Shown: positions 1 to 52,226 of the stretch, one piece after another
How the letters are laid out: every line of letters starts with the position of its first letter
How positions within the stretch are numbered: position 1 is the first letter of the stretch
Program-made: the position numbers and the translations under genes
The notes under the pieces: model-generated
The model's input: the letters and a program-made list of their open reading frames with translations, nothing else
What the model was told of the DNA's origin: nothing
The model's database searches: none
Source of the DNA: a virus
Taxonomy: Duplodnaviria; Caudoviricetes
IMG/VR virus record: IMGVR_UViG_3300028146_000004
Coordinates: 1 to 52,226 of that record
Direction: 5' to 3' (one strand)
DNA length: 52,226 nucleotides

Positions 1-127
1 GGAGCGATCGCGAACGTCTTGCCCTGCTGCAGCTCGCCCAGCTGACGGTTGACCTCGGAGAGGCGCGCGGCCGTCTTGAGCTCGGCGATCTTGGCGTCCT
101 TCTCCTGCATCTCCGCGAACATCTTCG
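1..127. repeat. Terminal overlap, identical to 52100-52226; circular assembly with a unit length of 52099 bp
   Basis: Exact 127-nt match; the protease reading frame runs across the junction. Confidence 0.95.
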
Positions 128-848
128 CGAAGGCCGGCGAGCCCTCGATCAGAGCCTTCAGCTGCGGGTCCTTGGTCGGATCCGGCGTCGGGTCCTTCAG
201 CTGCTTGACCTCGGCCTCGAGAGCCGTCTTCTCGTCGGTCAGCTTCTTGACCTCGTCCGTGTGCTCAGTCAGCTTCTTGAGGACGTCGTCCTCGGTTGCG
301 GCCTCGGCGAGCCCCAGGGACTCCCTCAGCTTCTTCAGATCCACATCAACCTCCGGTGTGGGTGGTGTTGGGGGAGTTCCCGTGAGCTCCGAAAGGTTCA
401 CGGGGAAGAGGTTCTTCATCCACGGGCGGTTGGTCAGGCCACCGCCGTTCAGGACGTTCTCGTGCTTGGTGCCCTGCGGGTCCGTCCACTCGTCGGAGAA
501 GTCCGCGGAGAAGTAGCGGTACTTCTTCTCCTTGATCTCGTTCTTCGCCGTATCTGTGAAGTCGACCTTGATGTGAAGTCCGCTCTGATCGACCTTGGCG
601 TCCTTGACCCATCCCGCAGCCTGGTTGCCCTTGGCTGGATCGGTCTTGTGGTCGTAGTCGATGTCGGGGTCGATACCACGCGTGTGCTGAGTCACGCTGT
701 TCGCCAACGCGGTGAGCTTCGCTGTATCGAAGTTCAGCTCACCGTGAAGCGGATGCTGGTACGTCCCGAACGGCAGAGCGTGGACCCATGTACCGTCGTC
801 ACTCAGGGTCAGCTTGCTGGTGTCAACCCACCAACCATACTCGGCCAT
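1..848 (-). CDS. Mu gpI-like capsid maturation protease/scaffold, 5' part; continues across the junction to 51799 (about 382 aa in total)
   Basis: Not in the ORF track. ATG at 848 after GGAGG; MAEYGWWVD...DYDH...AAGWV...YRYFSADF...GGGLTNRP are Mu-like protease motifs; in frame with ORF 51799..52221. Confidence 0.88.
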   Translation of the reverse strand, partial: MAEYGWWVDTSKLTLSDDGTWVHALPFGTYQHPLHGELNFDTAKLTALANSVTQHTRGIDPDIDYDHKTDPAKGNQAAGWVKDAKVDQSGLHIKVDFTDTAKNEIKEKKYRYFSADFSDEWTDPQGTKHENVLNGGGLTNRPWMKNLFPVNLSELTGTPPTPPTPEVDVDLKKLRESLGLAEAATEDDVLKKLTEHTDEVKKLTDEKTALEAEVKQLKDPTPDPTKDPQLKALIEGSPAFAKMFAEMQEKDAKIAELKTAARLSEVNRQLGELQQGKTFAIA

Positions 849-899
849 CGCTTGTGGTACCTCCCTCTGATGCTAGTATCACGTAGTCAGTCTAGTAAA

Positions 900-922
900 G
901 CAACAATTCACTATATCTCAGT
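900..922 (-). promoter_or_regulatory. Late-promoter upstream box, copy 1 (ACTGAGATATAGTGAATTGTTGC)
   Basis: Identical 23-mer at 6278-6300; runs into TTGCTT-N17-GATACT upstream of the protease gene. Confidence 0.65.
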
Positions 923-2523
923 TACCCTCCCGAGCTGTCGCGACCTGCGTTTGCCCGCGGAGGAGCTACCGGAGGCTTGGTGTTCTGACGTGGCGGGCCA
1001 ACCTTGGGCGGCTTGGGCTTCTGCGGCTTGTTAGCGTCGGTCGCGCCTGGCTGCCCAGGCGGGGCTGCCTGTCCCGGTGGGGTCGGCTGCCCAGGAAGTT
1101 GCGGTGTCGGCGGCTTGCGCAGAGTAGCCATGTCCATCGGCGGCAAGTCGGTCTCCTGCCGAAGCTGAGCCTCCAGCTTGTCGTCAGGAGTGATCAGGCC
1201 CGCACCAACGAAGTTACGAACTGCAAAGCTCAACGTGCGAAGATCGTCCCACTCACCAATACGACGTGCCTTCAGCTGTGGGTACTTGCCCTGTCTGAAG
1301 TTTAGGTCGACAAGCTGAGGGATGACGAACTTGTTGATGATGCTTGCCACCGAATCAGCCATGTACCGCACTGACTTGTAGAACACGTCGACGATCTGGT
1401 CGCGCGTTCGTGGATCCGTCATGAACGGAGCGAGGATGTTCAGCTGCAGCTGCTGGTCGTGGTGCTCGATCGACTTGATCACGTCGACAGGATTGCCTCC
1501 GAGGACCGCGAACAAGATCTCCCAGTTCGGAGGGAGGATGATGTGCGCTCGGTCGTTCGTACGAAGGTTACGACCCATGTCCTCCGCGAGCTGCTTGTCT
1601 GCTGTCGTGAAGCCTGGAGGAAGCTTGATCACAGGAACGCCGATGCCGTGACGTTCCTTCTGGATCGCGTCGATCTTGTACAACGTGTCCTTGTAGTACC
1701 AGTGCTTGTACGCCGACCTGAGGATGCTCGTACCGCTGAGGTCGCCTGCTTCAGCCTCGAAGCTGAAGATCACCAGCTTGTTGATCGGGATGAACTGCCC
1801 GATTCTGGGAAGTGCTCCGTAGCCTGACAACGAGTCCTGAGCCGTTGTGGAATCGTAGATCGCTATGTTACCGTACGGCACGTACGGCTCCATCACGATT
1901 CCAGCCGGACCACCATTCGGATCGTAGATCCACTCCTGGATGTCGAGAGGGTGTCGCGGTGCTAGCTTCCGCAACATGGCCTTACCGCTCTTCGGGTCGA
2001 TCATGTAGACCTTCTCGAAGACCATGTAGCCGTAGTCGAACATCAGGAGGATGTCGCCAAGCAGCTGGTTCCAGTCGACATTCAGCCGGTTGAACAGGTT
2101 GTCCTCGACAAACTTGGCGATGTTGGTATCGACCGCGCTCTCCGAAGCTGGAACCATGAACCAGTGAGCCGACTGGATAGGCGTCTTCACGAGGCGCAAG
2201 GTGCCTCGGACCGCTCCGTCGTTGCGCTTCATGTCGTAGTACTGACGGATGCCGATCTTGTCGCGGAGCTTCGGGTTCAACTCCTGTCGCGTCCACGCCG
2301 TCCACGGGCTCAGCGACGTGTAACCAAACTCCTGAATCGCCGTCCCGATGTCGATGTTCGGCAGGTTAGACAGCTGCACCGAACCGTGTTGCTTCTCAGC
2401 GACAATGATGTACGCGTCAGGTCCCGGCTGGGCGCCAACGAGCTCGTACTCTCGCAGTGCTTCCTCAAGGCGAATGCTGCGCCACTCGCTCAAGCCTTCA
2501 GTGCCCGTGTCCAGCGGGGCCAT
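922..2523 (-). CDS. Portal protein (Mu gp29/DUF935-like) with a Pro-rich C-terminal tail
   Basis: 533 aa; YGYMVFEKVY, G-SILR-AY--W--K and ERHGIGVP motifs; lies between terminase and protease. Confidence 0.9.
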   Translation of the reverse strand: MAPLDTGTEGLSEWRSIRLEEALREYELVGAQPGPDAYIIVAEKQHGSVQLSNLPNIDIGTAIQEFGYTSLSPWTAWTRQELNPKLRDKIGIRQYYDMKRNDGAVRGTLRLVKTPIQSAHWFMVPASESAVDTNIAKFVEDNLFNRLNVDWNQLLGDILLMFDYGYMVFEKVYMIDPKSGKAMLRKLAPRHPLDIQEWIYDPNGGPAGIVMEPYVPYGNIAIYDSTTAQDSLSGYGALPRIGQFIPINKLVIFSFEAEAGDLSGTSILRSAYKHWYYKDTLYKIDAIQKERHGIGVPVIKLPPGFTTADKQLAEDMGRNLRTNDRAHIILPPNWEILFAVLGGNPVDVIKSIEHHDQQLQLNILAPFMTDPRTRDQIVDVFYKSVRYMADSVASIINKFVIPQLVDLNFRQGKYPQLKARRIGEWDDLRTLSFAVRNFVGAGLITPDDKLEAQLRQETDLPPMDMATLRKPPTPQLPGQPTPPGQAAPPGQPGATDANKPQKPKPPKVGPPRQNTKPPVAPPRANAGRDSSGG

Positions 2524-2637
2524 GTCTTCTACCTCCCACAGGGCGGCTTTGAATAAGTTGCGCCTAAAAAGTTTAGTTAAATGTTCACGTACCGCCTAAA
2601 CCTAAATCGCAAGATCCGTGAAGGCAGATTGTGAAGA

Positions 2638-4116
2638 TTAACGTGTAACTATGCTCAGGTCTGACGAGGAGAAGTACGAATCGTTGCTGCCGAACGCATT
2701 GGCTGCTGCGCTCTGCAGCTCGTCTGCAGTGTAAATCTCGCTCAGCTTGTGACCTGCGCCAAGCTTGAAGAGCATCATGAACGCGTAGCGGATCGCGTCG
2801 AGGGCGTGGTCGTCGTACTTCTGAGCATCTTCCCGTACATTGCGAAGAACACGTCCCGCTGCTGAAGGGGCACGGTAGTTGTTGAACTCCCGGATCGTGT
2901 TACGGCAGCTTGGATCGATGTAGAGCCACGGCTGCTCGATAGGAGTACCGTACTCGTCTGAGACACCCGTTTGCCGAAGCTGAAGGTACGACTTAACCAG
3001 CTCGACGCCTTCGCGCCATCCACTTTGTGCACTGTGCCGCCCCATGGATTGATCTGTAATCTTCGCCGTGCCAGACTTGGATCGTGGGTCTGCATAGCAC
3101 GGCGCAAGCTTGGTAGAGACCGTCAGCACTGATTCAGGCGAAGCTGCGTCGCCGAATGCGAGGTCAATCTTGTAACCGTCTGGCTGTGGGCGATTCTTGA
3201 GGATGGCGATGTGCTCCTCAAGCATCTTGCCACCCTCGTAGTGCTCTCGCCAAACGTACACCTGCCCCCAGGGGCTGATCTGGAACTCGATGCACGCCAA
3301 GGGGTTCGTGAAGCCCCAGTCAAATGCCATGTAATTCGGCCAGTCTGGGCGGTACTTGTGCTGCTTGACGTGGATTACTTCCTGAAACTCGTCGTAGATC
3401 TTGCCTATGAAGGCGTTAAAGAGAGCTGCAATCTCCTGATCGAAGAACGCCGGGAGGACCGTTGCCTTGATGAGCGCGATCTCAGGATCATCCTTGCCAA
3501 GAGGATAGACGTATGGGTTATCCCAGCTAGGAAACTGCCAAGAAGCGTAGTCTCGATACACCTCGTCGGGCGACTGGCCCCATGCCCAGAGGTTGTATAG
3601 CCAGTTGAAACCCTCCGGTGTAGTAGGAAATGTCGCCCACCCTCGCTCATCAGCGAGGGCAGGTCGAATAAAACGCTCCCACGTGTCAGCACGGTGCTTT
3701 GCCGCCTCTGACATGATTGCCCCGTTGAGCTTCTCACCAACCAGGTTCTCTGGGTGGTCCGCACTTCGACACTCAACACGAGTTTGCCAGGGGAATTCAA
3801 TGAACATCTCCCCGCTACGACGGGAATACGCCTTCTTGACGCGCTTGTCTCTGCCCAGCTTCTGCCCGATGATCAAGTCGTCCCAGATGACCCGGAACTC
3901 CTTCTCGGAGAGGTCGTAGGTAGGTCCGACGATCCAGAAGCGCTTCTTCGGCAGGAAGAGTTCGGAACCGAGGTCCCGTGCCGCCATGTGGCTCTTTCCG
4001 AACCGACGACCGCAGCACGGGACCCGGAAACGCTTTCCCGAAGCATGGAACAATGCCTGCTTCGGGTGCGGCTTGTACCCGACCAGGTCAAAGTAGTTCT
4101 GCTTCGACAGCGTCAT
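2638..4116 (-). CDS. terL: Terminase large subunit
   Basis: Walker A GRRFGKS, TTPEG-NW coupling motif, nuclease motifs DWGF and DDHALDAIRY. Confidence 0.95.
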   Translation of the reverse strand: MTLSKQNYFDLVGYKPHPKQALFHASGKRFRVPCCGRRFGKSHMAARDLGSELFLPKKRFWIVGPTYDLSEKEFRVIWDDLIIGQKLGRDKRVKKAYSRRSGEMFIEFPWQTRVECRSADHPENLVGEKLNGAIMSEAAKHRADTWERFIRPALADERGWATFPTTPEGFNWLYNLWAWGQSPDEVYRDYASWQFPSWDNPYVYPLGKDDPEIALIKATVLPAFFDQEIAALFNAFIGKIYDEFQEVIHVKQHKYRPDWPNYMAFDWGFTNPLACIEFQISPWGQVYVWREHYEGGKMLEEHIAILKNRPQPDGYKIDLAFGDAASPESVLTVSTKLAPCYADPRSKSGTAKITDQSMGRHSAQSGWREGVELVKSYLQLRQTGVSDEYGTPIEQPWLYIDPSCRNTIREFNNYRAPSAAGRVLRNVREDAQKYDDHALDAIRYAFMMLFKLGAGHKLSEIYTADELQSAAANAFGSNDSYFSSSDLSIVTR

Positions 4117-4361
4117 CAGGCCGGCGGCTCAGCTGGAGGGGTGTCACCCTTTGGCGCGAACGGTCCCGTGTTCGGGATGGAGAACGTGAGGCCGGCCGCA
4201 GCCAGGCTCGTGACGATCAGCGTCTGCCACTCACCAGCCGTCATGCCATCGACACGGAACACGAAGAACAGCGGAACTGCCGTGCCCAGGAAGGCCATCA
4301 TGGCCTTCAGGTGCCCGTTGATAAAATCTACGATCCCCTTCACGTTGCAACACCCTCCCAC
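4116..4361 (-). CDS. Small two-TM membrane protein, holin-like
   Basis: Two hydrophobic segments with the KAMMAF...T-GEW...IPN pattern; stop overlaps the terL start. Confidence 0.55.
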   Translation of the reverse strand: MGGCCNVKGIVDFINGHLKAMMAFLGTAVPLFFVFRVDGMTAGEWQTLIVTSLAAAGLTFSIPNTGPFAPKGDTPPAEPPA

Positions 4362-4391
4362 TATATAGAAGGAATGCAGTTAGCACCATTG

Positions 4392-4631
4392 CTACTGCGG
4401 TATGTACTTGACGACCGCCAGGTTCTCGTTCGGGTCGTCTCGCCGGTCAATGTTCGTGTAGATCTCAGTCGAGGGTGAGGAAAACCGTCCGACTCGGCAC
4501 GTGATCAGGTTGCCAGCGCCGAGCGCGGTGATACGGGCAGTGCGTACTTTCTGGTACGCTGCATTGCCACCTACAGTCTTGGCCACAAAGACCAGGACGT
4601 GCCGGCCGATCTTTGGCTTCCACGTGCTCAT
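4392..4631 (-). CDS. Hypothetical protein
   Basis: 79 aa, GAGG RBS, fits the operon. Confidence 0.6.
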   Translation of the reverse strand: MSTWKPKIGRHVLVFVAKTVGGNAAYQKVRTARITALGAGNLITCRVGRFSSPSTEIYTNIDRRDDPNENLAVVKYIPQ

Positions 4632-4647
4632 CTGAGCTCCTCAACTG

Positions 4648-5097
4648 CTAGTACGCCTGGCTTCCAGACGAGCTCGGAGTACCCTTGCCGCCTGTGGAGC
4701 TCTTGATCGTGCCGCCGGCGATGCGCTGCCGCTTGCTGTTCACGGCGCTACGTGCCCGCTTCGTGCCGCCGCCACTGGCGCCGCTCGCGCCATCGGCCTG
4801 CATGTTGCTCTTGGTACCCTTGTTGCCGCTTGTCTTCTTGATCGGCGTCGCAGCCGACCGCTTCTTCCCTGGCATCGTCACCTTCTTCAAGTTCGGGTTG
4901 GCCTTCTTCGCTGCTGGTGATGCGCTACGGCTCGCAGCCGCAACCATTGCCTGCCCCTGCTTGAGAGGCACTCCCGCCTTCTTGGCGGCAGAGGCTGCAG
5001 CTGCTGCAAACCCCATGCCCTTTGCCACTCTCTTGCCTCCAGACATTATCCGGTCGGTGTGTACGCCACCGGATCCGGTTGGGTTGTAGACGCCCAT
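4648..5097 (-). CDS. Highly basic K/G/A/S-rich protein, possibly DNA-condensing
   Basis: 149 aa, very Lys-rich, almost no acidic residues. Confidence 0.6.
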   Translation of the reverse strand: MGVYNPTGSGGVHTDRIMSGGKRVAKGMGFAAAAASAAKKAGVPLKQGQAMVAAASRSASPAAKKANPNLKKVTMPGKKRSAATPIKKTSGNKGTKSNMQADGASGASGGGTKRARSAVNSKRQRIAGGTIKSSTGGKGTPSSSGSQAY

Positions 5098-5104
5098 CGC
5101 TACT

Positions 5105-5299
5105 CTACTCCCCTGCAGATGCTCGTATTGCCTTGAGCTCTTCCGTCTTGCGGTTCCGCCTCGTCCTAATGGGTGGCGGTGTCTCCTTACGCGGTGTCCT
5201 TGCTACTGCAGCCTCAACGCGCTGCTGCCTCGGCGTAACCGCCGGCTCCTCTTCAAACCGCTGAGCACGTGATCTGCCCATGGTGCTTTTCACCCTCAC
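5105..5299 (-). CDS. Small Arg-rich hypothetical protein
   Basis: Fills the gap in the operon; start uncertain. Confidence 0.5.
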   Translation of the reverse strand: MRVKSTMGRSRAQRFEEEPAVTPRQQRVEAAVARTPRKETPPPIRTRRNRKTEELKAIRASAGE

Positions 5300-5311
5300 T
5301 GGTTTAACGGG

Positions 5312-5854
5312 TCAACGGTTAAAGTACACGTTCGTCTGGCCGTGTGCTGCTGTAGCCGGCTTGATCGGCCCGCCCGCGTCGAAGGTACCCCTCGGCCCAC
5401 CAAGGATGTGTGGATCGTACACACCGATGCGGTTGTCTGCAGTCGGCAAAGCGCCTGCTGGGGTAGCCGCCCCCGTGTCGTCGAACGACACAGCTGCGAC
5501 TGCGGAGTACCCGATGAACAGCTCGGAGCCACCGACCCTGCCGTAAATGCCGTAGCGAATGCCAGCCTCACCAGGCAGCGTGATCGTGCACTTGTTGGTA
5601 GTGCCCGCCGCAACCACTGTGGTACCAGCTGCCGAGGCCGCCGTCTCCGCCCCGTTCTGCACGCGGGTGATCTTGTAGCTGTACGTCGCCGCAGTCAGCG
5701 TACCACCCGCCCCCGAGTTCGCCACCGCAGGCGCGCTCGGAGTGCCACCCGGTATGTCACCCTGCCGCTTCAGCACGATGACCGCACGCGTGTTCCCTGA
5801 CACATCTCGTAGAATCACCGACCGCTGTATCTTCGGTGGTATCCTATTCGGCAT
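5312..5854 (-). CDS. Putative virion accessory protein with an Ig/FN3-like beta domain
   Basis: GGTLTAATYSYKIT...GAET...YGIYGR...SFDD resembles the N-terminal insert of the major tail protein. Confidence 0.6.
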   Translation of the reverse strand: MPNRIPPKIQRSVILRDVSGNTRAVIVLKRQGDIPGGTPSAPAVANSGAGGTLTAATYSYKITRVQNGAETAASAAGTTVVAAGTTNKCTITLPGEAGIRYGIYGRVGGSELFIGYSAVAAVSFDDTGAATPAGALPTADNRIGVYDPHILGGPRGTFDAGGPIKPATAAHGQTNVYFNR

Positions 5855-5908
5855 TTCTGCTCCTTGTCAACCGGGTGCTTGTCTCAGGCTCCCACAGGGC
5901 CGTAGTCG

Positions 5909-6226
5909 TCAGCGTGCGACCGGGTCGTTCTCGGCGAGCTTGGAGACGAGCGCCATGAGGAGGTCCTCACCAGCACCGCCACTGCTCCAGCTTCCACCGA
6001 CAACGCCGTCGATGATGTACTGAGCAGCCTTCAGCCGAATGCTCTCGTTCGCAGCGTGTGTAGAAAGGAACGCCAGACTCTGTGCCGCCATGGGAGCAGC
6101 GTCCGTCAGGATCTCCCGCGCAAGCTCCATGTTGGTGCGGTCCGGCTTGAGCACTCGCTCCTGCTGCAAGTTGGCGATCGCCTCGTCTGGGATCCAGGAG
6201 AACTGGTCGTCAAATTCGCTAGCCAT
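5909..6226 (-). CDS. Probable terminase small subunit
   Basis: First gene of the leftward operon; helical motif A-NESIRLKAAQYIID. Function inferred from position. Confidence 0.45.
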   Translation of the reverse strand: MASEFDDQFSWIPDEAIANLQQERVLKPDRTNMELAREILTDAAPMAAQSLAFLSTHAANESIRLKAAQYIIDGVVGGSWSSGGAGEDLLMALVSKLAENDPVAR

Positions 6227-6277
6227 CAGGCCTCCTCAGTACCTATGCTCTTATGATCAAGCATGCAAGAGTGAAGG

Positions 6278-6300
6278 GCAACAATTCACTATATCTCAGT
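6278..6300 (-). promoter_or_regulatory. Late-promoter upstream box, copy 2
   Basis: Identical to 900-922; runs into TTGCCC-N17-GATCAT. Confidence 0.65.
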
Positions 6301-6382
6301 AACAATTCTCCTGAATTAAGTCGTATTAGCTCATATACCTTCGTATGAGACTAAATTCACGCTAGCTTAGGCTTAGAGAAAC

Positions 6383-6479
6383 GTCTAACCTACCGTCTAA
6401 CGCGCTTAGACTGTTATTAGACTCGATGAATGTGCTATCTACGCCGCTTTAGGTACAGAATCGTCTAACAAACGTCTAA
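6383..6479 (-). repeat. Six-box TTAGAC element A
   Basis: Boxes at 6383, 6395, 6406, 6417, then a 40-bp spacer, then 6463, 6474. Confidence 0.85.
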
Positions 6480-6572
6480 TTGAAAAACCACTGCTTACCC
6501 TTGAACACTGGCACTTTGAATTTTGCCTGCTTGCCATTCCAACGCCCGGGCAGGTAAAAGATCTTGAATCTA

Positions 6573-6581
6573 TGATATAAT
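6573..6581 (+). promoter_or_regulatory. Extended -10 promoter (TGATATAAT) for the first early operon; predicted start near 6588
   Basis: Matches the TGnTATAAT consensus; the first leader hairpin begins at 6588. Confidence 0.7.
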
Positions 6582-6587
6582 ATAGTT

Positions 6588-6741
6588 ATCAGCCAGTTAC
6601 AGTACACGGCTGATGCAGCGTCCATCAGCTACACGCGCGGACGTTCGTCCAACGGTAAACGATCCACGGGCTACGGCCCGACGGATGCTGTATCGGGGAG
6701 ACGGGAAGGTGTAGCTACGGGTTCTTGATAACTAAACAGTG
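6588..6741 (+). ncRNA. Structured leader RNA with a pseudoknot and an rrn boxA-like sequence
   Basis: Pairings 6612-6623/6683-6694 and 6627-6634/6709-6716; hairpins 6639-6650 and 6667-6680; GTTCTTGATAACTAAACAG at 6721. Confidence 0.6.
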
Positions 6742-6752
6742 AGAGTGTTACG

Positions 6753-7241
6753 TCGACGGGTGGCGTTGTGAGCCCCGGAGGTAAGGGTAGGTAGACATAA
6801 TCCGAACCTTACAGAAGGAGACCACAATGTCCGCTAAGATCAACATCGACGACGAGACCAAGGCCGCTTACCTCGAGCTCCTCGAGGGAGTGCTTACCGA
6901 GGACACGTACACCATTTACGGGCTTGCCAAGGTTGTTAACCTTGTGCTGGCAGCGAACGGAGCCGCTGCGATCCGCCCGCAGATGATGTACAACTACGCC
7001 CGCAACGGCTTGATCGTGAAGGGTGTGAAGATCTTCGGTGAGAACCTCCGGGACCTGACAAAGTCCGAGGTTGCCGAGTTCGTTATCCGGTACATCACGC
7101 GTGCAGGGTACGTCGTCAAGATCAGCGCGCCTGCAGCACAGGACGTCATTCCTGGGCTGGAGGACCTAACCGCCTAATTCACCAGTGAGGAGGTAGTACT
7201 GAGTTAGACTTACCTCCGGGGTTCACAAGGCCACCTGTCGA
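6753..7241 (+). repeat. 33-bp inverted repeat (6753-6785 / 7209-7241) enclosing ORF 6827..7177
   Basis: 30 Watson-Crick pairs, 2 G-U, 1 mismatch. Confidence 0.9.
6827..7177 (+). CDS. Putative HTH DNA-binding early protein
   Basis: AGGAG RBS; TIYGLAKVV...IRPQMMYNYARNGLI resembles a winged or MerR-type HTH. Confidence 0.65.
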   Translation: MSAKINIDDETKAAYLELLEGVLTEDTYTIYGLAKVVNLVLAANGAAAIRPQMMYNYARNGLIVKGVKIFGENLRDLTKSEVAEFVIRYITRAGYVVKISAPAAQDVIPGLEDLTA

Positions 7242-7244
7242 ACA

Positions 7245-7546
7245 CGATGTGATCGTCTTACATCGCCGGTGCCCGTAACGTCAACCGAAAGGAGCGAGGT
7301 TATGGACGCTAAGTGGACGAGGTACCTCGACGAGCAAGACTTGTGGAGGTTGCACAGTGAGACGTGCAACGATTGCACGGATCACCGAGACGAGGACGAC
7401 ATCTGGAGGATCGAGTTGACCGCGACGTGCCCAGTAGGGTGGGAAGCGATCGGTAAGATCCGCCAGATCGAGATCGAGTTGGGAATCGTACCTACTAACC
7501 GGTAAGTAACCCCCACGGGTACCGGCGGTGCAAGATGATCACATCG
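7245..7546 (+). repeat. 32-bp inverted repeat (7245-7276 / 7515-7546) enclosing ORF 7302..7505
   Basis: 28 Watson-Crick pairs, 3 G-U, 1 mismatch. Confidence 0.9.
7302..7505 (+). CDS. Small putative Zn-binding protein (HxxxCxxC...CxxGW)
   Basis: RBS before ATG 7302; motif shared with 7599..7805. Confidence 0.7.
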   Translation: MDAKWTRYLDEQDLWRLHSETCNDCTDHRDEDDIWRIELTATCPVGWEAIGKIRQIEIELGIVPTNR

Positions 7547-7549
7547 ACA

Positions 7550-7854
7550 GATCCGAGTCGTGCTAAGACCGGCTGGGCCAACCTGAAAGGAGACGGATAT
7601 GAATGGTTGGCGCGAGGTTAACCCACAAGACGAAGACCTGAATGAGGCCAGAAAGGCAATCCGGGACCTGATGCGTCACGTGCCTACGTGCGGCACCTGC
7701 CAAGCGTGGTCACAATATGACGCCGCGGTGTACACCCTGGCGTGCCTCGAAGGTTGGACGTTGTACCACATCGTGATCAACGGACAGTCCCCAGTCAAGT
7801 TCTAGTAGCGTAGGCTAACATCCAAGCCCAGCCGGTCCTAGGGTGACTCGGATC
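7550..7854 (+). repeat. 29-bp inverted repeat (7550-7578 / 7826-7854) enclosing ORF 7599..7805
   Basis: 25 Watson-Crick pairs, 2 G-U, 2 mismatches. Confidence 0.9.
7599..7805 (+). CDS. Small putative Zn-binding protein (HxxxCxxC...CxxGW)
   Basis: GAAAGGAG RBS; paralog-like to 7302..7505. Confidence 0.7.
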   Translation: MNGWREVNPQDEDLNEARKAIRDLMRHVPTCGTCQAWSQYDAAVYTLACLEGWTLYHIVINGQSPVKF

Positions 7855-7877
7855 ACCCCCGATGAAAGGAGGGTCCC

Positions 7878-8129
7878 ATGGCTAGGGAGATCTACCAGGT
7901 TCACCCGTTCACGGTGCGCCCACTGCTACGGCGTCACGCGAAGCGTGATGTCCAGTTCCAGATGGAACGCCTTGAGCGAGAGGGCCAGATCGAGCCGGTG
8001 TGCGTCAAGCCACCGGTGATGGGCCAGTACGAGATGGATGTAGACCATCCTGACTACTTCTACTGGTCCCCCGAGATCGTGGAGGCCGCGGTACGGCTAG
8101 GTTGGGAGACCATCCTGGTGACGTACTAA
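7878..8129 (+). CDS. Hypothetical protein
   Basis: GAAAGGAGG RBS; followed by a terminator. Confidence 0.7.
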   Translation: MAREIYQVHPFTVRPLLRRHAKRDVQFQMERLEREGQIEPVCVKPPVMGQYEMDVDHPDYFYWSPEIVEAAVRLGWETILVTY

Positions 8130-8134
8130 AAGAG

Positions 8135-8166
8135 AGCCCCCGGTGAAAGCCGGGGGCTTTTCTTTT
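8135..8166 (+). terminator. Intrinsic terminator
   Basis: AGCCCCCGG-TGAAAG-CCGGGGGCT followed by a T tract. Confidence 0.85.
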
Positions 8167-8700
8167 GCCCCCAAAGGGGTCCAAAATTCGGCGCAAACCT
8201 CGCTCCACGCCCCGCTCGGGCCATCGGATCTAAGGTGAAACGTCTTTATCCCCAAAGGGGGCCAAAAATAGGGCGGCGGGTCGCTCCACTCGGGCCTGGG
8301 CCATCGGGGCAGGGAGCGGTACGGCGGCGAAGGGGGTCCAGCGCCCGGGTCTGGCCCCAAGGGGGCCATTTTTAGGGCGGCACCTGCCTACACGGGGGCC
8401 ACGGGGCATCGGAGCCTAAATCCCACATGCCCATAGGGGTCAGATTGCGGGCCGCAGGGAGCGGGATTTAGGCTCAAAAGTACCGGCGAAGGGGCGGGTA
8501 TCTACCTCCCTATCTATCTCCCGGGAGATAGATATCCCCACCCTCCTTATAAAGCCTAAGTGTTACTGTGTATAGGCGACCACCTCCTCTCTCCTCTCAC
8601 TATATCCTTGTTAATAAACCTATTAGTATTTGGTTATAGATAAAACCAGGGGAGATAGATAGGGAGATATCAACGGGTCGTTTCAAAAGCACGGAACCGA
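8167..8700. other. Non-coding repeat region; candidate replication origin or genome-end region
   Basis: GC-rich degenerate repeats, a perfect 24-bp palindrome at 8511-8534, and a 17-bp inverted repeat (8506-8522/8650-8666) around an AT-rich tract. Confidence 0.5.
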
Positions 8701-8740
8701 GCGACCGGTTTAGACCGATAGATCCTAGAAAATCGACCCC

Positions 8741-8770
8741 TTGTGTTCCAAAGGGGACGTAGTATATAAT
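8741..8770 (+). promoter_or_regulatory. Early promoter TTGTGT-N18-TATAAT
   Basis: Member of the repeated promoter family. Confidence 0.65.
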
Positions 8771-8803
8771 AGAAATAGAGACCTTAGATCCCGGGAGGAA
8801 GAT

Positions 8804-9310
8804 ATGGGAGACTACGTGTTCCCACTGGTTAGCGATGACGACATTGCCCGAGCGGTAGACAGTGGGCCAAGAAGGCCGCTATCTACCTCCCTACCGGTAA
8901 CGCTACCGGGAGTAAGTAACGAGCCTTCCCTCCCTATCTCCCTATCTACCGGTAGGGAGGGAGGTAATGCCAAAACGTCCAACTCGACGGCCCCAAGTAT
9001 CGGCACAACGACGTCGAAGTATCCCTGGGCTGAATGGCTAGACGGGAAGGCGCACGTAATTGTGCGGGGAACCCACTACTCGGTACCAACTCGGAACATG
9101 GTAGTGCAGCTCCATAACAGGGGGCTGGCGCAGGTTGAGACCATGTACGTGTATACCGAAACGCTCGAGGGTACGGCTGGCATTTACTTCCAGTTCTACA
9201 AGACCAAGGAGGAGCGGGACGAACGTAGGGTGCAGACCAAGAACGAAGAGCGCCTTGCTCGAGAGCGGTATGCCAACGTACGAGCCGAGGACGGCAGGGT
9301 GGATGGCTAA
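8804..9310 (+). CDS. Hypothetical protein with a KYPWxxWLDG motif
   Basis: GGAGG RBS before ATG 8804. Confidence 0.65.
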   Translation: MGDYVFPLVSDDDIARAVDSGPRRPLSTSLPVTLPGVSNEPSLPISLSTGREGGNAKTSNSTAPSIGTTTSKYPWAEWLDGKAHVIVRGTHYSVPTRNMVVQLHNRGLAQVETMYVYTETLEGTAGIYFQFYKTKEERDERRVQTKNEERLARERYANVRAEDGRVDG

Positions 9311-9515
9311 GTATGATTGGGACCACTTGTGTTGTGGCGAGACCTTTACCCTGTATACCGGATTTGCAGACGATCCCAGTACGTACTTGGACTGTCACCC
9401 TAGAATGTTTGCCACCATACTAGGTCGGATGGCGAGACGAAGAGGGAAGGAGGTCGAACTTGAATTCCTGGGTACGGGAGACAGCGTAACAGGAATCAGG
9501 TTCCGGTGTGTATAA
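9303..9515 (+). CDS. Hypothetical protein (KYDW motif), probable paralog of the upstream gene's C-terminus
   Basis: Start overlaps the upstream stop; MAKYDWDHL...G. Confidence 0.6.
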   Translation: MAKYDWDHLCCGETFTLYTGFADDPSTYLDCHPRMFATILGRMARRRGKEVELEFLGTGDSVTGIRFRCV

Positions 9516-9548
9516 AAGTGCCCCCAAAGAGCCCCCCAGATTCGCTCC

Positions 9549-9579
9549 TTTTCCACCACATATGGGGCTGGGATATAAT
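9549..9579 (+). promoter_or_regulatory. Early promoter TTTTCC-N19-TATAAT
   Basis: AAAGAGCCCC motif upstream; -35 is weak. Confidence 0.5.
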
Positions 9580-9627
9580 TATTGTATCACCAACAAGGTG
9601 AGGCGATAACTACAGAGAGGCGAGTCG

Positions 9628-9882
9628 GTGGCTAAGAGAGTGGTTAGTCTCGAAGAGATCGAACACCAGATCGAACAGAGGCTAGGTCTCAGTTACACTG
9701 AGGCGATTCGTATGACGAGTATGATGCGACCCTCGTACATGCGAACCAAGCTCGGTAAGCGTCCGGTGGGGAAGAACATTGATGCGGTACTCAAGCGTTC
9801 TCCCGGGTCTAGTACACACAGTGGATTAGACTTCGTCAAGGCAGTATATGCCGAGCGCACTGGTCAGGAGCCGCTGTACTAG
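9628..9882 (+). CDS. Hypothetical protein
   Basis: GAGG RBS; downstream hairpin at 9883-9917. Confidence 0.6.
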   Translation: MAKRVVSLEEIEHQIEQRLGLSYTEAIRMTSMMRPSYMRTKLGKRPVGKNIDAVLKRSPGSSTHSGLDFVKAVYAERTGQEPLY

Positions 9883-9995
9883 AGGCGAGGGGGAGCGAAA
9901 GCTCCCCTTCACCGCCTTTGTAGGTTGCGCACACCTTACAACTTCACACTCTACCTTCGGATCGCGGGGGTTCGACAAGTAGAGAGGAGCCAGTA

Positions 9996-10232
9996 ATGGC
10001 CGCTAAGTTCCACCCACGGGCGATGGCGCAGTTGATCGCGACCATCGTTACGAACCCAGAAGCTCCGGATTACGAAGCGCAGGTCGAGAGGCGGATCGAG
10101 CAAGTAACGGAGTTGGCAGTGGAGTACTACAAGGTGTACCCGATCGAACACAACTGGACCGTGGAGCGAAAGGGTCACACACGGAACAGCCTCAACAACC
10201 GCGCACTACTGTCGAGAGCCAACCTCAGGTAG
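9996..10232 (+). CDS. Hypothetical protein
   Basis: GAGGAG RBS. Confidence 0.65.
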   Translation: MAAKFHPRAMAQLIATIVTNPEAPDYEAQVERRIEQVTELAVEYYKVYPIEHNWTVERKGHTRNSLNNRALLSRANLR

Positions 10233-10327
10233 TGACGCCGCCCCGCAAGGTTTCATCGCCCTGTGGGGTTCTGAAAGTAGCAGGTGCGCTGAACGGGGCT
10301 CTTGAAAGAGCCCGTGTGTCAAGACTC

Positions 10328-10358
10328 TTGCAGACCCCATATGGTGCTGGGGTATAAT
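10328..10358 (+). promoter_or_regulatory. Early promoter TTGCAG-N19-TATAAT
   Basis: Repeated promoter family. Confidence 0.7.
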
Positions 10359-10405
10359 TGAAGTAGAAGCAGGAAGTACTCACAACTACAGAGAGGATCG
10401 AACCC

Positions 10406-10624
10406 ATGAGGATCGAACTTCGAGACGAGGTCGACGTTCACACGATCTGGTTCGCACTCGAGAAGTACTCAGAGGTGCTACTCAAGGATCGTGAGTCGAA
10501 GTACAACGGGGATCCGCGGTACGGCGACGAGGACGAAGAGTTTCTGACGGGAGAGATCGAACAGTGTGGAAACGTGCTCAATCAGCTACGGGAGCAGGGA
10601 TTCGCACCGTTCAAGGGTGAGTGA
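10406..10624 (+). CDS. Small acidic hypothetical protein
   Basis: GAGG RBS, first gene after the promoter. Confidence 0.7.
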   Translation: MRIELRDEVDVHTIWFALEKYSEVLLKDRESKYNGDPRYGDEDEEFLTGEIEQCGNVLNQLREQGFAPFKGE

Positions 10625-10629
10625 CTCAC

Positions 10630-10676
10630 GGAGCCGCCTAGTAGTCGTAGGTATCCTTCAATGGAACGGCTCCACG
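10630..10676 (+). ncRNA. Three-way-junction RNA J1
   Basis: GGAGCCG/CGGCTCC, CCTA/TAGG, TCC-TTCAAT-GGA, then ACG. Confidence 0.7.
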
Positions 10677-10689
10677 AAAGGAGGCTGAC

Positions 10690-10980
10690 ATGATTGTCAT
10701 CCGAAAGTACGAGGTGTCCATCGAGGAGTCGGTGCTCAAGGCTATCGCCGAGGGTACGGTCCCGAACACCACTTCGATCGATCTGTACGACGCCTGCACG
10801 AGGCTGATCGATCTGGGTAACGCCAGTCGACCGCTCTACCTGGTGCAGTTCGACGGCGTCAAGGACCCGCGGTCCACAGCCATCGGCTGGGACTACGAGT
10901 ACGTAGAAGGCGTCGACGAGATGTTGTACGGGCCGATCACGTGGAAGGGTGAGGAGACCGACATCGACCTCGAGAAGTAG
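10690..10980 (+). CDS. Hypothetical protein
   Basis: GAAAGGAGG RBS. Confidence 0.7.
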   Translation: MIVIRKYEVSIEESVLKAIAEGTVPNTTSIDLYDACTRLIDLGNASRPLYLVQFDGVKDPRSTAIGWDYEYVEGVDEMLYGPITWKGEETDIDLEK

Positions 10981-10988
10981 GCCTCGTA

Positions 10989-11035
10989 CGGGGCGGCCAG
11001 GATATTGCTGGTAGGGTTCAATCCCACCGCTCCAC
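10989..11035 (+). ncRNA. Three-way-junction RNA J2
   Basis: GGGCGG/CCGCTC, CCAG/CTGG, GGG-TTCAAT-CCC, then ACG; stems covary with J1. Confidence 0.7.
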
Positions 11036-11050
11036 GAAAGGAGGCGAGTC

Positions 11051-11251
11051 ATGATAGACTTGTCGAAGTACTCGGAGCCAGGCGAGTGTGGATACTGTGA
11101 GAAGCCGGCCGTACTCAACGCGGTAGCTCTCCAGGTATGCCAGGACGAGCACGGTGAGGAGCATACCTTCACCGAGGCCGTCTGCGAGGAGTGTCGTGGC
11201 GAGCTCGAACGCGATACGGGCCTCGGCGGCATGTTCATCCTGCACTGGTGA
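11051..11251 (+). CDS. Small Zn-finger protein (CxxC...CxxC)
   Basis: GAAAGGAGG RBS; CGYC and CEEC. Confidence 0.7.
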   Translation: MIDLSKYSEPGECGYCEKPAVLNAVALQVCQDEHGEEHTFTEAVCEECRGELERDTGLGGMFILHW

Positions 11252-11256
11252 CGAGA

Positions 11257-11303
11257 GGGTCCGCCGGGTTGTTGACGGTATCCTTCGATGGAACGGGCCC
11301 GCA
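11257..11303 (+). ncRNA. Three-way-junction RNA J3
   Basis: GGGTCCG/CGGGCCC, CCG/CGG, TCC-TTCGAT-GGA; 44-nt core as in J1 and J2. Confidence 0.65.
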
Positions 11304-11336
11304 AAAGAGCCCCAAAGAGCACCCGGTTCAAGACTC

Positions 11337-11366
11337 TTGTAGTCGAAGAGGGTGCTCGAGTATAAT
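11337..11366 (+). promoter_or_regulatory. Early promoter TTGTAG-N18-TATAAT
   Basis: Repeated promoter family. Confidence 0.7.
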
Positions 11367-11389
11367 TAGTAGTAGAGAGGAGGTCAACG

Positions 11390-11593
11390 ATGAAGATCGT
11401 GACCATGTGCATAGCGCACGGAGTAGCACTCGAGGGCGAGCCGATGCTGGTTCGTCCGCCAGCCGCGGTGGAACTGAAGGACAACGACGCGAGTTCCTGG
11501 GAGGTAGACACTTCCGAGCAGGTGTGTCCGACAGCCGCCAACAACGGACTGTACTGGTGCAACGCAACGTGGGCTGTGTGCGTCGTTCAGTAG
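11390..11593 (+). CDS. Hypothetical protein
   Basis: AGGAGG RBS; C-x2-H...C...C pattern similar to 12229..12447. Confidence 0.65.
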   Translation: MKIVTMCIAHGVALEGEPMLVRPPAAVELKDNDASSWEVDTSEQVCPTAANNGLYWCNATWAVCVVQ

Positions 11594-11647
11594 AACGACC
11601 GCCTGTAGTGGTGTCAGAGCCACTACAGGTACGGAAGGAGGTACACC

Positions 11648-11863
11648 ATGATCGACGTGGTGGTTGTAGTCTCTGTTCCTGCAACAGAGAAGCTCGAGCC
11701 GGGTTCGGGAGCGCTCCTCAGTCGCGACCGGATGGTGGAGGACGAACCTGCCTACACTCAGGTGTTCCGGTTCGAGTTCGAGGACGATCGGGCGCTGCAA
11801 GCTTCGTTGGCGTGGCTGGGCAACCAGGCAGTCAGCGGAGGGCCGATGATCAACACCGCGTGA
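11648..11863 (+). CDS. Hypothetical protein
   Basis: AAGGAGG RBS. Confidence 0.65.
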   Translation: MIDVVVVVSVPATEKLEPGSGALLSRDRMVEDEPAYTQVFRFEFEDDRALQASLAWLGNQAVSGGPMINTA

Positions 11864-12048
11864 AGCCCCGCAAGCTTCTCGTGTCAGGCCACGAGGGGTG
11901 CAAGCTCGAGTACACAAACACCTCAATAGAGACCGGAGCGCGCTGCTACTGGTGCCCATTCCACAACGAGTGGGTCTTCGTGTTTCCGGTCGCTAAGGTG
12001 TATCACTACTACGACGGGACAGTAACAGTGTTCCAAATGCCTGGGTAG
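11860..12048 (+). CDS. Small Cys/His-containing hypothetical protein
   Basis: GTGA overlap with the upstream stop; the 3' end of track ORF 11191..12048. Confidence 0.55.
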   Translation: MKPRKLLVSGHEGCKLEYTNTSIETGARCYWCPFHNEWVFVFPVAKVYHYYDGTVTVFQMPG

Positions 12049-12228
12049 TGAGGCCTCGAAGGCCGTCGAAAGCCTTCGAGGCGCTTGACCGTTGAAGGAA
12101 CGAACATCTTAGGGCCCCCTAAGAAGAAACGGTCAGTAAGGAGGGTCTCGTGAGGCGTACTCTTGTCTTTGCGTGGAGTGGGCCAAAGGAGTGCGAGGAG
12201 ACCAGGAAGTTGCTAGAGGAGGTAGAAC

Positions 12229-12447
12229 GTGAAGAGGGTACGAGTGGTGGCTCAGTGCGCGCAACACCCCGACTCCGTAGTGTACCTACGAGACGGAGCG
12301 ATGACACTGATCGGGGAGGACAACACGTGGACTCACGAAGGTAGCCAGATGGCTGTCATGGTCGAGTTCGATGCTGGCTTCCTCGAGTGTTCCGAGAACT
12401 ACGCCGACCACGAGCTCTCGTTCCACGTCTCTGAACTCCGACAGTAA
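12229..12447 (+). CDS. Hypothetical protein
   Basis: GAGGAGG RBS. Confidence 0.65.
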   Translation: MKRVRVVAQCAQHPDSVVYLRDGAMTLIGEDNTWTHEGSQMAVMVEFDAGFLECSENYADHELSFHVSELRQ

Positions 12448-12531
12448 CCTGCTGAGTCGTTGACAGGCGCAAGTCTGTCAGCGGCTCTGTGGGTTGCTAA
12501 GAGTAGGCGACCCTCAGGCAAGGAGGGTACC

Positions 12532-12918
12532 ATGTCGAATGAGTTCTACCTGACTGCACCGTGCGTCGGTAAGCGTAGCTGCGGTGCGCGGGTCGGGGAG
12601 AAGTGCGTCGACAAGCGTGGAAACGTTCTGCCGCCGTCGCAGTCACACAAGGCGCGGAAGGACGAGTACGAGCACCGCCAGGCCGCCGAGAGCGCAACGG
12701 CAACGTTGCAGTCGCTCGAGCCGGTCGTCGACGAGGAGAGGGCTCGCAAGGTCTTCTACGAGGAGCGGCGACAGGGGAAGATCGCGAACGTTCTCTTCGC
12801 GATCCGATTCGGCCGGGAGGTCATGCACATGCCTCAGGCGCAGCTCGACCAGCGACTGGCCGAGATGATGGTCGACGGTGGCTACGACAGGGCCCTCGAC
12901 CGCCTGCAGCCAGAGTAG
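12532..12918 (+). CDS. Phage zinc-finger protein
   Basis: AGGAGG RBS; C...CGA-VGE-C...H-AR motif. Confidence 0.7.
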   Translation: MSNEFYLTAPCVGKRSCGARVGEKCVDKRGNVLPPSQSHKARKDEYEHRQAAESATATLQSLEPVVDEERARKVFYEERRQGKIANVLFAIRFGREVMHMPQAQLDQRLAEMMVDGGYDRALDRLQPE

Positions 12919-12924
12919 TACAGA

Positions 12925-12969
12925 GGGTTGGTCGGCATAGGCCGTACGCAGCAAAGCAGCCAACCCGCG
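12925..12969 (+). ncRNA. Three-way-junction RNA J4
   Basis: GGGTTGGT/GCCAACCC, CGGC/GCCG, TAC, GC/GC, A, then GCG. Confidence 0.55.
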
Positions 12970-12983
12970 AAAGGAGGTACGAG

Positions 12984-13292
12984 ATGTCACTCGCACCTGG
13001 AAAGGGAGCACACCTGGTGCTCAACGAGGCAGTCATGAGCTGGCTCTCTGCGGCGCTCTCGGACGTGCGATCCGTCTACACGGACGAGCTACACGACGAG
13101 ACACCGGAGAAGGTCATCACGGGGCTGCTGGCGGAGGGCGGTAGGTCGTTGCCGTGGGCGTCGGAGAAGGACACCTTCGGCAACAAGGCGTACACGAGCA
13201 TGGTGTACAAGGAGGGTGAGCTGCGGGTGACCGTAGTTCACAACAAGCGGGGCCTCAGCCTCGACATCCGCGAGTGGTTCCAGCCCAGCTGA
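12984..13292 (+). CDS. Protein with a C-terminal PC4-like ssDNA-binding motif
   Basis: GAAAGGAGG RBS; ends ELRVTVV...GLSLDIREWF. Confidence 0.55.
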   Translation: MSLAPGKGAHLVLNEAVMSWLSAALSDVRSVYTDELHDETPEKVITGLLAEGGRSLPWASEKDTFGNKAYTSMVYKEGELRVTVVHNKRGLSLDIREWFQPS

Positions 13293-13348
13293 GCACGTTG
13301 GCACATCTTCGGGGGAGGTGTGCCTCCGTGTCTAGCTTAGGAGGAGCA

Positions 13349-13594
13349 ATGGCAAGCAATGAGGAGGCCTGGTACAAGTTCGCGATCCTGGCTGGGAACG
13401 AGGTGAGAATCGTCGAGGACCTAAACGACGACATCGCCGGCCACGTCCAGAAAGCGTTCCAGAAGTACGGCAACAGTCAGCTCCCGATGGTGAAGCTGGA
13501 AGGTGACCATGCCTTCACGTCGGCGATCTCTGACCGAAACCGGCACATCCAGATGGCGATCATGTACTCCAACATGGCCATCATGTACAAGTGA
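13349..13594 (+). CDS. Hypothetical protein
   Basis: AGGAGGAG RBS. Confidence 0.7.
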   Translation: MASNEEAWYKFAILAGNEVRIVEDLNDDIAGHVQKAFQKYGNSQLPMVKLEGDHAFTSAISDRNRHIQMAIMYSNMAIMYK

Positions 13595-13609
13595 CACCAA
13601 AGGGCCCCC

Positions 13610-13640
13610 TTGTAGTCCAAAGGGGGCACCGGGTGATAAT
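13610..13640 (+). promoter_or_regulatory. Early promoter TTGTAG-N19-GATAAT
   Basis: Repeated promoter family. Confidence 0.6.
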
Positions 13641-13662
13641 GGGATAGAAGGGAGGTAATGCA

Positions 13663-13824
13663 ATGCACCGAGTCGAAGATAGGGTCGGCATCATGGAGAT
13701 GTGGAAGACTCCTTGGCGCAAGAGGTTCTTCCGTCGTGCGAAGCACCGCTACAGCATGTGGCAGGCTACGTGGGATATACTAGTCAACGTTGGTATATCC
13801 GGGTATACAGCACCAGTACTGTAG
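13663..13824 (+). CDS. 53-aa basic hypothetical protein
   Basis: Below the ORF-track cutoff; GGAGGT RBS; MHRVEDRVG...TAPVL. Confidence 0.55.
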   Translation: MHRVEDRVGIMEMWKTPWRKRFFRRAKHRYSMWQATWDILVNVGISGYTAPVL

Positions 13825-13884
13825 CAATCCCCACAGGGCGGCGACAAAGAGGTGGCGCATTATCAACGATCCCTAACTAAATAC

Positions 13885-13951
13885 GTCCCGGTAGCACTGG
13901 CAGTGCGCGGTTGGAAGATACCGAGCGAGGGTTCGATTCCCTACCGGGGCA
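13885..13951 (+). ncRNA. tRNA-like element T1 with an aberrant anticodon arm
   Basis: GTCCCGG/CCGGGGC acceptor, GCAC-TGGCA-GTGC D arm, TTCGATT T loop; 4-bp stem with an 8-nt loop. Confidence 0.7.
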
Positions 13952-13978
13952 CGGAAAGAAATGCACCAAAGAGCCCCC

Positions 13979-14009
13979 TTGCAGTCGAGGTTTGGGGCTC
14001 CTGTATAAT
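13979..14009 (+). promoter_or_regulatory. Early promoter TTGCAG-N19-TATAAT
   Basis: Repeated promoter family. Confidence 0.7.
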
Positions 14010-14207
14010 TGAAGTAGAGCGAGAGGTATGGCTAAGGAGGTGGTAGCCATGCGGGCGATCAATAAAGCGCCCTGGCGGTAACAAGCCTCAATCGTTTCGT
14101 GTCACCTGTACCACCTTACAATTGAATCGTGGCCAAGTATCGGCAGAGACATTCCGGGGGAGCCCACGTTATGAGCGTGCGGACGGGATGTGGTGCTTGG
14201 CCACCTA

Positions 14208-14283
14208 GGGGATGTAGCTCATGGAGAGCACTACCGGTAATCGCCGCCGCTTTAGTTCGCAGGTTCGATCCCTGCCATCCCCA
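14208..14283 (+). ncRNA. tRNA-like element T2
   Basis: GGGGATG/CATCCCC, TA-GCTC-ATGGA-GAGC, GCAGG-TTCGATC-CCTGC; anticodon arm replaced by a 25-nt irregular stem. Confidence 0.75.
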
Positions 14284-14314
14284 CGTAAAGTCCATCCGTC
14301 AGGAGGGAACAGCA

Positions 14315-14686
14315 ATGAAGGTAGTACAGTACGACACGGTCCGAATCGTACGCGAGTGGGTCCCGGTCGAGGACATCGAAGATGGTGTGACGCCGGAGCT
14401 CCACGTGCGTACGGTTGTCGAGCAGACGGACGAGGAGCGGTGGATATCCATCATCGACCACGTCGCGGACCACGCGCCCGACTCGCTCGTCACGACCGTC
14501 GTCGTGTACGACGATGAAGGCAAGGCCATCGTCCAGGGCTCCGTCAAGAGCACTCCGGGGCAGATCCGGGCAGAGATGTTCACCGACGCTTCACTCGTGC
14601 CGAACGTGAAGGACGGCGAGCTGTCCTTCACGGATCCGACCGAGGAGACCGTCGGGCAGTACGCGCTTCGGGTGACCGGGGCGTAG
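14315..14686 (+). CDS. Acidic hypothetical protein between tRNA-like elements
   Basis: AGGAGG RBS before ATG 14315. Confidence 0.7.
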   Translation: MKVVQYDTVRIVREWVPVEDIEDGVTPELHVRTVVEQTDEERWISIIDHVADHAPDSLVTTVVVYDDEGKAIVQGSVKSTPGQIRAEMFTDASLVPNVKDGELSFTDPTEETVGQYALRVTGA

Positions 14687-14694
14687 GCATCACA

Positions 14695-14770
14695 GCGCTA
14701 GGCCGCCGTTAGGCGGACGCCCTGCCAACCTGGGTGATTGGAAGTGCGGGTTCGAATCCCGTCTAGCGCG
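14695..14770 (+). ncRNA. tRNA-like element T3 (Gly-GCC-like loop remnant)
   Basis: GCGCTAG/CTAGCGC, GCGGG-TTCGAAT-CCCGT; 9-nt loop TGCCAACCT. Confidence 0.7.
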
Positions 14771-14824
14771 CGTACGACAACTTAACACCGCAGCCTGGTG
14801 CATGACTCCACCATCGAGGCTGCA

Positions 14825-14905
14825 GGCTCTAGTGCTCCCGATAGGGTTGCCGCCTTTCTTAGCGGGGTACAACGGAAGTGTAGGTTCGAATCCTACCTAG
14901 AGCCG
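14825..14905 (+). ncRNA. tRNA-like element T4
   Basis: GGCTCTAG/CTAGAGCC (8 bp), GTAGG-TTCGAAT-CCTAC; CCGC-CTTTCTTA-GCGG with an 8-nt loop. Confidence 0.7.
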
Positions 14906-14956
14906 CGTACAGGGGGTCCCTCCGAAAGAGCCCCCGAAAATCTTCAATGAGCCCCC

Positions 14957-14987
14957 TTGCAGTCCAAGCTGCGGGGTGTGGTATAAT
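14957..14987 (+). promoter_or_regulatory. Early promoter TTGCAG-N19-TATAAT
   Basis: Repeated promoter family. Confidence 0.7.
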
Positions 14988-15030
14988 TGAAGTAAGCAAG
15001 CAGCAGCGTCAACCAAACTAGGAGGGTATC

Positions 15031-15558
15031 ATGACGCAGGCAACGACCACCCCCGATTTCGAGGATGCCGCCCAGACCGAGGCTCCGACCACGGACGCTC
15101 TGGACCTCGAGGTCAACGACGACGCCAACCTGGACGTCGACGTCCCCAGCGCAGAGGACGGCGACGTGCTCCCCACGGAGGGCGAGGGAACCAAGGCGGA
15201 GTCGGCGCCGGCGAAGGCCGCGCGTCCGAAGGCTCCCGAGGGCTTCGTGAAGCCCGTCGAGTTCGCCAAGCTCCTGTCGGAACACCTGAAGAAGGTCGTT
15301 CCGCCGCAGGTCGTCTACTCGTACATCAAGAACAACCAGGGCGAGTCGGCGAAGAACCCGTTCCCGGTCCACGCGCAGGACGGGTACGACTGGTACATCA
15401 AGCCGGAGGAGGGTCTGGCGTGGTGGGACGCGAAGAACTCGCGTGTCGCCGCTGGCAAGACCGCTCGGGCCGAGAAGGCGGCGAAGGCCGCTGCCAAGGC
15501 GACCGAGGCTCCGACGGTGGAGGCTGAGTCCGCCGCGCCTGTGGAGGAAGCCGAGTAG
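15031..15558 (+). CDS. Putative DNA-binding protein: acidic N-terminus, central HTH-like domain, Ala/Lys-rich tail
   Basis: AGGAGG RBS; KPVEFAKLL...PPQVVYSYIKN resembles 6827..7177. Confidence 0.7.
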   Translation: MTQATTTPDFEDAAQTEAPTTDALDLEVNDDANLDVDVPSAEDGDVLPTEGEGTKAESAPAKAARPKAPEGFVKPVEFAKLLSEHLKKVVPPQVVYSYIKNNQGESAKNPFPVHAQDGYDWYIKPEEGLAWWDAKNSRVAAGKTARAEKAAKAAAKATEAPTVEAESAAPVEEAE

Positions 15559-15575
15559 CAGTCGGGGTTCGAGCA

Positions 15576-15621
15576 GGGCAGGTCCCGAAAGGGGTACGCC
15601 GTCGTAGGCAGCCTGTCCACG
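15576..15621 (+). ncRNA. Three-way-junction RNA J5
   Basis: GGGCAGGT/GCCTGTCC, CCC-GAAA-GGG, TAC, GCC/GGC, A, then ACG. Confidence 0.6.
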
Positions 15622-15740
15622 AGCACAGGCAAGTAGAGTGAACGAGGCCGTCACTGGCGATGCCGATGGGCGGATAGTAACGATGCTTGCCTGTGCCCCT
15701 GTTCAAGAGCAAACTTCGCTACACGAGTCAGGAGTAGGCA

Positions 15741-15917
15741 ATGACAAGCGACACGAAGACCATCGTCGGCGCTCTCGCGGGTTACTTCAACGAGGGGGGC
15801 GGGAAGCGGCCGCTGGCCGACTTCCAGAAGGAGATCAAGGCTCTGACCGACGCCGAGAAGCAGGAGCTCGCCGAGGGCGCCTGCAAGGTCATGGGATGGA
15901 CTCTCAAGACCGCATAA
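15741..15917 (+). CDS. 58-aa hypothetical protein
   Basis: Below the ORF-track cutoff; AGGAG RBS; MTSDTKTIVG...WTLKTA. Confidence 0.7.
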   Translation: MTSDTKTIVGALAGYFNEGGGKRPLADFQKEIKALTDAEKQELAEGACKVMGWTLKTA

Positions 15918-15972
15918 CGACATAGGCCGCGCTCGCCGGCCCAACCGGATTAGTCCTCCGGAGCGAGCACAA

Positions 15973-16043
15973 GCCCTTGTGCATCTGGCGATGCTCCTCC
16001 GAAGGAGGAAATACTAGCCCAGGTTCGATTCCTGGCATGGGCG
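15973..16043 (+). ncRNA. tRNA-like element T5
   Basis: GCCCTTG/CATGGGC, GCATC-TGGC-GATGC, CCTCC-GAA-GGAGG (3-nt loop), CCAGG-TTCGATT-CCTGG. Confidence 0.7.
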
Positions 16044-16144
16044 CGGGCGCTCTGGAGAAGCGCCTACGTTAAACGCATGGCCGGGCGCCCTGCCAAAGTG
16101 GTGTAAGTTGGTCCTTCCCCACTTGTTAGGCTCGGCCATGCCAA

Positions 16145-16239
16145 GGGGAGTGACGGAAAGGCGAGACGTTTGCGGTGGCGGGTGCAGTGTCGGCCCGATG
16201 CTCAACCACCAGTGTGAGGTTCGATTCCTCACCTCCCCA
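16145..16239 (+). ncRNA. tRNA-like element T6 with an elongated anticodon arm
   Basis: GGGGAG/CTCCCC, ACG/CGT D arm, GGTGG...CCACC extended arm, GTGAGG-TTCGATT-CCTCAC. Confidence 0.7.
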
Positions 16240-16265
16240 CGCAATGACAGCACTAGGAGGGTGTT

Positions 16266-16811
16266 ATGACAGACGCAGACGGCGTGGATTGGCCGCGAAT
16301 CGAAAAGTTGGTCCTATCCAGCTACACGAAGCGTGGCGCGCAGGCTACGTTTGCTCTGATGTACGGACTCAAGGAGGGTAAAGTGACAGACGCTGACAAG
16401 CTCCTCGCAATGGAGCTTCAGGCCAGGCAGGCACAGGCGGAGCTGCTCGAGAAGCGGACGATCGCGGACCAGCTGCGGGAGTCCCTTCTGCCGATGCAGT
16501 ACGACAGCTCCGTCATCCGGTTCAAGAAGCAGTTCGAAGTTGACGGCAAGCAGTACGCCTACGCCGCCATCTTCGCAGGCGGGCGTTGGTACATCACCGG
16601 CGGCGCCGGCAGTCGTTCCAGCTACGACCTCGACCAGCTGATCCTGTTCCTCGCCTCGGGCAAGGTTCCGACGCGGTACGTGACCAAGATGGTCGAGAGC
16701 CACAGCAACGTGGCAAGCATCACCAAGACGCCGCAGGTCGACGTACGGTACGACAAAGAGCTCCGAATTCCTCTGATCAAGGACGAGTTCACCCAGGAGC
16801 CACCCTTCTAG
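16266..16811 (+). CDS. Hypothetical protein
   Basis: AGGAGG RBS; 181 aa. Confidence 0.75.
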   Translation: MTDADGVDWPRIEKLVLSSYTKRGAQATFALMYGLKEGKVTDADKLLAMELQARQAQAELLEKRTIADQLRESLLPMQYDSSVIRFKKQFEVDGKQYAYAAIFAGGRWYITGGAGSRSSYDLDQLILFLASGKVPTRYVTKMVESHSNVASITKTPQVDVRYDKELRIPLIKDEFTQEPPF

Positions 16812-16922
16812 TCCGTAGAGGAGGGAGGTGACATCATGAAGGACTTCGTCTGGATGTAAGGACACCCTAGCGTGACGTAGAAGACTGGGGCACGCTGGTG
16901 GTAGGGGAGCGCAGTCTCCCGG

Positions 16923-16963
16923 CAAAAAGGCTCGGAATCGCGAACCGGTTCCGAGCCTTTTTG
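16923..16963. terminator. Bidirectional intrinsic terminator ending the early region
   Basis: CAAAAAGGCTCGGAATCG-loop-CGGTTCCGAGCCTTTTTG. Confidence 0.85.
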
Positions 16964-17060
16964 TTTGCCCTCAAAACGATCTTGATCGACCGTGACACTC
17001 CAGGCCCTGTGGGATTTCCCGCTACACGGCCCGTGTGTTACACCTCTATAAATAGCCCCC

Positions 17061-17091
17061 TTGCGGTCCAACGATTCTCCCGGTATATAAT
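17061..17091 (+). promoter_or_regulatory. Promoter TTGCGG-N19-TATAAT
   Basis: Repeated promoter family; heads the replication region. Confidence 0.7.
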
Positions 17092-17107
17092 AGAAGGAGG
17101 AGGGAAG

Positions 17108-17329
17108 ATGTTGAAACTGGACTTGTCGCAGGACGACCTTCACCAGATTGACGATGCGCTGGAGGTCGTAGTCACCATTGCGGAGCAGGAGATAGACGGC
17201 CTCATTGAGGAAGACCAAACGCCGGAAACGGTAGAGGACTTCCTCGATGTGGTCTTTACTGCACAGGAAGAACTCGCTACACTCAAGAACCTGCAGCAAC
17301 GGATACAGGAGGCGTTGGATGGCAATTGA
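17108..17329 (+). CDS. Small acidic coiled-coil protein
   Basis: GGAGG RBS before ATG 17108. Confidence 0.65.
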   Translation: MLKLDLSQDDLHQIDDALEVVVTIAEQEIDGLIEEDQTPETVEDFLDVVFTAQEELATLKNLQQRIQEALDGN

Positions 17330-17795
17330 CGGGAGAGCCTCTACTCGGGGGGAGCCGGAAGCGGTAGACCCTACAGTCATTCCGGCTCTCTTCGAGCATG
17401 CGGTCAAGGTGTTCGAACTCATGTGGAAGCGGTCGAAGCCAGAGCAGCTGAGCGCGTCGAGCTCTGACGGCAAGACCGTGCGAGTGTACGAGGGACACTA
17501 CACGAAGCTGTTCGACGAACTGCTTCTGAGCGTACCTTACTACACGAGCATCAAGAACCAGCTCGTAGGCATGGGCTGCATCGAGCAACTTCGTCGAGGC
17601 GGTGGGAATGCGACGAGCCGGTGGATCTTGTGGAAGCCGCCGGAGCTCGAGGCGTGGAAGGCATACACGCCAAGGAAGGCTCGACGGGGCAATGCGACGC
17701 AGATGATCCAGGGCAACGTGAAGGACCTGCACGATCGCGTTACCCGGCTGGAGGAACTTGTCGAATTCCTAATGAGGAGGGAAAGAGTAGAGTGA
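17319..17795 (+). CDS. Putative winged-helix DNA-binding protein
   Basis: L...GCIEQLRRGGG...W wing-like motif; C-terminal coiled coil. Confidence 0.6.
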   Translation: MAIDGRASTRGEPEAVDPTVIPALFEHAVKVFELMWKRSKPEQLSASSSDGKTVRVYEGHYTKLFDELLLSVPYYTSIKNQLVGMGCIEQLRRGGGNATSRWILWKPPELEAWKAYTPRKARRGNATQMIQGNVKDLHDRVTRLEELVEFLMRRERVE

Positions 17796-18118
17796 CCGAC
17801 ACTACGTACGAAGAGGCAAAGCGTTGCTTCCGCTGCAAGGAACCCGGCGAGAAGGTCGGCGAGCGACCCGCTCCACGGCTTCCTGGTATCACTCGAGGTG
17901 CATCGCTACACGTCATCGAGTGTCGCAACGAGCGATGCAGGGCGTTCGGTACTGTCGTCCGGACGATCCAGGTTAACCCGGACGGCACGATTCCACTGAC
18001 AGTGAAGCGGGAGAAGGCTTTCCCGGCAATTCCGGACCTGACGGAAGAAGTGCGCGCCAAGATCGACGAGCAGCTTCGCATGGAGACACACGGCGGAGGA
18101 GAGCTCGGCGGACGTTAG
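17792..18118 (+). CDS. Zn-ribbon protein
   Basis: GTGA overlap; CFRC and CRNERC. Confidence 0.65.
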   Translation: MTDTTYEEAKRCFRCKEPGEKVGERPAPRLPGITRGASLHVIECRNERCRAFGTVVRTIQVNPDGTIPLTVKREKAFPAIPDLTEEVRAKIDEQLRMETHGGGELGGR

Positions 18119-18213
18119 TAGACTCTAGAGAGACGAATAGCCACGTAAAGCTACGTAGGGCGTGGACAAGCCTTGTCTCTCTAAGGTCTAGTAACGTTAG
18201 ACCTTAGTTAGAC
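18118..18213 (+). repeat. Six-box TTAGAC element B
   Basis: Boxes at 18118, 18129, then a 40-bp spacer, then 18175, 18186, 18197, 18208. Confidence 0.85.
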
Positions 18214-18233
18214 GTTTACGCGTAGTAGGAGGT

Positions 18234-18713
18234 TTGATGACAACAAAGCGTGAGCACGCCAGGAAGGTACTGCTCGAGCTGGTAGTGCTTCGGAATGCGT
18301 GGCACAGCCTGTATATCGTCGGCAAGACCGATGAGGAACAGGAGTACGACATCGATCGCGACACTGAACATGGCGCGCTTGCACTCGCCAAGTTCATACA
18401 TGAGATCTTCGACGAGGGCGTCGACAAGATCAACAGTGAGATCTCCCGTGCTATACGCGAAGAGGGCAGGACACCTCACGAGATTTACACATACGCAACT
18501 ACCTGCTTGACCGAAGTAGGTAGACTTGCGGCCTACCGTATGTTCAGGATTGGTCAGCACGTAAAGGACAGGCTGCCGTTTGACGCGCTGTCCCCATGCG
18601 CGTGCGAGATCCTGTACGACGAGGACGTCGAAGCACTACTTAGCGTCCCATTCGACCTTGAAGGGGAAGGATGGGTGATCAAGAACTTCAAGTCGAAGAA
18701 GGAGGCGGAATGA
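18234..18713 (+). CDS. Hypothetical protein
   Basis: AGGAGG RBS; coupled to the helicase gene. Confidence 0.7.
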   Translation: MMTTKREHARKVLLELVVLRNAWHSLYIVGKTDEEQEYDIDRDTEHGALALAKFIHEIFDEGVDKINSEISRAIREEGRTPHEIYTYATTCLTEVGRLAAYRMFRIGQHVKDRLPFDALSPCACEILYDEDVEALLSVPFDLEGEGWVIKNFKSKKEAE

Positions 18714-20179
18714 AACTCTATCCGTTCCAAAAGGAGCTGGTGGATCGATTCGTCGACACACCATCTGTACTGGTAGGCGACGACATGGGCCTCGGTAAGA
18801 CGTTCGAGGCTCTAGCGTTGGACCTACGACGTCGCACTACACAGCTGCCTGGACGGCAGTTGGAGTATCCGACGCTCATCGTTGCGCCCTTGTCTGTTCT
18901 GGGCGTGTGGGAGTGGCATATCAAGCAGCTATGGCCTGCCGCGAGGGTTGCGGTGATCAACCCGAAGATGCGCGGCAAGTTCATTAGGGAACTAGACTCG
19001 CAGTACCACTACTACATCATCCACTGGGAAGGGGTACGGCTAGTCGAAGAGCTTCAGAAGCGTTCGTGGTGGCACATCGTCGCCGACGAAGCTCACCGGA
19101 TGAAGAATCGGAAGGCGCAGCAAACGTGGGCGCTCAAGAAGCTTCATACCAACTACAAGACGGCACTGTCGGGCACGCCGGCAGACAACGCGCCACAAGA
19201 CCTTTGGTCGTTGTTGAACTGGTTGTACCCAAAGCGGTGGACGAGCTACTGGAGCTACGAGCGTAAGCACGTCAAGTACCAGTGGCACCAAGCAGCCTCA
19301 CAGGCCAACGGCTTCAAGTGTCCTGTGCCTAACTGCGAGGACTTCCACAAGAGTAGCTTCAAGAAGATGGTCGGCGTTGACTACGTCGACGAGCTTCATG
19401 CAGAGATTGCACCGTACTACATGAGGCGGCTGAAGGCAGAGGTGATCAGTGAGCTGCCTGAAAAGTACTACACACAGATCGAAGTGGACCTCGCGCCTAA
19501 GCAGCGCAGGATCTACGATGAGATGCGACATGACATGTTGGCTTGGATTGGGGAACACGAACACGAGCCAATTGCTGCACCCATTGTTGTGGCCCAGCTC
19601 GTCAGGCTCAAGCAGTTCGCTCTGGCGTACGCTGAGCTCGAAGAGGTGCAGGTTCGCAACAGGTCAACGGGTGAAGTACAAGCCAAGACACGCGTCAAGC
19701 TTTCGGAGCCATCTTCGAAGCTGGACGTCGTCTTGGATCAACTACAAGACAACCCTACTAGGCAGTTCGTCGTCTTTAGTGAGTCGAAGCAAGCTATCAA
19801 CCTACTTGCCGCCAGACTCACAAGGGAGAACATCAGTCACGTGGTGCTCACCGGCGATACTGCACAAGCTGATCGTGACAACGTCGTGGCGAAGTTCCAA
19901 GCTGGGAGGGCTCGCGCCTTCTTGGGCACCATACATGCGGGTGGCGAGGGAATTACTCTCACTTCAGCCGACACAGTCATCTTCCTGGATCGTACTTGGA
20001 ACCCAAGTCGAAATAGGCAGGCTGAGGATCGACTGCATCGTATCGGTCAACGGAACGCGGTACAAGTCATCGACATCGTTGCTAGAGACACAGTCGACGG
20101 AGGTCGACTTCAACAGCTCGACCTGAAGTGGTCGTGGCTGAAGGAACTGTTGGGAGATAAGGTGAAGGCAGATGCATGA
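18710..20179 (+). CDS. SNF2-family (SF2) helicase
   Basis: DDMGLGKT, DEAH, LSGTP, GGEGITLT and QAEDRLHRIGQ motifs. Confidence 0.93.
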   Translation: MKLYPFQKELVDRFVDTPSVLVGDDMGLGKTFEALALDLRRRTTQLPGRQLEYPTLIVAPLSVLGVWEWHIKQLWPAARVAVINPKMRGKFIRELDSQYHYYIIHWEGVRLVEELQKRSWWHIVADEAHRMKNRKAQQTWALKKLHTNYKTALSGTPADNAPQDLWSLLNWLYPKRWTSYWSYERKHVKYQWHQAASQANGFKCPVPNCEDFHKSSFKKMVGVDYVDELHAEIAPYYMRRLKAEVISELPEKYYTQIEVDLAPKQRRIYDEMRHDMLAWIGEHEHEPIAAPIVVAQLVRLKQFALAYAELEEVQVRNRSTGEVQAKTRVKLSEPSSKLDVVLDQLQDNPTRQFVVFSESKQAINLLAARLTRENISHVVLTGDTAQADRDNVVAKFQAGRARAFLGTIHAGGEGITLTSADTVIFLDRTWNPSRNRQAEDRLHRIGQRNAVQVIDIVARDTVDGGRLQQLDLKWSWLKELLGDKVKADA

Positions 20180-20441
20180 GTACTACCACTCCGAGGGCGT
20201 GACAGACCTTCAGGCGATCCGGCTCGAAGCAAACCGGCGTCTGACCGACAAACGGTGGCCTGAGGAGAGCATCATCCACCTTCACCCCAAGACCGAGCAG
20301 TGCGAGGTCAACAAGCACGAGCATGTCCAGTTTGCTGCTCCGGCAGGACTGGAAGTCCCCGAGCAGAAGGCCGAACCGGCTGAGGAGCAGGGGAAACTTG
20401 ACACATGGAACGATCAAGAGCACGACGGCCCGGCCCTGTAA
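20172..20441 (+). CDS. Hypothetical protein
   Basis: Overlaps the helicase stop. Confidence 0.55.
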   Translation: MHEYYHSEGVTDLQAIRLEANRRLTDKRWPEESIIHLHPKTEQCEVNKHEHVQFAAPAGLEVPEQKAEPAEEQGKLDTWNDQEHDGPAL

Positions 20442-20479
20442 TGGGGTCGGGCTGTTCTGCGTTCTGAAGGAGGCAAAGA

Positions 20480-20821
20480 ATGGCTAGATACGTAGTACTC
20501 GAGTTCGACAACGACGCCGAAGCGAACGGCTTCATGTCGACCTTCGGAGACCAGCCTGAAGGGTCGACAGTTAGGATGATCGGCGTGTACCAGAAGCCGA
20601 CCCTGTTCTGCGAGTGTGCAACTCGTAGCGACAAGTCGGTTCGTGGCGCCAAGCACGGTTGGTGGCTCTGCGCTACATGCGCCAAGCCAAAGCGAGGCAA
20701 CATGCAGCACCCACTCAACAAGCTGTCGGCCGCGAAGCCGAGTGAGCAGGCGAAGGAGATGTACCTGGGGGTGAGGGAGCCTCGTGGGCAGGGATACGCC
20801 GTACCGGGAACGACCGCCTAG
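20480..20821 (+). CDS. Zn-binding hypothetical protein
   Basis: AAGGAGG RBS; CEC and CATC. Confidence 0.7.
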   Translation: MARYVVLEFDNDAEANGFMSTFGDQPEGSTVRMIGVYQKPTLFCECATRSDKSVRGAKHGWWLCATCAKPKRGNMQHPLNKLSAAKPSEQAKEMYLGVREPRGQGYAVPGTTA

Positions 20822-21008
20822 GACTTGCAAGGACTGCCTCGCCCACGTATGGTACGATGGCAGATTCTGGAAGACTGAGATAGGCGAACAAGCGTGCAAG
20901 GATAGCAGGACAGGCTATCACCGACCTGACAACAACCTACGTCCTGGTCAATTCGGGAAAGCGAATCCGCGGAGTGCGAGAGGGAAACCCACAGGGCGGC
21001 CTAAGTGA

Positions 21009-21302
21009 ATGGAGCGACTCATGTATGAGCATGTAACCCAACTCCTGAGTGACTACGTCACTACGGGAAACATGATCCTGAACCAGTACACGCTGATCGG
21101 CAACATGCTGGTCGCGTTGGGAGCAGGAACGATCGGATGGATGATCGGTTACTTTACGAAGAGACGCCCTGTGCGTAAGCCTCCAGGGCAATGGGACGTG
21201 CCGCCACAAGGGCCTTACGGAACGCGTCCAGGGCTGTACGACTTCGCCCAGCGTTCCCGCACCGTTCTAGACAGTTATAGAGACGATATTAGGACCCCTT
21301 GA
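21009..21302 (+). CDS. Single-TM membrane protein
   Basis: One hydrophobic segment followed by KRR. Confidence 0.5.
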   Translation: MERLMYEHVTQLLSDYVTTGNMILNQYTLIGNMLVALGAGTIGWMIGYFTKRRPVRKPPGQWDVPPQGPYGTRPGLYDFAQRSRTVLDSYRDDIRTP

Positions 21303-21329
21303 TGTCAACTAGGGCTGTCAGCGTATAAT
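21299..21329 (+). promoter_or_regulatory. Promoter TTGATG-N19-TATAAT
   Basis: Repeated promoter family. Confidence 0.65.
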
Positions 21330-21347
21330 TGGTGATAGGAGGGTAAA

Positions 21348-22673
21348 GTGGAAATCAATGACTACATCACTCTCAAATTGACACATTCGATCCACACAAG
21401 CGAGCGACTCTCGTTCAGAGGTTGCCGACGGCGTTGGAACTGGATCTTCGGTCACGGCTACTACCCGCAGACGACTGCGAAGCCGCTCGAGTTCGGCACG
21501 GCATTCCACAAGGCAATGGAGAAGTGGTATGATCCTGCCTTCTGGAACAAAGACGCAGAGACGAGACTGACGCTCGCTGAACTCGAATTCAAGAACACCT
21601 GCAACCAGCAGAAGGCGACGTACCTCAAGGACCGCGAAGGGAACATCGACGCGGAGGTTGAGGCCGACTTCAAGGAGCGAGTCGAGCTCGGCGTAGGCAT
21701 GTTGCGATACCACTGCAAGAACGTCTCGCCGAAGCTCGACCGTGGGCTTCGTCCAATCCAGACCGAGATCGAGTTCGAAGTCCCAATCACGGACAACAAC
21801 GGCAACCCGATCTGGTGCAAGTGCGACAGCTGCTGGCAACTCTGGCGTAACTCTGATGTGGGCAGAAAAGACATCGACGCTTACATCCAACGTGCTCGAG
21901 ACGACGACGACCGCAAGTGGTGGCAAGCCAAAGGATACGACGATCCATACAAGTTCTTGACGGACAAGTGGTATCGCCACAAGTGGCAAGGTCTTCCCGT
22001 CGCATATGGCGGCCGAATCGACGCGCTCATGCAGGACGAGTACGGACGGATTTGGGTTGTCGACTGGAAGACTGCAGCTCGTCTGTCTGGTCAGGAAGAG
22101 GGAGACTCTCCTGACGAGTTCATCCAGCTCGACGATCAGGTCACCTCGTACTGCTGGGCCATGTGGGTGTTGGGCATCGAGGTCGCCGGCTTCATCCACC
22201 ACGAGATCAAGAAGGCATTCCCGCTTCCGCCAGAGCCGAACAAGGTAAAACGGCAAGGGTGTTGGTATAGCGTCAACAAACAACAGAACACGTCGTATGA
22301 GTTGTACCTCGAGACTATTCGGGAAGGCGATCCTGTCGGCTACGACAGCGGAGCGTACAACGAGTTCCTCGAATACTTGAAGGAGACTGGGCCTCGCTAC
22401 TACAGCCGCAAGCAGGTTGTACGGAGCGAGGCTGAATTGCGTAATGCCGGTTGGAACATCGCGATGGAAGCGATGGAGATGATCCGGCCTAACCTGCCGA
22501 TCTATCCTTCGCCTGGACGATTCGCGTGCTCGTTCTGCGCATTCCGTCAGCCTTGCATCGCAACGAACCGGGACGAAGATGTCGAATACCTCTTCGCCTC
22601 GAGCTACGATGTGCGATCTCGTAGATACTGGGAGCACACGCTTCCTTCGACCGACAGTAAGGGTGGACAATGA
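21348..22673 (+). CDS. PD-(D/E)xK RecB/Cas4-like exonuclease
   Basis: C-RRW, FGTAFH, GRID...VDWKT, Q--Y and C-FC-F---C motifs. Confidence 0.9.
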   Translation: MEINDYITLKLTHSIHTSERLSFRGCRRRWNWIFGHGYYPQTTAKPLEFGTAFHKAMEKWYDPAFWNKDAETRLTLAELEFKNTCNQQKATYLKDREGNIDAEVEADFKERVELGVGMLRYHCKNVSPKLDRGLRPIQTEIEFEVPITDNNGNPIWCKCDSCWQLWRNSDVGRKDIDAYIQRARDDDDRKWWQAKGYDDPYKFLTDKWYRHKWQGLPVAYGGRIDALMQDEYGRIWVVDWKTAARLSGQEEGDSPDEFIQLDDQVTSYCWAMWVLGIEVAGFIHHEIKKAFPLPPEPNKVKRQGCWYSVNKQQNTSYELYLETIREGDPVGYDSGAYNEFLEYLKETGPRYYSRKQVVRSEAELRNAGWNIAMEAMEMIRPNLPIYPSPGRFACSFCAFRQPCIATNRDEDVEYLFASSYDVRSRRYWEHTLPSTDSKGGQ

Positions 22674-23002
22674 AACTTGCTAAGCCGAATCCCAAGATCA
22701 CTCCAGGCGACTACATCAGCACGCCGCAACCGCGCCTGGTGACATCTAGCATGAAGGCGAAGGTCTTCGAGCTGTACAACATCGGCCTTTTCCGTCGTAT
22801 CTTCTACACCGTCGACCACCTCGTCCCCCTCGAGCTCTGCGGAACGAACTCCATCCGCAACCTCTGGCCGCAGCCCAAGAAGGAAGCTCGACTCAAGGAC
22901 CTCGACGAGAACCGGCTCGCTACGGCCGTCCACGCCGGCAAGATGAAGCTGGCCGACGCTCAGCAGGAGATGCTTCAGCTTTGGGGCGGCAGCGCAGCTT
23001 GA
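22670..23002 (+). CDS. HNH endonuclease-like protein
   Basis: VDHLVPLELCGTNSIRNLWPQ. Confidence 0.75.
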   Translation: MKLAKPNPKITPGDYISTPQPRLVTSSMKAKVFELYNIGLFRRIFYTVDHLVPLELCGTNSIRNLWPQPKKEARLKDLDENRLATAVHAGKMKLADAQQEMLQLWGGSAA

Positions 23003-23094
23003 GGTACATAGCATCCTTCATTCTTGCACTAGTCCTAACCGTAGGGTGTGGAGGACTGGTCGTATATCTGGGGATGCTTCTGTTCGTGAAGTGA
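22999..23094 (+). CDS. 31-aa hydrophobic membrane peptide
   Basis: TTGA overlap with the upstream stop; entirely hydrophobic. Confidence 0.35.
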   Translation: MRYIASFILALVLTVGCGGLVVYLGMLLFVK

Positions 23095-23131
23095 CTTGCC
23101 CAAACCGATGAGGGCAGAGAAAGGAAAGCAC

Positions 23132-24010
23132 ATGTCCACAATCAGCACGATCAAAGAGCTGACACCAACCACCATCGCGGGACTGAAGCTAGAGAGAGTT
23201 GCAGACGTTCCGCCACACTTCAATATGCTCATCTACGGACGCTCGGGCACTGGGAAGACCTATCTTGCCGGCTCAGCATACGCTGTTCCTGAGATGCGAC
23301 GTGTTCTCTACATCGACATCGAAGGTGGCGTGCTGACGCTACGCAAGGAGTTCCCAGGGGTCGAGCGTGTTCGTATCTCCAGCTGGAAGGAGATGCAGCG
23401 TGTGTACGACGCCTTGTACGCAGGCGGGCATGGCTTCCAGACGGTCATCCTCGACAGCTTGACCGAGATCCAGAAGTTCAACATGGACGAGATCATGCGT
23501 AGGCTGATCGAGTCGAACGAAGCTCGAGACGAAGATGTTCCCTCTCTGCGGGAGTGGGGAAAGAACCTCGAGCAGATCCGACGCTTCGTCCGCGCGTTCC
23601 GAGATCTTCCGCTGAACGTGATCTTCACTGCGCTCGAGCGTGAAGACATGGATCGGCTGAAGAGGCCCATCAAGCTTCCATCCCTGTCAGGCAAGATGGC
23701 CCAGGAGGTCGCCGCCTTCCTGGACATCGTGCTGTACTACAACATCAAGGAGGTCAACGAAGGCGGCGAAACCAAGCAGGTAAGAGTGCTCCAGAGTCAG
23801 GCTACGGAGTCTGTCGTAGCCAAGGATCGCTCAGGCCTGCTTCCACCAGCTCTGATCATTCCGGATCAGGGTACCATGGAGCCACTGTTCGACCTGATCG
23901 TTCGACAGACAGCGTCACGAGCAGCGGCGAAGATCGAGGATGCAAAGCCCAAGCCGGTGACCGGTTTCGACCTAGTAACCGATGCTGAAATTGTCAACGC
24001 AACCAGATGA
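23132..24010 (+). CDS. Sak4-like AAA ATPase/recombinase
   Basis: YGRSGTGKT, IDIEGG, ILDSLT and AKDR motifs; lies between exonuclease and SSB. Confidence 0.85.
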   Translation: MSTISTIKELTPTTIAGLKLERVADVPPHFNMLIYGRSGTGKTYLAGSAYAVPEMRRVLYIDIEGGVLTLRKEFPGVERVRISSWKEMQRVYDALYAGGHGFQTVILDSLTEIQKFNMDEIMRRLIESNEARDEDVPSLREWGKNLEQIRRFVRAFRDLPLNVIFTALEREDMDRLKRPIKLPSLSGKMAQEVAAFLDIVLYYNIKEVNEGGETKQVRVLQSQATESVVAKDRSGLLPPALIIPDQGTMEPLFDLIVRQTASRAAAKIEDAKPKPVTGFDLVTDAEIVNATR

Positions 24011-24023
24011 AAAGGAAACCAAA

Positions 24024-24578
24024 ATGACTACTGTTACACCGACCGACGACTTCGAGGACGACGGCCTGTACGTGAACTTCTCAGACGAGGAGGCTGCGTC
24101 CGAAGCTCGTGACATCGAGCCGCTTCCGTCTGGCAAGTACCTCGTTCGGATCACCGACGTGGACATGCGCGAGGTGCAGTCCTCGAAGAACCTCGGCAAG
24201 CCGATGTACAACATCGAGTTCACCGTCATCGGCGACAAGGCCAACGGCCAGTACGTCAACCGCAAGTGCTGGACGATCGCCTGCCTCTTCCCGCCGGCGC
24301 TCTACACCATCTCGCACCTGATGAAGGCGCTGAACATGTCTGTCACCTCCGGCCGCGTTCGCATCCCGAAGCCGGAAGAGCTCATCGACCAGGTCGTCGT
24401 GATCGGCGGCGCCTACGTCGGCGAGCAGGAGGCCAAGGACGGCTCCGGCAAGAAGTACCCGCCGAAGTACGAGGTCAAGTCCATCTTCGCCGAGACCAAG
24501 TGGGCCGAGGTCACCTCCGGCAAGCCTTCGCAGCGCGCCGGCACGGCTACCTCGAAGGGTAGCTCGCTCCTCTCGTAA
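24024..24578 (+). CDS. ssDNA-binding protein (DUF669-like)
   Basis: PLPSGKY-V-ITD...GKPM-IEF-V motif; follows Sak4. Confidence 0.75.
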   Translation: MTTVTPTDDFEDDGLYVNFSDEEAASEARDIEPLPSGKYLVRITDVDMREVQSSKNLGKPMYNIEFTVIGDKANGQYVNRKCWTIACLFPPALYTISHLMKALNMSVTSGRVRIPKPEELIDQVVVIGGAYVGEQEAKDGSGKKYPPKYEVKSIFAETKWAEVTSGKPSQRAGTATSKGSSLLS

Positions 24579-24655
24579 CTGAAGACCGGAGCGGAGAGAC
24601 AAGCTTTCAACCGTGGTGGGTTATGTCTCTCCGCTCCCTTCTAACTGAATAGGAG

Positions 24656-26914
24656 GTGAGTATGACAGAACCGGCCTCGCCAGAGGAACGTAGGGCGAAA
24701 CAAGATACGTTCTTCAAGATGCTGTTTGGTTTGTCGGAAGGCTTTATTTGTGTGTCCCACAAAAATGCGGCGTCTGGCAAGTGGTCGGAAGAATTCTTCA
24801 AGTATCCTGAAGAGCTGTCACGCATGCTCGATCATGTCGACAGAGTATGTCAGCAGGGCAACACATACTTCTGTCCGCAGCTCCTCAAGTCGAAGAACAG
24901 ACCTCCGGGCGCTAAGAGCGCGAGAACCAAAGACAACGTAGAGACGTGCACAGCTGTCTGGGCGGACCTAGACGGTTGTGCACCTGAGAAGTGCCTTGTG
25001 CCACCCTCGCTGACAATCGAAACGAGCCCCAAACGGTTTCAGGCCCTGTGGGTGTTGAAGGGCACATTGCCGCCAGATGAAGCGGAACAGATCAGCAAGA
25101 ACATCGCATACCACCACGTTGCTGATGGCGCAGACACAGGCGGTTGGGACCTAACACAGCTACTCAGGGTTCCTAATACGTACAACTTCAAGTACTCGAC
25201 GCCAGCAGATGTTCGTCTCATTAAGGTTCTGCGTACGGCCTACGGAGTCGAGGAATTCGATGGGTACGCAGAGTCAAGGATCAACAGCAAGACACATGAC
25301 CCGATGCCGCAAGTCCTGCCGACAGACAGCAGCTACGACGTCATGCAGAAGTACCGTAAGTCGCTCAACCCAGTATGCTTCAGCATCCACGGCACAGCAC
25401 CTGAGCCAGATGCTGACTGGAGCAAGGCGCTTTGGCAGCTTGAGATGCTGTGCTTCGAGGCTGGCATGTCGAGGGAAGAAGTGTTCGTTGTCGCGTCAGA
25501 TGCTAAGTGCAACAAGTATCGGCGCGACAACAAGCAGCCCAGGTTGCTCTGGGAAGAGGTTTGCAAGGCGTACATACTCTCAATTGAAAAGCTCAACATA
25601 CTCGTCCCGGAAACTGAAAAGCTTTCGCCACTCATCAACCAGGCAGAGCTGGACCAGATTGCAGGTCGTGATACGTTTGTCGAGCGGTACATTAGGTGGG
25701 CGAGCGGTCTTGGCGATGCAGCTCCTCAGTACCACCAAGCAGGCGCATTCATCATCCTTAGCGCCCTACTAGCTGGTACGATTCGTCTACCTACATCGTT
25801 CGGAACGATCATGCCGAACCTCTGGTTCATGATCCTAGCCGACACGACGTTGACACGTAAGTCGACGGCAATGGATGTTGCAGTGGATCTGTTGGAGGAA
25901 GTCGATCCAGACGTCCTCCTCGCCACAGACGGTTCAGTAGAAGGTCTCCTGCAGTCATTGGAGATTCGGCCTGGAAAGCCTTCGTTGTTCTTGCGAGACG
26001 AGTTCTCAGGACTTGTCGATGCAATGACAAGGAAGGACTACTATGCCGGCATGGCTGAGTCGCTAACCAAACTGTATGACGGTAAAACGACGAAGCGCGT
26101 ACTGAAGCGAGAGACGGTAACTGTTCGAGAACCTTGTCTGCTCATCTTCGGTGGAGGTATCAAGACGCGTGTACAGAGCCTACTGACGCTCGAGCATGTA
26201 GCATCAGGCTTCGTACCACGTTTCATCTTCATCACGGCTGAGTCGGATGTGACACGGCTACAGCCTCTTGGTCCGCCGACTATGGAGAACATGGACGGCA
26301 GAGACGAACTGCTGCAGGAGCTGCATGAGCTACGGAGCAGATACGTACAGGATCAAGAGATCATCGTCAAAGGCAAGCTGGTAGGCGTCAACCCATCTAG
26401 GTGGGGAGCGTTGCTAACTCCAGAAGCCTGGCAGCGTTACAACCAGCTCGAAGCAACGCTGCTGTATGCAGGCGTCAATAGTGATCAGCCAGACATTATG
26501 ACACCTGTATATGACCGTCTTGCAAAGTCCATACTCAAGGCGTCAGTGCTAATTGCGGCTACTCGAGACCAAGGCGAAGACATCATCGTCGAGCTCGAAG
26601 ACCTCCTCGTGGCGATTAAGTACGGAGAGGGTTGGAGAGCTTATGGAATGGAGATCGTCAACGGCATTGGACGTAGCGCCAACGAGATTCTACTCCAACG
26701 CATCTTCAAAACGATCAAACGTCATCCAGGCATTCCTCGTTCACAGCTGATGCAGTGGTACCATCTCGATGCAAGAAGTGCCGAGATCATATTCATGACG
26801 CTTGAGCAACGTGGATTGATCATGGCAACTAGAATGGGCCGAACATGGGTGTACGAAGCAGTAGGAAGGGTAATAGCAAGTGAGCGGAAAGAAGAAAGCG
26901 GTAGCGATCGTTAG
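24656..26914 (+). CDS. Primase-helicase: RepB-like AEP primase fused to a DUF3987-like P-loop domain
   Basis: WADLD, ETSP--FQALW, LLRVP-TYNFK; RKSTA, RDEF and SGFVPRF. Confidence 0.85.
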   Translation: MSMTEPASPEERRAKQDTFFKMLFGLSEGFICVSHKNAASGKWSEEFFKYPEELSRMLDHVDRVCQQGNTYFCPQLLKSKNRPPGAKSARTKDNVETCTAVWADLDGCAPEKCLVPPSLTIETSPKRFQALWVLKGTLPPDEAEQISKNIAYHHVADGADTGGWDLTQLLRVPNTYNFKYSTPADVRLIKVLRTAYGVEEFDGYAESRINSKTHDPMPQVLPTDSSYDVMQKYRKSLNPVCFSIHGTAPEPDADWSKALWQLEMLCFEAGMSREEVFVVASDAKCNKYRRDNKQPRLLWEEVCKAYILSIEKLNILVPETEKLSPLINQAELDQIAGRDTFVERYIRWASGLGDAAPQYHQAGAFIILSALLAGTIRLPTSFGTIMPNLWFMILADTTLTRKSTAMDVAVDLLEEVDPDVLLATDGSVEGLLQSLEIRPGKPSLFLRDEFSGLVDAMTRKDYYAGMAESLTKLYDGKTTKRVLKRETVTVREPCLLIFGGGIKTRVQSLLTLEHVASGFVPRFIFITAESDVTRLQPLGPPTMENMDGRDELLQELHELRSRYVQDQEIIVKGKLVGVNPSRWGALLTPEAWQRYNQLEATLLYAGVNSDQPDIMTPVYDRLAKSILKASVLIAATRDQGEDIIVELEDLLVAIKYGEGWRAYGMEIVNGIGRSANEILLQRIFKTIKRHPGIPRSQLMQWYHLDARSAEIIFMTLEQRGLIMATRMGRTWVYEAVGRVIASERKEESGSDR

Positions 26915-27677
26915 TGGCGGTCTCGACTCGACGACCTTGGCCTACGATCTCCGTCATACTGGGTACGACGTCGACTTGCTGTCGTTCAACTACGGACAGC
27001 GGCACAAGAAGGAGCTGCAGTTCGCCGCGGCAATCGCCAAGCGGTTCGGCCTGCGACACGACATCATCAACCTGCAACAGCTCAGTAGCATGTTCGCCGA
27101 GAGCGGCTCGTCACTCGTCTCCGACAGCGAGGTGCCGGAGGGTCACTACGCCGAGGACAACATGAAGTCGACGGTCGTACCAAACCGCAACATGATCATG
27201 CTCTCGATCGCAACCGGCATCGCGATCTCACGTGGCGCTGCATGTATAGCAGCAGGCATGCACGCCGGCGACCACTTCATCTACCCGGACTGCCGGCCCG
27301 AGTTCATCAACATCGTCAACGCGGCCATCATGGTCGGCAATGAGGGCTTCCACAGCTTCGACGGCCTACCGATCTTCACTCCCTACATCCACTGGACGAA
27401 GGCCGACATCGCCTTCCGTGCGATGCAGCTCGGCGTGCCTTTCCACATGACGTGGAGCTGTTACAAGGGCGGCGAGAACCACTGTGGTCGTTGCGGTACC
27501 TGCGTTGAGCGGCTCGAGGCCATCTACACTGCAGGCAAGATCTTCGGAGCGCACGGCGACTTCATTCCGCCGGACAACACCGCCTACGACGACAACGAGT
27601 ACTGGAAGGTCGTCATCGCCAAGAAGAAGGCGGAAGACGACGAAGCTCCATTCGACGATCACTCTGAACTGTACTAG
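26880..27677 (+). CDS. queC: 7-cyano-7-deazaguanine (preQ0) synthase
   Basis: SGGLDS, YGQRH, VPNRN, YPDCR and SCY...HCGRCGTC. Confidence 0.96.
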   Translation: MSGKKKAVAIVSGGLDSTTLAYDLRHTGYDVDLLSFNYGQRHKKELQFAAAIAKRFGLRHDIINLQQLSSMFAESGSSLVSDSEVPEGHYAEDNMKSTVVPNRNMIMLSIATGIAISRGAACIAAGMHAGDHFIYPDCRPEFINIVNAAIMVGNEGFHSFDGLPIFTPYIHWTKADIAFRAMQLGVPFHMTWSCYKGGENHCGRCGTCVERLEAIYTAGKIFGAHGDFIPPDNTAYDDNEYWKVVIAKKKAEDDEAPFDDHSELY

Positions 27678-27686
27678 GAGACCAAG

Positions 27687-28010
27687 ATGCCTGAATTCGC
27701 CGAAGCGCCAACTGAGCCAATCAAGTACAACCTGCTCGTCTACGGTGGCCAGGACCGCACCGAGCCCTTGATGAGTCTCACCACGTGGGACGGTTACGAC
27801 ATCAAGGGCGACTGGATCTGCACCTACGGCAACGGCTTGATGATCTCGTTCAAGCTTCCTCCCGAGGCCGACTACATCACCATCTCGGAAATCAAGCCCG
27901 ACCCACTCACCGACCCCATCGGGAGCGTCGACGCGTTGCTCGAGACGACGCAGCCACACGACACCGCGGCTGCAGCTGCGGAGGTGATTCCAGATGAGTC
28001 AGCCGAATAA
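27687..28010 (+). CDS. Acidic hypothetical protein within the Que cluster
   Basis: AGGAG RBS; overlaps queD. Confidence 0.65.
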   Translation: MPEFAEAPTEPIKYNLLVYGGQDRTEPLMSLTTWDGYDIKGDWICTYGNGLMISFKLPPEADYITISEIKPDPLTDPIGSVDALLETTQPHDTAAAAAEVIPDESAE

Positions 28011-28464
28011 CATCGGGACGATCTTCGTCAAGCACAATGCGGAGATCGCTCACCGACTGTCACTGCTCGAGGGCAAGTGCCAACGCATTCACGGGCACTC
28101 GTTCCACATCAAGCTGACGGTCCATGGCATCATGGATGCTCAAGGCATCTGTGCTAGCATCGACTTCGGCAGCCTCAAGAAGCTATTCCGAGGCTACATC
28201 GACTACGAGTGGGATCACCATCTCCACCTGAACGCGGACGATCCGTGGGCCCAAGCCTTCCAACTGCACGACACTATTAATGGTCACAGGCTGCCTGGAC
28301 TCATCACACACCCTGCAGATCCTACGACTGAGAACGTCGCTCGGTGGATCTGCGAGCGCATGTGGAAGGAGCTGAGCTCCTTCTCAGCTGTCAAGGCGAT
28401 CTCGATCGAGATCGAGGAGACTTCCACTAACGGGGCGAAGTGGGTGTGTGCACGTGAAGACTGA
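27994..28464 (+). CDS. queD: 6-carboxytetrahydropterin synthase
   Basis: AHRL...KCQRIHGHS, IDFG, DH--LN, PTTEN and EET. Confidence 0.94.
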   Translation: MSQPNNIGTIFVKHNAEIAHRLSLLEGKCQRIHGHSFHIKLTVHGIMDAQGICASIDFGSLKKLFRGYIDYEWDHHLHLNADDPWAQAFQLHDTINGHRLPGLITHPADPTTENVARWICERMWKELSSFSAVKAISIEIEETSTNGAKWVCARED

Positions 28465-28633
28465 GGTGTGCAGGCCTGAGCGGCCTGTAACCATCACACT
28501 CATATTCGAGAAGGCAGTAGAAGCTCGAGACCTTCTTGAAGAGCTCAAGACGTGGAAGCCGACGCTGGGCTGGTCGCCACTCGTAGCAGACCTCTTCGAC
28601 GCGCTGAAGGAGGCAGCTGACGATGAAGGTTAG
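28448..28633 (+). CDS. Hypothetical protein
   Basis: Bridges queD and queE with overlaps. Confidence 0.5.
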   Translation: MHVKTEVCRPERPVTITLIFEKAVEARDLLEELKTWKPTLGWSPLVADLFDALKEAADDEG

Positions 28634-29375
28634 CCAGATCTTCGGTCCAACCATTCAAGGCGAAGGTTCGGCGGCAGGTCGCCACTGCCTCTTCGTACGT
28701 ATGTACGACTGCAACCTTCACTGCAAGTGGTGTGACACGGCCTACACCTGGGCGAATACTTCAGGCAAGGCTGCTCTCACCATCGCCAACAAGGTCTTCG
28801 ACAAGGACGATCCCCATCTCGGCCTCAAGGAGATGTCACTCGATGACGTCCTCGGCGAACTTCACGCCCTGTGGGATTACATGAAGACACCGACCATCGT
28901 CGTCTTCTCCGGCGGCGAGCCGATGATGCAGCAGGTCGAGTTGACCGAAGTCGGTCGAGCTCTTCGCAACTGGAACAACGATGTACACGTCGAGACAGCT
29001 GGCACACTTCATCCTCGGTTTGACTTCGACTACATCGTCACGCAGTACAACGTCTCTCCCAAGCTCGCGCACAGCGGCAACCGGCCTGAGCATCGGTACA
29101 AGCCGCACGTGCTCCGAGCCTTGAGCAACACCGGCAAGGCTTGGTTCAAGTTCGTCGTCACCTCCGATACTTCGGACGACGACTTCAAGGAGATCGACTC
29201 CATCGTCAAGGAGTGCCAGATCCCAATCCATCGCGTCATGGTGATGCCTGAGGGCATTACTCAGGAGCACATCATCGACACGGGAAGGAAGATCGTCGAT
29301 CAGGCCTTGAGCCGCGGCTATGGTCTCTCCTTCCGAAGCCACATCGCCCTCTGGCCCAACGACCCCGACAAGTAG
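28623..29375 (+). CDS. queE: 7-carboxy-7-deazaguanine synthase (radical SAM)
   Basis: TIQGEG, CNLHCKWCDT, SGGEP, ETAG and VSPK. Confidence 0.95.
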   Translation: MKVSQIFGPTIQGEGSAAGRHCLFVRMYDCNLHCKWCDTAYTWANTSGKAALTIANKVFDKDDPHLGLKEMSLDDVLGELHALWDYMKTPTIVVFSGGEPMMQQVELTEVGRALRNWNNDVHVETAGTLHPRFDFDYIVTQYNVSPKLAHSGNRPEHRYKPHVLRALSNTGKAWFKFVVTSDTSDDDFKEIDSIVKECQIPIHRVMVMPEGITQEHIIDTGRKIVDQALSRGYGLSFRSHIALWPNDPDK

Positions 29376-29380
29376 GAACC

Positions 29381-29791
29381 ATGAGACAAGATCAGGTAGC
29401 AATGCTCAACGCCGCACGCCGAGGGACAACATTCCCTTCGGTAGCATCGCAGCACAAGATGGAGTCGATCCATCCTACTCAGACGGTCCCAGACGAGGGG
29501 AAGGACAAGCCGCAAGTCGTTCCGAACCGTACGATGCGACGCCGCAGTCGCAAGAGCAAGAAGAACTGGACGTCCAACCCCTACGGCAGGGTCACTGGCT
29601 TGAAGAGTCCGCAGCCACAAGCTTCGCTCTTCACACTCGTAGCCATTCACGTTAGGGACGAAGCCGGCAAGGTCGTTCGCAAGTTCGTCGTACCACGAGA
29701 GAACGTCGACCAGGCGATGCTGGCCAAGTCTCGTTCGGAGCAGAAGGCTGACCTTAAGCCTCGAGTTCACAGAGTCAAAGGCGTAGCATGA
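29381..29791 (+). CDS. Basic hypothetical protein
   Basis: AGGA RBS; overlaps the folE ORF start. Confidence 0.5.
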   Translation: MRQDQVAMLNAARRGTTFPSVASQHKMESIHPTQTVPDEGKDKPQVVPNRTMRRRSRKSKKNWTSNPYGRVTGLKSPQPQASLFTLVAIHVRDEAGKVVRKFVVPRENVDQAMLAKSRSEQKADLKPRVHRVKGVA

Positions 29792-30513
29792 GTTTCAACC
29801 ACACGCATAAGGGTGTTCCGTGTCAGAACATCTACTGCGCACTTCCGCGAGACACCGGTGTTGGATCTAACGCCGCTACCGAGAAGGAACTCGTCGAGAT
29901 GCCTCGAGCAGAGTTCGAGCGTCATGAAGGGAAGCGCATGAGCAAATTCAACGCGAGTGAGGTCGAGCTGCGCCAAGCGGCCGAGCAGGTTCTGCGAGGC
30001 ACGACCGGCTTGGACACCGACAGTGAGCACGGACGGCACACGCCAGATCGCTTCATCAAGATGTTGCGCGAGCTCACTACGCCAACTCCGATCGAGTTCA
30101 CCACGTTCAAGAACGACGGCATGGACGAGATGATCGTCGTCGAGGCCATCCCGTTCGTCTCGCTCTGCAACCATCACGTCGTTCCCTTCATCGGGAAGGC
30201 GTACATCGGCTACATCCCGGACGACCAAATCGCTGGCCTGAGCAAGTTCGCTCGGGTCGTCCATCACTTCGCTCGGCGTCTGCAAGTGCAGGAGCAGCTC
30301 ACGAAGGACATTGCGGACTTCCTGGAAGAGAACCTCAAACCTCTTGGCGTCGCAGTCGTCCTTCGTGCAGAGCACTTCTGCATGACCATCCGAGGCGTGC
30401 AGGTTCCCGGCACAAAGACGTACACGGCGGCCATGCGCGGCCGCTTCTCGGAACACGAGCGTACTGCCAAGGCCGAGTTCCTGGCCGAGATCAACGGAGG
30501 CAATCATGGCTGA
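29788..30513 (+). CDS. folE: GTP cyclohydrolase I; true start may be 29899 or 29938
   Basis: TP-R, SLCNHHVVPF, GLSKFAR, RLQVQE and HFCMTIRG. Confidence 0.95.
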   Translation: MSFNHTHKGVPCQNIYCALPRDTGVGSNAATEKELVEMPRAEFERHEGKRMSKFNASEVELRQAAEQVLRGTTGLDTDSEHGRHTPDRFIKMLRELTTPTPIEFTTFKNDGMDEMIVVEAIPFVSLCNHHVVPFIGKAYIGYIPDDQIAGLSKFARVVHHFARRLQVQEQLTKDIADFLEENLKPLGVAVVLRAEHFCMTIRGVQVPGTKTYTAAMRGRFSEHERTAKAEFLAEINGGNHG

Positions 30514-30817
30514 CGTCCCCGACGGCGAGAACATTGCTCAGACTGTCTTCGACTTGAGCAGCGAGTTCGACGTTCGCTGCGAAGAGCGCCACGCACTCGG
30601 TCAGGAGAAGTACGGCGCCGGAGCTTTCCTCATGGCCGACACGATGGAGATGGCTCTCGAAGAGATCCTCGACCTCGCCAACTACGCTCGCTACACCTAC
30701 ATCAGGGTCCGCCTCTTGCAGGAGAGCATCAGGGCCCAGGTAGCAGCGAACCAACAGCCGTCTGCACAGCAAGGCTTCATCTCGAACAAGGAAGTACACG
30801 GAGGAGGACAGAGTTGA
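30506..30817 (+). CDS. All-alpha (MazG-superfamily) dNTP pyrophosphatase-like protein
   Basis: R--LG-EKYG...EEILDLANY motif. Confidence 0.6.
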   Translation: MADVPDGENIAQTVFDLSSEFDVRCEERHALGQEKYGAGAFLMADTMEMALEEILDLANYARYTYIRVRLLQESIRAQVAANQQPSAQQGFISNKEVHGGGQS

Positions 30818-31569
30818 GGGCTGCACTGATTCCGCCGATGGGAGCTGAGTACTCCGCACTCAGCTCCGACATTCACCTTGTCCTGCCACTCAAGGAGTGT
30901 CGAGACAATCCCGACTACCTCGCAGCGTACCGTCACGCATGGCGTCGAGGTGACTACCTCATCCTCGACAACGGCTGCGCCGAAGGCAAGATCGTCGACA
31001 ATCGAGTACTAATCCAATTCGCGAGAACGATTAACGCTCACGAGGTCGTAGCGCCTGATGTGATGGGCGACGGACCTCTTACACTTCGTCGTACGGTCGA
31101 GTTCGTTCGGTACGTACCCGAAGCTCGTAACTACTCGATCATGGGTGTTCTTCAAGGTGAGAACATCCAACAAGTCCTACGACTCGCTGAGGCATTTGCT
31201 CAGCTACCCACCATCACTGCAGTTGGCATTCCGAAGATTCTCGTGTCAACAATTGACCATGAGGTACGCGCTCGCGTAGCAGCGAACATCCTCAAGGTCT
31301 ACGGCAACCGCTTCGAGATCCACCTGCTCGGTCTCAATAGAGACTTCCAGACAGAAATGCTGGACGTTACGTTCCCTCCTGAGATCCGATCGATGGACTC
31401 AGCGCAACCGTACAAGTTCACCGAAGCTGGCATCGCCATGACGGCCGTCAACGTAACAGGCCGTGGCGAGCTAACAAGGCGTCGGCACGACTACTTCAAA
31501 GCGCCACGCAAGTACGACGCCGGCCTACTAGCTTCGAACATCGAGACGTTTATGAGTTGGTGCCGATGA
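30814..31569 (+). CDS. TGT-fold guanine transglycosylase, DpdA-like
   Basis: LDNG, PDV, VLQG, HLLG and SMDS match the order of TGT active-site motifs; next to folE/que genes. Confidence 0.7.
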   Translation: MRAALIPPMGAEYSALSSDIHLVLPLKECRDNPDYLAAYRHAWRRGDYLILDNGCAEGKIVDNRVLIQFARTINAHEVVAPDVMGDGPLTLRRTVEFVRYVPEARNYSIMGVLQGENIQQVLRLAEAFAQLPTITAVGIPKILVSTIDHEVRARVAANILKVYGNRFEIHLLGLNRDFQTEMLDVTFPPEIRSMDSAQPYKFTEAGIAMTAVNVTGRGELTRRRHDYFKAPRKYDAGLLASNIETFMSWCR

Positions 31570-33971
31570 AGGCTGAAGCGTCCGGCGCTGACTGTCAGCA
31601 CTGCCCGCTGCGAGACGCCGGGTATGCCCCAACCAAACGCCCACAGGGAGGGCGGCCTCTTTCCAATGGCGAACGAAAGATAGTAATCGTTGGAGAAGCT
31701 CCAGGGTTCGTTGAGACGCAATTCGGTTCGCCCTTCTCGGGACCCTCAGGCAAGCTCCTCAACACCGTACTCAAGTACCAAGGCATCGAACGCAAGGAAG
31801 TGATGCTGACCAATGCATGCCTATGTAGGCCTCCGGATAACGCTACTCCTCCTAAAGCGGCGGTGGTTGCGTGTAAGACTCGTCTCGCGAACGAGATCCG
31901 ACAATTCGCAGGCGATGACGCAGTCGACGTTATTGCTCTTGGCGGGACCGCGGGAACGCTACTGGTGGACGATCCGGGGACAATTACCACGCTACGTGTC
32001 GGTCCTCCAAGGAAGCCCGCCGCGTGGCTTGCGCGTAGCTGGGGAGATGCTTCTGTACAACCTGATGTGCGAGTTATCCCTACCTGGCACCCCGCGTACT
32101 GTCTCCGTAACGCTGACGCGTTCCCGTCCCTCGTTAGCGACATTGGTAAGGTAAGGGAGACCAGCCGTGAGCCTTGGCGTGAACCTGAGTGGAGAATATT
32201 TGACGATCCGGATCGAGCGGTTGCCGTCATCGCTGAGCTGGAGCGAATTGAAGGCCCTCTCGTCATCGACATTGAAGTCGGTTTTGACAAGGACGAGGCC
32301 TTCGACCATCCGAACAACTATTCTCTTCTCTGCGTGGGAATTGCTTTTGCAAGAGGACAGGCAGTGGTTCTGGGTGAGCGTGCACTTGCCGACGACGACG
32401 TGGTCGATGGACTGCGGCGACTCCTACGAAGCCACCGACTCATCGGACACAACGGCAAGTTTGACCTTGCCGGACTTTGGCCAAAGCTCGGAAGCCTCGA
32501 ACTCTGGTTCGACACCATGCTCGCCAGCTATGTCCTCGATGAGCGGCCTGGCCAGCACGGTCTTAAAGTTCTTGCCGTCGAGAAACTAGGAGCTCCGAAG
32601 TACGATGAGGAAATTCGAAAGTACGTGCCTCGCCGAGGAAATTATGGAGATATTCCTCGGCCAATCCTCTACCGGTATAACGCGTACGACGTTGCATGCA
32701 CATGGGAGTTGTACGAGCTGTTCACTGAAAGCATGCATCGACAAGGGCTCCGGGGAGTCCATGACTTTTTGGTCAAAGCAGCCAACCAGCTCATGTACCT
32801 CGAGCTCAATGGGATTGCAATTGACAGAGAGTATATGCGCCGACTCGAGTCCGAATACCTCGAACGGCTCAACGAGATCGAGGTGGAACTGGACCAGATT
32901 GTTAAGGAGTCGACAGGTCATCTAGACGACGGTCCAATGCAGCACATCAACCCGCGTTCACCGGCGCAGGTGAAACTCTACCTGGAGACACAAGGTGTTA
33001 ACGTTCAGTCTACGAACCAGGAAACACTCGAGTTCCTGCTCGAGCGACTGCCTAAGGGGAGTGCCAAACAGCGTTTTGTATCAGTTCTTCTTCGGTACAG
33101 ACGCCAACACAAGCTCTACAGTACATACATCGTTGGAATCCGCAAACGGCTTTACCGCGGACGTATTTACACTACTTACCTTCTCCACGGAACGACAAGC
33201 GGCCGACTGGCAAGTCGGAATCCGAATCTGCAGAACATTGTTCGTGATAAGGAGATCCGACGGCAGTTTGGTGTCACACACCCTGACCACGTACTGATCC
33301 AGTGCGACTACAAACAGGCCGAGGCTCGCGTCATGGCTACGCTCTCTCAGGATGAATACCTAAGAGAGATCCTAAGCCGTAACGAGGAGGGCTACGACTT
33401 CTTCAACGAGCTATCCGATCAGCTATACGGAGTTGGTCAATGGGGTAAAGAGGAGCGCATCAGGACGAAGGCGTTCTTCTACGGCATCGGCTACGGCCGA
33501 GAAGCGTACTCGATCGGGCTCGAGTACGGCCTTGACCCTCGTGAAGCGCAACGACGATACGACGAGTTCGTCGGGCTCATCCCGAACGTTGTCAAATGGC
33601 AAGAGGCTATACGTAGCCAAGTTCTGAGGGGAGAACCTCTTGTCTCACCCTTCGGACGACGCAGACGGTTCTGGCTCATCACCGACCAGAACAAAAAAGA
33701 TGTCCTTAACGAAGCGTTGTCCTATCTGCCGCAATCAACTGCAAGTGACATCTGCCTATCCGCTCTTATTCGCGTGCGACCCTTGCTACGTGGTTTGGGT
33801 TTCCTTCGACTCACAATTCACGATGCTCTCGTTGTTGAGTGTCATGGAGACCGTACCGAGGAAGTGGGACAGCTACTTAGTACGACCATGGCAGCCGAAG
33901 GTCGACACTTTACCGACTATGTTCCTTTCCCAGTAGACATCAGCATCGGCAAGAGTTGGGGAGATCTGTGA
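31566..33971 (+). CDS. Family A DNA polymerase with an N-terminal family-4 uracil-DNA-glycosylase domain and a 3'-5' exonuclease
   Basis: CxxCPL, GEAPG, TN-CLCRP, HPAY; DIE, HNGKFD, YNAYD; DYKQAE, R---K---YG, IHD. Confidence 0.92.
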   Translation: MKAEASGADCQHCPLRDAGYAPTKRPQGGRPLSNGERKIVIVGEAPGFVETQFGSPFSGPSGKLLNTVLKYQGIERKEVMLTNACLCRPPDNATPPKAAVVACKTRLANEIRQFAGDDAVDVIALGGTAGTLLVDDPGTITTLRVGPPRKPAAWLARSWGDASVQPDVRVIPTWHPAYCLRNADAFPSLVSDIGKVRETSREPWREPEWRIFDDPDRAVAVIAELERIEGPLVIDIEVGFDKDEAFDHPNNYSLLCVGIAFARGQAVVLGERALADDDVVDGLRRLLRSHRLIGHNGKFDLAGLWPKLGSLELWFDTMLASYVLDERPGQHGLKVLAVEKLGAPKYDEEIRKYVPRRGNYGDIPRPILYRYNAYDVACTWELYELFTESMHRQGLRGVHDFLVKAANQLMYLELNGIAIDREYMRRLESEYLERLNEIEVELDQIVKESTGHLDDGPMQHINPRSPAQVKLYLETQGVNVQSTNQETLEFLLERLPKGSAKQRFVSVLLRYRRQHKLYSTYIVGIRKRLYRGRIYTTYLLHGTTSGRLASRNPNLQNIVRDKEIRRQFGVTHPDHVLIQCDYKQAEARVMATLSQDEYLREILSRNEEGYDFFNELSDQLYGVGQWGKEERIRTKAFFYGIGYGREAYSIGLEYGLDPREAQRRYDEFVGLIPNVVKWQEAIRSQVLRGEPLVSPFGRRRRFWLITDQNKKDVLNEALSYLPQSTASDICLSALIRVRPLLRGLGFLRLTIHDALVVECHGDRTEEVGQLLSTTMAAEGRHFTDYVPFPVDISIGKSWGDL

Positions 33972-34321
33972 GCTACTCAGCGCAAGTTGACTATTGGTTC
34001 GATGAGACTCAGCTCGCCATTGGTAAGTGGTCTCGACACAACTTTCCCAGCTCCGACATCGTCATGTCCACGTTGGGCATCGCTGAAGAAGTCGGCGAAC
34101 TCTGTCGGGCAGTGCTCAAGCGTGCTCAAGCCGTCCGTGGAACTCGTGCTGAGTGGACTATCGAGATGCGCAAGGAGATGGGTGATGTTCTCATCAAGCT
34201 GTTCCAGATCGCTGACCTAGAAGATGTCGACCTGCTTGACATCTTCCGACGTCGTTGGAGCGAAGTACAGCAACGCGACTTCCAGAAGGATCAGATCGGA
34301 CACGGACTACCTAAGGAGTGA
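33968..34321 (+). CDS. MazG-like nucleotide pyrophosphohydrolase
   Basis: EEVGEL...EMGDV motif. Confidence 0.85.
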   Translation: MSYSAQVDYWFDETQLAIGKWSRHNFPSSDIVMSTLGIAEEVGELCRAVLKRAQAVRGTRAEWTIEMRKEMGDVLIKLFQIADLEDVDLLDIFRRRWSEVQQRDFQKDQIGHGLPKE

Positions 34322-34398
34322 CCTGTAATGGTACTTCTGCTTAAGGCCCTGAACAAGGTCATGGACGGTATCATCCACATACTGAAGGAGGTAAAGGA

Positions 34399-34719
34399 GT
34401 GGCTAGGGGCATAGCTGCAAACGTCGGCGATGAACGAGTTTCCAAGAACGGCTACCTGTACCGGAAGACCGAATACGGCTGGGAGCTCGTTCATCGCATC
34501 ATGGCTGAGACCAAGCTCGGCCGCAAGCTTCACGACAACGAGTACGCAACGTTCGGCGACGGCGATCGAACGAACCTCGATCCGAAGAACATCGTCGTCA
34601 GGGTTCGAGGACGTGCATCCATCCGTCGTCGCCTTGCAGCACTTGACGCCCGCATCGCTGAGATGACCGATGCACGCGTGAAGCTCGAACAGAGACTGGA
34701 GACGCAGGAGTCCCTCTGA
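34399..34719 (+). CDS. HNH-like protein with a degenerate active site
   Basis: GY...VHR--AE-KLGRKL---E...DGDRTN----NI; the expected His is not seen. Confidence 0.65.
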   Translation: MARGIAANVGDERVSKNGYLYRKTEYGWELVHRIMAETKLGRKLHDNEYATFGDGDRTNLDPKNIVVRVRGRASIRRRLAALDARIAEMTDARVKLEQRLETQESL

Positions 34720-35090
34720 TGCCACCCAAAGTAGGTTCCCCTCAACGTGGCGGGTGGCCACACAAGCACCCTAGCCTGAACTGCTACAAGAACCATAAGT
34801 GTCGGTGTGCTGCCTGTAAGGCATTACAGGCAAAGGCAAATGTCGACGCGCGTAGGAAGCGTCGCGAGCGGCAGGCGCAGGGCAAGCATCCGCTACCACC
34901 AAAGTCCGTCAATGCTCAAAAGGCACCCCGCGAGAAGGGTGTTAAGCTCTCGCCAACCGAAGTAGAAAGCCTACGTCGAATGGTGGGCTACGACCCTAAC
35001 AAGGACTACAGACACGAGGACCAACTTGAGACCTGGAAGGAAAAGAAGAGAGTCAAGCACTACGCTAGGCTAACGGTGAAGTCTAACTAA
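34719..35090 (+). CDS. Basic Zn-binding protein
   Basis: H...Y--HKCRC--C motif. Confidence 0.65.
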   Translation: MPPKVGSPQRGGWPHKHPSLNCYKNHKCRCAACKALQAKANVDARRKRRERQAQGKHPLPPKSVNAQKAPREKGVKLSPTEVESLRRMVGYDPNKDYRHEDQLETWKEKKRVKHYARLTVKSN

Positions 35091-35176
35091 GGTCTAACCT
35101 ATCTAGACCTTAAAGAGACAAGAGGAATCTACCGCCTAAGTAGAAAGCCATGCAGTTTCGTCTAACTAGAGTCTAG
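35081..35176 (-). repeat. Six-box TTAGAC element C
   Basis: Boxes at 35081, 35092, 35103, 35114, then a 40-bp spacer, then 35160, 35171. Confidence 0.85.
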
Positions 35177-35231
35177 CCGTCGGACGTATCTCACATCCCA
35201 CAGAGCGGCTAAAGTCGATGGAGGTGCTCAG

Positions 35232-35441
35232 TTGAAGGTACTTGCACGTACATGGAACAAGAACGCATCAGGCGTGCTCTGGGAAGCACTCTGGTTCTAT
35301 CAGGAAGGTGCGTCGTTCGGACGACGCTTGATCGCTCCTGGTGTGTACGCTCCAGACACCATCTTTGAGAACGAAGAGAACTTCTGGGCCGCCTACGAAA
35401 GCGAGCGGCAGCAGTTCTTCGGAGAGAGGATCAATGGATAA
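35232..35441 (+). CDS. Hypothetical protein
   Basis: GGAGG RBS. Confidence 0.6.
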   Translation: MKVLARTWNKNASGVLWEALWFYQEGASFGRRLIAPGVYAPDTIFENEENFWAAYESERQQFFGERING

Positions 35442-35985
35442 CTACAAGGTCACGATCGGCGTGGACCCTGGTGGTACCACCGGCCTTGCTGCATACTACT
35501 ACGAGCTGCAGCAGTGGTACAGAACCCAGATATCGAACTGCGATACCCGTGAAGGCCTTCGGCGTGTCACCAGCATGATCCACGGCATCTACCGGCGCTG
35601 CGAGCCGTTCCTCGCCAAGCCGACTGTCCACATCCTCTGCGAGCAGTTCGACTTCCGGAAAGACGAACAGTTCCGCGACAAGATCGATTACACTGCGCGC
35701 GAGGTGATCGGCGTCCTGAAGTACGAGTTCGGCTTCGTGGACTTCGTACGCCTTGACTTCACGGGCGCTTCCCTCGGCAAAGGCTTCTGGACGGATGACA
35801 AGATTCGCCGTCTGGGCCTGTGGGAGCCTGGAAACAAGCACGCGATGGACGCGACCCGCCACGTGCTCCGCTACCGTACGTTCGAGCGCAACGAACGGGA
35901 CCTGCTTCGACCACTTCGTATGACACAGCTCGACGACTACCGCGAGCACGTACCGATCGACGAAGTAAGGACGGACCTAGTATGA
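35434..35985 (+). CDS. RuvC-like Holliday junction resolvase
   Basis: IGVDPGGTTGLA, CEQF and HAMDA-RH. Confidence 0.8.
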   Translation: MDNYKVTIGVDPGGTTGLAAYYYELQQWYRTQISNCDTREGLRRVTSMIHGIYRRCEPFLAKPTVHILCEQFDFRKDEQFRDKIDYTAREVIGVLKYEFGFVDFVRLDFTGASLGKGFWTDDKIRRLGLWEPGNKHAMDATRHVLRYRTFERNERDLLRPLRMTQLDDYREHVPIDEVRTDLV

Positions 35986-36263
35986 GTGACTGGCGCGAGA
36001 ACGCTGCGGACCCGGCAGGGCTGGACGCGGCGATCGAGGCGGCCGAGCAGACGTTCGCCGCGAAGTCGCCACCCGGCCGCGTTGGTGGCGAGGAACTGGT
36101 TGCGCTGGCCGCCGCCATCCGCGCTGCCGCTCCCCACCTCCGGGCGGCGGCACTGAACGAGGCGGCGGACGAGATCGACCGGATGCCGCCCTTGGGCATG
36201 GGCATCGTCGGCAAGGTCTCCGGGTGGCTCCGCGTGCGGGCCGGGCGGGAGGCGACGTCGTGA
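35982..36263 (+). CDS. Ala-rich hypothetical protein
   Basis: ATGA overlap; visibly more GC-rich than its neighbours. Confidence 0.5.
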   Translation: MSDWRENAADPAGLDAAIEAAEQTFAAKSPPGRVGGEELVALAAAIRAAAPHLRAAALNEAADEIDRMPPLGMGIVGKVSGWLRVRAGREATS

Positions 36264-36277
36264 CCGACGAGTAAGGC

Positions 36278-36322
36278 GCTGGCCCGCTACCGGAGGAGGG
36301 TGAGTCCAGGTAGCGGGCCAGC
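36278..36322. terminator. Hairpin terminator between convergent operons
   Basis: 14-bp stem GCTGGCCCGCTACC/GGTAGCGGGCCAGC. Confidence 0.75.
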
Positions 36323-36350
36323 TGTCTATATATGGTTCTAGAAACGGATA

Positions 36351-36707
36351 TTAGCTTTGGCTCTCCTCCCTTCTATGTTGTCCCTCACGCTTCCGTACTG
36401 GCTCAATGAGGTCGACAGGCTTCTGCTGGGCAATGCTTAGGAGCCTAATAGGCCACCAGGTCTGAGCCACGTATGCCAGGTACAAAGCTAGGGATACCAC
36501 CTTCCTACCTGGCCAGTCTCCAAAGATCTGGTTGGCAATGATCAGCAGGAACAAGGCGGCTAGATTACTATATACCACCACGAAGAATCTACCTGCGTAA
36601 GTATCTCGCCACCGCCCCCCTGACAGAACCCAGTAACGGGTAACAAAGGTCAGACAACCCACCAATCCCATTATTGTCACCAGCAGTGACAGCATCCTGT
36701 AGATCAT
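36351..36707 (-). CDS. Three-TM holin-like membrane protein
   Basis: Three hydrophobic helices with a W-----GR motif. Confidence 0.7.
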   Translation of the reverse strand: MIYRMLSLLVTIMGLVGCLTFVTRYWVLSGGRWRDTYAGRFFVVVYSNLAALFLLIIANQIFGDWPGRKVVSLALYLAYVAQTWWPIRLLSIAQQKPVDLIEPVRKREGQHRREESQS

Positions 36708-36892
36708 CTTGGCCGCACCCCTAATGCTCTCATTATCATTGGTGCGAGGTTGTTCTCACGCATGATTCGGTCTGCACGTCTCTGCAGCTTATCCACACGT
36801 GCGTCATCTGCCTCGATAGCCTCGAGCCGCTCCACTATTTCAGCGGCGTGCTGTTGCGGCTCAGGCCTGCTCCAGGGCAGCTTCCATCTCAT
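36704..36892 (-). CDS. Small lysis-cassette protein
   Basis: Coupled between two membrane-protein genes. Confidence 0.65.
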   Translation of the reverse strand: MRWKLPWSRPEPQQHAAEIVERLEAIEADDARVDKLQRRADRIMRENNLAPMIMRALGVRPR

Positions 36893-37164
36893 GATGTTCG
36901 CCTCGCCTCTGCAGCGCGAACTCCGTTCGCCTGAGTTTTCAATTCTTCGATCGTGCGGACTGCCACTTCGACAGATGCTATGAGTTTGTCAAATTGCTCA
37001 TCGCGTTTGTCGAGGGCCTTACGAAGGTTCGCAATCAGCTCATCTTTGTCCTTGATACGTTGAATGTGCATCCAGCGTGGTACTAGGTAGCCTAGAGCTA
37101 TGGCAATAACGAACAGAGCAACCAGCGAGCTCGGTCCGTAGTTACCTAGCTCCACGCCAAACAT
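36889..37164 (-). CDS. TM plus coiled-coil protein (lysis cassette)
   Basis: N-terminal TM, G-LVP motif, coiled coil. Confidence 0.7.
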   Translation of the reverse strand: MFGVELGNYGPSSLVALFVIAIALGYLVPRWMHIQRIKDKDELIANLRKALDKRDEQFDKLIASVEVAVRTIEELKTQANGVRAAEARRTS

Positions 37165-37173
37165 GCTTCCCCC

Positions 37174-37884
37174 TTAAAGTGCTATGACCGCTAGACCTCT
37201 GCGGAAGAAGTCTGTATTCGAAGCTGCTGTCGAAGACCTACGATACTTCATGGTGATCGTAGTAGCTCCAGGTGTCAGCCCGGTAAAGGTGGCTGAGGCC
37301 GTTATGGTGATGATGTTCGTGAAGGTGTCAGTACCAGCACTGACGATCATGTTCTGAGTCCAGATGCCAACCAGCGGGTCGTTTGCGTCGACAGGGCTTC
37401 TAGTGTTGGCACCAGACATGGCAACGTTGATCACACCACCCTGCGTAACGTTAGCTCCTGTGGAACTCAGGTACTGCATCTGCGCCGTAGCGAATACAAG
37501 AATCCTACCACTAGACCTGACAGGAACAGTAACCTGAGGGCCAATGGTAGTGAGGTCCTGGTAAGACGTGCTTGTGGCTGTCTCACCAGTTTGAATGAAG
37601 TCGCTGTACACGTATGGCACTTGGTGGAAGCCGGCGCCGCTGGACTCGAGAACTCCAAGTCCGTAGGAACCATCAGCTTGCTTGCCGAGCAGAACTTGAA
37701 CGACACCATTCGGGTCGGTTACTCGGATGGCGCCGCCCTTGACGGTAAGACCGCCTGCGTCGATCGAAGCATTCTGCAGTCGTGGAGATTGTTCGAGAAT
37801 CGCAACACGCCTCTGTAGGTCTGCAATGACCTGATCGATTGGCGCCGCGCCGGTATTGTACTTGTCATCAGCCATCTGACTCAC
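37174..37884 (-). CDS. Minor tail/fibre protein
   Basis: N-terminal coiled coil, beta-rich C-terminus; follows the Tal-like gene. Confidence 0.7.
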   Translation of the reverse strand: MSQMADDKYNTGAAPIDQVIADLQRRVAILEQSPRLQNASIDAGGLTVKGGAIRVTDPNGVVQVLLGKQADGSYGLGVLESSGAGFHQVPYVYSDFIQTGETATSTSYQDLTTIGPQVTVPVRSSGRILVFATAQMQYLSSTGANVTQGGVINVAMSGANTRSPVDANDPLVGIWTQNMIVSAGTDTFTNIITITASATFTGLTPGATTITMKYRRSSTAASNTDFFRRGLAVIAL

Positions 37885-37886
37885 CC

Positions 37887-38978
37887 TCAGACATCTGGAT
37901 CACCTTCAAAGACTAGGTCCGCTTCCTCCGTGTTGTCAGACGCCTGCGGCGTGAGGCTCCACTTCAAGAGCCGCTTGTAGCCGGAGAAACCATTGCCAGG
38001 CCAACGCGGATCCTTGATGACAACTCGACAAGTGTCACCAAGATTGTAGCTTCCGAACTCTGGAGTCAGGTTGCCTTTGACGGTAACCTTAATCACAGCA
38101 ATCGGAGGCCGCTTGATCTGTGATTGCTGCCGTGCAATTCCTTGAATCTGCGTAAGGTCGTCGAGGTCCTTACGAGACACTACTTGGTCATAGCGGGGGA
38201 AGCCTCCAGCCACAAGGTCAGTAGCGACAACCTCCGACACGAGCATGTCAGAGCCCTCACCGTTACCCATGACGAAGACGTTAGTACCTGCATCCGACAT
38301 GTACTCGGTCAAGTAGTACTGGGTGATGTTTCCTGGGTACTCAAACACATTCATGCCAGGCGACTGACCAACACCCAGTGTAGGATACCCTATGACCAGG
38401 TTCTTCTGGTAGTAGGTACCGGTCTTGGATACGCCAATGTACCAGTCGAATCCATCCACAGCGTCAGCGAGTCCTGACATGATGCCGTCGTAGTACTTGA
38501 AGTCGGTCGCGAGGACCGAAACATTCTTGGGCACCACCGTCGTGAATGCTCCAGGCACGATGACGTTGACGTTACTGTTGCCTGTATCAGACTGCATCTG
38601 AGTCCACAGCGAGGAGAAGATGTTACGCTGCTCCACTGCTGTGAACGTCGTGTCTTGACGAATGAGACGCTGCTTCGGGTACTGTTCGAAGCTAAGCGCA
38701 AACAACTGGACGGACTTGGACTGAGCTGAGTAGACACGGCTCCAGATGAATCCGTGCCAGATAGCAATCCCGTTACGCTCGACTGCAATCCAACAGCGCC
38801 CTGGTATGGACGCTGCAAGTAGGTCGGAGTTTTGCATACCGGTTTGGTCCAACTGGAACGTACCTTGCCACTGCCCGCCCTTGTTCATCTGCATGTCCAT
38901 GGTAACGCCGTAGCAAGCAATCTCTGCGAGTTGCTGCTCGCCGCCCATGGTGCCAAAGACGTAGCGGTAGTCGGTCAT
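37887..38978 (-). CDS. Minor tail protein (ReqiPepy6 gp37-like baseplate hub)
   Basis: W-G-IW-R, GNGEG and LGD---V-I-D-RW motifs. Confidence 0.75.
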   Translation of the reverse strand: MTDYRYVFGTMGGEQQLAEIACYGVTMDMQMNKGGQWQGTFQLDQTGMQNSDLLAASIPGRCWIAVERNGIAIWHGFIWSRVYSAQSKSVQLFALSFEQYPKQRLIRQDTTFTAVEQRNIFSSLWTQMQSDTGNSNVNVIVPGAFTTVVPKNVSVLATDFKYYDGIMSGLADAVDGFDWYIGVSKTGTYYQKNLVIGYPTLGVGQSPGMNVFEYPGNITQYYLTEYMSDAGTNVFVMGNGEGSDMLVSEVVATDLVAGGFPRYDQVVSRKDLDDLTQIQGIARQQSQIKRPPIAVIKVTVKGNLTPEFGSYNLGDTCRVVIKDPRWPGNGFSGYKRLLKWSLTPQASDNTEEADLVFEGDPDV

Positions 38979-39943
38979 GAGGTCTCAGTCGCCGCCGGCG
39001 TAGCAGGTCCAGACGTACCACTTCCTGAGCCCGTCACAGAGACGCTCACACTGTGCGTGTGGGCTACGAGCCCACCAGCCGGCGGCGTGAGCGCGGCGAT
39101 CATCGCCTTGATCTCGTCGAGTGCGACGAGCGCCTTGTCAGCTTTCTCGTTCGCGTTGTGCGCCGCTTCCCACGCGAAGGCTAGGGCGGTGTCGCGCTGC
39201 TGGCCAACGAAGCCCGCGTTGCCCTGCGTCAGTGCCCACGTGTTCGCGCCCGGTGAGGCGGCCCATTCCTCGGTACCCATGTCTCCTCCTAGTGCTGTCT
39301 TGAGATCGTCGAGCGAGCCCCGGAAGGCGTTCGCGTCGCTTGTTGTCTGTCCTGCGATCGTTGTGTTCGACCCGTACTGCAGGAAGAACACCGACTTGCT
39401 AACTGATGGCGACCATCGTGAGGACTGATCACCAGGGTAGACGCTCGGGTAGTGGCCCGAAGGATTGCTGCCGTAGTCCGATTGCCACCATCCGACTTCT
39501 TGTCCTGACAACGCAGCTCCATACACCCACTTTGGAGAATATCCAAAGCTTCGTGGCAAAGGGATCTTTCCCCCAGAAAGATCCGCCACGCGGTGGTGGA
39601 ACTCATTGATCTGGGCAATCGACGGAACCGTCTGGCCGCTGTAGAACGGTTCGTTGTCCGACTGACAGATGAAGTACGGGAAGTCTCGCCACCAAGGAAT
39701 GCGGGCATCCATCATCTGGATGTACCACGCTGCTTGGTTCCCGATCGACCGGTTGCCCCAGAGGACGTGGTACGTTCCGAGGATCTCACAGCCGAAGCCC
39801 TTCATTGCATTGAGCTTAGCTGCGGCTGTGGGATTCTCGTAGTAGTGGTCGCCGTCCGTGATCTTGCACGTGAAGAACGACAGGCCGTCGAGACTCGCTG
39901 GAGTGTCGTCGTGTGACGACGTATCCCATCCGAAGACCGTCAT
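38975..39943 (-). CDS. Endolysin, GH25-like muramidase
   Basis: GWDTS-H, KITDG, GTYH, D-E, LQY-S and DAN-F-GS. Confidence 0.8.
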   Translation of the reverse strand: MTVFGWDTSSHDDTPASLDGLSFFTCKITDGDHYYENPTAAAKLNAMKGFGCEILGTYHVLWGNRSIGNQAAWYIQMMDARIPWWRDFPYFICQSDNEPFYSGQTVPSIAQINEFHHRVADLSGGKIPLPRSFGYSPKWVYGAALSGQEVGWWQSDYGSNPSGHYPSVYPGDQSSRWSPSVSKSVFFLQYGSNTTIAGQTTSDANAFRGSLDDLKTALGGDMGTEEWAASPGANTWALTQGNAGFVGQQRDTALAFAWEAAHNANEKADKALVALDEIKAMIAALTPPAGGLVAHTHSVSVSVTGSGSGTSGPATPAATETS

Positions 39944-40164
39944 GTCGTAGCCCCTGGAAAGACGTAACCCGCGATCGGCTCTACGTGCCGGCGGCCACCA
40001 TGTTGTACGTAGCTACAGTCGGTACAGTTGAAGTAGTGACCGTTGGGATCGTTCGCCTCGTCTTCAGGAACTAGTACGTCGTTCTCTTCGTCGTACGTGC
40101 CCCGGCCGGCAGCAACGCACAAAGCGTCATCGTCGCCAGTAAGCACAATATGATACTTGGCCAT
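39940..40164 (-). CDS. Small Cys/His protein
   Basis: GGAGG RBS; ATGA overlap with the lysin gene. Confidence 0.6.
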   Translation of the reverse strand: MAKYHIVLTGDDDALCVAAGRGTYDEENDVLVPEDEANDPNGHYFNCTDCSYVQHGGRRHVEPIAGYVFPGATT

Positions 40165-40173
40165 GCCTCCCCC

Positions 40174-41292
40174 TTACAAGATGGTACCCAAGCCCGTACC
40201 AGGGTCAGTGCCTAGATCTGTGATCATGAAGTTTACAGGGTTAGTTGCCGTACCTGTAAAGTTAGCCGTGCCTGTGCCACCTGTAATCGCAACTGAGAAC
40301 AGTGCGGACAGAGACTGGTTAGCTCCTGGCACGTAGATACCGGCCAGAGGCGTTCCTTGGTATGGCGCAAACGAGGTCGAGACCTCATCGCCTGATTCAG
40401 CAATCTGCGTAGAACCCGTAGTCGCCGTACCTGCCGAGTTAACCCGAAGACGTCCTGCAACGCTCAGGTTCGCAGCACCGCCAGTGAAGTTCATACCATG
40501 TACCTGTAGCAGGTAGATGTTACCGTTGATGACAGGAACATTGTCCAAGCGGAGGACGCCGATCTCAGCACCCGTTGAGCTGTACGTAGTAGTACGCTGG
40601 ACACGTGCGATGACACCCTTCGGGCCGATCTTCTTCCAGGTCGTACCACCATCGTCGGTCTGCAGGATGCTCGTAGAGTCCGTCTCGTAGATGAGCTGAC
40701 CAGCGTTGACCGTACCTGCTGCTGGGCGCGTAGTGCTGGTACAGACGATCACACCACCCGTAGCTGCCAGATACGTACGCTTGTCCGTGATCTCGTTGTT
40801 GGTGATCGACGTGTCGTTGGCTACGATCGACACCTGCGCCAAGACGATTGAGTTGTTGGGAGCCGCTGGTGCCGAAGGCGAGGCAGCGGGAGTACCTGCA
40901 ACGACGACCAACGAGCTCGCATTGACTGAGCCTGAGTAGGCCTGATCCTGAACCTGGAAGCACACGATGTCAATGCGGTTCAAGGTAGGACTCGAAGCTC
41001 CAATGCTCAGCGTCACGTCAGCGTCGTTGAGGCAGCTGTAGACGCCCTGCTTAGTCCCTTCAGATCCAGGAACTGCAGCTGCTCCGGACTTGACGATTAC
41101 TGCCATCGACGGCGAGCCAGTCTGAGTGACCACCAAGGCGTTGCCAAGTCCTGGGTGCACACCTCCCCGAGCTACTAGGGAAGTGCTACCAGTCTTGCCA
41201 GCTACAAGCAACCCGTGCCAATCACGGAACTGCTCCGCTGTATGCGTCGCACCGGCGTTCTGGAGGAAGCCAGGTGGGTTGATAGCGGCCAT
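40174..41292 (-). CDS. Minor tail protein
   Basis: RID-V...GTPA-SP-AP--P---I-LA...ITD-R motif, typical of actinophage minor tail proteins. Confidence 0.8.
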   Translation of the reverse strand: MAAINPPGFLQNAGATHTAEQFRDWHGLLVAGKTGSTSLVARGGVHPGLGNALVVTQTGSPSMAVIVKSGAAAVPGSEGTKQGVYSCLNDADVTLSIGASSPTLNRIDIVCFQVQDQAYSGSVNASSLVVVAGTPAASPSAPAAPNNSIVLAQVSIVANDTSITNNEITDKRTYLAATGGVIVCTSTTRPAAGTVNAGQLIYETDSTSILQTDDGGTTWKKIGPKGVIARVQRTTTYSSTGAEIGVLRLDNVPVINGNIYLLQVHGMNFTGGAANLSVAGRLRVNSAGTATTGSTQIAESGDEVSTSFAPYQGTPLAGIYVPGANQSLSALFSVAITGGTGTANFTGTATNPVNFMITDLGTDPGTGLGTIL

Positions 41293-41295
41293 AGT

Positions 41296-42807
41296 CTACC
41301 TCCAAGCCGATCTGTACGAAACGGTTAGCTGAGTCGTTCCTGGTGTGCCACTAGCTGCACCGAACGCAATGTTGTTCACACCAGGGTTAAGGAAGAACCA
41401 GTTTGGCGCCTGTAACGTATTTCGCCTATTGATGTTACCATTCAGGTACACCGTCTTGTCGCGTGTGTTGACGGTTAGCGTATCACTTGCTGACAGTGAC
41501 GTGATGAACAGCATGCTCTGACCGGTCGTAGTGTTCGTTACGATCGGATTGTCACACGGCCCCTGAATGACGTACTGTACAGGCGTAGGACGGTTACCTA
41601 TGTTGGTCAGGTTAAATGAGGTACCCGGAAGCGCTCCGCCGCCAAAGTCTACGTTGAACCCGATACCCTCATCTTGCTCGGCCTGATCCCAGGATAGGAT
41701 AGGTGCCACGTTCGTGTTGCCCGCATTGCGGACTGCATTGATCTTAAATCCGCCAGCAGCTGTAACAGCACCATCGAATGCTTCGACGTTGAAGGCTGCA
41801 GGCTCAGCCGTACCCTGTGCCCAAACCTTAGCACGGAACGCGCTTGTCGTTGCTACGCCCTGACCCTGCTCAAGCTCGACACGAACGTTGATCAGCGAGG
41901 CTGCCGTCAATCCACCAACAGTAGTCGCAGCGACGAGAGAAGAGTTGACGCTTGCCACCGTCTTGCTCAAAGCTATCTGAATCGTGTTCGAGGTCGTCCA
42001 GATGAGCTCGGCCCGGTAGTAGTTGCTCGCGTCCACTGCACGTACGTCAAGCAGCGCAGAGATGCTACCGCCCGTAGGTGTAGCAGATAGGAACAGGCCC
42101 TGAACGTACGCGTAGTGGTTTACTACAGCCGTCACGTTAGGCTGTGCTGTGTATACCGTCGTGGTAGACGCGTTGAGAGTGATCTTGGCCTTAGTACCGT
42201 CAGTGGAGAAGTCTGCCGCTGTGCCTGTCAAGGTGTAGGTGTGACCAGTGTCTGCGGTACCCAAGCCGCTCGCCGTGACACGAGAATACGTGTCACGGAA
42301 CGTAACGAAGTTCAACCCGTTGCCAGCTACGCCACCGTAGGCAATGATCGTCGAGGTCAGGTTCGCATCGTAGATTCGAGGGTCCTCGGCATACAAAGCG
42401 CACTGCATGCTTGTGCACCCAATACGTCGAGCTGTGTCCCAATCGTAGTGAACACCTCGAGGCTTAACGAAGAGCAGCCTCTCTGCTACTGAGCCCGGAC
42501 GGAAGTAGAATGGGATCGGTGATTGCACCGGCGCGTAGTTCGCCTTGAGGCTATCGAGGTATCCTTCGATGTTCGACGTGTCGCCATACACCATCCCCTC
42601 GACGATGATGTCGCGGCCCTTCTCGAGCTCGGCGTCGATAAAGCTACCGTCTGCTCCTTCGTGGTCGCGCACTGTCTCTCGATACGGAGCATTGTCCAGT
42701 CCTGACACGCGCGATACGTCGAAGTACGGCGGCAGCGACGTGAGCACACCAAGCCGGACTCCAGTGTCATTCAACTGGAACTCGTACTCGTTAAGTCCTA
42801 TGGCCAC
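41296..42807 (-). CDS. Distal tail protein with an inserted beta-sandwich domain
   Basis: Directly after the tape measure gene; DPR-Y and N-GN-PT...L-PG-N...Y-SAW halves flank a long insert. Confidence 0.75.
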   Translation of the reverse strand: MAIGLNEYEFQLNDTGVRLGVLTSLPPYFDVSRVSGLDNAPYRETVRDHEGADGSFIDAELEKGRDIIVEGMVYGDTSNIEGYLDSLKANYAPVQSPIPFYFRPGSVAERLLFVKPRGVHYDWDTARRIGCTSMQCALYAEDPRIYDANLTSTIIAYGGVAGNGLNFVTFRDTYSRVTASGLGTADTGHTYTLTGTAADFSTDGTKAKITLNASTTTVYTAQPNVTAVVNHYAYVQGLFLSATPTGGSISALLDVRAVDASNYYRAELIWTTSNTIQIALSKTVASVNSSLVAATTVGGLTAASLINVRVELEQGQGVATTSAFRAKVWAQGTAEPAAFNVEAFDGAVTAAGGFKINAVRNAGNTNVAPILSWDQAEQDEGIGFNVDFGGGALPGTSFNLTNIGNRPTPVQYVIQGPCDNPIVTNTTTGQSMLFITSLSASDTLTVNTRDKTVYLNGNINRRNTLQAPNWFFLNPGVNNIAFGAASGTPGTTQLTVSYRSAWR

Positions 42808-45569
42808 TACCTACCCCCTGCCAACAAGAACCCGAGCTCCATCGCGTGCCGCTTCGGATCGATCTCCTGGGTGGTGATGTTGATGTTCTGGTTGTACGCC
42901 GTATTGTTGTTGCTCGCGCCAGCTGTGAGAGTGTTACCTGCGTTCAGTGCTGCGCCTCCTGCAGAGTACCCCAATGCCGCATTCTGCGAAGCCATACCGT
43001 CTGCGAGGTCTCTCACCAGATGCTGTCCAGCGTAGTACAAACTTCCCTGACCCGACAACGGACCCTTCTTCGCTGGCGAGAATGGGAAGAAGTCCTTTAC
43101 AGCCTGAGCGACCTTCTTCAACGTGCCAGGCAAGGCTTCCGCCTTATCCTTGATGCCATTGATGAGACCCTCAAGCAAGTGCTTGCCTGCGTCATACAAC
43201 CACTTTGGCGCATCCGCGAAGAAGTCTGTAATGGCTGCCTTAGCCTCCTCGAACGCAAGCTTGATGATGGCCTTAAAGTCCTTGAACTTGTCCTTCACCC
43301 ATTGCCAGTGCTCCCCCCAGTCCTTGAACCAGTGGATGATGTCGCGGATGATATCGATCAGCCAGATGACGACAAGGCCGATGCCGATGATCGCTCCGAC
43401 GAACACTGTGATGATAGCAATGATCGGACCACCCAAAGCTACGAGTAGGAGGCCTGTGATGACTGCTGCGATGATGGCAAACCACTTGCCCAGGAACATC
43501 AGGCCGTGAATCACCATGTCGACTGTGTCCTTGTGCTCGTGGTAGAACTGTACGAGGTATGTGAACACAGGCTTGACGACGTGGTCGATGACCCAGCCAA
43601 CCATCTTGAAGGCCTCTACCAAACCATCCTTGACGATGTTCGCCACCTGCTTGGCTGAGCCAATGAACTCGCTGTCGAACTTCTGCTGCAGCTCCTTAAT
43701 GACTGGCGCGACCTTCTGCTCGATGACGTCAGCTAGTCTCTGAAGCGGAGGCAGGATGTACTTCTCGAACGCGTCCTTGACAGCCTTGCCGAATGGTACG
43801 ATTACACCAGTCCAGAAGTGCTCAACAGTAGCGGCCGAGCGGGCAATGATGTCCCGGAAGGCCTTGCTTCTCTCGTATGCTACGACGAATATTCCGCCCA
43901 GAGCTATGAGGCCAAGGACGAGCCCTGCTACAGCACCTACGAGGATGAAGAAGCCTGTACCCGCAGTGACAACAGCCGCCGCAATACCTGCGAGGGCTCC
44001 AATCACGATGAGCATGACGCCGCCGACGATCGACAGCACCGACACCAACGCTATGCCAAGAACGATCCATTTCTGCGTGGCTGGACTCAGGTTGTTGAAC
44101 GAGTCGGCGATCTTGTTCAGCCAATGCAGTAGGCCGACCAGGTACGGGTTGACAATCTGCCCGACAGTGATCTTGATGACGTCGAACTTGTTCTTGAGCA
44201 GCTGAGTCTGAGCCGCGACGGTATTACTCATCGTCGCGTAGGCTTGACCGAACTGCCCATTAGCATTCTGCATGTCGTGCAAGAAGCCAATGTAGTCGTT
44301 CAGCTCACCTGGCTTGAGGAGGACCTGGTCCAAGAACCGTCGAGCCTGAATCGTGCCGCCTGCACCCTTGAAGATATCAACCAACGCTCCGACTCGATCT
44401 GCGTTGGGAAGCTTGTTGAGGTAGTCCGAGAGACCCTTCAGGATCTGCTCGAGCGGCAACATGTTGCCCTTGACATCGCGAACCTTGATGCCGAGATTCT
44501 CCATGTTGTTGACGGACTTCGGATTCGAGATCGCGTCGAGCGCACGAGCGAATGACGTAGAAGCCATCGCGGCGCTCAGACCGTTACGAGTCAAGTATGC
44601 TAGACCAGCCGCAACCTCTTGGAAGTCCTGACCAGCGCGAGTCGCCGATGGGACGACACGACCGAACACAGATGCGAACTCGCCGTAGGTACCAACACCC
44701 TTACGCACCAGCTGGAACTGAATGTCGAGGATGTCGTTGACTTTCTCTATTGGCAAGTTGAAGGCGTTCAAGATCGGGATGGTGCCCCGAGTGGCGTCCT
44801 GCAGCGACACCTGACCAGCGACTGCTGTCTTCGCAAAGCCTTCAAGCAGGATAGTTGCCTGCTGCAAGTTAGCACTAGTCGACGAGAAGATGTCGTACAG
44901 AGCTGGCTGAACCTCTTCGAGGGGCACGGCGATCGTGCGTGCGACCTTCAAGCCTGTGTCGGAGATCTGCTTCAGGCTTGCATCGAAGCCATCAACCTGG
45001 GTCTTGGTCAGAGCAACCTGACGCGCATACTCATTCGCGGCATTGGCTGCCGAGAAGAGCATAGCAACACCTAGGCCTCCGGCCAACGCCAAGCCGGAGC
45101 CTACAGTGACAAGCGTTGCAGAGATTTGGTGTAGACCGTTGGCAAACCTAACGCTGGCCCTGTGGGTGCGTTCGAACTCAGACGCTTGCTGTCGCAACTG
45201 GCCAGTGAAGACCGACATCTCCTTGTTGGCCAGCTTATTAGCTCGCTCGAGGTCAGCTGCCTGTGCACGGAGAGCACGAGCATTCTGCATTACACCTTCG
45301 ATGCGTGCAGCAGAAGCTCCAGTGCCCCGCATTGCTGCTGCCCTGTTCGCCTCCAGGGTAGCCTTGTTACGAAGTATGTTAATCTGTCGCGTAGCCGCAA
45401 GCGACTTCTCAGCTTGCTCCTGCTGGAGGATTGAGGCGCGCTGGCGAAGTTGCTGAGCCTGCGCAAGAGCGCCAGCGCGCCCCAGCTCACGACCGAACCC
45501 TCGAACAACACGAGACGCCTCGTCACGAGCCTTGAGGACGAGGTAAATGTTTCGGGTTGCGAGAGCCAT
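42807..45569 (-). CDS. Tape measure protein
   Basis: 920 aa; TP901-like core, hydrophobic segments, PFSPAKKGPL motif. Confidence 0.93.
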   Translation of the reverse strand: MALATRNIYLVLKARDEASRVVRGFGRELGRAGALAQAQQLRQRASILQQEQAEKSLAATRQINILRNKATLEANRAAAMRGTGASAARIEGVMQNARALRAQAADLERANKLANKEMSVFTGQLRQQASEFERTHRASVRFANGLHQISATLVTVGSGLALAGGLGVAMLFSAANAANEYARQVALTKTQVDGFDASLKQISDTGLKVARTIAVPLEEVQPALYDIFSSTSANLQQATILLEGFAKTAVAGQVSLQDATRGTIPILNAFNLPIEKVNDILDIQFQLVRKGVGTYGEFASVFGRVVPSATRAGQDFQEVAAGLAYLTRNGLSAAMASTSFARALDAISNPKSVNNMENLGIKVRDVKGNMLPLEQILKGLSDYLNKLPNADRVGALVDIFKGAGGTIQARRFLDQVLLKPGELNDYIGFLHDMQNANGQFGQAYATMSNTVAAQTQLLKNKFDVIKITVGQIVNPYLVGLLHWLNKIADSFNNLSPATQKWIVLGIALVSVLSIVGGVMLIVIGALAGIAAAVVTAGTGFFILVGAVAGLVLGLIALGGIFVVAYERSKAFRDIIARSAATVEHFWTGVIVPFGKAVKDAFEKYILPPLQRLADVIEQKVAPVIKELQQKFDSEFIGSAKQVANIVKDGLVEAFKMVGWVIDHVVKPVFTYLVQFYHEHKDTVDMVIHGLMFLGKWFAIIAAVITGLLLVALGGPIIAIITVFVGAIIGIGLVVIWLIDIIRDIIHWFKDWGEHWQWVKDKFKDFKAIIKLAFEEAKAAITDFFADAPKWLYDAGKHLLEGLINGIKDKAEALPGTLKKVAQAVKDFFPFSPAKKGPLSGQGSLYYAGQHLVRDLADGMASQNAALGYSAGGAALNAGNTLTAGASNNNTAYNQNINITTQEIDPKRHAMELGFLLAGGR

Positions 45570-45577
45570 GTCTGCTC

Positions 45578-45817
45578 CTAGCTTACCTTGTTCTTAGACC
45601 GTTCAAGCTCCGCCTTCCTCTGATCCGCTAGGAGGACCTGCTCGAGCAAGTATACGAAGTACGCATCTTGATCACGTAGTCCACCTGCTTGTGGAAGACA
45701 CCCCGTAGCTAGACAAAGTCTGACTAGGCTGAGTACCTCTTGCACTTCCAGATCCATCGGCCGACTCATTACTATGGCTGTGTGGATCCGAAAGGTCAGA
45801 GGTGGAATTATTTTCCC
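45578..45817 (-). CDS. Tail assembly chaperone, -1 frameshift extension
   Basis: Slippery GGGAAAA at 45811-45817; the -1 frame is open into ORF 45578..45769 (LP--GG--DQ motif). Confidence 0.8.
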   Translation of the reverse strand, partial: GKIIPPLTFRIHTAIVMSRPMDLEVQEVLSLVRLCLATGCLPQAGGLRDQDAYFVYLLEQVLLADQRKAELERSKNKVS

Positions 45818-46236
45818 TTAGCATCTACCCCTGGAGACTCTTTGGACTGCTTCTCGAAGTCGTTCATCTCGCCGATGAGCGTCGTGATCTCCTGGCCGAC
45901 GCGCGGGTCGAGCTGACGGATGTGTTCGACGTTCTGGAAGTTGAGCTTGTTACCATGCTCGTCCTCCAGGTTGTGATCCATGACGCACTTCTGGATCTCG
46001 AGAATGTTCGCTGCCTCGGAGACCATGGCGATCTCCGCGTCGACGTTGCCGACGGCTTCGGTAGCAAACTTCATCTTCATCGCCTCGGAGTCCTTGGCCA
46101 TCTTCTCGCCATAAGACATCCGACGGAGTTCGATCCAACCTTCCTCGGATGCCGGCGTTGTGTCCGTGGCATCCGCAGCAGGCAGCGTCGTGAGACTGCG
46201 ACGCTCTGTGAGCTTTGAAACTGTTGCCCTTGGCAT
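45808..46236 (-). CDS. Tail assembly chaperone
   Basis: GGAGG RBS before ATG 46236; between major tail and tape measure genes. Confidence 0.8.
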   Translation of the reverse strand: MPRATVSKLTERRSLTTLPAADATDTTPASEEGWIELRRMSYGEKMAKDSEAMKMKFATEAVGNVDAEIAMVSEAANILEIQKCVMDHNLEDEHGNKLNFQNVEHIRQLDPRVGQEITTLIGEMNDFEKQSKESPGVDAKGK

Positions 46237-46318
46237 TTTCACCCTCCAGTATATACGAGTAACACGCGGTCCTGCCTTTAGCAGATCCCACAGGGCCGCA
46301 ACATTCCATTTCCGGATC

Positions 46319-46360
46319 GAGGTGAGGATCGCCTGCGCCATGTCTGACGATCCTCACCTC
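46319..46360. terminator. Strong hairpin (terminator or processing site)
   Basis: 13-bp perfect stem GAGGTGAGGATCG/CGATCCTCACCTC. Confidence 0.55.
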
Positions 46361-46366
46361 TCCCCT

Positions 46367-46537
46367 TTACTCGTCCGAGGCGGGCGCCGAGTCGGACGAG
46401 CTCTCCTCCACCGCGGCCTCCCCAGGCTCCGTGTGAAGGGCTTCCTCGAGGGCCTCGGTGCCCGGGTCCTCGGCGGCTTCCACGTTCGCGGTCTCAGTAG
46501 CTTCTTCGGCCGCCATACTCTCTTCGTGCTCGCCCAT
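46367..46537 (-). CDS. 56-aa extremely acidic peptide
   Basis: Below the ORF-track cutoff; AAGGAGG RBS; 19 D/E and no K/R. Confidence 0.6.
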   Translation of the reverse strand: MGEHEESMAAEEATETANVEAAEDPGTEALEEALHTEPGEAAVEESSSDSAPASDE

Positions 46538-46547
46538 ACTAGCCTCC

Positions 46548-46643
46548 TTAGACTTGAGTTAGACGTTCCTGCTTGGCTTTGTACTGAGGTTGCACATTCC
46601 TTTTGTCTCTATGTAGTCTAACCGAGTTAGACGTTGTTTAGAC
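46548..46643 (+). repeat. Six-box TTAGAC element D
   Basis: Boxes at 46548, 46559, then a 40-bp spacer, then 46605, 46616, 46627, 46638. Confidence 0.85.
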
Positions 46644-46663
46644 GCTAACGCTAGCCCAAAGAA

Positions 46664-47941
46664 CTAGGTGAGCTGCTCCTGCGTCTTGATCGTGATGTTG
46701 TACGAGTTCCCGGAACCGTCGATCGGGATCTGGTACGCGATGCTGGCTCTCACCAGATCACCCTCACCGCTCAGAGCGACCTCGTAGGTGTCCTTGATCG
46801 CAACTGCCGTGAGGAGTGTGATCAGGTTGTTGACGCCCTTCGACGCTGTGATGGTGATCGTCTGGGACGTCAATGCCTTGAAGCCATCGAAGTCGGAGCG
46901 GTTGACGAAGTCACGCTCACACGTGAGGCCCATCGCGCGCTCGCCGTAGCTAACGAACTGGGCACCACGGCCGGTGTTCTTCAGCCGGAACTGCGCAGTG
47001 GCGTTGTCGTTGCACGTCCACTCGAACGTGTCGACGTCGAACACCGCCGAAGCGGTTGGGATCTCGACGCTGTACTGACCCGCGCCGAACGGCACCGTCG
47101 TGGTGAACGCCGGAACGGGTGTGCTCTGGCTCGCTTCGTCCTGGCCGATGATCGACACGCTGAACATCAGCAGGCCGTCGGAGATCGAGAACTTGAACTG
47201 GCTCACGACGCACCCGACGTAACCGAACACGACACCAGTGTTCCGCTCGATCGTAATGCTCAGTGAACGCACCGGAAGACCGGCCGGTGTGGGTGTGAAG
47301 GTGTAGACGAAGTTCGGAGATGAACCCGTCTTGGCACACGAGGTACGAGACGCGAGGAGGAAGTACGGTACGACGTCCTCCAGCGCCTCCATCTCGATGT
47401 CGCCCTCGACGTGAGCGTTGCCCTGGACGGCGCCGATGATGTCAGCCGACTTGCGAATCGGACGACGCCAAACCGTCTCCTGCACGAACTTGAGCGACTC
47501 GTTGTTGAACGGGAAGAACTTCGTCGGAGCGACGTACGTACCAGAGACGCTCGCCGAGTTGATCAGCGGGAACGCACCTGCCGGAGCGCCGACAGCCGCA
47601 TCGTTGAACGACGTGACGGCGCCAAGCGTAGTGAGCAGCAGCTCGGTACCCGTTGCACCGCCAGAAGCCGTCCGGTAGATCTTGTAGCCCGTCGCACCCG
47701 TCAGAGCGTTCCAGGTGAGTGCAGCTGTCAGGTTACCGGCAGAAGTCGTAACCGTGACCTCTGTGGTCGTGCCAACCACGATGGCTGTCTCACCGTTGGC
47801 GTTGATCGCCGTGATGTAGTACTTGTACGTACCAGCCGTGAGTGCACCACCAGCCGCGGGGTTGCCGACGAAGTTCTGGACTGGCCCGAGAACTTCAGCT
47901 GCGATGCCCATCTGACCGGAAGCACCAATATTCTGTGGCAT
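46664..47941 (-). CDS. Major tail protein with an N-terminal Ig/FN3-like insert
   Basis: 425 aa; position and beta-rich tube-like sequence. Confidence 0.8.
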   Translation of the reverse strand: MPQNIGASGQMGIAAEVLGPVQNFVGNPAAGGALTAGTYKYYITAINANGETAIVVGTTTEVTVTTSAGNLTAALTWNALTGATGYKIYRTASGGATGTELLLTTLGAVTSFNDAAVGAPAGAFPLINSASVSGTYVAPTKFFPFNNESLKFVQETVWRRPIRKSADIIGAVQGNAHVEGDIEMEALEDVVPYFLLASRTSCAKTGSSPNFVYTFTPTPAGLPVRSLSITIERNTGVVFGYVGCVVSQFKFSISDGLLMFSVSIIGQDEASQSTPVPAFTTTVPFGAGQYSVEIPTASAVFDVDTFEWTCNDNATAQFRLKNTGRGAQFVSYGERAMGLTCERDFVNRSDFDGFKALTSQTITITASKGVNNLITLLTAVAIKDTYEVALSGEGDLVRASIAYQIPIDGSGNSYNITIKTQEQLT

Positions 47942-48165
47942 TAGACCTCCCCGGCCTCAGTCGGAGCGTCGGCCGGTACGTCGGGTCCGAGCTCAGCTAC
48001 GAAGTGCATGTTGTCGGGCCAGGCCATCTTCTGGGGCGGCTGACCCATTACCGCCTCGAACTGACGCATCTGCTCAGCCGTGAGCTCCTTGGTCTCACCA
48101 GCTGCGAACGTGCCGACGCCAGGTACCTGACAAGGCAGCTCGGCAGTGACCGTGTACTTGATCAT
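47941..48165 (-). CDS. Hypothetical virion-module protein
   Basis: GAGGAGG RBS; coupled to the tail gene. Confidence 0.65.
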   Translation of the reverse strand: MIKYTVTAELPCQVPGVGTFAAGETKELTAEQMRQFEAVMGQPPQKMAWPDNMHFVAELGPDVPADAPTEAGEV

Positions 48166-48174
48166 TCTTCCTCC

Positions 48175-48654
48175 TCACGCAACTGGTAGAGAGGTCTTGT
48201 TCTTGCCCTGGAAAGTCAGACGCGCTGTTCTGTACAGGGTTTCCCTCTTGAACGTAAAGCCAGATTCATGGTTGATGACGAACCCATAAATCAGTCGCGG
48301 ATTGCCTCCGCTGTCCTTGAGCTGCAGGTCCTGGTGCAACCAGTGCTCGATCTGATAGGCGAGATGGTCTACATCCTTTCGCGTCTGCTGAAGCTCCGCA
48401 ACCGGGTTGTGGTAGACCAGGATGAAGTGTGTGAAGACGTTCTCCGTCATGTTGGGAACGCCAGCTAGGTTCCTTGGACGATCTCCCGACTCGACGCAAA
48501 CCGACGGAGTGCGAGGAAGTCGCTCTTGGTCGCCATAGTATACGTCCGCAGCTGTAAAGGGCAGCGTGTACGCACCAGCCCCAATGCCGGCAACGATCTT
48601 ATCAACCAATGCCTGGTTGATTACCGTCAAGTCTGCAGGGTATGGATACGTCAC
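48175..48654 (-). CDS. Probable tail terminator
   Basis: Position and size. Confidence 0.6.
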   Translation of the reverse strand: MTYPYPADLTVINQALVDKIVAGIGAGAYTLPFTAADVYYGDQERLPRTPSVCVESGDRPRNLAGVPNMTENVFTHFILVYHNPVAELQQTRKDVDHLAYQIEHWLHQDLQLKDSGGNPRLIYGFVINHESGFTFKRETLYRTARLTFQGKNKTSLPVA

Positions 48655-49451
48655 AGTTGGTTCCAGTCCCTTCCTACCTCGGAGACCCTACGTTCCATCC
48701 AGGCTATGAAAATCTCCTGGATCGCTTCGACGTCCTCCTCTTGGAACATGATGAAGGGACGTGCGGGAATTACGATCTGCGTCGCACGCCTCTGGTTGGT
48801 CGGGTGAAGCTTACCGGACTCAAGCTGCTTGAGTACCTTGTTGATGTTCGTCGGAGTGAGAGGCTTCCCGAGGCTGCTGACAAGGTTGCGCGCAACGTCT
48901 CTAAGGCTTCCATATCCATTCTGGTGGAGAGCACCATACCAGACGTGCTCGGGTAGACTCTGGATAGAGGCCGACGTGGGTGTGATCTTCCAGATGGAGA
49001 AAGATGTCGCAGCTTCCTCTAGCCTGCCGGAACGCCTCAGGATCGGGTGAGCATTACCACCACGGACCTTAACGGTGTACTCGTGAAGTGGTGCCCACCT
49101 ATCCGGACGACCTTCTTCCTCGAAGTTCTTCCTGATCGACTCCTGCATGTACATGATGGCTTCGGTGATCGGCTCCGAGAAGTCCTGAAACTGCAAGCCG
49201 AGCCTGTCCACGTCCTTGGCGACGATGCCAATACTTGGCTGCAGCTGCCAACCGGCAAGTAGCACGCGTTGCAGCTGTAGGCCGCCGTAGATGGCGTACT
49301 TGACATCAGACGGTCGAAGAGGTCCAACCTGTGGCCCTGGACCTTGGCCACGCCCGAACGTCTGGCCAGGGATTGGAGTCATACTATTGCGGATGCCGTA
49401 CTGGCCCCTGCCACGTGGTATGTTGGGTACGTCACCCCATGGGGTAGTCAT
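48651..49451 (-). CDS. Mu gpG-like tail completion/virion morphogenesis protein
   Basis: F--EG-P--W-PL, L--SG-L, Y-A-HQ-G and IPARPF motifs. Confidence 0.8.
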   Translation of the reverse strand: MTTPWGDVPNIPRGRGQYGIRNSMTPIPGQTFGRGQGPGPQVGPLRPSDVKYAIYGGLQLQRVLLAGWQLQPSIGIVAKDVDRLGLQFQDFSEPITEAIMYMQESIRKNFEEEGRPDRWAPLHEYTVKVRGGNAHPILRRSGRLEEAATSFSIWKITPTSASIQSLPEHVWYGALHQNGYGSLRDVARNLVSSLGKPLTPTNINKVLKQLESGKLHPTNQRRATQIVIPARPFIMFQEEDVEAIQEIFIAWMERRVSEVGRDWNQL

Positions 49452-49465
49452 GCCTCACCTCCCTG

Positions 49466-49909
49466 CTAGAAGATCATGCCCATCGAGAAGGCAGCAGGGC
49501 CAAGGGAGGGATCGTCAAACGTCGGATCCATAGCCGACGAAGCATCCGTGGGGTAGTACGCAGGAGTACCTGCAACGTCTGGCACGCCCGGGAGCTGAAT
49601 CGTGCCGTCGATAAGCCCTTCCATGAGCATCTCGGCATTCTGCTTCAACCGGTCGGCGTAGTTGTTTCCCGCCTCGATGTCCTCGCTGTACTGACGATCG
49701 TACAGCCAGGCTACGTACATCTTGGCGATGATGACCTTGACAAGAGCTGGTGTGCTCGTGGTGTCTACCCAGGTCGAGGTTGGGAAGGCAGACAAGCGAC
49801 CGAGAACTTCTGTCTCGATCTGGTCGCTCAGCTTTGTGTCGAGGGTGGAGATAGTCAGCTTCGTACCCTCAACCCATCCCTGGGCGTCAGTGACCGCGAT
49901 GCGTGACAT
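49466..49909 (-). CDS. Head-tail adaptor (Mu gp36-like)
   Basis: P-LV--I....WLY...A---L--L--G-I-L pattern; position. Confidence 0.65.
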   Translation of the reverse strand: MSRIAVTDAQGWVEGTKLTISTLDTKLSDQIETEVLGRLSAFPTSTWVDTTSTPALVKVIIAKMYVAWLYDRQYSEDIEAGNNYADRLKQNAEMLMEGLIDGTIQLPGVPDVAGTPAYYPTDASSAMDPTFDDPSLGPAAFSMGMIF

Positions 49910-49941
49910 ATCTCCACCCTCCTTCGACTACAGAGCCGCTC

Positions 49942-50310
49942 TCAGACGGCGGGGGCTGCCGGGTCCGTCGTGCCGGCGGAGGCGTCTGAGGCAGGCTCAG
50001 CCGGCTCTGCAGTCGGGCTCTCAGCCGGGGCTTCCGCCGGAGGAGCAGCAGCCGCAGCGGCCGCCTCAGCAGCCGCCTTGTCGGCCAGCGCCGCGTCGAG
50101 CTTGGCCTGGAGGTCCGCGATGATGGCGTCCTTCTCCACCATGGCCTGGTCGGCCTCGGTGTCGTACTCGGTCAGGACTCCCGCGTTCCAGAGCTCGATC
50201 ATCTGTTCCTTGGTCAAGCCGGTAACTGCCTCACCCGGCTTGAACTCGACGTCCTCTTCTGGCGCACGACCAACCCGAATGAGGTTGACCGCACGATACT
50301 CCTTCGCCAT
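49942..50310 (-). CDS. Hypothetical capsid-associated protein
   Basis: GGAGG RBS; follows the capsid gene; Ala/Pro-rich tail. Confidence 0.7.
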   Translation of the reverse strand: MAKEYRAVNLIRVGRAPEEDVEFKPGEAVTGLTKEQMIELWNAGVLTEYDTEADQAMVEKDAIIADLQAKLDAALADKAAAEAAAAAAAPPAEAPAESPTAEPAEPASDASAGTTDPAAPAV

Positions 50311-50325
50311 CTCGTTCCCTCCAGG

Positions 50326-51318
50326 TCAGGCGATCGCGTTCTTGATCAGGTACGCAGCGATCGCCTTGCCGGCGTCCGCAGTACCCGCGTCGCCCTGGGC
50401 GACCAGCTTGATGTCGTAGTACCTACAGACTCGCACGAGGTCGCTCTTGCGAACCTCCTCGCGCCAGCGGTCGACGTACTGCACGGACCCGCCCGGGTTG
50501 CCGGACCAGCCGAACTCGTACGCGAAGGCCGGAATCTTCAGGCCGGCACGTGGAGGCACCCACGCGAACAGGGCGTCCTTGCCCCAGAGGTAACCGAGCG
50601 TGCTCGGCTGACCTTCGTTCGCGGTGTTGATGCCAACGCCCGGGATGAGGATCTTGTCGATGCCGAGGACGGCGCCGATCAGGTCCGCGCTGACGATGCC
50701 CCGCTCCGAGTACTTGATGCGCTCGATGAAGTCCGGGTGGTCCTCGAGCTTGGCCATCACCTGGTAGGGCAGAACGCCGACGTTCGGGTTCATGAAGATG
50801 CGGCTGTTGACCGTCACCTTCGCGGTCCGCATGTCGGAGATCGGGTCGGAGTTGATGTAGTCGTTCCACTGCTGCGTGCCGACGAGCGTGACCGTCGAGC
50901 CCGACGCGAAGTTGGCGGCCGTAGTCGCCAACGTCTGCATCGCCCTCTCACGACCGAGCATGACACGAGCCGTCACCAGCTCGGTGCCGTCGCGGTCTGG
51001 CGCGAGTGGGTTGTCGGCGTTCCAGCGCTCCTCGTCCGTGATCGGGATCTGGAGGCTGTGCTCGGAGGCGTAGTACGTGTCGGTCGACAGCGCGAGTCCG
51101 GGGATCTCGTTCGCTGCGGTTCCAGGCGCACGCAGGTCGTTGACGACCAGCCAGCCTTCACGACCGAAGATGTAGTACTTGTCCGTCTGCTTCTGGACGG
51201 GCACCAGCGGGAAAAGCTGGTCACCGATCAGACCGGCATTCGGCCACGCGACGGAGATCTGAGTGAGGATCTTGTCGACGTGAACGTTGACGCCACCTGA
51301 AGGGTTGTAAACTGCCAT
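50326..51318 (-). CDS. Major capsid protein (lambda gpE-like)
   Basis: 330 aa; VDKILT-ISV, LFP-VPV and W------DP--D motifs; position. Confidence 0.9.
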   Translation of the reverse strand: MAVYNPSGGVNVHVDKILTQISVAWPNAGLIGDQLFPLVPVQKQTDKYYIFGREGWLVVNDLRAPGTAANEIPGLALSTDTYYASEHSLQIPITDEERWNADNPLAPDRDGTELVTARVMLGRERAMQTLATTAANFASGSTVTLVGTQQWNDYINSDPISDMRTAKVTVNSRIFMNPNVGVLPYQVMAKLEDHPDFIERIKYSERGIVSADLIGAVLGIDKILIPGVGINTANEGQPSTLGYLWGKDALFAWVPPRAGLKIPAFAYEFGWSGNPGGSVQYVDRWREEVRKSDLVRVCRYYDIKLVAQGDAGTADAGKAIAAYLIKNAIA

Positions 51319-51338
51319 GCTGTGTCACTCCCTTCAGA

Positions 51339-51782
51339 TCACAGGACCGGCATGCCGGGCGTGAGCAGGACGTCGATGAGGTCGCCGGCGGCCGGCGTGC
51401 CGATGGGAAGCGGGCCGACGACGATGCCGAGCGGGACGTTGGTGGCTACCGCCAGCTTGACGCCGCCCTTGTTGGTCGACGTGCCGGAAGCCGCCACCTT
51501 GGATCCGATCACGATCACGCCAGGCGTGTCGCTGACGCGCACCTTCGAGATGCCCAGCACACGAACATCGGCGTTCGCCTTGCCCGTCGCGACCTTGACC
51601 GCGTCGATGTTCTCCTGCACCACACCGACGCTCGGCGTGGTCGCCGTAGCGTTCAGGTCGATGATACCGGTCGAGCTGCTCTGAGCGACACAACGGTACG
51701 CGGTCACGCCGAGTGAGTCGGACGTGTTGTACGTGGACAAGACCGGGAAGGACTTGTCAAGTACGTAGTTAGCACCAGCCAT
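51339..51782 (-). CDS. Capsid cement/decoration protein (DUF2190-like)
   Basis: GV-Q...V---GI--V...A-AGDLIDVLL; between scaffold and capsid genes. Confidence 0.75.
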   Translation of the reverse strand: MAGANYVLDKSFPVLSTYNTSDSLGVTAYRCVAQSSSTGIIDLNATATTPSVGVVQENIDAVKVATGKANADVRVLGISKVRVSDTPGVIVIGSKVAASGTSTNKGGVKLAVATNVPLGIVVGPLPIGTPAAGDLIDVLLTPGMPVL

Positions 51783-51798
51783 TCTGGTTCACCTCCCC

Positions 51799-52226
51799 TT
51801 ACTGCTTGACGATGTACGAGTGCTCGCGGTGGTTCTCGAACAGCTGCGGGTGCTGCTTCACAACCGTCTCGAGAGCGTCCGCGTAGGAGAGCTTCGCGTC
51901 CTTGTCCATGAGACCCGCGACGAGCTCGTTCAGCTTCGCCGTGGAGTCTCCGTTGTCGTCCTGCCGCCCGCGGTAGCCGCGCTCGGACAGATCGACGAGG
52001 CCCGTGCCGTCGACGACCTTGGCCAGGAAGTCCACGACCTTGGAGCTGACGTCGGCCGGAGCATTCAGCAGGATGGCCTGCAGCTGCTCGCGGGCCGCCG
52101 GAGCGATCGCGAACGTCTTGCCCTGCTGCAGCTCGCCCAGCTGACGGTTGACCTCGGAGAGGCGCGCGGCCGTCTTGAGCTCGGCGATCTTGGCGTCCTT
52201 CTCCTGCATCTCCGCGAACATCTTCG
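51799..52226 (-). CDS. Protease/scaffold, 3' part (continuation of 848..1)
   Basis: In frame across the circular junction; helical scaffold-like C-terminus LSY-DAL--V. Confidence 0.85.
   Translation of the reverse strand, partial: KMFAEMQEKDAKIAELKTAARLSEVNRQLGELQQGKTFAIAPAAREQLQAILLNAPADVSSKVVDFLAKVVDGTGLVDLSERGYRGRQDDNGDSTAKLNELVAGLMDKDAKLSYADALETVVKQHPQLFENHREHSYIVKQ

Follow-up and report, generated by a model that had tools for sequence, protein, structure and literature searches.

Polar six-box arrays at the four gene-block borders of an uncultured soil siphophage: candidate transcription-control elements

The window, i.e., the whole stretch of 52,226 nucleotides that was analysed, is the complete circular genome of an uncultured soil phage (52,099 bp, with a terminal duplication of 127 bp); a search of sequencing runs listed 24 soil DNA runs and no RNA run. 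The phage looks lytic according to its gene content and belongs to a clade of uncultured soil siphophages, for which megablast of 25 kb against the phage collection reports no close cultured relatives, and the polymerase has only matches below 35% identity. Its genes form four blocks (early, replication/7-deazaguanine, head, and tail-lysis), the borders of which are marked by four elements, A-D. The head/packaging module begins at 6226 and the tail-lysis module at 46537, both running leftward, while the early module runs rightward from 6827; the stop codon of the tail tube gene is at 46664. The B-C block, to which an earlier interpretation of this DNA made from its letters alone (the sequence-only reading) had assigned structural genes, holds replication and 7-deazaguanine genes instead, and the phage encodes its own primase-helicase. 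Some gene labels of the sequence-only reading are wrong; protease, portal, and TerL are located as follows.

3-848, minus strand: protease
922-2523, minus strand: portal
2638-4116, minus strand: TerL

The four elements are located as follows, with bit scores from a sequence-only model of 22 elements.

6383-6479, minus strand: element A, six boxes and a spacer of 40 nt, flanked by the beginning of the head/packaging module and by the early module (58.5 bits, E 3.7e-16, itself a training sequence)
18118-18213, plus strand: element B, from the stop codon of the zinc-ribbon gene 17792-18118 to 12 nt before the ribosome-binding site of 18234-18713
35081-35176, minus strand: element C, flanked by the end of the replication/modification module and by small genes running rightward, 35232-36263 (72.1 bits)
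46548-46643, plus strand: element D, between the tail tube gene stop (46664) and the tail-lysis module (66.9 bits)

Exactly these four loci, with the positions and strands given in the sequence-only reading, are matched by a six-box regular expression (box-N4-6-box, 36-44 nt, xob-N4-6-xob-N4-6-box-N4-6-box), which has no match in 300 simulated Markov-1 genomes. The paired-box pattern with at most two mismatches occurs 8 times compared with a shuffle mean of 2.27, and 0 of 100 shuffles reach 8. The TTAGAC hexamer is not enriched genome-wide (22 copies versus 16.6 expected), and 16 of its 22 genomic copies are clustered in the 385 bp that the elements occupy. Beyond the four elements, the 22-element model matches only reverse-strand echoes of B and C in the window at E<=1. 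The layout described earlier is retained, with a spacer of exactly 40 nt in A, B, C, and D and boxes phased at 11 bp (one step of 12 bp in A). The boxes, however, are not all TTAGAC as had been claimed: the exact hexamer is found in 16 of the 24 (2/6 in element B and 3/6 in element C), the remaining ones are GTAGAC, CTAGAC, or AGAGAC, and the AGAC core is present in 24/24.

Start-to-start distances on the circle, previously given as about 11.7, 17.0, 11.5, and 11.9 kb, are recomputed as 11,735, 16,963, 11,467, and 11,934 bp; going round the circle, the elements are spaced fairly evenly and alternate in orientation. All elements are intergenic, in agreement with the gene-boundary location proposed before, except that C overlaps the final 10 nt of the unconserved ORF 34719-35090. 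Their GC content is 41-47% versus 57.6% for the genome. The elements are polar, with an additional box pair and a GAAT motif on one side: in A the GAAT-bearing side is directed toward the early region and in C toward genes 35232-36263, and B has no GAAT motif. In D the outermost box is directly followed by a ribosome-binding site and ATG. As for the gene after B, 18234-18713 is the first gene of the replication module and is not recognisable as TerS, the role once suggested for it. An RNA element was also considered and rejected: across both strands of the four copies the fold z-scores range from +0.51 to -2.54, and box-box pairing is the only common structure.

Eight syntenic relatives with protein identity of 30-85% carry box arrays at the same four borders, in 35 of the 35 positions present on their contigs, and the gene order between the elements is identical in all relatives. 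Scanning relatives with a motif model, a check proposed by the sequence-only reading, finds the box phasing conserved: core (AGAC), phasing (11 bp), spacer length (39-41 bp), and polarity are kept while linkers and flanks drift, and in this respect the elements do look like the phased multi-protomer sites that were postulated. The box sequence is unchanged across phages whose proteins share 30-50% identity. Spacer length in the alignment of 22 type-I elements is 40 nt (14 elements), 39 nt (5), or 41 nt (3); the second downstream box has TCT in 21/22 and a leading G in 19/22, and the linkers carry 0.1-0.6 bits. Such a pattern (boxes kept, linkers variable, no common fold) would be the one expected of protein sites rather than of RNA. 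The spacers of A and B, as well as those of C and D, resemble each other in this genome as noted earlier, but this likeness is not kept in the relatives as judged by eye, and the B spacer of G001 carries a motif seen here in C and D.

Beyond the common plan, G007 (a type-II relative) and G014 have one extra element each. G008 and G009, the branch with variant boxes, keep an array at the B position, and G009 also has an array-like cluster near the C position; lower-GC relatives carry quite different boxes. At tail-tube loci, a box array lies within 190 nt after the tube gene in at least 9 of 51. This set includes 62 of 80 loci (L060-L120, L122), those whose match covers only the N-terminal part being left out; merging identical stretches gives 51 rows, 3 of which have <120 nt of downstream sequence. 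The count is a lower bound because the array of G001 lies after an inserted ORF. Relatives without array D (L067, L104, and L111) have a hairpin and a TATAAT-type promoter at that site, and a ribosome-binding site with a start codon directly after the outer box, as in D, is also present in L060, L114, and L068. In bacteria the three-box pattern has 17 scattered matches in unrelated taxa among 185,579 species genomes (596 Gb), which is not above chance given a rough expectation of ~70 under uniform base composition. The full-text literature search shows no relevant account of the element by title or abstract among the matches listed, and on the basis of this search and the lack of named relatives we regard the element as undescribed.

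Inside the spacer, GAAT occupies positions 6-9 in 17 of the 22 type-I elements and TA occupies positions 22-23 in 15 of the 22. GAAT is thus followed after 12 nt by a TA-starting hexamer, mostly without the final T, a gap shorter than a normal -35/-10 pair requires. The TA steps are situated 21 nt from each inner box in a symmetric core; because TA is equally frequent from either side (15 of 22 each way), the spacer centre may serve as a site of bending instead of as a -10 element. No element contains a sigma-70 consensus promoter (TTGACA-like and TATAAT-like hexamers 16-18 nt apart), and consensus promoter and terminator scans remain at chance level. Exact TATAAT is found on the plus strand in 9/9 cases, within the early and replication blocks, with 0 copies on the strand that encodes head and tail. 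According to domain searches the genome encodes no sigma factor.

In 6 type-I genomes, 23/23 elements turn their GAAT side toward the interior of the A-B or C-D segment, which extends to relatives the earlier description of inverted pairs bracketing the early and tail-lysis regions. When each element is compared with the module that it precedes, A and B have one polarity and C and D the reverse one (23/23), so that not all of them can be simple sense promoters built alike. With GAAT taken as the mark of direction, transcription from B would run antisense into the early genes; under the reverse assumption, C and D would be the antisense ones. A plain promoter model does not account for this conserved polarity rule. 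In G007, 5/5 elements face their downstream gene alike.

The protein that would bind the boxes is likely to be found among four early proteins that are conserved; the genes of two of these stand immediately ahead of B.

17319-17795, plus strand: candidate binder 1, 158 aa, pI 9.3, winged helix-turn-helix with a 34-residue C-terminal helix
17792-18118, plus strand: candidate binder or co-factor 2, 108-aa zinc-ribbon protein, pI 8.4, four invariant Cys (CX2C...CX4C)
15031-15558, plus strand: candidate binder 3, acidic N-terminus, Xis/Cox/HTH_17-like core, invariant P-Q-x-x-Y, Lys/Ala-rich tail
6827-7177, plus strand: candidate binder 4, 116-aa paralogue of the 15031-15558 core with a PQMMYNY-type motif, first early gene beside A

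The sequence-only reading had named the products at 6827, 15031, and 17319; the latter two are indeed among the conserved early DNA-binding-like proteins, and the first is a paralogue of 15031. The early proteins scanned have no Pfam, NCBIfam, or PHROG match and fall into no known regulator family, and a profile search of three candidate families against PDB sequences reports nothing below E 0.07. Invariant residues are present in those parts of the candidates that are predicted to serve in recognition.

17319-17795 is kept in all box-bearing relatives. The best Foldseek match of its predicted model (pLDDT 86.4) is the Rep-DNA complex 5kbj (5kbj_H; E 2.7e-3, TM 0.37-0.44); Rep domains 5kbj, 4pql, and 4pt7 have E from 2.7e-3 to 1.3e-2, with MarR, CooA, and TubR at similar rank. 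The start of 17792-18118 overlaps the stop codon of this gene, and its own stop codon touches box 1 of B, which is also the case in G004 and G006; in G001 the distance is at most 10 nt. For its model (pLDDT 81.5) the best Foldseek E is 0.29, and the best VIA-wide Z of 4.1 (NrdR zinc ribbon) is below the meaningful level. 15031-15558 has 167 relatives at E<=1e-3; its nearest named Atlas clusters are MerR_1, HTH_17, Exc, and Phage_Cox, with values of 0.81-0.86 that are below the evidence level of the tool and serve as leads only. In the array-poor G008 and G009 all three conserved early proteins are present; the zinc-ribbon gene is represented there by diverged homologues with one Cys pair changed, which were read from DNA after tblastn had suggested absence. 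G011 and G013 have the zinc-ribbon gene and no arrays. The phylogenetic profile therefore singles out no binder.

Taken together, the chances seem about even that each element is a transcription-control array at a module border, namely a candidate regulator-binding array clamping a weak promoter-like core. Its symmetric core consists of two (G)TTAGAC boxes 11 bp apart, the 39-41-bp spacer, and two boxes of opposite orientation, with polarity given by a further box pair and GAAT on one side. Several copies of one conserved early phage protein would occupy the boxes on one helix face; the binder may be 17319-17795, possibly together with 17792-18118, or the Xis/Cox-like pair of 15031-15558 and 6827-7177. 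Binding would clamp a spacer with a weak, putatively activator-dependent promoter-like core (GAAT, 12 nt, TA-starting hexamer), activating or repressing transcription. In this way the phage could turn on or shut down the blocks for replication, head, tail, and lysis once the early genes have run.

This regulator-array reading is favoured because the arrays are found at four borders in this genome and in eight relatives, because the box conservation fits protein sites, and because TATAAT is absent on the late strand whereas array-less relatives hold hairpin-plus-TATAAT promoters at the D site. The GAAT and TA signals of the spacer, the start codons after the outer box, and the G007 elements facing their downstream genes also argue for it, as do the lack of encoded machinery for the rival explanations and the repeats of Ltr, RinA, and ArpU, which by analogy may be comparable in lying distal to their own gene. 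Packaging, staged injection, and inversion of the genome had been suggested earlier; the module-border position points to transcription control instead.

The same arrays could serve as architectural anchors, at which multi-protomer complexes pair A with B and C with D, or fold each element as a hairpin, creating four loops or insulated domains with transcription affected only secondarily. Alternating orientation at roughly even spacing and the inward GAAT of all 23 type-I elements would suit such a role, as would a symmetric core with TA steps placed for a sharp bend and the weak resemblance of the 17319-17795 fold to centromere-binding TubR and iteron-handcuffing Rep. The convergent-pair rule, however, is not general, since the five elements of G007 face their own downstream genes and G007 and G014 have an extra element; moreover, no SMC-, ParB-, or ParA-like partner is encoded, the A-B and C-D spacer likeness is lost in relatives (by eye), and we know of no precedent for chromosome-domain anchors in a 52-kb lytic phage. 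Anchoring is unlikely, and a variant with CTCF-like insulator logic, in which A-B and C-D are bridged or folded by a winged-helix/zinc-ribbon complex as polar boundary elements and the four insulated transcription and topology domains are switched as units, is quite improbable. It is also unlikely that the regulatory job is the same and the reader is a host protein, e.g., a response regulator of the OmpR/PhoB type, which would tie module expression to host physiology. An 11-bp direct-repeat geometry, as seen in the boxes, is typical of winged-helix response regulators, and the box sequence has stayed constant while the phage proteins diverged to 30-50% identity. In contrast, the chance-level frequency of the three-box pattern in 596 Gb of bacterial genomes (17 versus ~70), the invariant residues in the recognition parts predicted for the phage candidates, and the different boxes of lower-GC relatives fit phage-specific readers better.

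Replication origins, with 17319-17795 as a RepA_N-like initiator, the boxes as iterons, and the spacer as the unwinding region, appear very unlikely. The best Foldseek matches of this protein are iteron-bound N-terminal domains of plasmid Rep proteins, B separates its gene from the replication module and is the array that G008 and G009 have kept, and the elements are lower in GC than the genome. However, iterons are 17-22 bp long and occupy a single locus beside an AT-rich unwinding element, while the boxes here are 6-7 bp, four dispersed copies are kept at head, tail, and lysis borders, and there is neither a DnaA-box-like nor a markedly AT-rich stretch. The match in fold is weak, MarR-type regulators score alike, and no PDB chain matches by sequence; phage primase-helicases usually pick the origin, and this phage has its own. 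Least probable of all, and in our opinion hardly credible, are the parS-like centromeres or res/hix-like recombination sites that the sequence-only reading had in mind. A parS site is a palindrome of roughly 16 bp, whereas the boxes of 6-7 bp form direct and inverted pairs 11 bp apart. As the sequence-only reading itself noted, no ParB or recombinase is recognised: six-frame searches give 0 matches for ParB_N (PF02195, E<=0.1; 11/14 control genomes positive), the ParA-type ATPase AAA_31 (PF13614 as the one ParA family searched; controls 14/14), and serine and tyrosine recombinases (PF00239 and PF00589; controls 13 and 14 of 14). With no ParB, ParA, integrase, or resolvase, membership in the parS and res classes fails, and the gene content looks lytic. 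As for inversion, 4 independent soil runs provide contigs that are colinear across B (X1 record 1, X21 record 17) and across C (X1 record 1, X10 record 16), in line with the constant gene order of the relatives, and 0 of the 7 joints listed lie at an element or change strand, although contigs drop rare forms. What speaks for such sites is the presence of phased multi-site arrays in inverted pairs and the dispersed centromere sites described for the linear prophage N15 (PMC3235114).

If the regulator-array reading is true, a whole clade of soil siphophages would time its expression through one reusable cis-module at every border, with a fixed grammar of box pairs, 40-bp core, and polarity, and with regulators of no known family. 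The few phage late-gene switches that are understood would then be joined by a novel promoter/operator syntax and by as many as three additional families of DNA-binding proteins, and the modules could provide compact, orthogonal control parts.

Several known systems share parts of this design. The late activators Ogr of P2, Delta of P4, and C/Mor of Mu act at four late promoters each through a shared upstream site, a single dyad at about -55 in the Ogr/Mor type, and Ogr binds zinc. The small zinc-ribbon gene (CX2C...CX4C) is reminiscent of Ogr, but six-frame searches give 0 matches each for Ogr_Delta (PF04606) and Mor (PF08765), and the elements are phased multi-box arrays on both sides of a core. 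Xis, P2 Cox, and 186 Apl are small winged-helix proteins that polymerise on direct repeats about one helical turn apart and also regulate transcription. Phased repeats are likewise present here, and the clusters nearest to 15031-15558 include Phage_Cox, as a lead only; however, integrase and attachment functions are absent, and box sequence and layout differ. In T4 middle promoters the MotA box is centred near -30, ~12 bp before the -10 element, which is similar to GAAT (17/22) and the TA-starting hexamer (15/22) 12 nt later. Unlike those promoters, the TA signal is symmetric, the final T is mostly absent, and family scans recognise no MotA or AsiA relative. Stoperators of mycobacteriophage L5 and C1 operators of P1 are dispersed single sites bound by the immunity repressors of temperate phages. 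Together with the N15 centromeres as described in PMC3235114, they share with the present elements a short asymmetric site that is reused around a phage genome and whose orientation matters; in contrast to these single sites bound by a repressor or SopB, the arrays are compound, with six boxes, and the genome has no repressor, integrase, or ParB.

The closest functional analogue would probably be the repeat sites of Ltr/RinA-type late activators. According to the account in PMC3753634, Ltr-type activators of Gram-positive phages (RinA, ArpU, LtrC) are small and basic, and act through 7-nt direct repeats located immediately distal to their own gene and upstream of the late operon; activation depends on the repeats, which show specificity for the cognate protein. 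In contrast to the sites described there, with one copy before terS, the elements occur in four copies at four borders and have six boxes in both orientations, a fixed 40-bp spacer, and a conserved polarity; the adjacent proteins match no regulator family, and 17319-17795 is modelled as a winged helix rather than a sigma-region-4-like domain. As in the Ltr systems of that account, B begins right at the stop codon that ends the last early genes, whose products are small and basic, and A is situated between the early genes and the packaging/head module.

The six-box feature is real, strongly conserved and built to a defined grammar within a clade of uncultured phages. In the window, direct reading of all four copies (elements A to D) bears out the layout described in the sequence-only reading, and a six-box regular expression finds exactly these intervals, with no match in 300 Markov-1 simulated genomes:

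6383-6479, minus strand: element A, where the head block and the early block diverge
18118-18213, plus strand: element B, between the stop that closes the early genes and the first replication gene
35081-35176, minus strand: element C, downstream of the replication block
46548-46643, plus strand: element D, between the tail tube stop and the first tail-block gene

The paired-box pattern occurs 8 times, compared with a mean of 2.3 in shuffles. As for the hexamer itself, TTAGAC shows no excess over chance in the window, and 16 of its 22 copies lie within the elements' 385 bp. Exact TTAGAC accounts for 16 of the 24 boxes, B and C employing GTAGAC, CTAGAC or AGAGAC, and AGAC is retained in all 24; the spacer is 40 nt long. 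Around the circle the elements are 11.7, 17.0, 11.5, and 11.9 kb apart, as given before. The outermost box of D is directly followed by a ribosome-binding site and ATG, likewise in three loci of relatives (L060, L114, and L068).

The window is a complete IMG/VR virus record whose first 127 bases recur at its end, and the genome is thus either circular, at 52,099 bp, or linear and permuted. Near-identical DNA is present in 24 soil metagenome runs; megablast against a phage collection and a polymerase search found no close cultured relative. Four gene blocks were delimited by family scans:

6827-18118, rightward: early block, small genes of no known family
18234-35090, rightward: replication and 7-deazaguanine block (SNF2 helicase, PD-(D/E)XK nuclease, AAA_24, DUF669, primase-helicase, QueC, radical-SAM enzyme, FolE, and a family A polymerase with UDG-like N-terminus)
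6226 across the record ends to 46664, leftward: head and packaging block (large terminase, Mu-like portal, Mu gpI-like protease, tail tube protein)
46537 to 36351, leftward: tail-lysis block (tape measure, Dit-like protein, minor tail proteins, endolysin-like protein), abutting a short rightward gene set at 35232-36263

QueC, the radical-SAM enzyme, and FolE (26880-27677, 28623-29375, and 29788-30513, with the polymerase at 31557-33971) point to 7-deazaguanine DNA modification. Every box contains G then A, a potential site of such modification.

Scanning IMG/VR with a three-box pattern yielded 14 loci, mostly with the full layout on 42-55-kb contigs, and 15 related records (G001-G015) were retrieved for comparison. 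In eight of them (G001-G007 and G014) the genes are ordered as in the window, with proteins 30-85% identical, and arrays occupy the four corresponding syntenic sites (35 of the 35 present on contigs); G007 and G014 have one additional array each. Type I elements (window, G001, G002, G004, G005, and G006) have four boxes, a spacer opening with a GAAT-containing motif, and two boxes; type II elements (G003, G007, and G014) have four boxes in one uninterrupted block, ~52 nt of spacer, and two boxes. Alignment of 22 type-I elements shows an almost invariant AGAC core and phasing and information-poor linkers, and the spacer measures 40 nt in 14, 39 nt in 5, and 41 nt in 3. A sequence-only model trained on these 22 recovers the untrained A element of G001 (31.9 bits, E 7e-8), matches type II more weakly, and finds no fifth copy in the window. 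It has no match in type-II G007, in G008, or in the distant G010-G013 and G015. The array at the B position is retained in G008 and G009, and in G009 a single array-like cluster is also present close to position C. At the D position G008 has a hairpin and then a TTGCTT-18-TATAAT promoter, as do several closer relatives. In most type-I elements the side with four boxes is flanked, 4-10 nt outside its last box, by a GCTAGC-like palindrome (for example 46650-46657, 35060-35068, and 6350-6366 in the window). In lower-GC relatives, early regions contain clusters of ATGTCCG / GATATA-type boxes by the dozen rather than TTAGAC arrays:

G010, 1-6700 (locus L157)
G011, 35965-39846 (locus L161)
G013, 62331-62721 (locus L169)

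As to polarity, if the GAAT side counts as the front, the window elements orient A(+), B(-), C(+), and D(-), so that A and B both face the early block and C and D both face the segment between them. Comparison of element and gene strands gives the same rule in 23 of 23 type-I elements; therefore the bracketing of the early and tail-lysis regions by inverted pairs, noticed earlier from the window, is a conserved rule. In contrast, all 5 elements of G007 are oriented toward their own downstream gene.

Three early proteins are kept in all box-bearing genomes, namely the products of 17319-17795, 17792-18118, and 15031-15558 with its paralogue 6827-7177, and none of these candidate readers matches Pfam, PHROGs, or NCBIfam. 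The first is basic (pI 9.3), and its predicted fold (pLDDT 86) is a winged helix-turn-helix with a long helix after it. The best fold matches of this model, all weak, are MarR regulators, TubR, and the N-terminal domains of plasmid Rep proteins on iterons. The gene for the second overlaps the preceding stop at its start and meets box 1 of B at its end; its product has four invariant cysteines and is modelled as a zinc ribbon and a helix, with no meaningful match in fold searches. The third and its paralogue have an invariant P-Q-x-x-Y motif in common, and the nearest named Atlas clusters of 15031-15558 (MerR, HTH_17, Exc, and Cox) are leads only. Presence and absence across the related genomes single out no candidate. 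Three inverted repeats follow one another in the early block, with arms of 29-33 nt that are 86-91% complementary, and each encloses a single small early ORF:

6753-6785/7209-7241, around ORF 6827-7177
7245-7276/7515-7546, around ORF 7269-7505
7550-7578/7826-7854, around ORF 7599-7805

Also within the early block, at 10621-11307, 12044-12073, 14208-14284, and 14740-14903, are recurrent pieces resembling tRNA T-arms (families D3 and D11) and one odd ARAGORN tRNA call with a four-base anticodon.

The explanation we prefer, at about even confidence, is that the array at each border between modules binds a regulator and thereby clamps a weak core resembling a promoter. That the elements are instead parS or res sites, as the sequence-only reading proposed, now seems very improbable, since six-frame searches of the genome returned no ParB_N, AAA_31, integrase, or resolvase; soil-run contigs span B and C colinearly, and none of the contig joints listed falls at an element, although rare forms could escape contigs. 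Sigma region 2, Ogr/Delta, and Mor also gave nothing in six-frame searches. Architectural domain anchors and host-factor sites are equally unlikely readings, and iteron origins are decidedly improbable. An RNA element was rejected, no structure being common to the four copies.

Within the spacer, 17 of 22 elements have GAAT at positions 6-9, and 15 of 22 have a TA-initial hexamer at positions 22-27. Numbering from the opposite inner box again gives 15 of 22 for the hexamer, which makes the core quasi-symmetric around its midpoint. Consensus scans found no sigma-70 promoter or terminator within the elements. Exact TATAAT occurs nine times in the genome (eight in the early block), never on the head and tail gene strand, each time with a CTTG(C/T)AG-like motif ~19 nt upstream within a GC-rich hairpin; these units resemble early promoters of the host type joined to hairpins. 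Beyond A by ~95 nt, on the head-gene side, lies a conserved TACTGAGATA-(T/G)AGT-GAATTG block, possibly a head-block promoter or leader element. Throughout the clade a CCCTGTGGG / CCCACAGGG mini-hairpin recurs, in one orientation or the other, beside the starts of modules, frequently with an array on one side and the next gene on the other.

6576, 8765, 9574, 10353, 11361, 14004, 14982, 17086, and 21324, plus strand: exact TATAAT hexamers
6281-6300, minus strand: TACTGAGATA block, likewise at the matching place in G001, G002, and G006
35190-35205: mini-hairpin, also in G001-G007 and at loci L061, L067, L069, L070, and L082

Two putative transcription maps are compatible with the data under the clamped-core explanation, and we lean slightly toward the first. 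Here GAAT would set the direction of transcription, a choice suggested by the uniformity of the type-II layout. C would be the sense promoter of the short rightward set and D that of the tail-lysis block, A would contribute regulated transcription toward the early genes, and B would transcribe antisense into the regulators' own genes and could shut them off. Replication genes would be served by read-through from the TATAAT promoters, and the head block by the separate motif beyond A. In the second map the direction is reversed: A would be the sense promoter of the head block and B of the replication block, with read-through across D reaching the tail and across C the short rightward set.

The closest functional precedent is the Ltr/RinA/ArpU late activators, which have 7-nt direct repeats immediately distal to their own gene (PMC3753634); family membership, however, fails on the protein side. 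Phage regulatory repeat arrays are already known as a kind, and what is new here is the layout, its four-fold use at module borders, the conserved polarity, and the likely candidate readers.

What the first reader, a model, noticed from the sequence alone, without database searches (positions are those of the whole stretch)
6753..7854. Three genes, each looped out of its own long RNA stem, joined by ACA linkers
Seen: three consecutive early ORFs with their RBS are each enclosed by a different inverted repeat: 6753-6785/7209-7241 (33 bp), 7245-7276/7515-7546 (32 bp) and 7550-7578/7826-7854 (29 bp). Adjacent stems are separated by exactly ACA (7242-7244 and 7547-7549). Seven of the 11 non-Watson-Crick positions are G-U on the + strand, which points to selection on the transcript. 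The stems share length but not sequence. Established: rRNA operons bracket 16S and 23S with such stems for RNase III; T7 early mRNA is cut by RNase III, but at local hairpins. Inference: a processing system that releases each gene as an end-paired, nuclease-resistant (possibly circular) mRNA, or a modular gene-cassette format. I know no described phage example.
Basis: partly seen in the sequence, partly recalled or inferred. Interest (0 to 1): 0.88.

Follow-up and report, generated by a model that had tools for sequence, protein, structure and literature searches.

The report
Phage genes packaged like ribosomal RNA
An uncultured soil phage wraps each of its first three genes in a long RNA stem that copies the stem bacteria use to cut ribosomal RNA out of its precursor, so the phage probably borrows the host's rRNA machinery to make stable single-gene messages.

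Summary
The three inverted repeats are real, lie exactly where stated, are the three best in this complete 52-kb phage genome and are far beyond chance. Each encloses one Shine-Dalgarno site plus one small ORF. In 37 of 51 testable distinct relatives the ORF1 homologue is bracketed the same way by a stem of unrelated sequence (covariation), with up to four directly adjacent modules.

Two new features emerged.
- Stems carry a conserved central irregularity: mismatch, 2 bp, mismatch, mostly C.A/A.C, 14-20 bp from the loop-side end. Elsewhere G.U outnumbers A.C 64:31, so the + strand RNA is what is selected.
- 37 of 39 arrays are preceded by a boxA-like element.

Both features belong to the actinobacterial pre-16S rRNA leader-trailer helix. 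The geometry is the same. In one relative 19 of 22 arm bases are identical to a 16S leader, and window 6719-6741 matches a 16S leader at 20 of 23.

Best reading: the early operon imitates an rRNA operon. Nus factors load at boxA, then host RNase III excises each cistron as an end-paired mRNA. No RNA data exist, so cleavage is inferred. The ACA linker is specific to this window, and circular mRNA has no support. I found no description of this in print.

The parts
6573..6581 (+). Probable early promoter, extended -10 type (TGATATAAT). A transcript start near 6588 is inferred.
   Evidence: Read from the sequence. The block ATATAATATAGTTA is shared with relatives L035/L036, L041, L042, L079 and L092 at the same place upstream of their arrays. 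The two-hexamer consensus scan found no promoter here, so this rests on sequence reading and conservation only.
6719..6741 (+). boxA/boxC-like rrn leader element (GGGTTCTTGATAACTAAACAGTG). It is single-stranded and sits 12 nt upstream of stem 1.
   Evidence: 20 of 23 bases are identical to the 16S leader arm of an actinobacterial genome (G121). 17 of 19 (one gap) match the Bacillus testis 16S leader. The same motif lies within -45 to +20 of the first stem in 37 of 39 distinct relatives. It has no significant downstream pairing partner.
6753..6785 (+). Stem 1, 5' arm
   Evidence: G.G mismatch at stem position 13, G.U at positions 6 and 20.
6827..7177 (+). ORF1 (116 aa, RPQMMYNY family, function unknown). 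Ribosome-binding site GAAGGAG upstream.
   Evidence: No Pfam hit. AlphaFold2 model with pLDDT 79.5 has no PDB fold match at E <= 0.001.
7209..7241 (+). Stem 1, 3' arm
7242..7244 (+). Linker ACA between stems 1 and 2
   Evidence: Not conserved as ACA in relatives.
7245..7276 (+). Stem 2, 5' arm
   Evidence: A.C mismatch at position 16 (17 bp from the loop side), followed 3 positions later by U.G, as in the pre-16S helix.
7302..7505 (+). ORF2 (67 aa, Cys-rich). Ribosome-binding site AAAGGAG.
   Evidence: 49% identical to the cargo of module 3 of L007.
7515..7546 (+). Stem 2, 3' arm
7547..7549 (+). Linker ACA between stems 2 and 3
7550..7578 (+). Stem 3, 5' arm
   Evidence: G.U, U.G, G.G, then 3 bp, then A.C at the centre.
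7599..7805 (+). ORF3 (68 aa, CxxC). Ribosome-binding site AAAGGAG.
   Evidence: Related to the cargo of module 2 of L007 (36% over 36 aa).
7826..7854 (+). Stem 3, 3' arm
7878..8129 (+). ORF4 (83 aa), last gene of the operon, not bracketed
   Evidence: No relative found in viral contigs.
8135..8165 (+). Intrinsic-terminator-like G+C hairpin followed by TTTTCTTTT
   Evidence: Sequence. The hairpin is listed by the terminator scan, which reported it on the - strand. Weak Rfam matches to terminator-bearing sRNAs only.

Best explanation
The early operon of this phage, probably a phage of an actinobacterium, is built as an imitation of a host rRNA operon. A promoter is followed by a boxA-like leader element. 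Then come three cassettes, in each of which a ribosome-binding site plus a small ORF takes the place of 16S rRNA inside a roughly 30-bp leader-trailer helix. Shown here: the helices exist, are maintained by compensatory change on the + (mRNA) strand, and carry the same central irregularity (mismatch, 2 bp, A.C mismatch, then a 14-17 bp inner helix) as actinobacterial pre-16S helices. They are preceded by an rrn-leader-like motif. Inferred: (1) the boxA-like RNA loads the host NusB/S10 antitermination complex, giving fast, termination-resistant transcription and helping distant arms to pair; (2) host RNase III cuts both arms at the central irregularity; (3) each cistron is released as a monocistronic mRNA whose 5' and 3' ends stay paired in a 13-17 bp duplex, shielding it from end-dependent nucleases, while the outer half-arms and 0-4 nt linkers are discarded.
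For: Reality and conservation:
- Stems are far beyond chance.
- 37 of 51 testable distinct ORF1 homologues are bracketed.
- 76 representative stems pair at 94% with their own partner, against 53% with arms of other stems. 5' arms are only 41% alike.
- RNAalifold on 22 ORF1 modules gives 11 outer pairs, each with 4-12 double-sided compensatory changes.
- Each loop holds exactly one + strand ORF with a ribosome-binding site.
- Two cultured actinophage genomes (2 x 50 kb) gave 0 hits of score 19 or more.

Strand specificity:
- Outside the centre, G.U 64 vs A.C 31 (p = 9e-4).
- A.C is concentrated 14-20 bp from the loop side: 71 of 102 (Fisher p = 9e-10), with fixed orientation.
- 37 of 76 stems have mismatch, 2 bp, mismatch.

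rRNA likeness:
- 6 of 9 actinobacterial pre-16S helices examined show the same mismatch, 2 bp, A.C pattern followed by a 15-18 bp inner helix.
- None of the 17 non-actinobacterial helices did.
- L041 arms are 19/22 and 13/16 identical to a 16S leader and trailer. Window 6719-6741 is 20/23 identical to a 16S leader.
- The exact 16-mer CTTGARAACTCAAYAG occurs in 9 of 120 16S loci, all Actinomycetota, and in two phages.

boxA:
- The motif lies next to the first stem in 37 of 39 arrays, against 0.003 expected per window.
- Relative L026 matches the published consensus GYTCTTTAANA exactly.

Literature (passages read):
- The Aquifex pre-16S stem (~33 bp) has an A-C pair next to its RNase III cut (PMC3074117).
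- The E. coli RNase III site lies in the leader-trailer helix, overlapping boxC (PMC10250234).
- B. subtilis RNase III cuts mRNA duplexes whose arms are up to 505 nt apart (PMC11780869).
Against: - No RNA evidence at all: 24 of 24 public runs holding this stretch are DNA contigs, so neither transcription as one unit, pairing in vivo nor cleavage is shown.
- In E. coli and B. subtilis, positions next to RNase III cuts are usually paired (>90% at -2/+2; PMC6212723, PMC11780869). A double mismatch at the proposed cut is therefore atypical and could equally be a cleavage antideterminant.
- I could not find where RNase III cuts the actinobacterial pre-16S helix.
- The window's own three stems are degenerate versions of the motif. 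Only stem 3 has two central mismatches, and those are 3 bp apart.
- The window's boxA-like element is one T shorter than the published consensus. The consensus promoter scan found nothing.
- 14 of 51 testable ORF1 homologues have no stem of score 19 or more. Most are distant homologues; L027 and L055 carry bracketing stems just below the cut-off (scores 18.5 and 17.5).
- Stems are related by descent, so the counts are not independent events.
- The host is inferred, not known.
Confidence: 0.6

Rival explanations
1. The stems form in the mRNA but are not cut. They act as structural clamps that insulate each cistron's folding, hide the transcript from end-dependent decay or keep stop and start codons close. 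The central double mismatch is then an antideterminant that lets RNase III bind without cleaving, or stops it from acting.
For: Positions flanking RNase III cuts are normally paired in E. coli and B. subtilis. Structural motifs that allow RNase III binding but block cleavage are mentioned in the Aquifex paper (PMC3074117 introduction). In E. coli the leader-trailer helix matters for 30S biogenesis independently of RNase III (PMC10250234).
Against: The same irregularity sits in pre-16S helices, which are the classic RNase III substrates. The Aquifex pre-16S hairpin with an A-C pair next to the cut is cleaved. The 13-17 bp on each side of the centre fits an RNase III dimer footprint; that figure is my own recollection, not taken from a call.
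Confidence: 0.15
2. The stems are cut at the conserved centre, but by another structure-specific ribonuclease, either from the host or one of the phage's unknown early proteins, not by RNase III.
For: A twofold-symmetric motif (both arms read 5'-C-N-N-A-3') suggests a dimeric enzyme but does not name it. Many early ORFs have no known family.
Against: No ribonuclease family was found among the 53 phage proteins scanned. The likeness to pre-16S helices points to the enzyme that processes those.
Confidence: 0.1
3. The pseudo-rRNA transcript is mainly a decoy. Abundant early RNA carrying boxA and several pre-rRNA-like helices soaks up Nus factors, RNase III or ribosome-assembly factors and so depresses host ribosome production. 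The enclosed ORFs are secondary.
For: Sequence-level mimicry of the rrn leader and helix. Several copies per transcript.
Against: Every loop keeps an intact ORF with a ribosome-binding site, and the ORFs are conserved as proteins. Most stems have diverged from the rRNA sequence while keeping only the shape, which is not what a sequence decoy needs.
Confidence: 0.07
4. The repeats act at the DNA level: as terminal inverted repeats of mobile gene cassettes, as substrates for inversion by recombination, or as hairpins in single-stranded DNA.
For: Module order differs between the window and L007, and each stem moves with its cargo. One 77-nt contig of depth 2 switches strand near stems 1 and 2 (record 13 of run X23).
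Against: Mismatches are strand-asymmetric: G.U exceeds A.C outside the centre, and the central C.A/A.C has a fixed orientation. Double-stranded DNA would not select for that. Arms of different modules share no terminal sequence. No integrase or transposase family was found among the 53 proteins scanned. All loops hold the ORF on the same strand as its neighbours. No joints or inversions appeared in the contigs of 4 runs, though contigs drop rare variants.
Confidence: 0.05

Closest known systems
Pre-rRNA leader-trailer helices of bacterial rrn operons, cut by RNase III and preceded by boxA/boxC
   Same: A long-range helix of about 30 bp is formed by the sequences flanking the product, with several helices in tandem on one transcript. 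The central irregularity includes an A.C pair. A boxA-like element lies just upstream or inside the 5' arm. In relatives L041/L042 the arm sequences are near copies of the actinobacterial 16S leader and trailer.
   Different: The enclosed product is a translated ORF of 50-140 codons with its own ribosome-binding site, not an rRNA. Loops are 190-500 nt rather than 1.5-3 kb. Neighbouring helices are only 0-4 nt apart. Up to four are directly adjacent. It is carried by a phage.
Phage T7 early mRNA processing by RNase III (sites such as R1.1)
   Same: A phage early polycistronic transcript made by host RNA polymerase is proposed to be cut by host RNase III into single-gene mRNAs that are thereby protected (review PMC8708148, passages).
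   Different: T7 sites are local hairpins between genes, with internal loops and single-strand cuts. Here the two arms lie on either side of the whole gene, so both mRNA ends would end up in one duplex.
Lambdoid nut sites (boxA plus boxB with protein N) and rrn boxA antitermination
   Same: A boxA-type sequence sits in the leader of a phage early transcript. One relative matches GYTCTTTAANA exactly.
   Different: No boxB/N system is evident. The element is of the rrn (actinobacterial or Bacillus-like) type and is coupled to processing helices. Nus factor binding is untested.
Long-range RNase III targets in Bacillus subtilis mRNAs (Taggart et al. 2025, PMC11780869)
   Same: Intramolecular duplexes of 10-36 bp with arms up to 505 nt apart are cut with a 2-nt stagger (section read).
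   Different: Those are scattered cellular sites. They are not described there as arrays that each bracket one complete cistron, and positions near the cut are consistently paired.
Integron gene cassettes (attC) and T4-type PeSL regulatory cassettes
   Same: Small accessory genes are organised as modules that can change order between relatives. The description of both systems is recalled, not from a call.
   Different: attC is a local folded site recognised by an integrase, and PeSLs are direct repeats of a promoter plus stem-loop. Here every module has its own unique inverted repeat, and no recombinase family was seen among the 53 proteins scanned.

Membership tests
rRNA-type leader-trailer (RNase III processing) helix | Sequences flanking the product pair over roughly 20 bp or more | tested here: met
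   29-33 bp in the window. Representative stems in relatives are 27-46 bp.
rRNA-type leader-trailer (RNase III processing) helix | Pairing is maintained by compensatory change while the sequence drifts | tested here: met
   Own pairing 94% vs cross pairing 53%. 11 pairs show 4-12 double-sided changes among 22 sequences.
rRNA-type leader-trailer (RNase III processing) helix | Same internal geometry as the host-group pre-16S helix (mismatch, 2 bp, A.C mismatch, ~15 bp inner helix) | tested here: met
   True for the family: 37 of 76 stems have the double mismatch and the positional profile matches. 6 of 9 actinobacterial pre-16S helices show it. The window's own stems keep it only in part.
rRNA-type leader-trailer (RNase III processing) helix | Cut by RNase III on both strands with a 2-nt 3' overhang | not testable with these tools
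   No RNA run holds the region.
rRNA-type leader-trailer (RNase III processing) helix | Encloses a ribosomal RNA | tested here: not met
   Loops hold protein-coding ORFs. No SSU rRNA in the genome. So this is a mimic, not a member.
boxA (Nus factor loading) element | Match to a published boxA consensus (GYTCTTTAANA; E. coli UGCUCUUUAACA; B. subtilis AUGAUCUUUGAAA) | tested here: inconclusive
   The window has GTTCTTGATAA, one T short, the same form as actinobacterial 16S leaders. Relatives L026, L035/L036, L080 and L081 match GYTCTTTRANA exactly. Consensus sequences come from PMC5725501 and PMC13753749.
boxA (Nus factor loading) element | Located in the transcribed leader, downstream of the promoter and upstream of the product | tested here: met
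   37 of 39 arrays have it within -45 to +20 of the first stem. A promoter-like block lies upstream.
boxA (Nus factor loading) element | Binds NusB/S10 and confers antitermination | not testable with these tools
   Needs binding assays or reporter assays.
T7-type RNase III site | Local hairpin with an internal loop between cistrons | tested here: not met
   Arms are 238-423 nt apart and enclose the cistron.
Transposon or integron cassette | Shared terminal or recombination-site sequence and a cognate recombinase | tested here: not met
   Arms are about 41% alike, near random. No integrase or transposase family among the 53 proteins scanned. The 27 remaining ORFs, mostly structural, were not scanned.
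Archaeal bulge-helix-bulge splicing motif | Two 3-nt bulges separated by 4 bp (definition recalled) | tested here: not met
   The motif here is two 1x1 mismatches separated by 2 bp. Promoter, ribosome-binding sites and terminator are bacterial in type.

The most novel reading that the evidence does not exclude
A clade of soil phages expresses its first genes from a pseudo-rRNA operon. The transcript recruits the host's rrn antitermination complex through a boxA mimic. Each protein-coding cistron is then excised by the pre-rRNA processing machinery exactly as 16S rRNA is, giving mRNAs with duplexed ends. In this reading the rRNA maturation pathway is hijacked wholesale for mRNA production, and the cassette form lets early genes be shuffled as self-contained expression units.
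Probability: 0.45. Interest if true: 0.9.

Novelty: new variant of a known kind. Interest (0 to 1): 0.85.

Why it matters
If true, this is a new way for a virus to take over host gene expression. Instead of carrying its own polymerase or nuclease, the phage dresses its messages as ribosomal RNA precursors. It would then inherit the fastest, termination-proof transcription mode of the cell and a ready-made processing step that yields stable single-gene mRNAs.

It would extend RNase III and Nus-factor biology in Actinomycetota, where both are poorly mapped. It gives a compact natural design (boxA plus a 30-bp bracket with a defined central mismatch) that could be tested as an insulator and stabiliser part for gene expression in actinobacteria. 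It also offers a sequence signature (rrn-leader mimicry) for assigning hosts to uncultured phages. The conserved C.A / 2 bp / A.C centre, shared with pre-16S helices, makes a concrete prediction about where actinobacterial RNase III cuts.

Tried and rejected
- **Cultured relatives.** blastn of 6500-8200 and tblastn of ORF1 against 50,697 phage records found nothing. PolA and terminase give only 27-37% hits.
- **Relatives of ORF4 and prophages.** ORF4 has no relative in viral contigs. No ORF1-family prophage was found in genome contigs.
- **Known RNA families.** Rfam on 6000-9000 gave only weak sub-threshold hits at the terminator.
- **RNA evidence.** No RNA holder was listed among 24 runs.
- **Structural variants.** Laying contigs of 4 DNA runs showed no variant letters, indels or joints. 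This says nothing on rare forms.
- **Outer helix.** An outer helix pairing 6719-6745 with 8594-8620 (27 nt, 70%) was rejected. The best duplex of the leader element with 7856-9400 is -20.7 kcal/mol, against a median of -23.4 for 200 random segments.
- **MazF-type cutting at ACA linkers.** Rejected, because ACA is not conserved.
- **ORF1 as an RNA-processing protein.** No Pfam hit. The AlphaFold2 model found 0 PDB matches at E <= 0.001.
- **Phage-encoded RNase III or RNA ligase.** None among the 53 proteins scanned.
- **The leader motif in other phage lineages.** TYCTTGAYAACTAAACAG found 3 viral contigs, about the number I estimated for chance, and none had stems next to the motif.
- **Calibrating the cut site on Bacillus.** The Bacillus testis helix spans +28 to +54 from the 16S 3' end, while the published B. 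subtilis site is about +67. The species differ and nothing could be concluded.
- **Cleavage sites in actinobacterial pre-16S RNA.** I did not find them. The papers of Arnvig 2004 and Beuth 2005 are not held.
- **Prior description in print.** Searches for a phage rRNA-operon mimic or gene-bracketing stems found nothing relevant.
- **Supplements.** Supplementary tables of PMC6212723 and PMC11780869, which list pair frequencies next to RNase III cuts, were not available and could bear on the mismatch question.
Full report
**What the window is.** The window is a complete IMG/VR virus record of 52,226 bp with direct terminal repeats. Genes on the - strand at 1-6226 and 36351-52226 include a terminase and a tape-measure-like protein. 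A + strand block from 6827 to about 36156 holds early and replication genes: PolA fused to a UDG-like domain, a DUF3987 primase-helicase, Sak4, an exonuclease and a queuosine-type 7-deazaguanine gene set. No cultured phage is close. The 15 best terminase rows are all phages of Arthrobacter, Microbacterium or Gordonia, at 34-37% identity. This is the first hint that the host is an actinobacterium.

**The observation.**
- The three inverted repeats are at the stated coordinates. They are the three best of 86 pairs in the genome.
- They score 25.5, 22.0 and 19.0 in my ungapped scan. In 30 dinucleotide shuffles, only 2 produced a single hit of 19 or more.
- They are separated by ACA and all appear in the minimum-free-energy fold. 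The + strand folds 27 kcal/mol better than the - strand.
- Each loop holds one ORF with a GGAG-type ribosome-binding site 20-41 nt after the 5' arm and a stop codon 9-31 nt before the 3' arm.
- A fourth ORF (7878-8129) is not bracketed and is followed by a terminator-like hairpin.

**Conservation.**
- Searching viral and metagenome contigs with ORF1 and then with an ORF1-family alignment gave 57 distinct homologues.
- Of the 51 with enough flanking DNA, 37 are bracketed by a stem of score 19 or more. The 14 without are mostly the most distant homologues.
- Loci carry up to four stems, with up to four directly adjacent.
- Every loop holds one + strand ORF with a ribosome-binding site. The cargo is the RPQMMYNY family, sometimes twice per genome, or small Cys-rich proteins.
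- The 76 representative stems pair at 94% with their own partner but at 53% with arms of other stems, even at the best of nine offsets. 5' arms are only 41% alike.
- RNAalifold on 22 ORF1 modules recovers the outer half of the helix. All 11 pairs show double-sided compensatory changes in 4-12 sequences.
- Two cultured actinophage genomes used as negative controls gave no hit of 19 or more in 100 kb.
- The order of modules 2 and 3 is swapped between the window and L007, and the stems go with their cargo.
- Junctions between adjacent stems are -1 to 4 nt in 22 of 24 unique cases and are A-rich. ACA is found only in this window.

**Which strand, and a conserved centre.**
- Raw counts across relatives gave about as many A.C as G.U mismatches.
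- Printing the duplexes showed why. Most stems have a fixed central irregularity of two mismatches separated by two Watson-Crick pairs. It is present in 37 of 76 stems. In 21 of these both mismatches are of the A.C type, with both arms reading 5'-C-N-N-A-3'.
- Counted from the loop-side end, A.C with the A in the 5' arm peaks at 14-17 bp, and C.A peaks three positions further out. Positions 1-12 are almost purely Watson-Crick or G.U.
- In the central zone there are 71 A.C, 21 G.U and 28 other non-Watson-Crick pairs. Outside it there are 31, 64 and 28 (Fisher p = 9e-10; G.U vs A.C outside, p = 9e-4).
- So the helix is selected on the + strand, and the centre is a deliberate, twofold-symmetric feature. 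These counts are over stems related by descent and are not independent events.

**The link to ribosomal RNA.** I fetched 120 16S loci with the 27F primer pattern and looked for the helices that bracket 16S.
- The actinobacterial helices read, for example, GCGTCCGCTCCTTGAGAACTCAACAGCGTGCT with the pattern |||x|||c|||:|x||c||:||||||||||||. That is a G.G mismatch, 2 bp, an A.C mismatch, then a 15-bp inner helix.
- The same pattern was found in 6 of 9 actinobacterial loci with usable geometry: L109, L175, L214, L100, and G121 and G363. The three Streptomyces loci have a bulge instead.
- None of the 17 non-actinobacterial loci showed it in its best ungapped helix.
- The stems of the more distant phages L041, L042 and L092 are near copies of this helix in sequence. 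L041 is 19/22 identical in the 5' arm and 13/16 in the 3' arm, with the A.C and U.G pairs at the same places.
- The exact 16-mer CTTGARAACTCAAYAG occurs in 9 of the 120 16S loci, all Actinomycetota, and in two of the phages.

**The leader element.**
- In the window the same rrn-leader motif lies not in a stem but 12 nt upstream of stem 1. Positions 6719-6741 are 20/23 identical to the 16S leader of genome G121, and 17/19 (one gap) to that of Bacillus testis.
- It has no significant pairing partner downstream.
- A motif of this type lies within -45 to +20 of the most upstream stem in 37 of 39 distinct loci. The - strand background predicts 0.003 per such window.
- It overlaps what is called boxA in rrn leaders. 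Relative L026 matches the gamma-proteobacterial consensus GYTCTTTAANA exactly, and L081 contains the UCUUUGAAA core of the B. subtilis element shown to bind NusB.
- Upstream lies a conserved promoter-like block, ATATAATATAGTTA. In the window this is TGATATAAT at 6573-6581. The simple two-hexamer scan did not call it.

**Mechanism.** The architecture is promoter, boxA-like element, tandem helices each enclosing a product, then a terminator. That is the architecture of an rrn operon, with ORFs in place of rRNAs.
- From papers I read in passages or sections: RNase III cuts the leader-trailer helices of pre-rRNA, and in E. coli its site overlaps boxC within the helix (PMC10250234).
- The ~33-bp Aquifex pre-16S stem carries an A-C pair next to its RNase III cut and is cleaved (PMC3074117).
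- B. subtilis RNase III cuts mRNA duplexes of 10-36 bp whose arms are up to 505 nt apart (PMC11780869).
- Human Dicer, another RNase III enzyme, uses a mismatched C or A next to its cut as a positioning signal (PMC10685087). This is an analogy only.
- I therefore infer that host RNase III cuts both arms at the central irregularity. A cut symmetric about the dyad with a 2-nt 3' overhang would fall 5' of the mismatched A on each arm; this is my own geometric inference. It would release each cistron with a 13-17 bp terminal duplex.
- I also infer that the boxA-like element loads Nus factors.
- Against this, positions next to RNase III cuts are usually paired in E. coli and B. subtilis. The centre could therefore be an antideterminant, and the stems uncut clamps. 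Only RNA end mapping can decide.

**Rivals.** DNA-level explanations are disfavoured by four results: the strand asymmetry, the lack of shared termini, the absence of recombinase families among the 53 proteins scanned, and the absence of inverted modules in relatives or in contigs of four runs. A decoy role is possible but does not explain the conserved ORFs. Circular mRNA has no support.

**Novelty.** Five searches of the paper library for phage mRNAs bracketed by processing stems, or for phage mimicry of rRNA operons, found nothing relevant. The parts are known: RNase III processing of phage early RNA, leader-trailer helices and boxA. Their combination around protein-coding cistrons, in tandem, in a phage, appears undescribed. 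I rate it a new variant of a known kind. All mechanistic steps beyond sequence and covariation are inferences. Eight genomes are flagged unpublished, and no statement here rests on them.

Noticed in passing
window 8170-8970: The non-coding stretch after the early terminator has two repeat sets. One is copies of a CCCCAAAGGGG(T/G)CCAAAA-type motif near 8170-8385. The other is TATCTCCCTATCTA-type units in direct and inverted orientation at 8503-8522, 8650-8669, 8880-8899 and 8935-8966. They could be operator, iteron or origin repeats. Relatives have their own repeated words (ATCCGGACATA, AAATCGT) in the same area.
   Followed up: no
window + strand block 8741-36156 (single ORFs not mapped): The phage encodes QueC, GTP cyclohydrolase I, QueD/PTPS and a QueE-like radical SAM protein, plus a glutamine amidotransferase-like protein. 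That is a 7-deazaguanine pathway, suggesting modified bases in its DNA.
   Followed up: no
window 31557-33971: The family A DNA polymerase carries an N-terminal uracil-DNA-glycosylase-superfamily domain ahead of the 3'-5' exonuclease domain.
   Followed up: no
L025 4890-4923, L026 4895-4928, L031 4915-4943, L034 4790-4815; window 6693-6712: G-rich tracts of the GGGGGAGGG type sit just upstream of the stem that brackets ORF1 in several relatives. A weaker version (GGGGAGACGGGAAGG) is in the window's leader.
   Followed up: no
window 6588-6720 and the leaders of L028, L032, L045, L049, L057, L061: Leaders between promoter and boxA-like element contain small hairpins followed by a recurring GCTACAC word. 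This could be a boxB-like or other protein-binding feature.
   Followed up: no
5' arms of many stems, e.g. L025 4076-4106, L031 4124-4153, L055 1837-1869: The central motif of the 5' arms often reads G-Y-T-T-C-T-A-A-G or T-C-C-T-G-A-A-G. This resembles a shortened boxA core, so each module might carry its own weak boxA. It could also be a by-product of the C..A mismatch rule.
   Followed up: no
window 7172-7201 and 7278-7303 (run X23, record 13): One 77-nt contig of depth 2 joins 7278-7303 (+) to 7172-7201 (-) with 21 other letters between. That is a strand switch flanking the junction of stems 1 and 2. It is most likely an assembly artefact, but it is the only hint of a DNA rearrangement.
   Followed up: no
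L014 3935-4246 and 4915-5343; L022 1228-1509 and 3980-4312: Some relatives carry two paralogues of the ORF1 family, each in its own bracket. Many other cargo proteins are 50-75 aa with CxxC pairs, zinc-ribbon-like.
   Followed up: partly
L120 2442-2468 / 4127-4153; L106, L165, L166: In the small sample of non-actinobacterial 16S loci, the pre-16S helix often has a single central mismatch 11-17 bp from the rRNA-proximal end: G.G in Bacillus testis, one mismatch in three alphaproteobacteria. A central irregularity may be a general mark of these helices.
   Followed up: partly

What the first reader, a model, noticed from the sequence alone, without database searches (positions are those of the whole stretch)
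10630..15621. Repeated ~43-nt three-way-junction RNA with compensatory changes, between early genes
Seen: J1 10630-10673, J2 10989-11032 and J3 11257-11300 are each 44 nt with the layout P1-P2-UA-P3(loop UUCRAU)-A-P1'. Stems covary: P3 TCC/GGA versus GGG/CCC, and P2 CCTA/TAGG versus CCAG/CTGG. J4 12925-12966 and J5 15576-15618 have the same topology with different loops. Four of the five are followed by RCG, as in the tRNA-like elements, and three directly precede AAAGGAGG. Inference: an undescribed motif, perhaps a minimal T-loop tRNA mimic marking cleavage or stabilising mRNA ends, so T and J elements may form one processing code.
Basis: partly seen in the sequence, partly recalled or inferred. 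Interest (0 to 1): 0.75.

Follow-up and report, generated by a model that had tools for sequence, protein, structure and literature searches.

The report
Mini tRNA-like RNA between phage genes
A 44-base RNA fold resembling a stripped-down tRNA recurs between the early genes of this phage and its relatives, in the same gaps where other phages carry self-cleaving ribozymes, so it probably marks where long messages are cut.

Summary
They are the only five significant hits in the window to a covariance model trained mostly on copies from other phages; J5 was not in its training set. The window is a complete 52-kb uncultivated siphovirus. Another 27 copies lie in eight other viral contigs, including an unrelated 109-kb phage. 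Across 29 copies, all 14 base pairs change on both sides and 99% of cells stay paired. The junction UA, the UCR loop core and the 3' tail RCG stay fixed. Every copy lies on the coding strand, and 26 of 30 begin 4-11 nt after a stop codon. Rfam has no match, and five literature searches found no description. In relatives the same gaps hold three pistol ribozymes, a hammerhead candidate and acceptor-plus-T-arm minihelices. Best reading: a miniature tRNA mimic used as mRNA cleavage punctuation. The structure is shown; the function is inferred and untested.

The parts
10630..10673 (+). J1: three-way junction made of P1 (7 bp), P2 (4 bp, 7-nt loop), UA, P3 (3 bp, loop UUCAAU), A and the returning P1 strand. 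It starts 5 nt after the stop codon at 10622-10624. Tail ACG at 10674-10676, then AAAGGAGG at 10677-10684 and ATG at 10690.
   Evidence: MFE fold; 67.7 bits with R1 and 50.0 bits with R3; spacing to stop codon and SD.
10990..11033 (+). J2: same layout, with P3 GGG/CCC and P2 CCAG/CUGG. It starts 9 nt after the stop codon at 10978-10980. Tail ACG, then AAAGGAGG at 11037-11044 and ATG at 11051.
   Evidence: 56.7 bits with R3.
11257..11300 (+). J3: same layout, loop UUCGAU, one G-A mismatch in P2. It starts 5 nt after the stop codon at 11249-11251. Tail GCA. No SD follows; a hairpin and a promoter-like site (TTGTAG ... TATAAT) come next.
   Evidence: 50.7 bits with R3.
12925..12966 (+). J4: family member with a shorter P2 loop and a changed P3 loop (AGCAAA where its positional counterparts have AUCGAA). 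It starts 6 nt after the stop codon at 12916-12918. Tail GCG, then AAAGGAGG at 12970-12977 and ATG at 12984.
   Evidence: 26.6 bits, E 0.002, with R2, which was trained without it. Counterparts with near-identical P1, one after a homologue of the same 128-aa gene, occur in G001, G002, G006 and G008.
15576..15618 (+). J5: family member of the subtype with P3 loop GUCGUA. It starts 17 nt after the stop codon at 15556-15558. Tail ACG. A long-range hairpin follows rather than an SD.
   Evidence: 36.1 bits, E 1.3e-5, with R3, which was trained without it. Two copies in G008 have the same loop and layout (L176:2192 and L176:4660).
13885..13951 (+). Associated tRNA-like element T1, below the Rfam tRNA threshold, followed by A then CGG.
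   Evidence: RF00005 25.0 bits, E 0.083; sequence read.
14208..14284 (+). Associated tRNA-like element T2, the only one above the Rfam threshold. Its anticodon region is enlarged, and it is followed by CGU and then an SD.
   Evidence: RF00005 44.8 bits; ARAGORN calls 'tRNA-???' with a four-base anticodon.
14695..14770 (+). Associated tRNA-like element T3, 8 nt after the stop codon at 14684-14686, with tail GCG. It is the best non-J hit of the J model.
   Evidence: RF00005 23.2 bits; R3 14.9 bits, E 0.59, aligning acceptor stem, T-arm and tail.
14825..14904 (+). Associated tRNA-like element T4, followed by GCG.
   Evidence: tRNA-Sec model 23.1 bits, E 0.45; sequence read.
15973..16042 (+). Associated weak tRNA-like element T5 (acceptor-like stem plus T-arm), followed by G then CGG.
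   Evidence: tRNA-Sec model 18.5 bits, E 7.2; sequence read.
16145..16238 (+). Associated weak tRNA-like element T6 (6 of 7 acceptor pairs; T-arm at 16216-16230), followed by A then CGC and an SD.
   Evidence: Script and fold; sequence read.

Best explanation
The J elements are a previously undescribed family of about 44-nt structured RNAs carried in the polycistronic early mRNAs of a clade of uncultivated siphoviruses, and in at least one unrelated phage. Each is a miniature tRNA mimic. It has an acceptor-like 7-8-bp stem that usually starts with G, one variable hairpin, a short arm capped by a T-loop-like U-C-R loop, and a purine-C tail in place of RCCA. Each sits directly after the stop codon of one cistron and usually directly before the SD of the next. 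I propose that they act as intercistronic punctuation. Host tRNA-processing endonucleases would recognise the acceptor and T-loop shape: RNase P at the 5' edge of P1, and/or an RNase Z-like or RNase E-like cut at the RCG tail. That would cut the operon transcript into single-gene messages with a compact structured end, as full-size tRNAs do in mitochondrial transcripts. SHOWN: the family, its fold, its covariation, its strand and position, its absence from Rfam, and its sharing of gaps with ribozymes and tRNA-like minihelices. INFERRED: that it acts as RNA, that it is cleaved, and which enzyme cleaves it.
For: 1. Fold. All 14 pairs change on both sides. 99.0% of 385 cells pair across 29 copies, against 60.9% in shuffles and 24-52% with slid partners. 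Within the window alone the figures are 8 of 14 pairs and 41 of 42 cells.
2. Pattern of change. Stems vary freely, while the junction UA/UG, the U-C-R of the P3 loop, the single A and the tail stay fixed.
3. Strand. About 20 G-U cells would be A-C mismatches on the other strand. Model scores on the opposite strand are at noise level. All copies lie on the coding strand.
4. Position. All 30 copies examined start 4-30 nt after the stop codon of an ORF of at least 53 codons, and 26 of 30 start within 4-11 nt. By a loose pattern, 17 of 30 are followed within 6 nt by an SD, one of them doubtful.
5. tRNA likeness. P1 is 7-8 bp in 27 of 32 copies and the tail is RCG in 22 of 32. The first pair is G-C or G-U in 25 of 29 alignment rows. 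The six tRNA-like elements of the same region carry the same purine-CG tail. G007 has elements of the same layout with full T-arms, plus many acceptor-plus-T-arm minihelices, in equivalent gaps.
6. Shared gaps with known self-cleavers. G007 has three pistol ribozymes (62-70 bits; threshold 34.5) in consecutive gaps of the same gene run as its J copies. In relative G008, a hammerhead type II candidate with an intact core fills the gap from stop codon to SD, next to J copies.
7. J occurs in two phage lineages that share almost no proteins. That fits recognition by conserved host machinery.
Against: No RNA ends, cleavage or expression data exist, so every functional step is inference.
The mimic is imperfect. 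P3 is only 2-4 bp, so acceptor plus T stack is about 10 bp rather than 12. The P3 loop has 5-7 nt and its first and fifth positions vary (UUCAAU, AUCGAA, GUCGUA, AGCAAA). The tail is RCG, not RCCA. The Rfam tRNA model does not detect any J at E<=10.
J4 has lost the U of the U-C-R core yet persists.
The hammerhead candidate is below its gathering score (30.4 against 37 bits), and there is no ribozyme in the window itself.
Many other gaps in the window hold plain hairpins just before the SD, so any stable structure may suffice for the role.
Close relatives G003-G005 have no J.
The host is unknown. The nearest terminases are only 34-37% identical, in Arthrobacter, Microbacterium and Gordonia phages, so the host's set of RNases is not known.
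The 29-copy alignment was fitted to the model, which inflates the share of paired cells.
Confidence: 0.45

Rival explanations
1. J is an uncleaved cis-acting structure. It could protect the upstream cistron from 3' exonucleases, as REP-like elements do. It could keep the next SD single-stranded, or bring stop codon and next start close together for re-initiation. It could also be the operator of an unidentified RNA-binding protein.
For: The start is tightly anchored 4-11 nt after the stop codon in 26 of 30 copies, while the distance to the next SD varies. J3 and J5 end a gene with no adjacent SD. Other gaps in the window carry plain stable hairpins ending 1-5 nt before the SD. Conserved loop and junction bases would suit recognition by a protein.
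Against: A mere stabiliser needs neither an invariant junction, nor a T-loop-like loop, nor a fixed tail and P1 length. No candidate protein was found: none of the 20 early proteins passes a Pfam threshold, the only hit at E<=0.01 being a weak zinc-finger match. The two J-bearing lineages share almost no proteins. The sharing of gaps with pistol and hammerhead ribozymes points to cleavage.
Confidence: 0.25
2. J is a new class of small self-cleaving ribozyme that cuts the operon transcript without any protein.
For: It is about 44 nt with some 12-14 invariant unpaired bases set in a covarying three-way junction, a scale similar to hammerhead and pistol. It lies within 1.1-1.7 kb of three pistol ribozymes in G007 and within about 330 nt of a hammerhead candidate in G008, in equivalent gaps. 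From recall, proximity to known ribozymes is how twister-sister, pistol and hatchet were found.
Against: Its conserved bases are largely explained by likeness to a T-loop and acceptor stem. Minihelices without P2 occupy the same gaps in G007. It matches no known ribozyme family in Rfam. No cleavage site can be named from sequence alone.
Confidence: 0.12
3. The excised element is the product. Its release would yield a small tRNA-like RNA that acts in trans, for example as a decoy or competitor for a host tRNA-binding enzyme or a tRNA-targeting defence.
For: There are many copies per genome (5-7), expressed early, alongside non-decoding tRNA-like elements. The loops are conserved while the stems are free to vary.
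Against: The strict stop-codon-to-SD placement is not needed for a trans-acting RNA. There is no anticodon-like loop: the P2 loops vary from 4 to more than 20 nt. No data on abundance exist.
Confidence: 0.1
4. J is mainly a DNA-level feature: a short repeat at cassette boundaries that promotes recombination and shuffling of small early genes, like the promoter-stem-loop cassettes of T4-type phages (recalled).
For: Gene order differs at J sites. In G006 a segment of about 440 nt that holds the homologue of the window's 72-aa gene, followed by a J, lies between the J4 counterpart and the homologue of the gene that follows J4 in the window. J also occurs in an unrelated phage.
Against: Compensatory changes that preserve pairing, G-U pairs specific to the sense strand and invariant unpaired bases all indicate selection on a folded single strand, not on duplex homology. 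Copies differ too much in their stems to give long stretches of identity.
Confidence: 0.08

Closest known systems
tRNA punctuation of mitochondrial transcripts; t-elements of plant mitochondria; the mascRNA tRNA-like end of MALAT1 (all recalled, not read here)
   Same: A tRNA or tRNA-like fold lies between or after coding regions of a long transcript and is proposed to be cut by RNase P and/or RNase Z to define mRNA ends. J lies between cistrons and has an acceptor-like stem, a T-loop-like loop and a discriminator-like purine.
   Different: J has three helices in about 44 nt, no anticodon arm, a P3 of only 2-4 bp and an RCG tail. It is in a phage. No cleavage has been shown. The search for 'tRNA punctuation' together with 'phage' listed 10 of its 30 papers, all on organelle transcription (listing only).
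Acceptor-plus-T-arm minihelix, the minimal model substrate of RNase P and the CCA-adding enzyme (recalled)
   Same: A 7-bp acceptor stem starting with G, a T-loop-like cap and a purine after the stem. Genuine minihelix-like elements occupy the equivalent gaps in phage G007.
   Different: In J the helix stack is about 10 bp with an unpaired A, not a continuous 12 bp. An extra hairpin (P2) branches off. The tail lacks CCA.
Pistol (RF02679) and hammerhead type II (RF02276) self-cleaving ribozymes in phage operons
   Same: Small structured RNAs that fill the gap between a stop codon and the next SD in runs of small phage genes. They occur in the same gene runs as J. A review says processing of polycistronic transcripts has been suggested for bacterial and phage-associated ribozymes (PMC6765202, passages read).
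   Different: J matches no ribozyme model and has neither conserved core. Self-cleavage is untested.
Start-associated sequences and their extended form (SAS/ESAS) of Cluster K mycobacteriophages and Cluster EF Microbacterium phages
   Same: Repeated, conserved intergenic motifs placed immediately upstream of the ribosome-binding sites of many genes in actinophages. Their function is unknown (PMC3203893, passages; PMC7302621, section 15 and passages).
   Different: ESAS are 17-bp inverted repeats or a GTAGAG-centred motif tied to a conserved SD-like 13-mer, not a three-way junction. The J model finds nothing at E<=10 in a Krampusvirus (the genus named after Cluster EF phage Krampus) or in Arthrobacter phage Wollypog. 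The supplementary figures that hold the ESAS alignments could not be read.
RNase III processing hairpins between phage T7 early genes; REP stabilisers in E. coli operons (recalled)
   Same: Repeated structured elements in the intercistronic gaps of an early or polycistronic transcript that set mRNA ends and stability.
   Different: Those are long imperfect hairpins recognised as double-stranded RNA. J is a branched, tRNA-like fold with conserved single-stranded bases.

Membership tests
tRNA (Rfam RF00005) | Cloverleaf with D, anticodon and T arms, detectable by the family model | tested here: not met
   No tRNA hit overlaps any J at E<=10 in 9500-16500 or at E<=1 in the whole window. J has three helices. 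ARAGORN finds only the element at 14208-14284.
tRNA-like substrate of RNase P / RNase Z (minihelix type) | Acceptor-like stem of 7 bp beginning with G1 | tested here: met
   The terminal helix is 7-8 bp in 27 of 32 copies. The first pair is G-C or G-U in 25 of 29 alignment rows.
tRNA-like substrate of RNase P / RNase Z (minihelix type) | T-arm: 5-bp stem with a 7-nt loop U-U-C-R-A-N-N, stacked on the acceptor stem to give about 12 bp | tested here: not met
   P3 is 2-4 bp with a 5-7-nt loop, and a single A separates it from P1. Only the U-C-R core is kept, in 31 of 32 copies (counted by eye). Forms with a full T-arm exist in G007.
tRNA-like substrate of RNase P / RNase Z (minihelix type) | 3' discriminator followed by CCA (RNase P contact), or a CCA-less trailer (RNase Z) | tested here: inconclusive
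   The tail is RCG in 22 of 32 copies, and the G007 copies have GCAC. It shares the purine and the first C of RCCA, but it is not CCA.
tRNA-like substrate of RNase P / RNase Z (minihelix type) | Cleavage by the enzyme at the predicted site | not testable with these tools
Known self-cleaving ribozymes (hammerhead, pistol, twister, twister-sister, hatchet, HDV-like) | Match to the family's covariance model and conserved catalytic core | tested here: not met
   No ribozyme family is reported in the window at gathering score, at E<=10 around the J elements or at E<=1 in the whole window.
SAS/ESAS repeats of actinophages | Conserved 13-mer at the ribosome-binding site with an upstream inverted repeat; sequence family shared within a cluster | tested here: not met
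   J is a branched fold that ends before a generic AAAGGAGG. R2 finds no hit at E<=10 in OQ995427.1 (Krampusvirus) or MW055913.1. Definitions come from passages of PMC3203893 and PMC7302621.
T-loop structural motif | Five-nucleotide U-turn-like loop with a pair between positions 1 and 5 and a gap that accepts an intercalating base | tested here: inconclusive
   By sequence, positions 2-4 (U-C-R) are conserved, while positions 1 and 5 vary (U/A, A/A, G/U). The three-dimensional motif cannot be tested here.

The most novel reading that the evidence does not exclude
J is a new class of small self-cleaving ribozyme: a 44-nt three-way junction. With pistol and hammerhead ribozymes and tRNA-like minihelices, it would form an interchangeable set of cut-here modules that phages place between nearly every pair of early genes. 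That would be a protein-independent equivalent, in phages, of mitochondrial tRNA punctuation.
Probability: 0.1. Interest if true: 0.9.

Novelty: new variant of a known kind. Interest (0 to 1): 0.72.

Why it matters
If J elements are cleavage signals, some phages organise early gene expression in a way not described for them. The long transcript would be cut at almost every gene boundary by modules that can replace one another: mini tRNA mimics, acceptor-plus-T-arm minihelices, pistol ribozymes and hammerhead ribozymes.

This would give pistol and hammerhead ribozymes in phages a concrete and testable biological role, which a review describes as still undefined (PMC6765202, passages read). It would extend tRNA punctuation from organelles to viruses of bacteria. 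It would also define how small an RNA can be and still be accepted by tRNA-processing enzymes.

In practice, a compact 44-nt element that insulates and processes cistrons would be useful in synthetic operons. Even if the function proves different, the family is a well-supported new structured RNA with 32 copies and covariation in all 14 pairs.

Tried and rejected
1. BLAST of 10400-15800 against GenBank phages found no match. The nearest DNA polymerase is 29% identical and the nearest terminase 34-37%.
2. The first loose pattern scan of viral contigs gave more than 114 loci. The J1-J3 model run on 80 of them found none real.
3. The J1-J3 model found nothing in five relatives chosen by polymerase similarity. 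The model was too sequence-specific; later models found copies in G001 and G002.
I used the search for related loci instead.
5. The 18-nt subtype pattern in 185,579 bacterial and archaeal genomes gave 67 loci. Five passed a loose P1-pairing test, about what chance predicts, and none looks like the family. This tests one subtype only.
6. BLAST of J2 plus its SD against GenBank phages gave only chance matches of at most 21 nt, in 5 records.
7. The J model found no hit in a Krampusvirus or in Arthrobacter phage Wollypog.
8. Pfam on 20 early proteins gave nothing above threshold, only one weak zinc-finger hit, so no partner protein emerged.
9. Sequencing runs: no RNA holder was listed.
10. Earlier findings of this scan: none for this genome.
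11. Rejected: the P2 loop as an anticodon loop. Position 33 is not a conserved U and loop length varies.
12. Rejected: an intrinsic terminator. No U-tract follows the elements.
13. Rejected: a meaningful alternative pairing of the 3' strand of P1 with the SD. It would be only 3-4 bp.

Full report
WHAT THE WINDOW IS. The window is one complete IMG/VR virus record of 52,226 bp with direct terminal repeats. It has 57.6% G+C. It encodes a Mu/P23-45-type portal, a tape-measure protein, a tail tube, an SNF2 helicase, a primase-like protein and a family A DNA polymerase fused to a UDG-like domain. It has no close relative among GenBank phages. Its terminase is nearest, at 34-37% identity, to those of Arthrobacter, Microbacterium and Gordonia phages. 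An actinobacterial host is therefore possible but not shown. The finding lies in a run of small, same-strand genes of unknown function upstream of the replication genes. Pfam gave no match above threshold for 20 of them. Repeated sigma-70-like promoters are scattered through this run. Calling the region 'early' is an inference from this layout.

THE OBSERVATION. Each folds on its own into the stated junction, at -16.4 to -20.8 kcal/mol. A covariance model of J1-J3 (R1) scores them at 65-68 bits. In the window alone it ranks J4 and J5 fourth and fifth on both strands, but at E 0.75 and 1.2. A blind scan shows that the bare topology is common: 61 cases on the + strand and 49 on the - strand. So J4 and J5 could not be accepted on topology. 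Within J1-J3, 8 of 14 pairs change on both sides and 41 of 42 cells pair, against 29-55% when the 3' partners are slid by one to three columns.

THE FAMILY BEYOND THE WINDOW. A pattern made of the bases invariant in J1-J3 found 12 viral loci, two of which hold true copies. One is G006, a syntenic 53-kb relative with 30-77% protein identity. The other is G007, a 109-kb phage that shares only three weak protein hits with the window. Two further rounds of model building followed. R2 was built from 12 copies and R3 from 29 copies. I also added loci found through a conserved 175-aa early protein and through a second pattern.

With R3, 27 copies reach E<=0.1 in 414 kb of related sequence:
- G006: seven
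- G008: seven
- G002: six
- L181: two
- G007: two
- G001, L177 and L187: one each
- G003, G004, G005, L175, L178 and L186: none

In the window, with search filters off, R3 finds exactly J1-J5 at E<0.5. J4 had already scored 26.6 bits (E 0.002) with R2, whose training set excluded it. J5 scores 36.1 bits (E 1.3e-5) with R3, whose training set excluded it. J4 has counterparts with near-identical P1 in G001, G002, G006 and G008. The G006 counterpart lies directly after the homologue of the same 128-aa gene. Those counterparts carry the loop AUCGAA where J4 has AGCAAA. The J5 loop GUCGUA recurs in two G008 copies. All five elements are therefore members, of three loop subtypes.

STRUCTURE. Across 29 distinct copies, all 14 modelled pairs change on both sides. 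99.0% of 385 cells form standard pairs, against 60.9% in shuffles and 24-52% with slid partners. The caveat is that this alignment was fitted to the model. The three-copy MAFFT alignment was not, and it shows the same pattern. Variation is concentrated in the stems. The junction UA (sometimes UG), the U-C-R of the P3 loop, the single A before the returning P1 strand and the tail are conserved. P2 is the variable arm, with 3-6 bp and loops of 4 to more than 20 nt. P1 is 7-8 bp in 27 of 32 copies. About twenty G-U cells and noise-level scores on the opposite strand indicate that the sense strand is the one that folds. The sense strand is the mRNA.

POSITION. Each of 30 copies examined begins 4-30 nt after the stop codon of an ORF of at least 53 codons on the same strand. 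26 of 30 begin within 4-11 nt. By a loose pattern, 17 of 30 are followed within 6 nt of the tail by an SD, one of them doubtful. The rest are followed by hairpins, promoter-like sites or longer spacers. The base before P1 is A in 19 of 32 copies, and the tail is ACG or GCG in 22 of 32. The element is thus anchored to the end of the upstream cistron and often, but not always, abuts the next ribosome-binding site.

WHAT IT RESEMBLES. Five features echo the top half of a tRNA:
- A 7-bp stem that begins with G.
- A purine and then C after the stem.
- A loop that reads N-U-C-R-W.
- The window's six tRNA-like elements carry the same purine-CG tail and lie in the same kind of gap. Only one of the six passes the Rfam threshold, and it has an abnormal anticodon region.
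- The best non-J hit of R3 in the window is one of these elements, aligned at its acceptor stem, T-arm and tail.

In G007 a run of about 30 small genes is separated by gaps of 70-105 nt. Each gap begins with one of four things: a pistol ribozyme (three, 62-70 bits), a J copy (two by model, one more by eye), a three-way junction of the J layout with a full 5-6-bp T-arm and a 7-nt T-loop, or a plain acceptor-plus-T-arm minihelix. At least 15 T-arm motifs lie on the coding strand between 93 and 107 kb, and none of these elements scores as a tRNA at E<=1. These forms link J to tRNA-like minihelices by intermediates.

The resemblance is incomplete, however. P3 is 2-4 bp, so acceptor plus T is about 10 bp and not 12. 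Loop positions 1 and 5 vary. The tail is not CCA. The Rfam tRNA model does not see J.

MECHANISM. The strongest functional clue is which other elements fill the same kind of gap. In G007 three self-cleaving pistol ribozymes fill such gaps. In relative G008 a hammerhead type II candidate runs from the base after a stop codon to the next SD, one gene downstream of a J copy. It scores 30.4 bits, below the 37-bit threshold, but its CUGANGA, GAAA and GUC core is intact. Self-cleavers and tRNA-like folds have one thing in common: both lead to an endonucleolytic cut.

I therefore favour cleavage punctuation by host tRNA-processing enzymes (confidence 0.45). RNase P would cut at the 5' edge of P1. That would leave the upstream message ending a few bases after its stop codon and the downstream message capped by a compact fold. 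An RNase Z-like or RNase E-like cut at the RCG tail, instead or as well, would leave the fold on the upstream 3' end. The presence of J in two lineages that share almost no proteins fits a conserved host factor better than a phage factor.

The rivals, with the evidence for and against each in the Rival explanations section, are:
- an uncleaved stabiliser, translation element or protein operator (0.25)
- a new self-cleaving ribozyme (0.12)
- a released trans-acting tRNA-like RNA (0.10)
- a DNA-level recombination boundary (0.08)

Nothing here tests cleavage.

COMPARISON WITH WHAT IS KNOWN, AND NOVELTY. No Rfam 15 family matches. Five searches were run. The four aimed at such an element returned no paper that describes tRNA-like punctuation or this motif in phages; I saw listings and abstract openings only. 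The fifth search retrieved the SAS/ESAS papers. The listed papers that combine 'tRNA punctuation' with 'phage' concern organelle transcription (10 of 30 listed).

The nearest described phage repeats are the SAS/ESAS motifs of Cluster K mycobacteriophages and Cluster EF Microbacterium phages (PMC3203893 and PMC7302621; passages and one section read). They differ in form, and the J model finds nothing in a Krampusvirus, the genus named after Cluster EF phage Krampus. The supplementary alignments of those papers were not available to me. A review notes that processing of polycistronic transcripts has been suggested for bacterial hammerhead and twister ribozymes and that their roles near phage genes remain undefined (PMC6765202, passages).

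I rate J a new variant of a known kind. tRNA-like processing signals are known, but this minimal three-helix form, its family and its use in phage operons are not.

LIMITS. The family search rests on exact-pattern scans followed by models, so its true spread is unknown. One subtype pattern found nothing convincing in bacterial genomes. The host is unknown. E-values from the models are rough because calibration was shortened.

Noticed in passing
window 13885-13951, 14208-14284, 14695-14770, 14825-14904, 15973-16042, 16145-16238: Six tRNA-like elements lie between early genes, each followed by a purine and then CG. Only 14208-14284 passes the Rfam tRNA threshold (44.8 bits), and it has an enlarged anticodon region; ARAGORN calls a four-base anticodon. 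They look like non-decoding tRNA mimics rather than working tRNAs.
   Followed up: partly
L170:7846-7914, 8118-8184 and 8409-8477 (G007:91845-92476): Three pistol ribozymes (62-70 bits; threshold 34.5) occupy three consecutive intercistronic gaps of an unrelated 109-kb phage contig. Each runs from just after a stop codon to just before the next SD.
   Followed up: partly
G007:92600-108450 (L170:8628-19001 and L257): About 20 gaps between small same-strand genes each begin with an acceptor-plus-T-arm minihelix or a J-like junction ending in GCAC. A second conserved hairpin (CCCCGAAAT...GGGG type) and a conserved SD-like GGAAAGGGGA follow. This is an array-like punctuation of a whole operon.
   Followed up: partly
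L176:3727-3788 (G008): A hammerhead type II candidate (30.4 bits, below the 37-bit threshold, with CUGANGA, GAAA and GUC core intact) exactly fills the gap between a stop codon (3724-3726) and the next SD. The gene before it is the homologue of the window's gene at 12984-13292.
   Followed up: partly
window about 8745-8785, 9560-9590, 10320-10365, 11330-11365, 13605-13640, 13975-14010, 14950-14990, 17060-17095: A promoter-like unit recurs: a C-run, then TTGYRG, a spacer of about 17 nt, then TATAAT. It is often embedded in a hairpin and splits the early region into short transcription units.
   Followed up: no
window 8130-8803: A 674-nt non-coding stretch opens with a strong terminator-like hairpin and U-run (about 8133-8165). 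It also contains long inverted repeats rich in GATAGATA/TATCTATC and several CCCCAAAGGGG units. It could be an origin of replication or a regulatory hub.
   Followed up: no
window 11594-11647, 12448-12531, 13293-13348, 12085-12140: Other intercistronic gaps carry unrelated, very stable plain hairpins that end 1-5 nt before the SD. A structure just before the ribosome-binding site therefore appears to be a general feature of this operon, not only of the J gaps.
   Followed up: partly
window 12925-12966 compared with L167:2993-3473 (G006): Gene order differs at J sites. In G006 a segment of about 440 nt that holds a homologue of the window's gene at 10406-10624, followed by a J, lies between the J4 counterpart and the homologue of the gene that follows J4 in the window. 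This suggests that gene cassettes move together with, or at, J elements.
   Followed up: partly
window 31557-33971: The family A DNA polymerase carries an N-terminal uracil-DNA-glycosylase-like domain and a 3'-5' exonuclease domain in a single 804-aa ORF.
   Followed up: no
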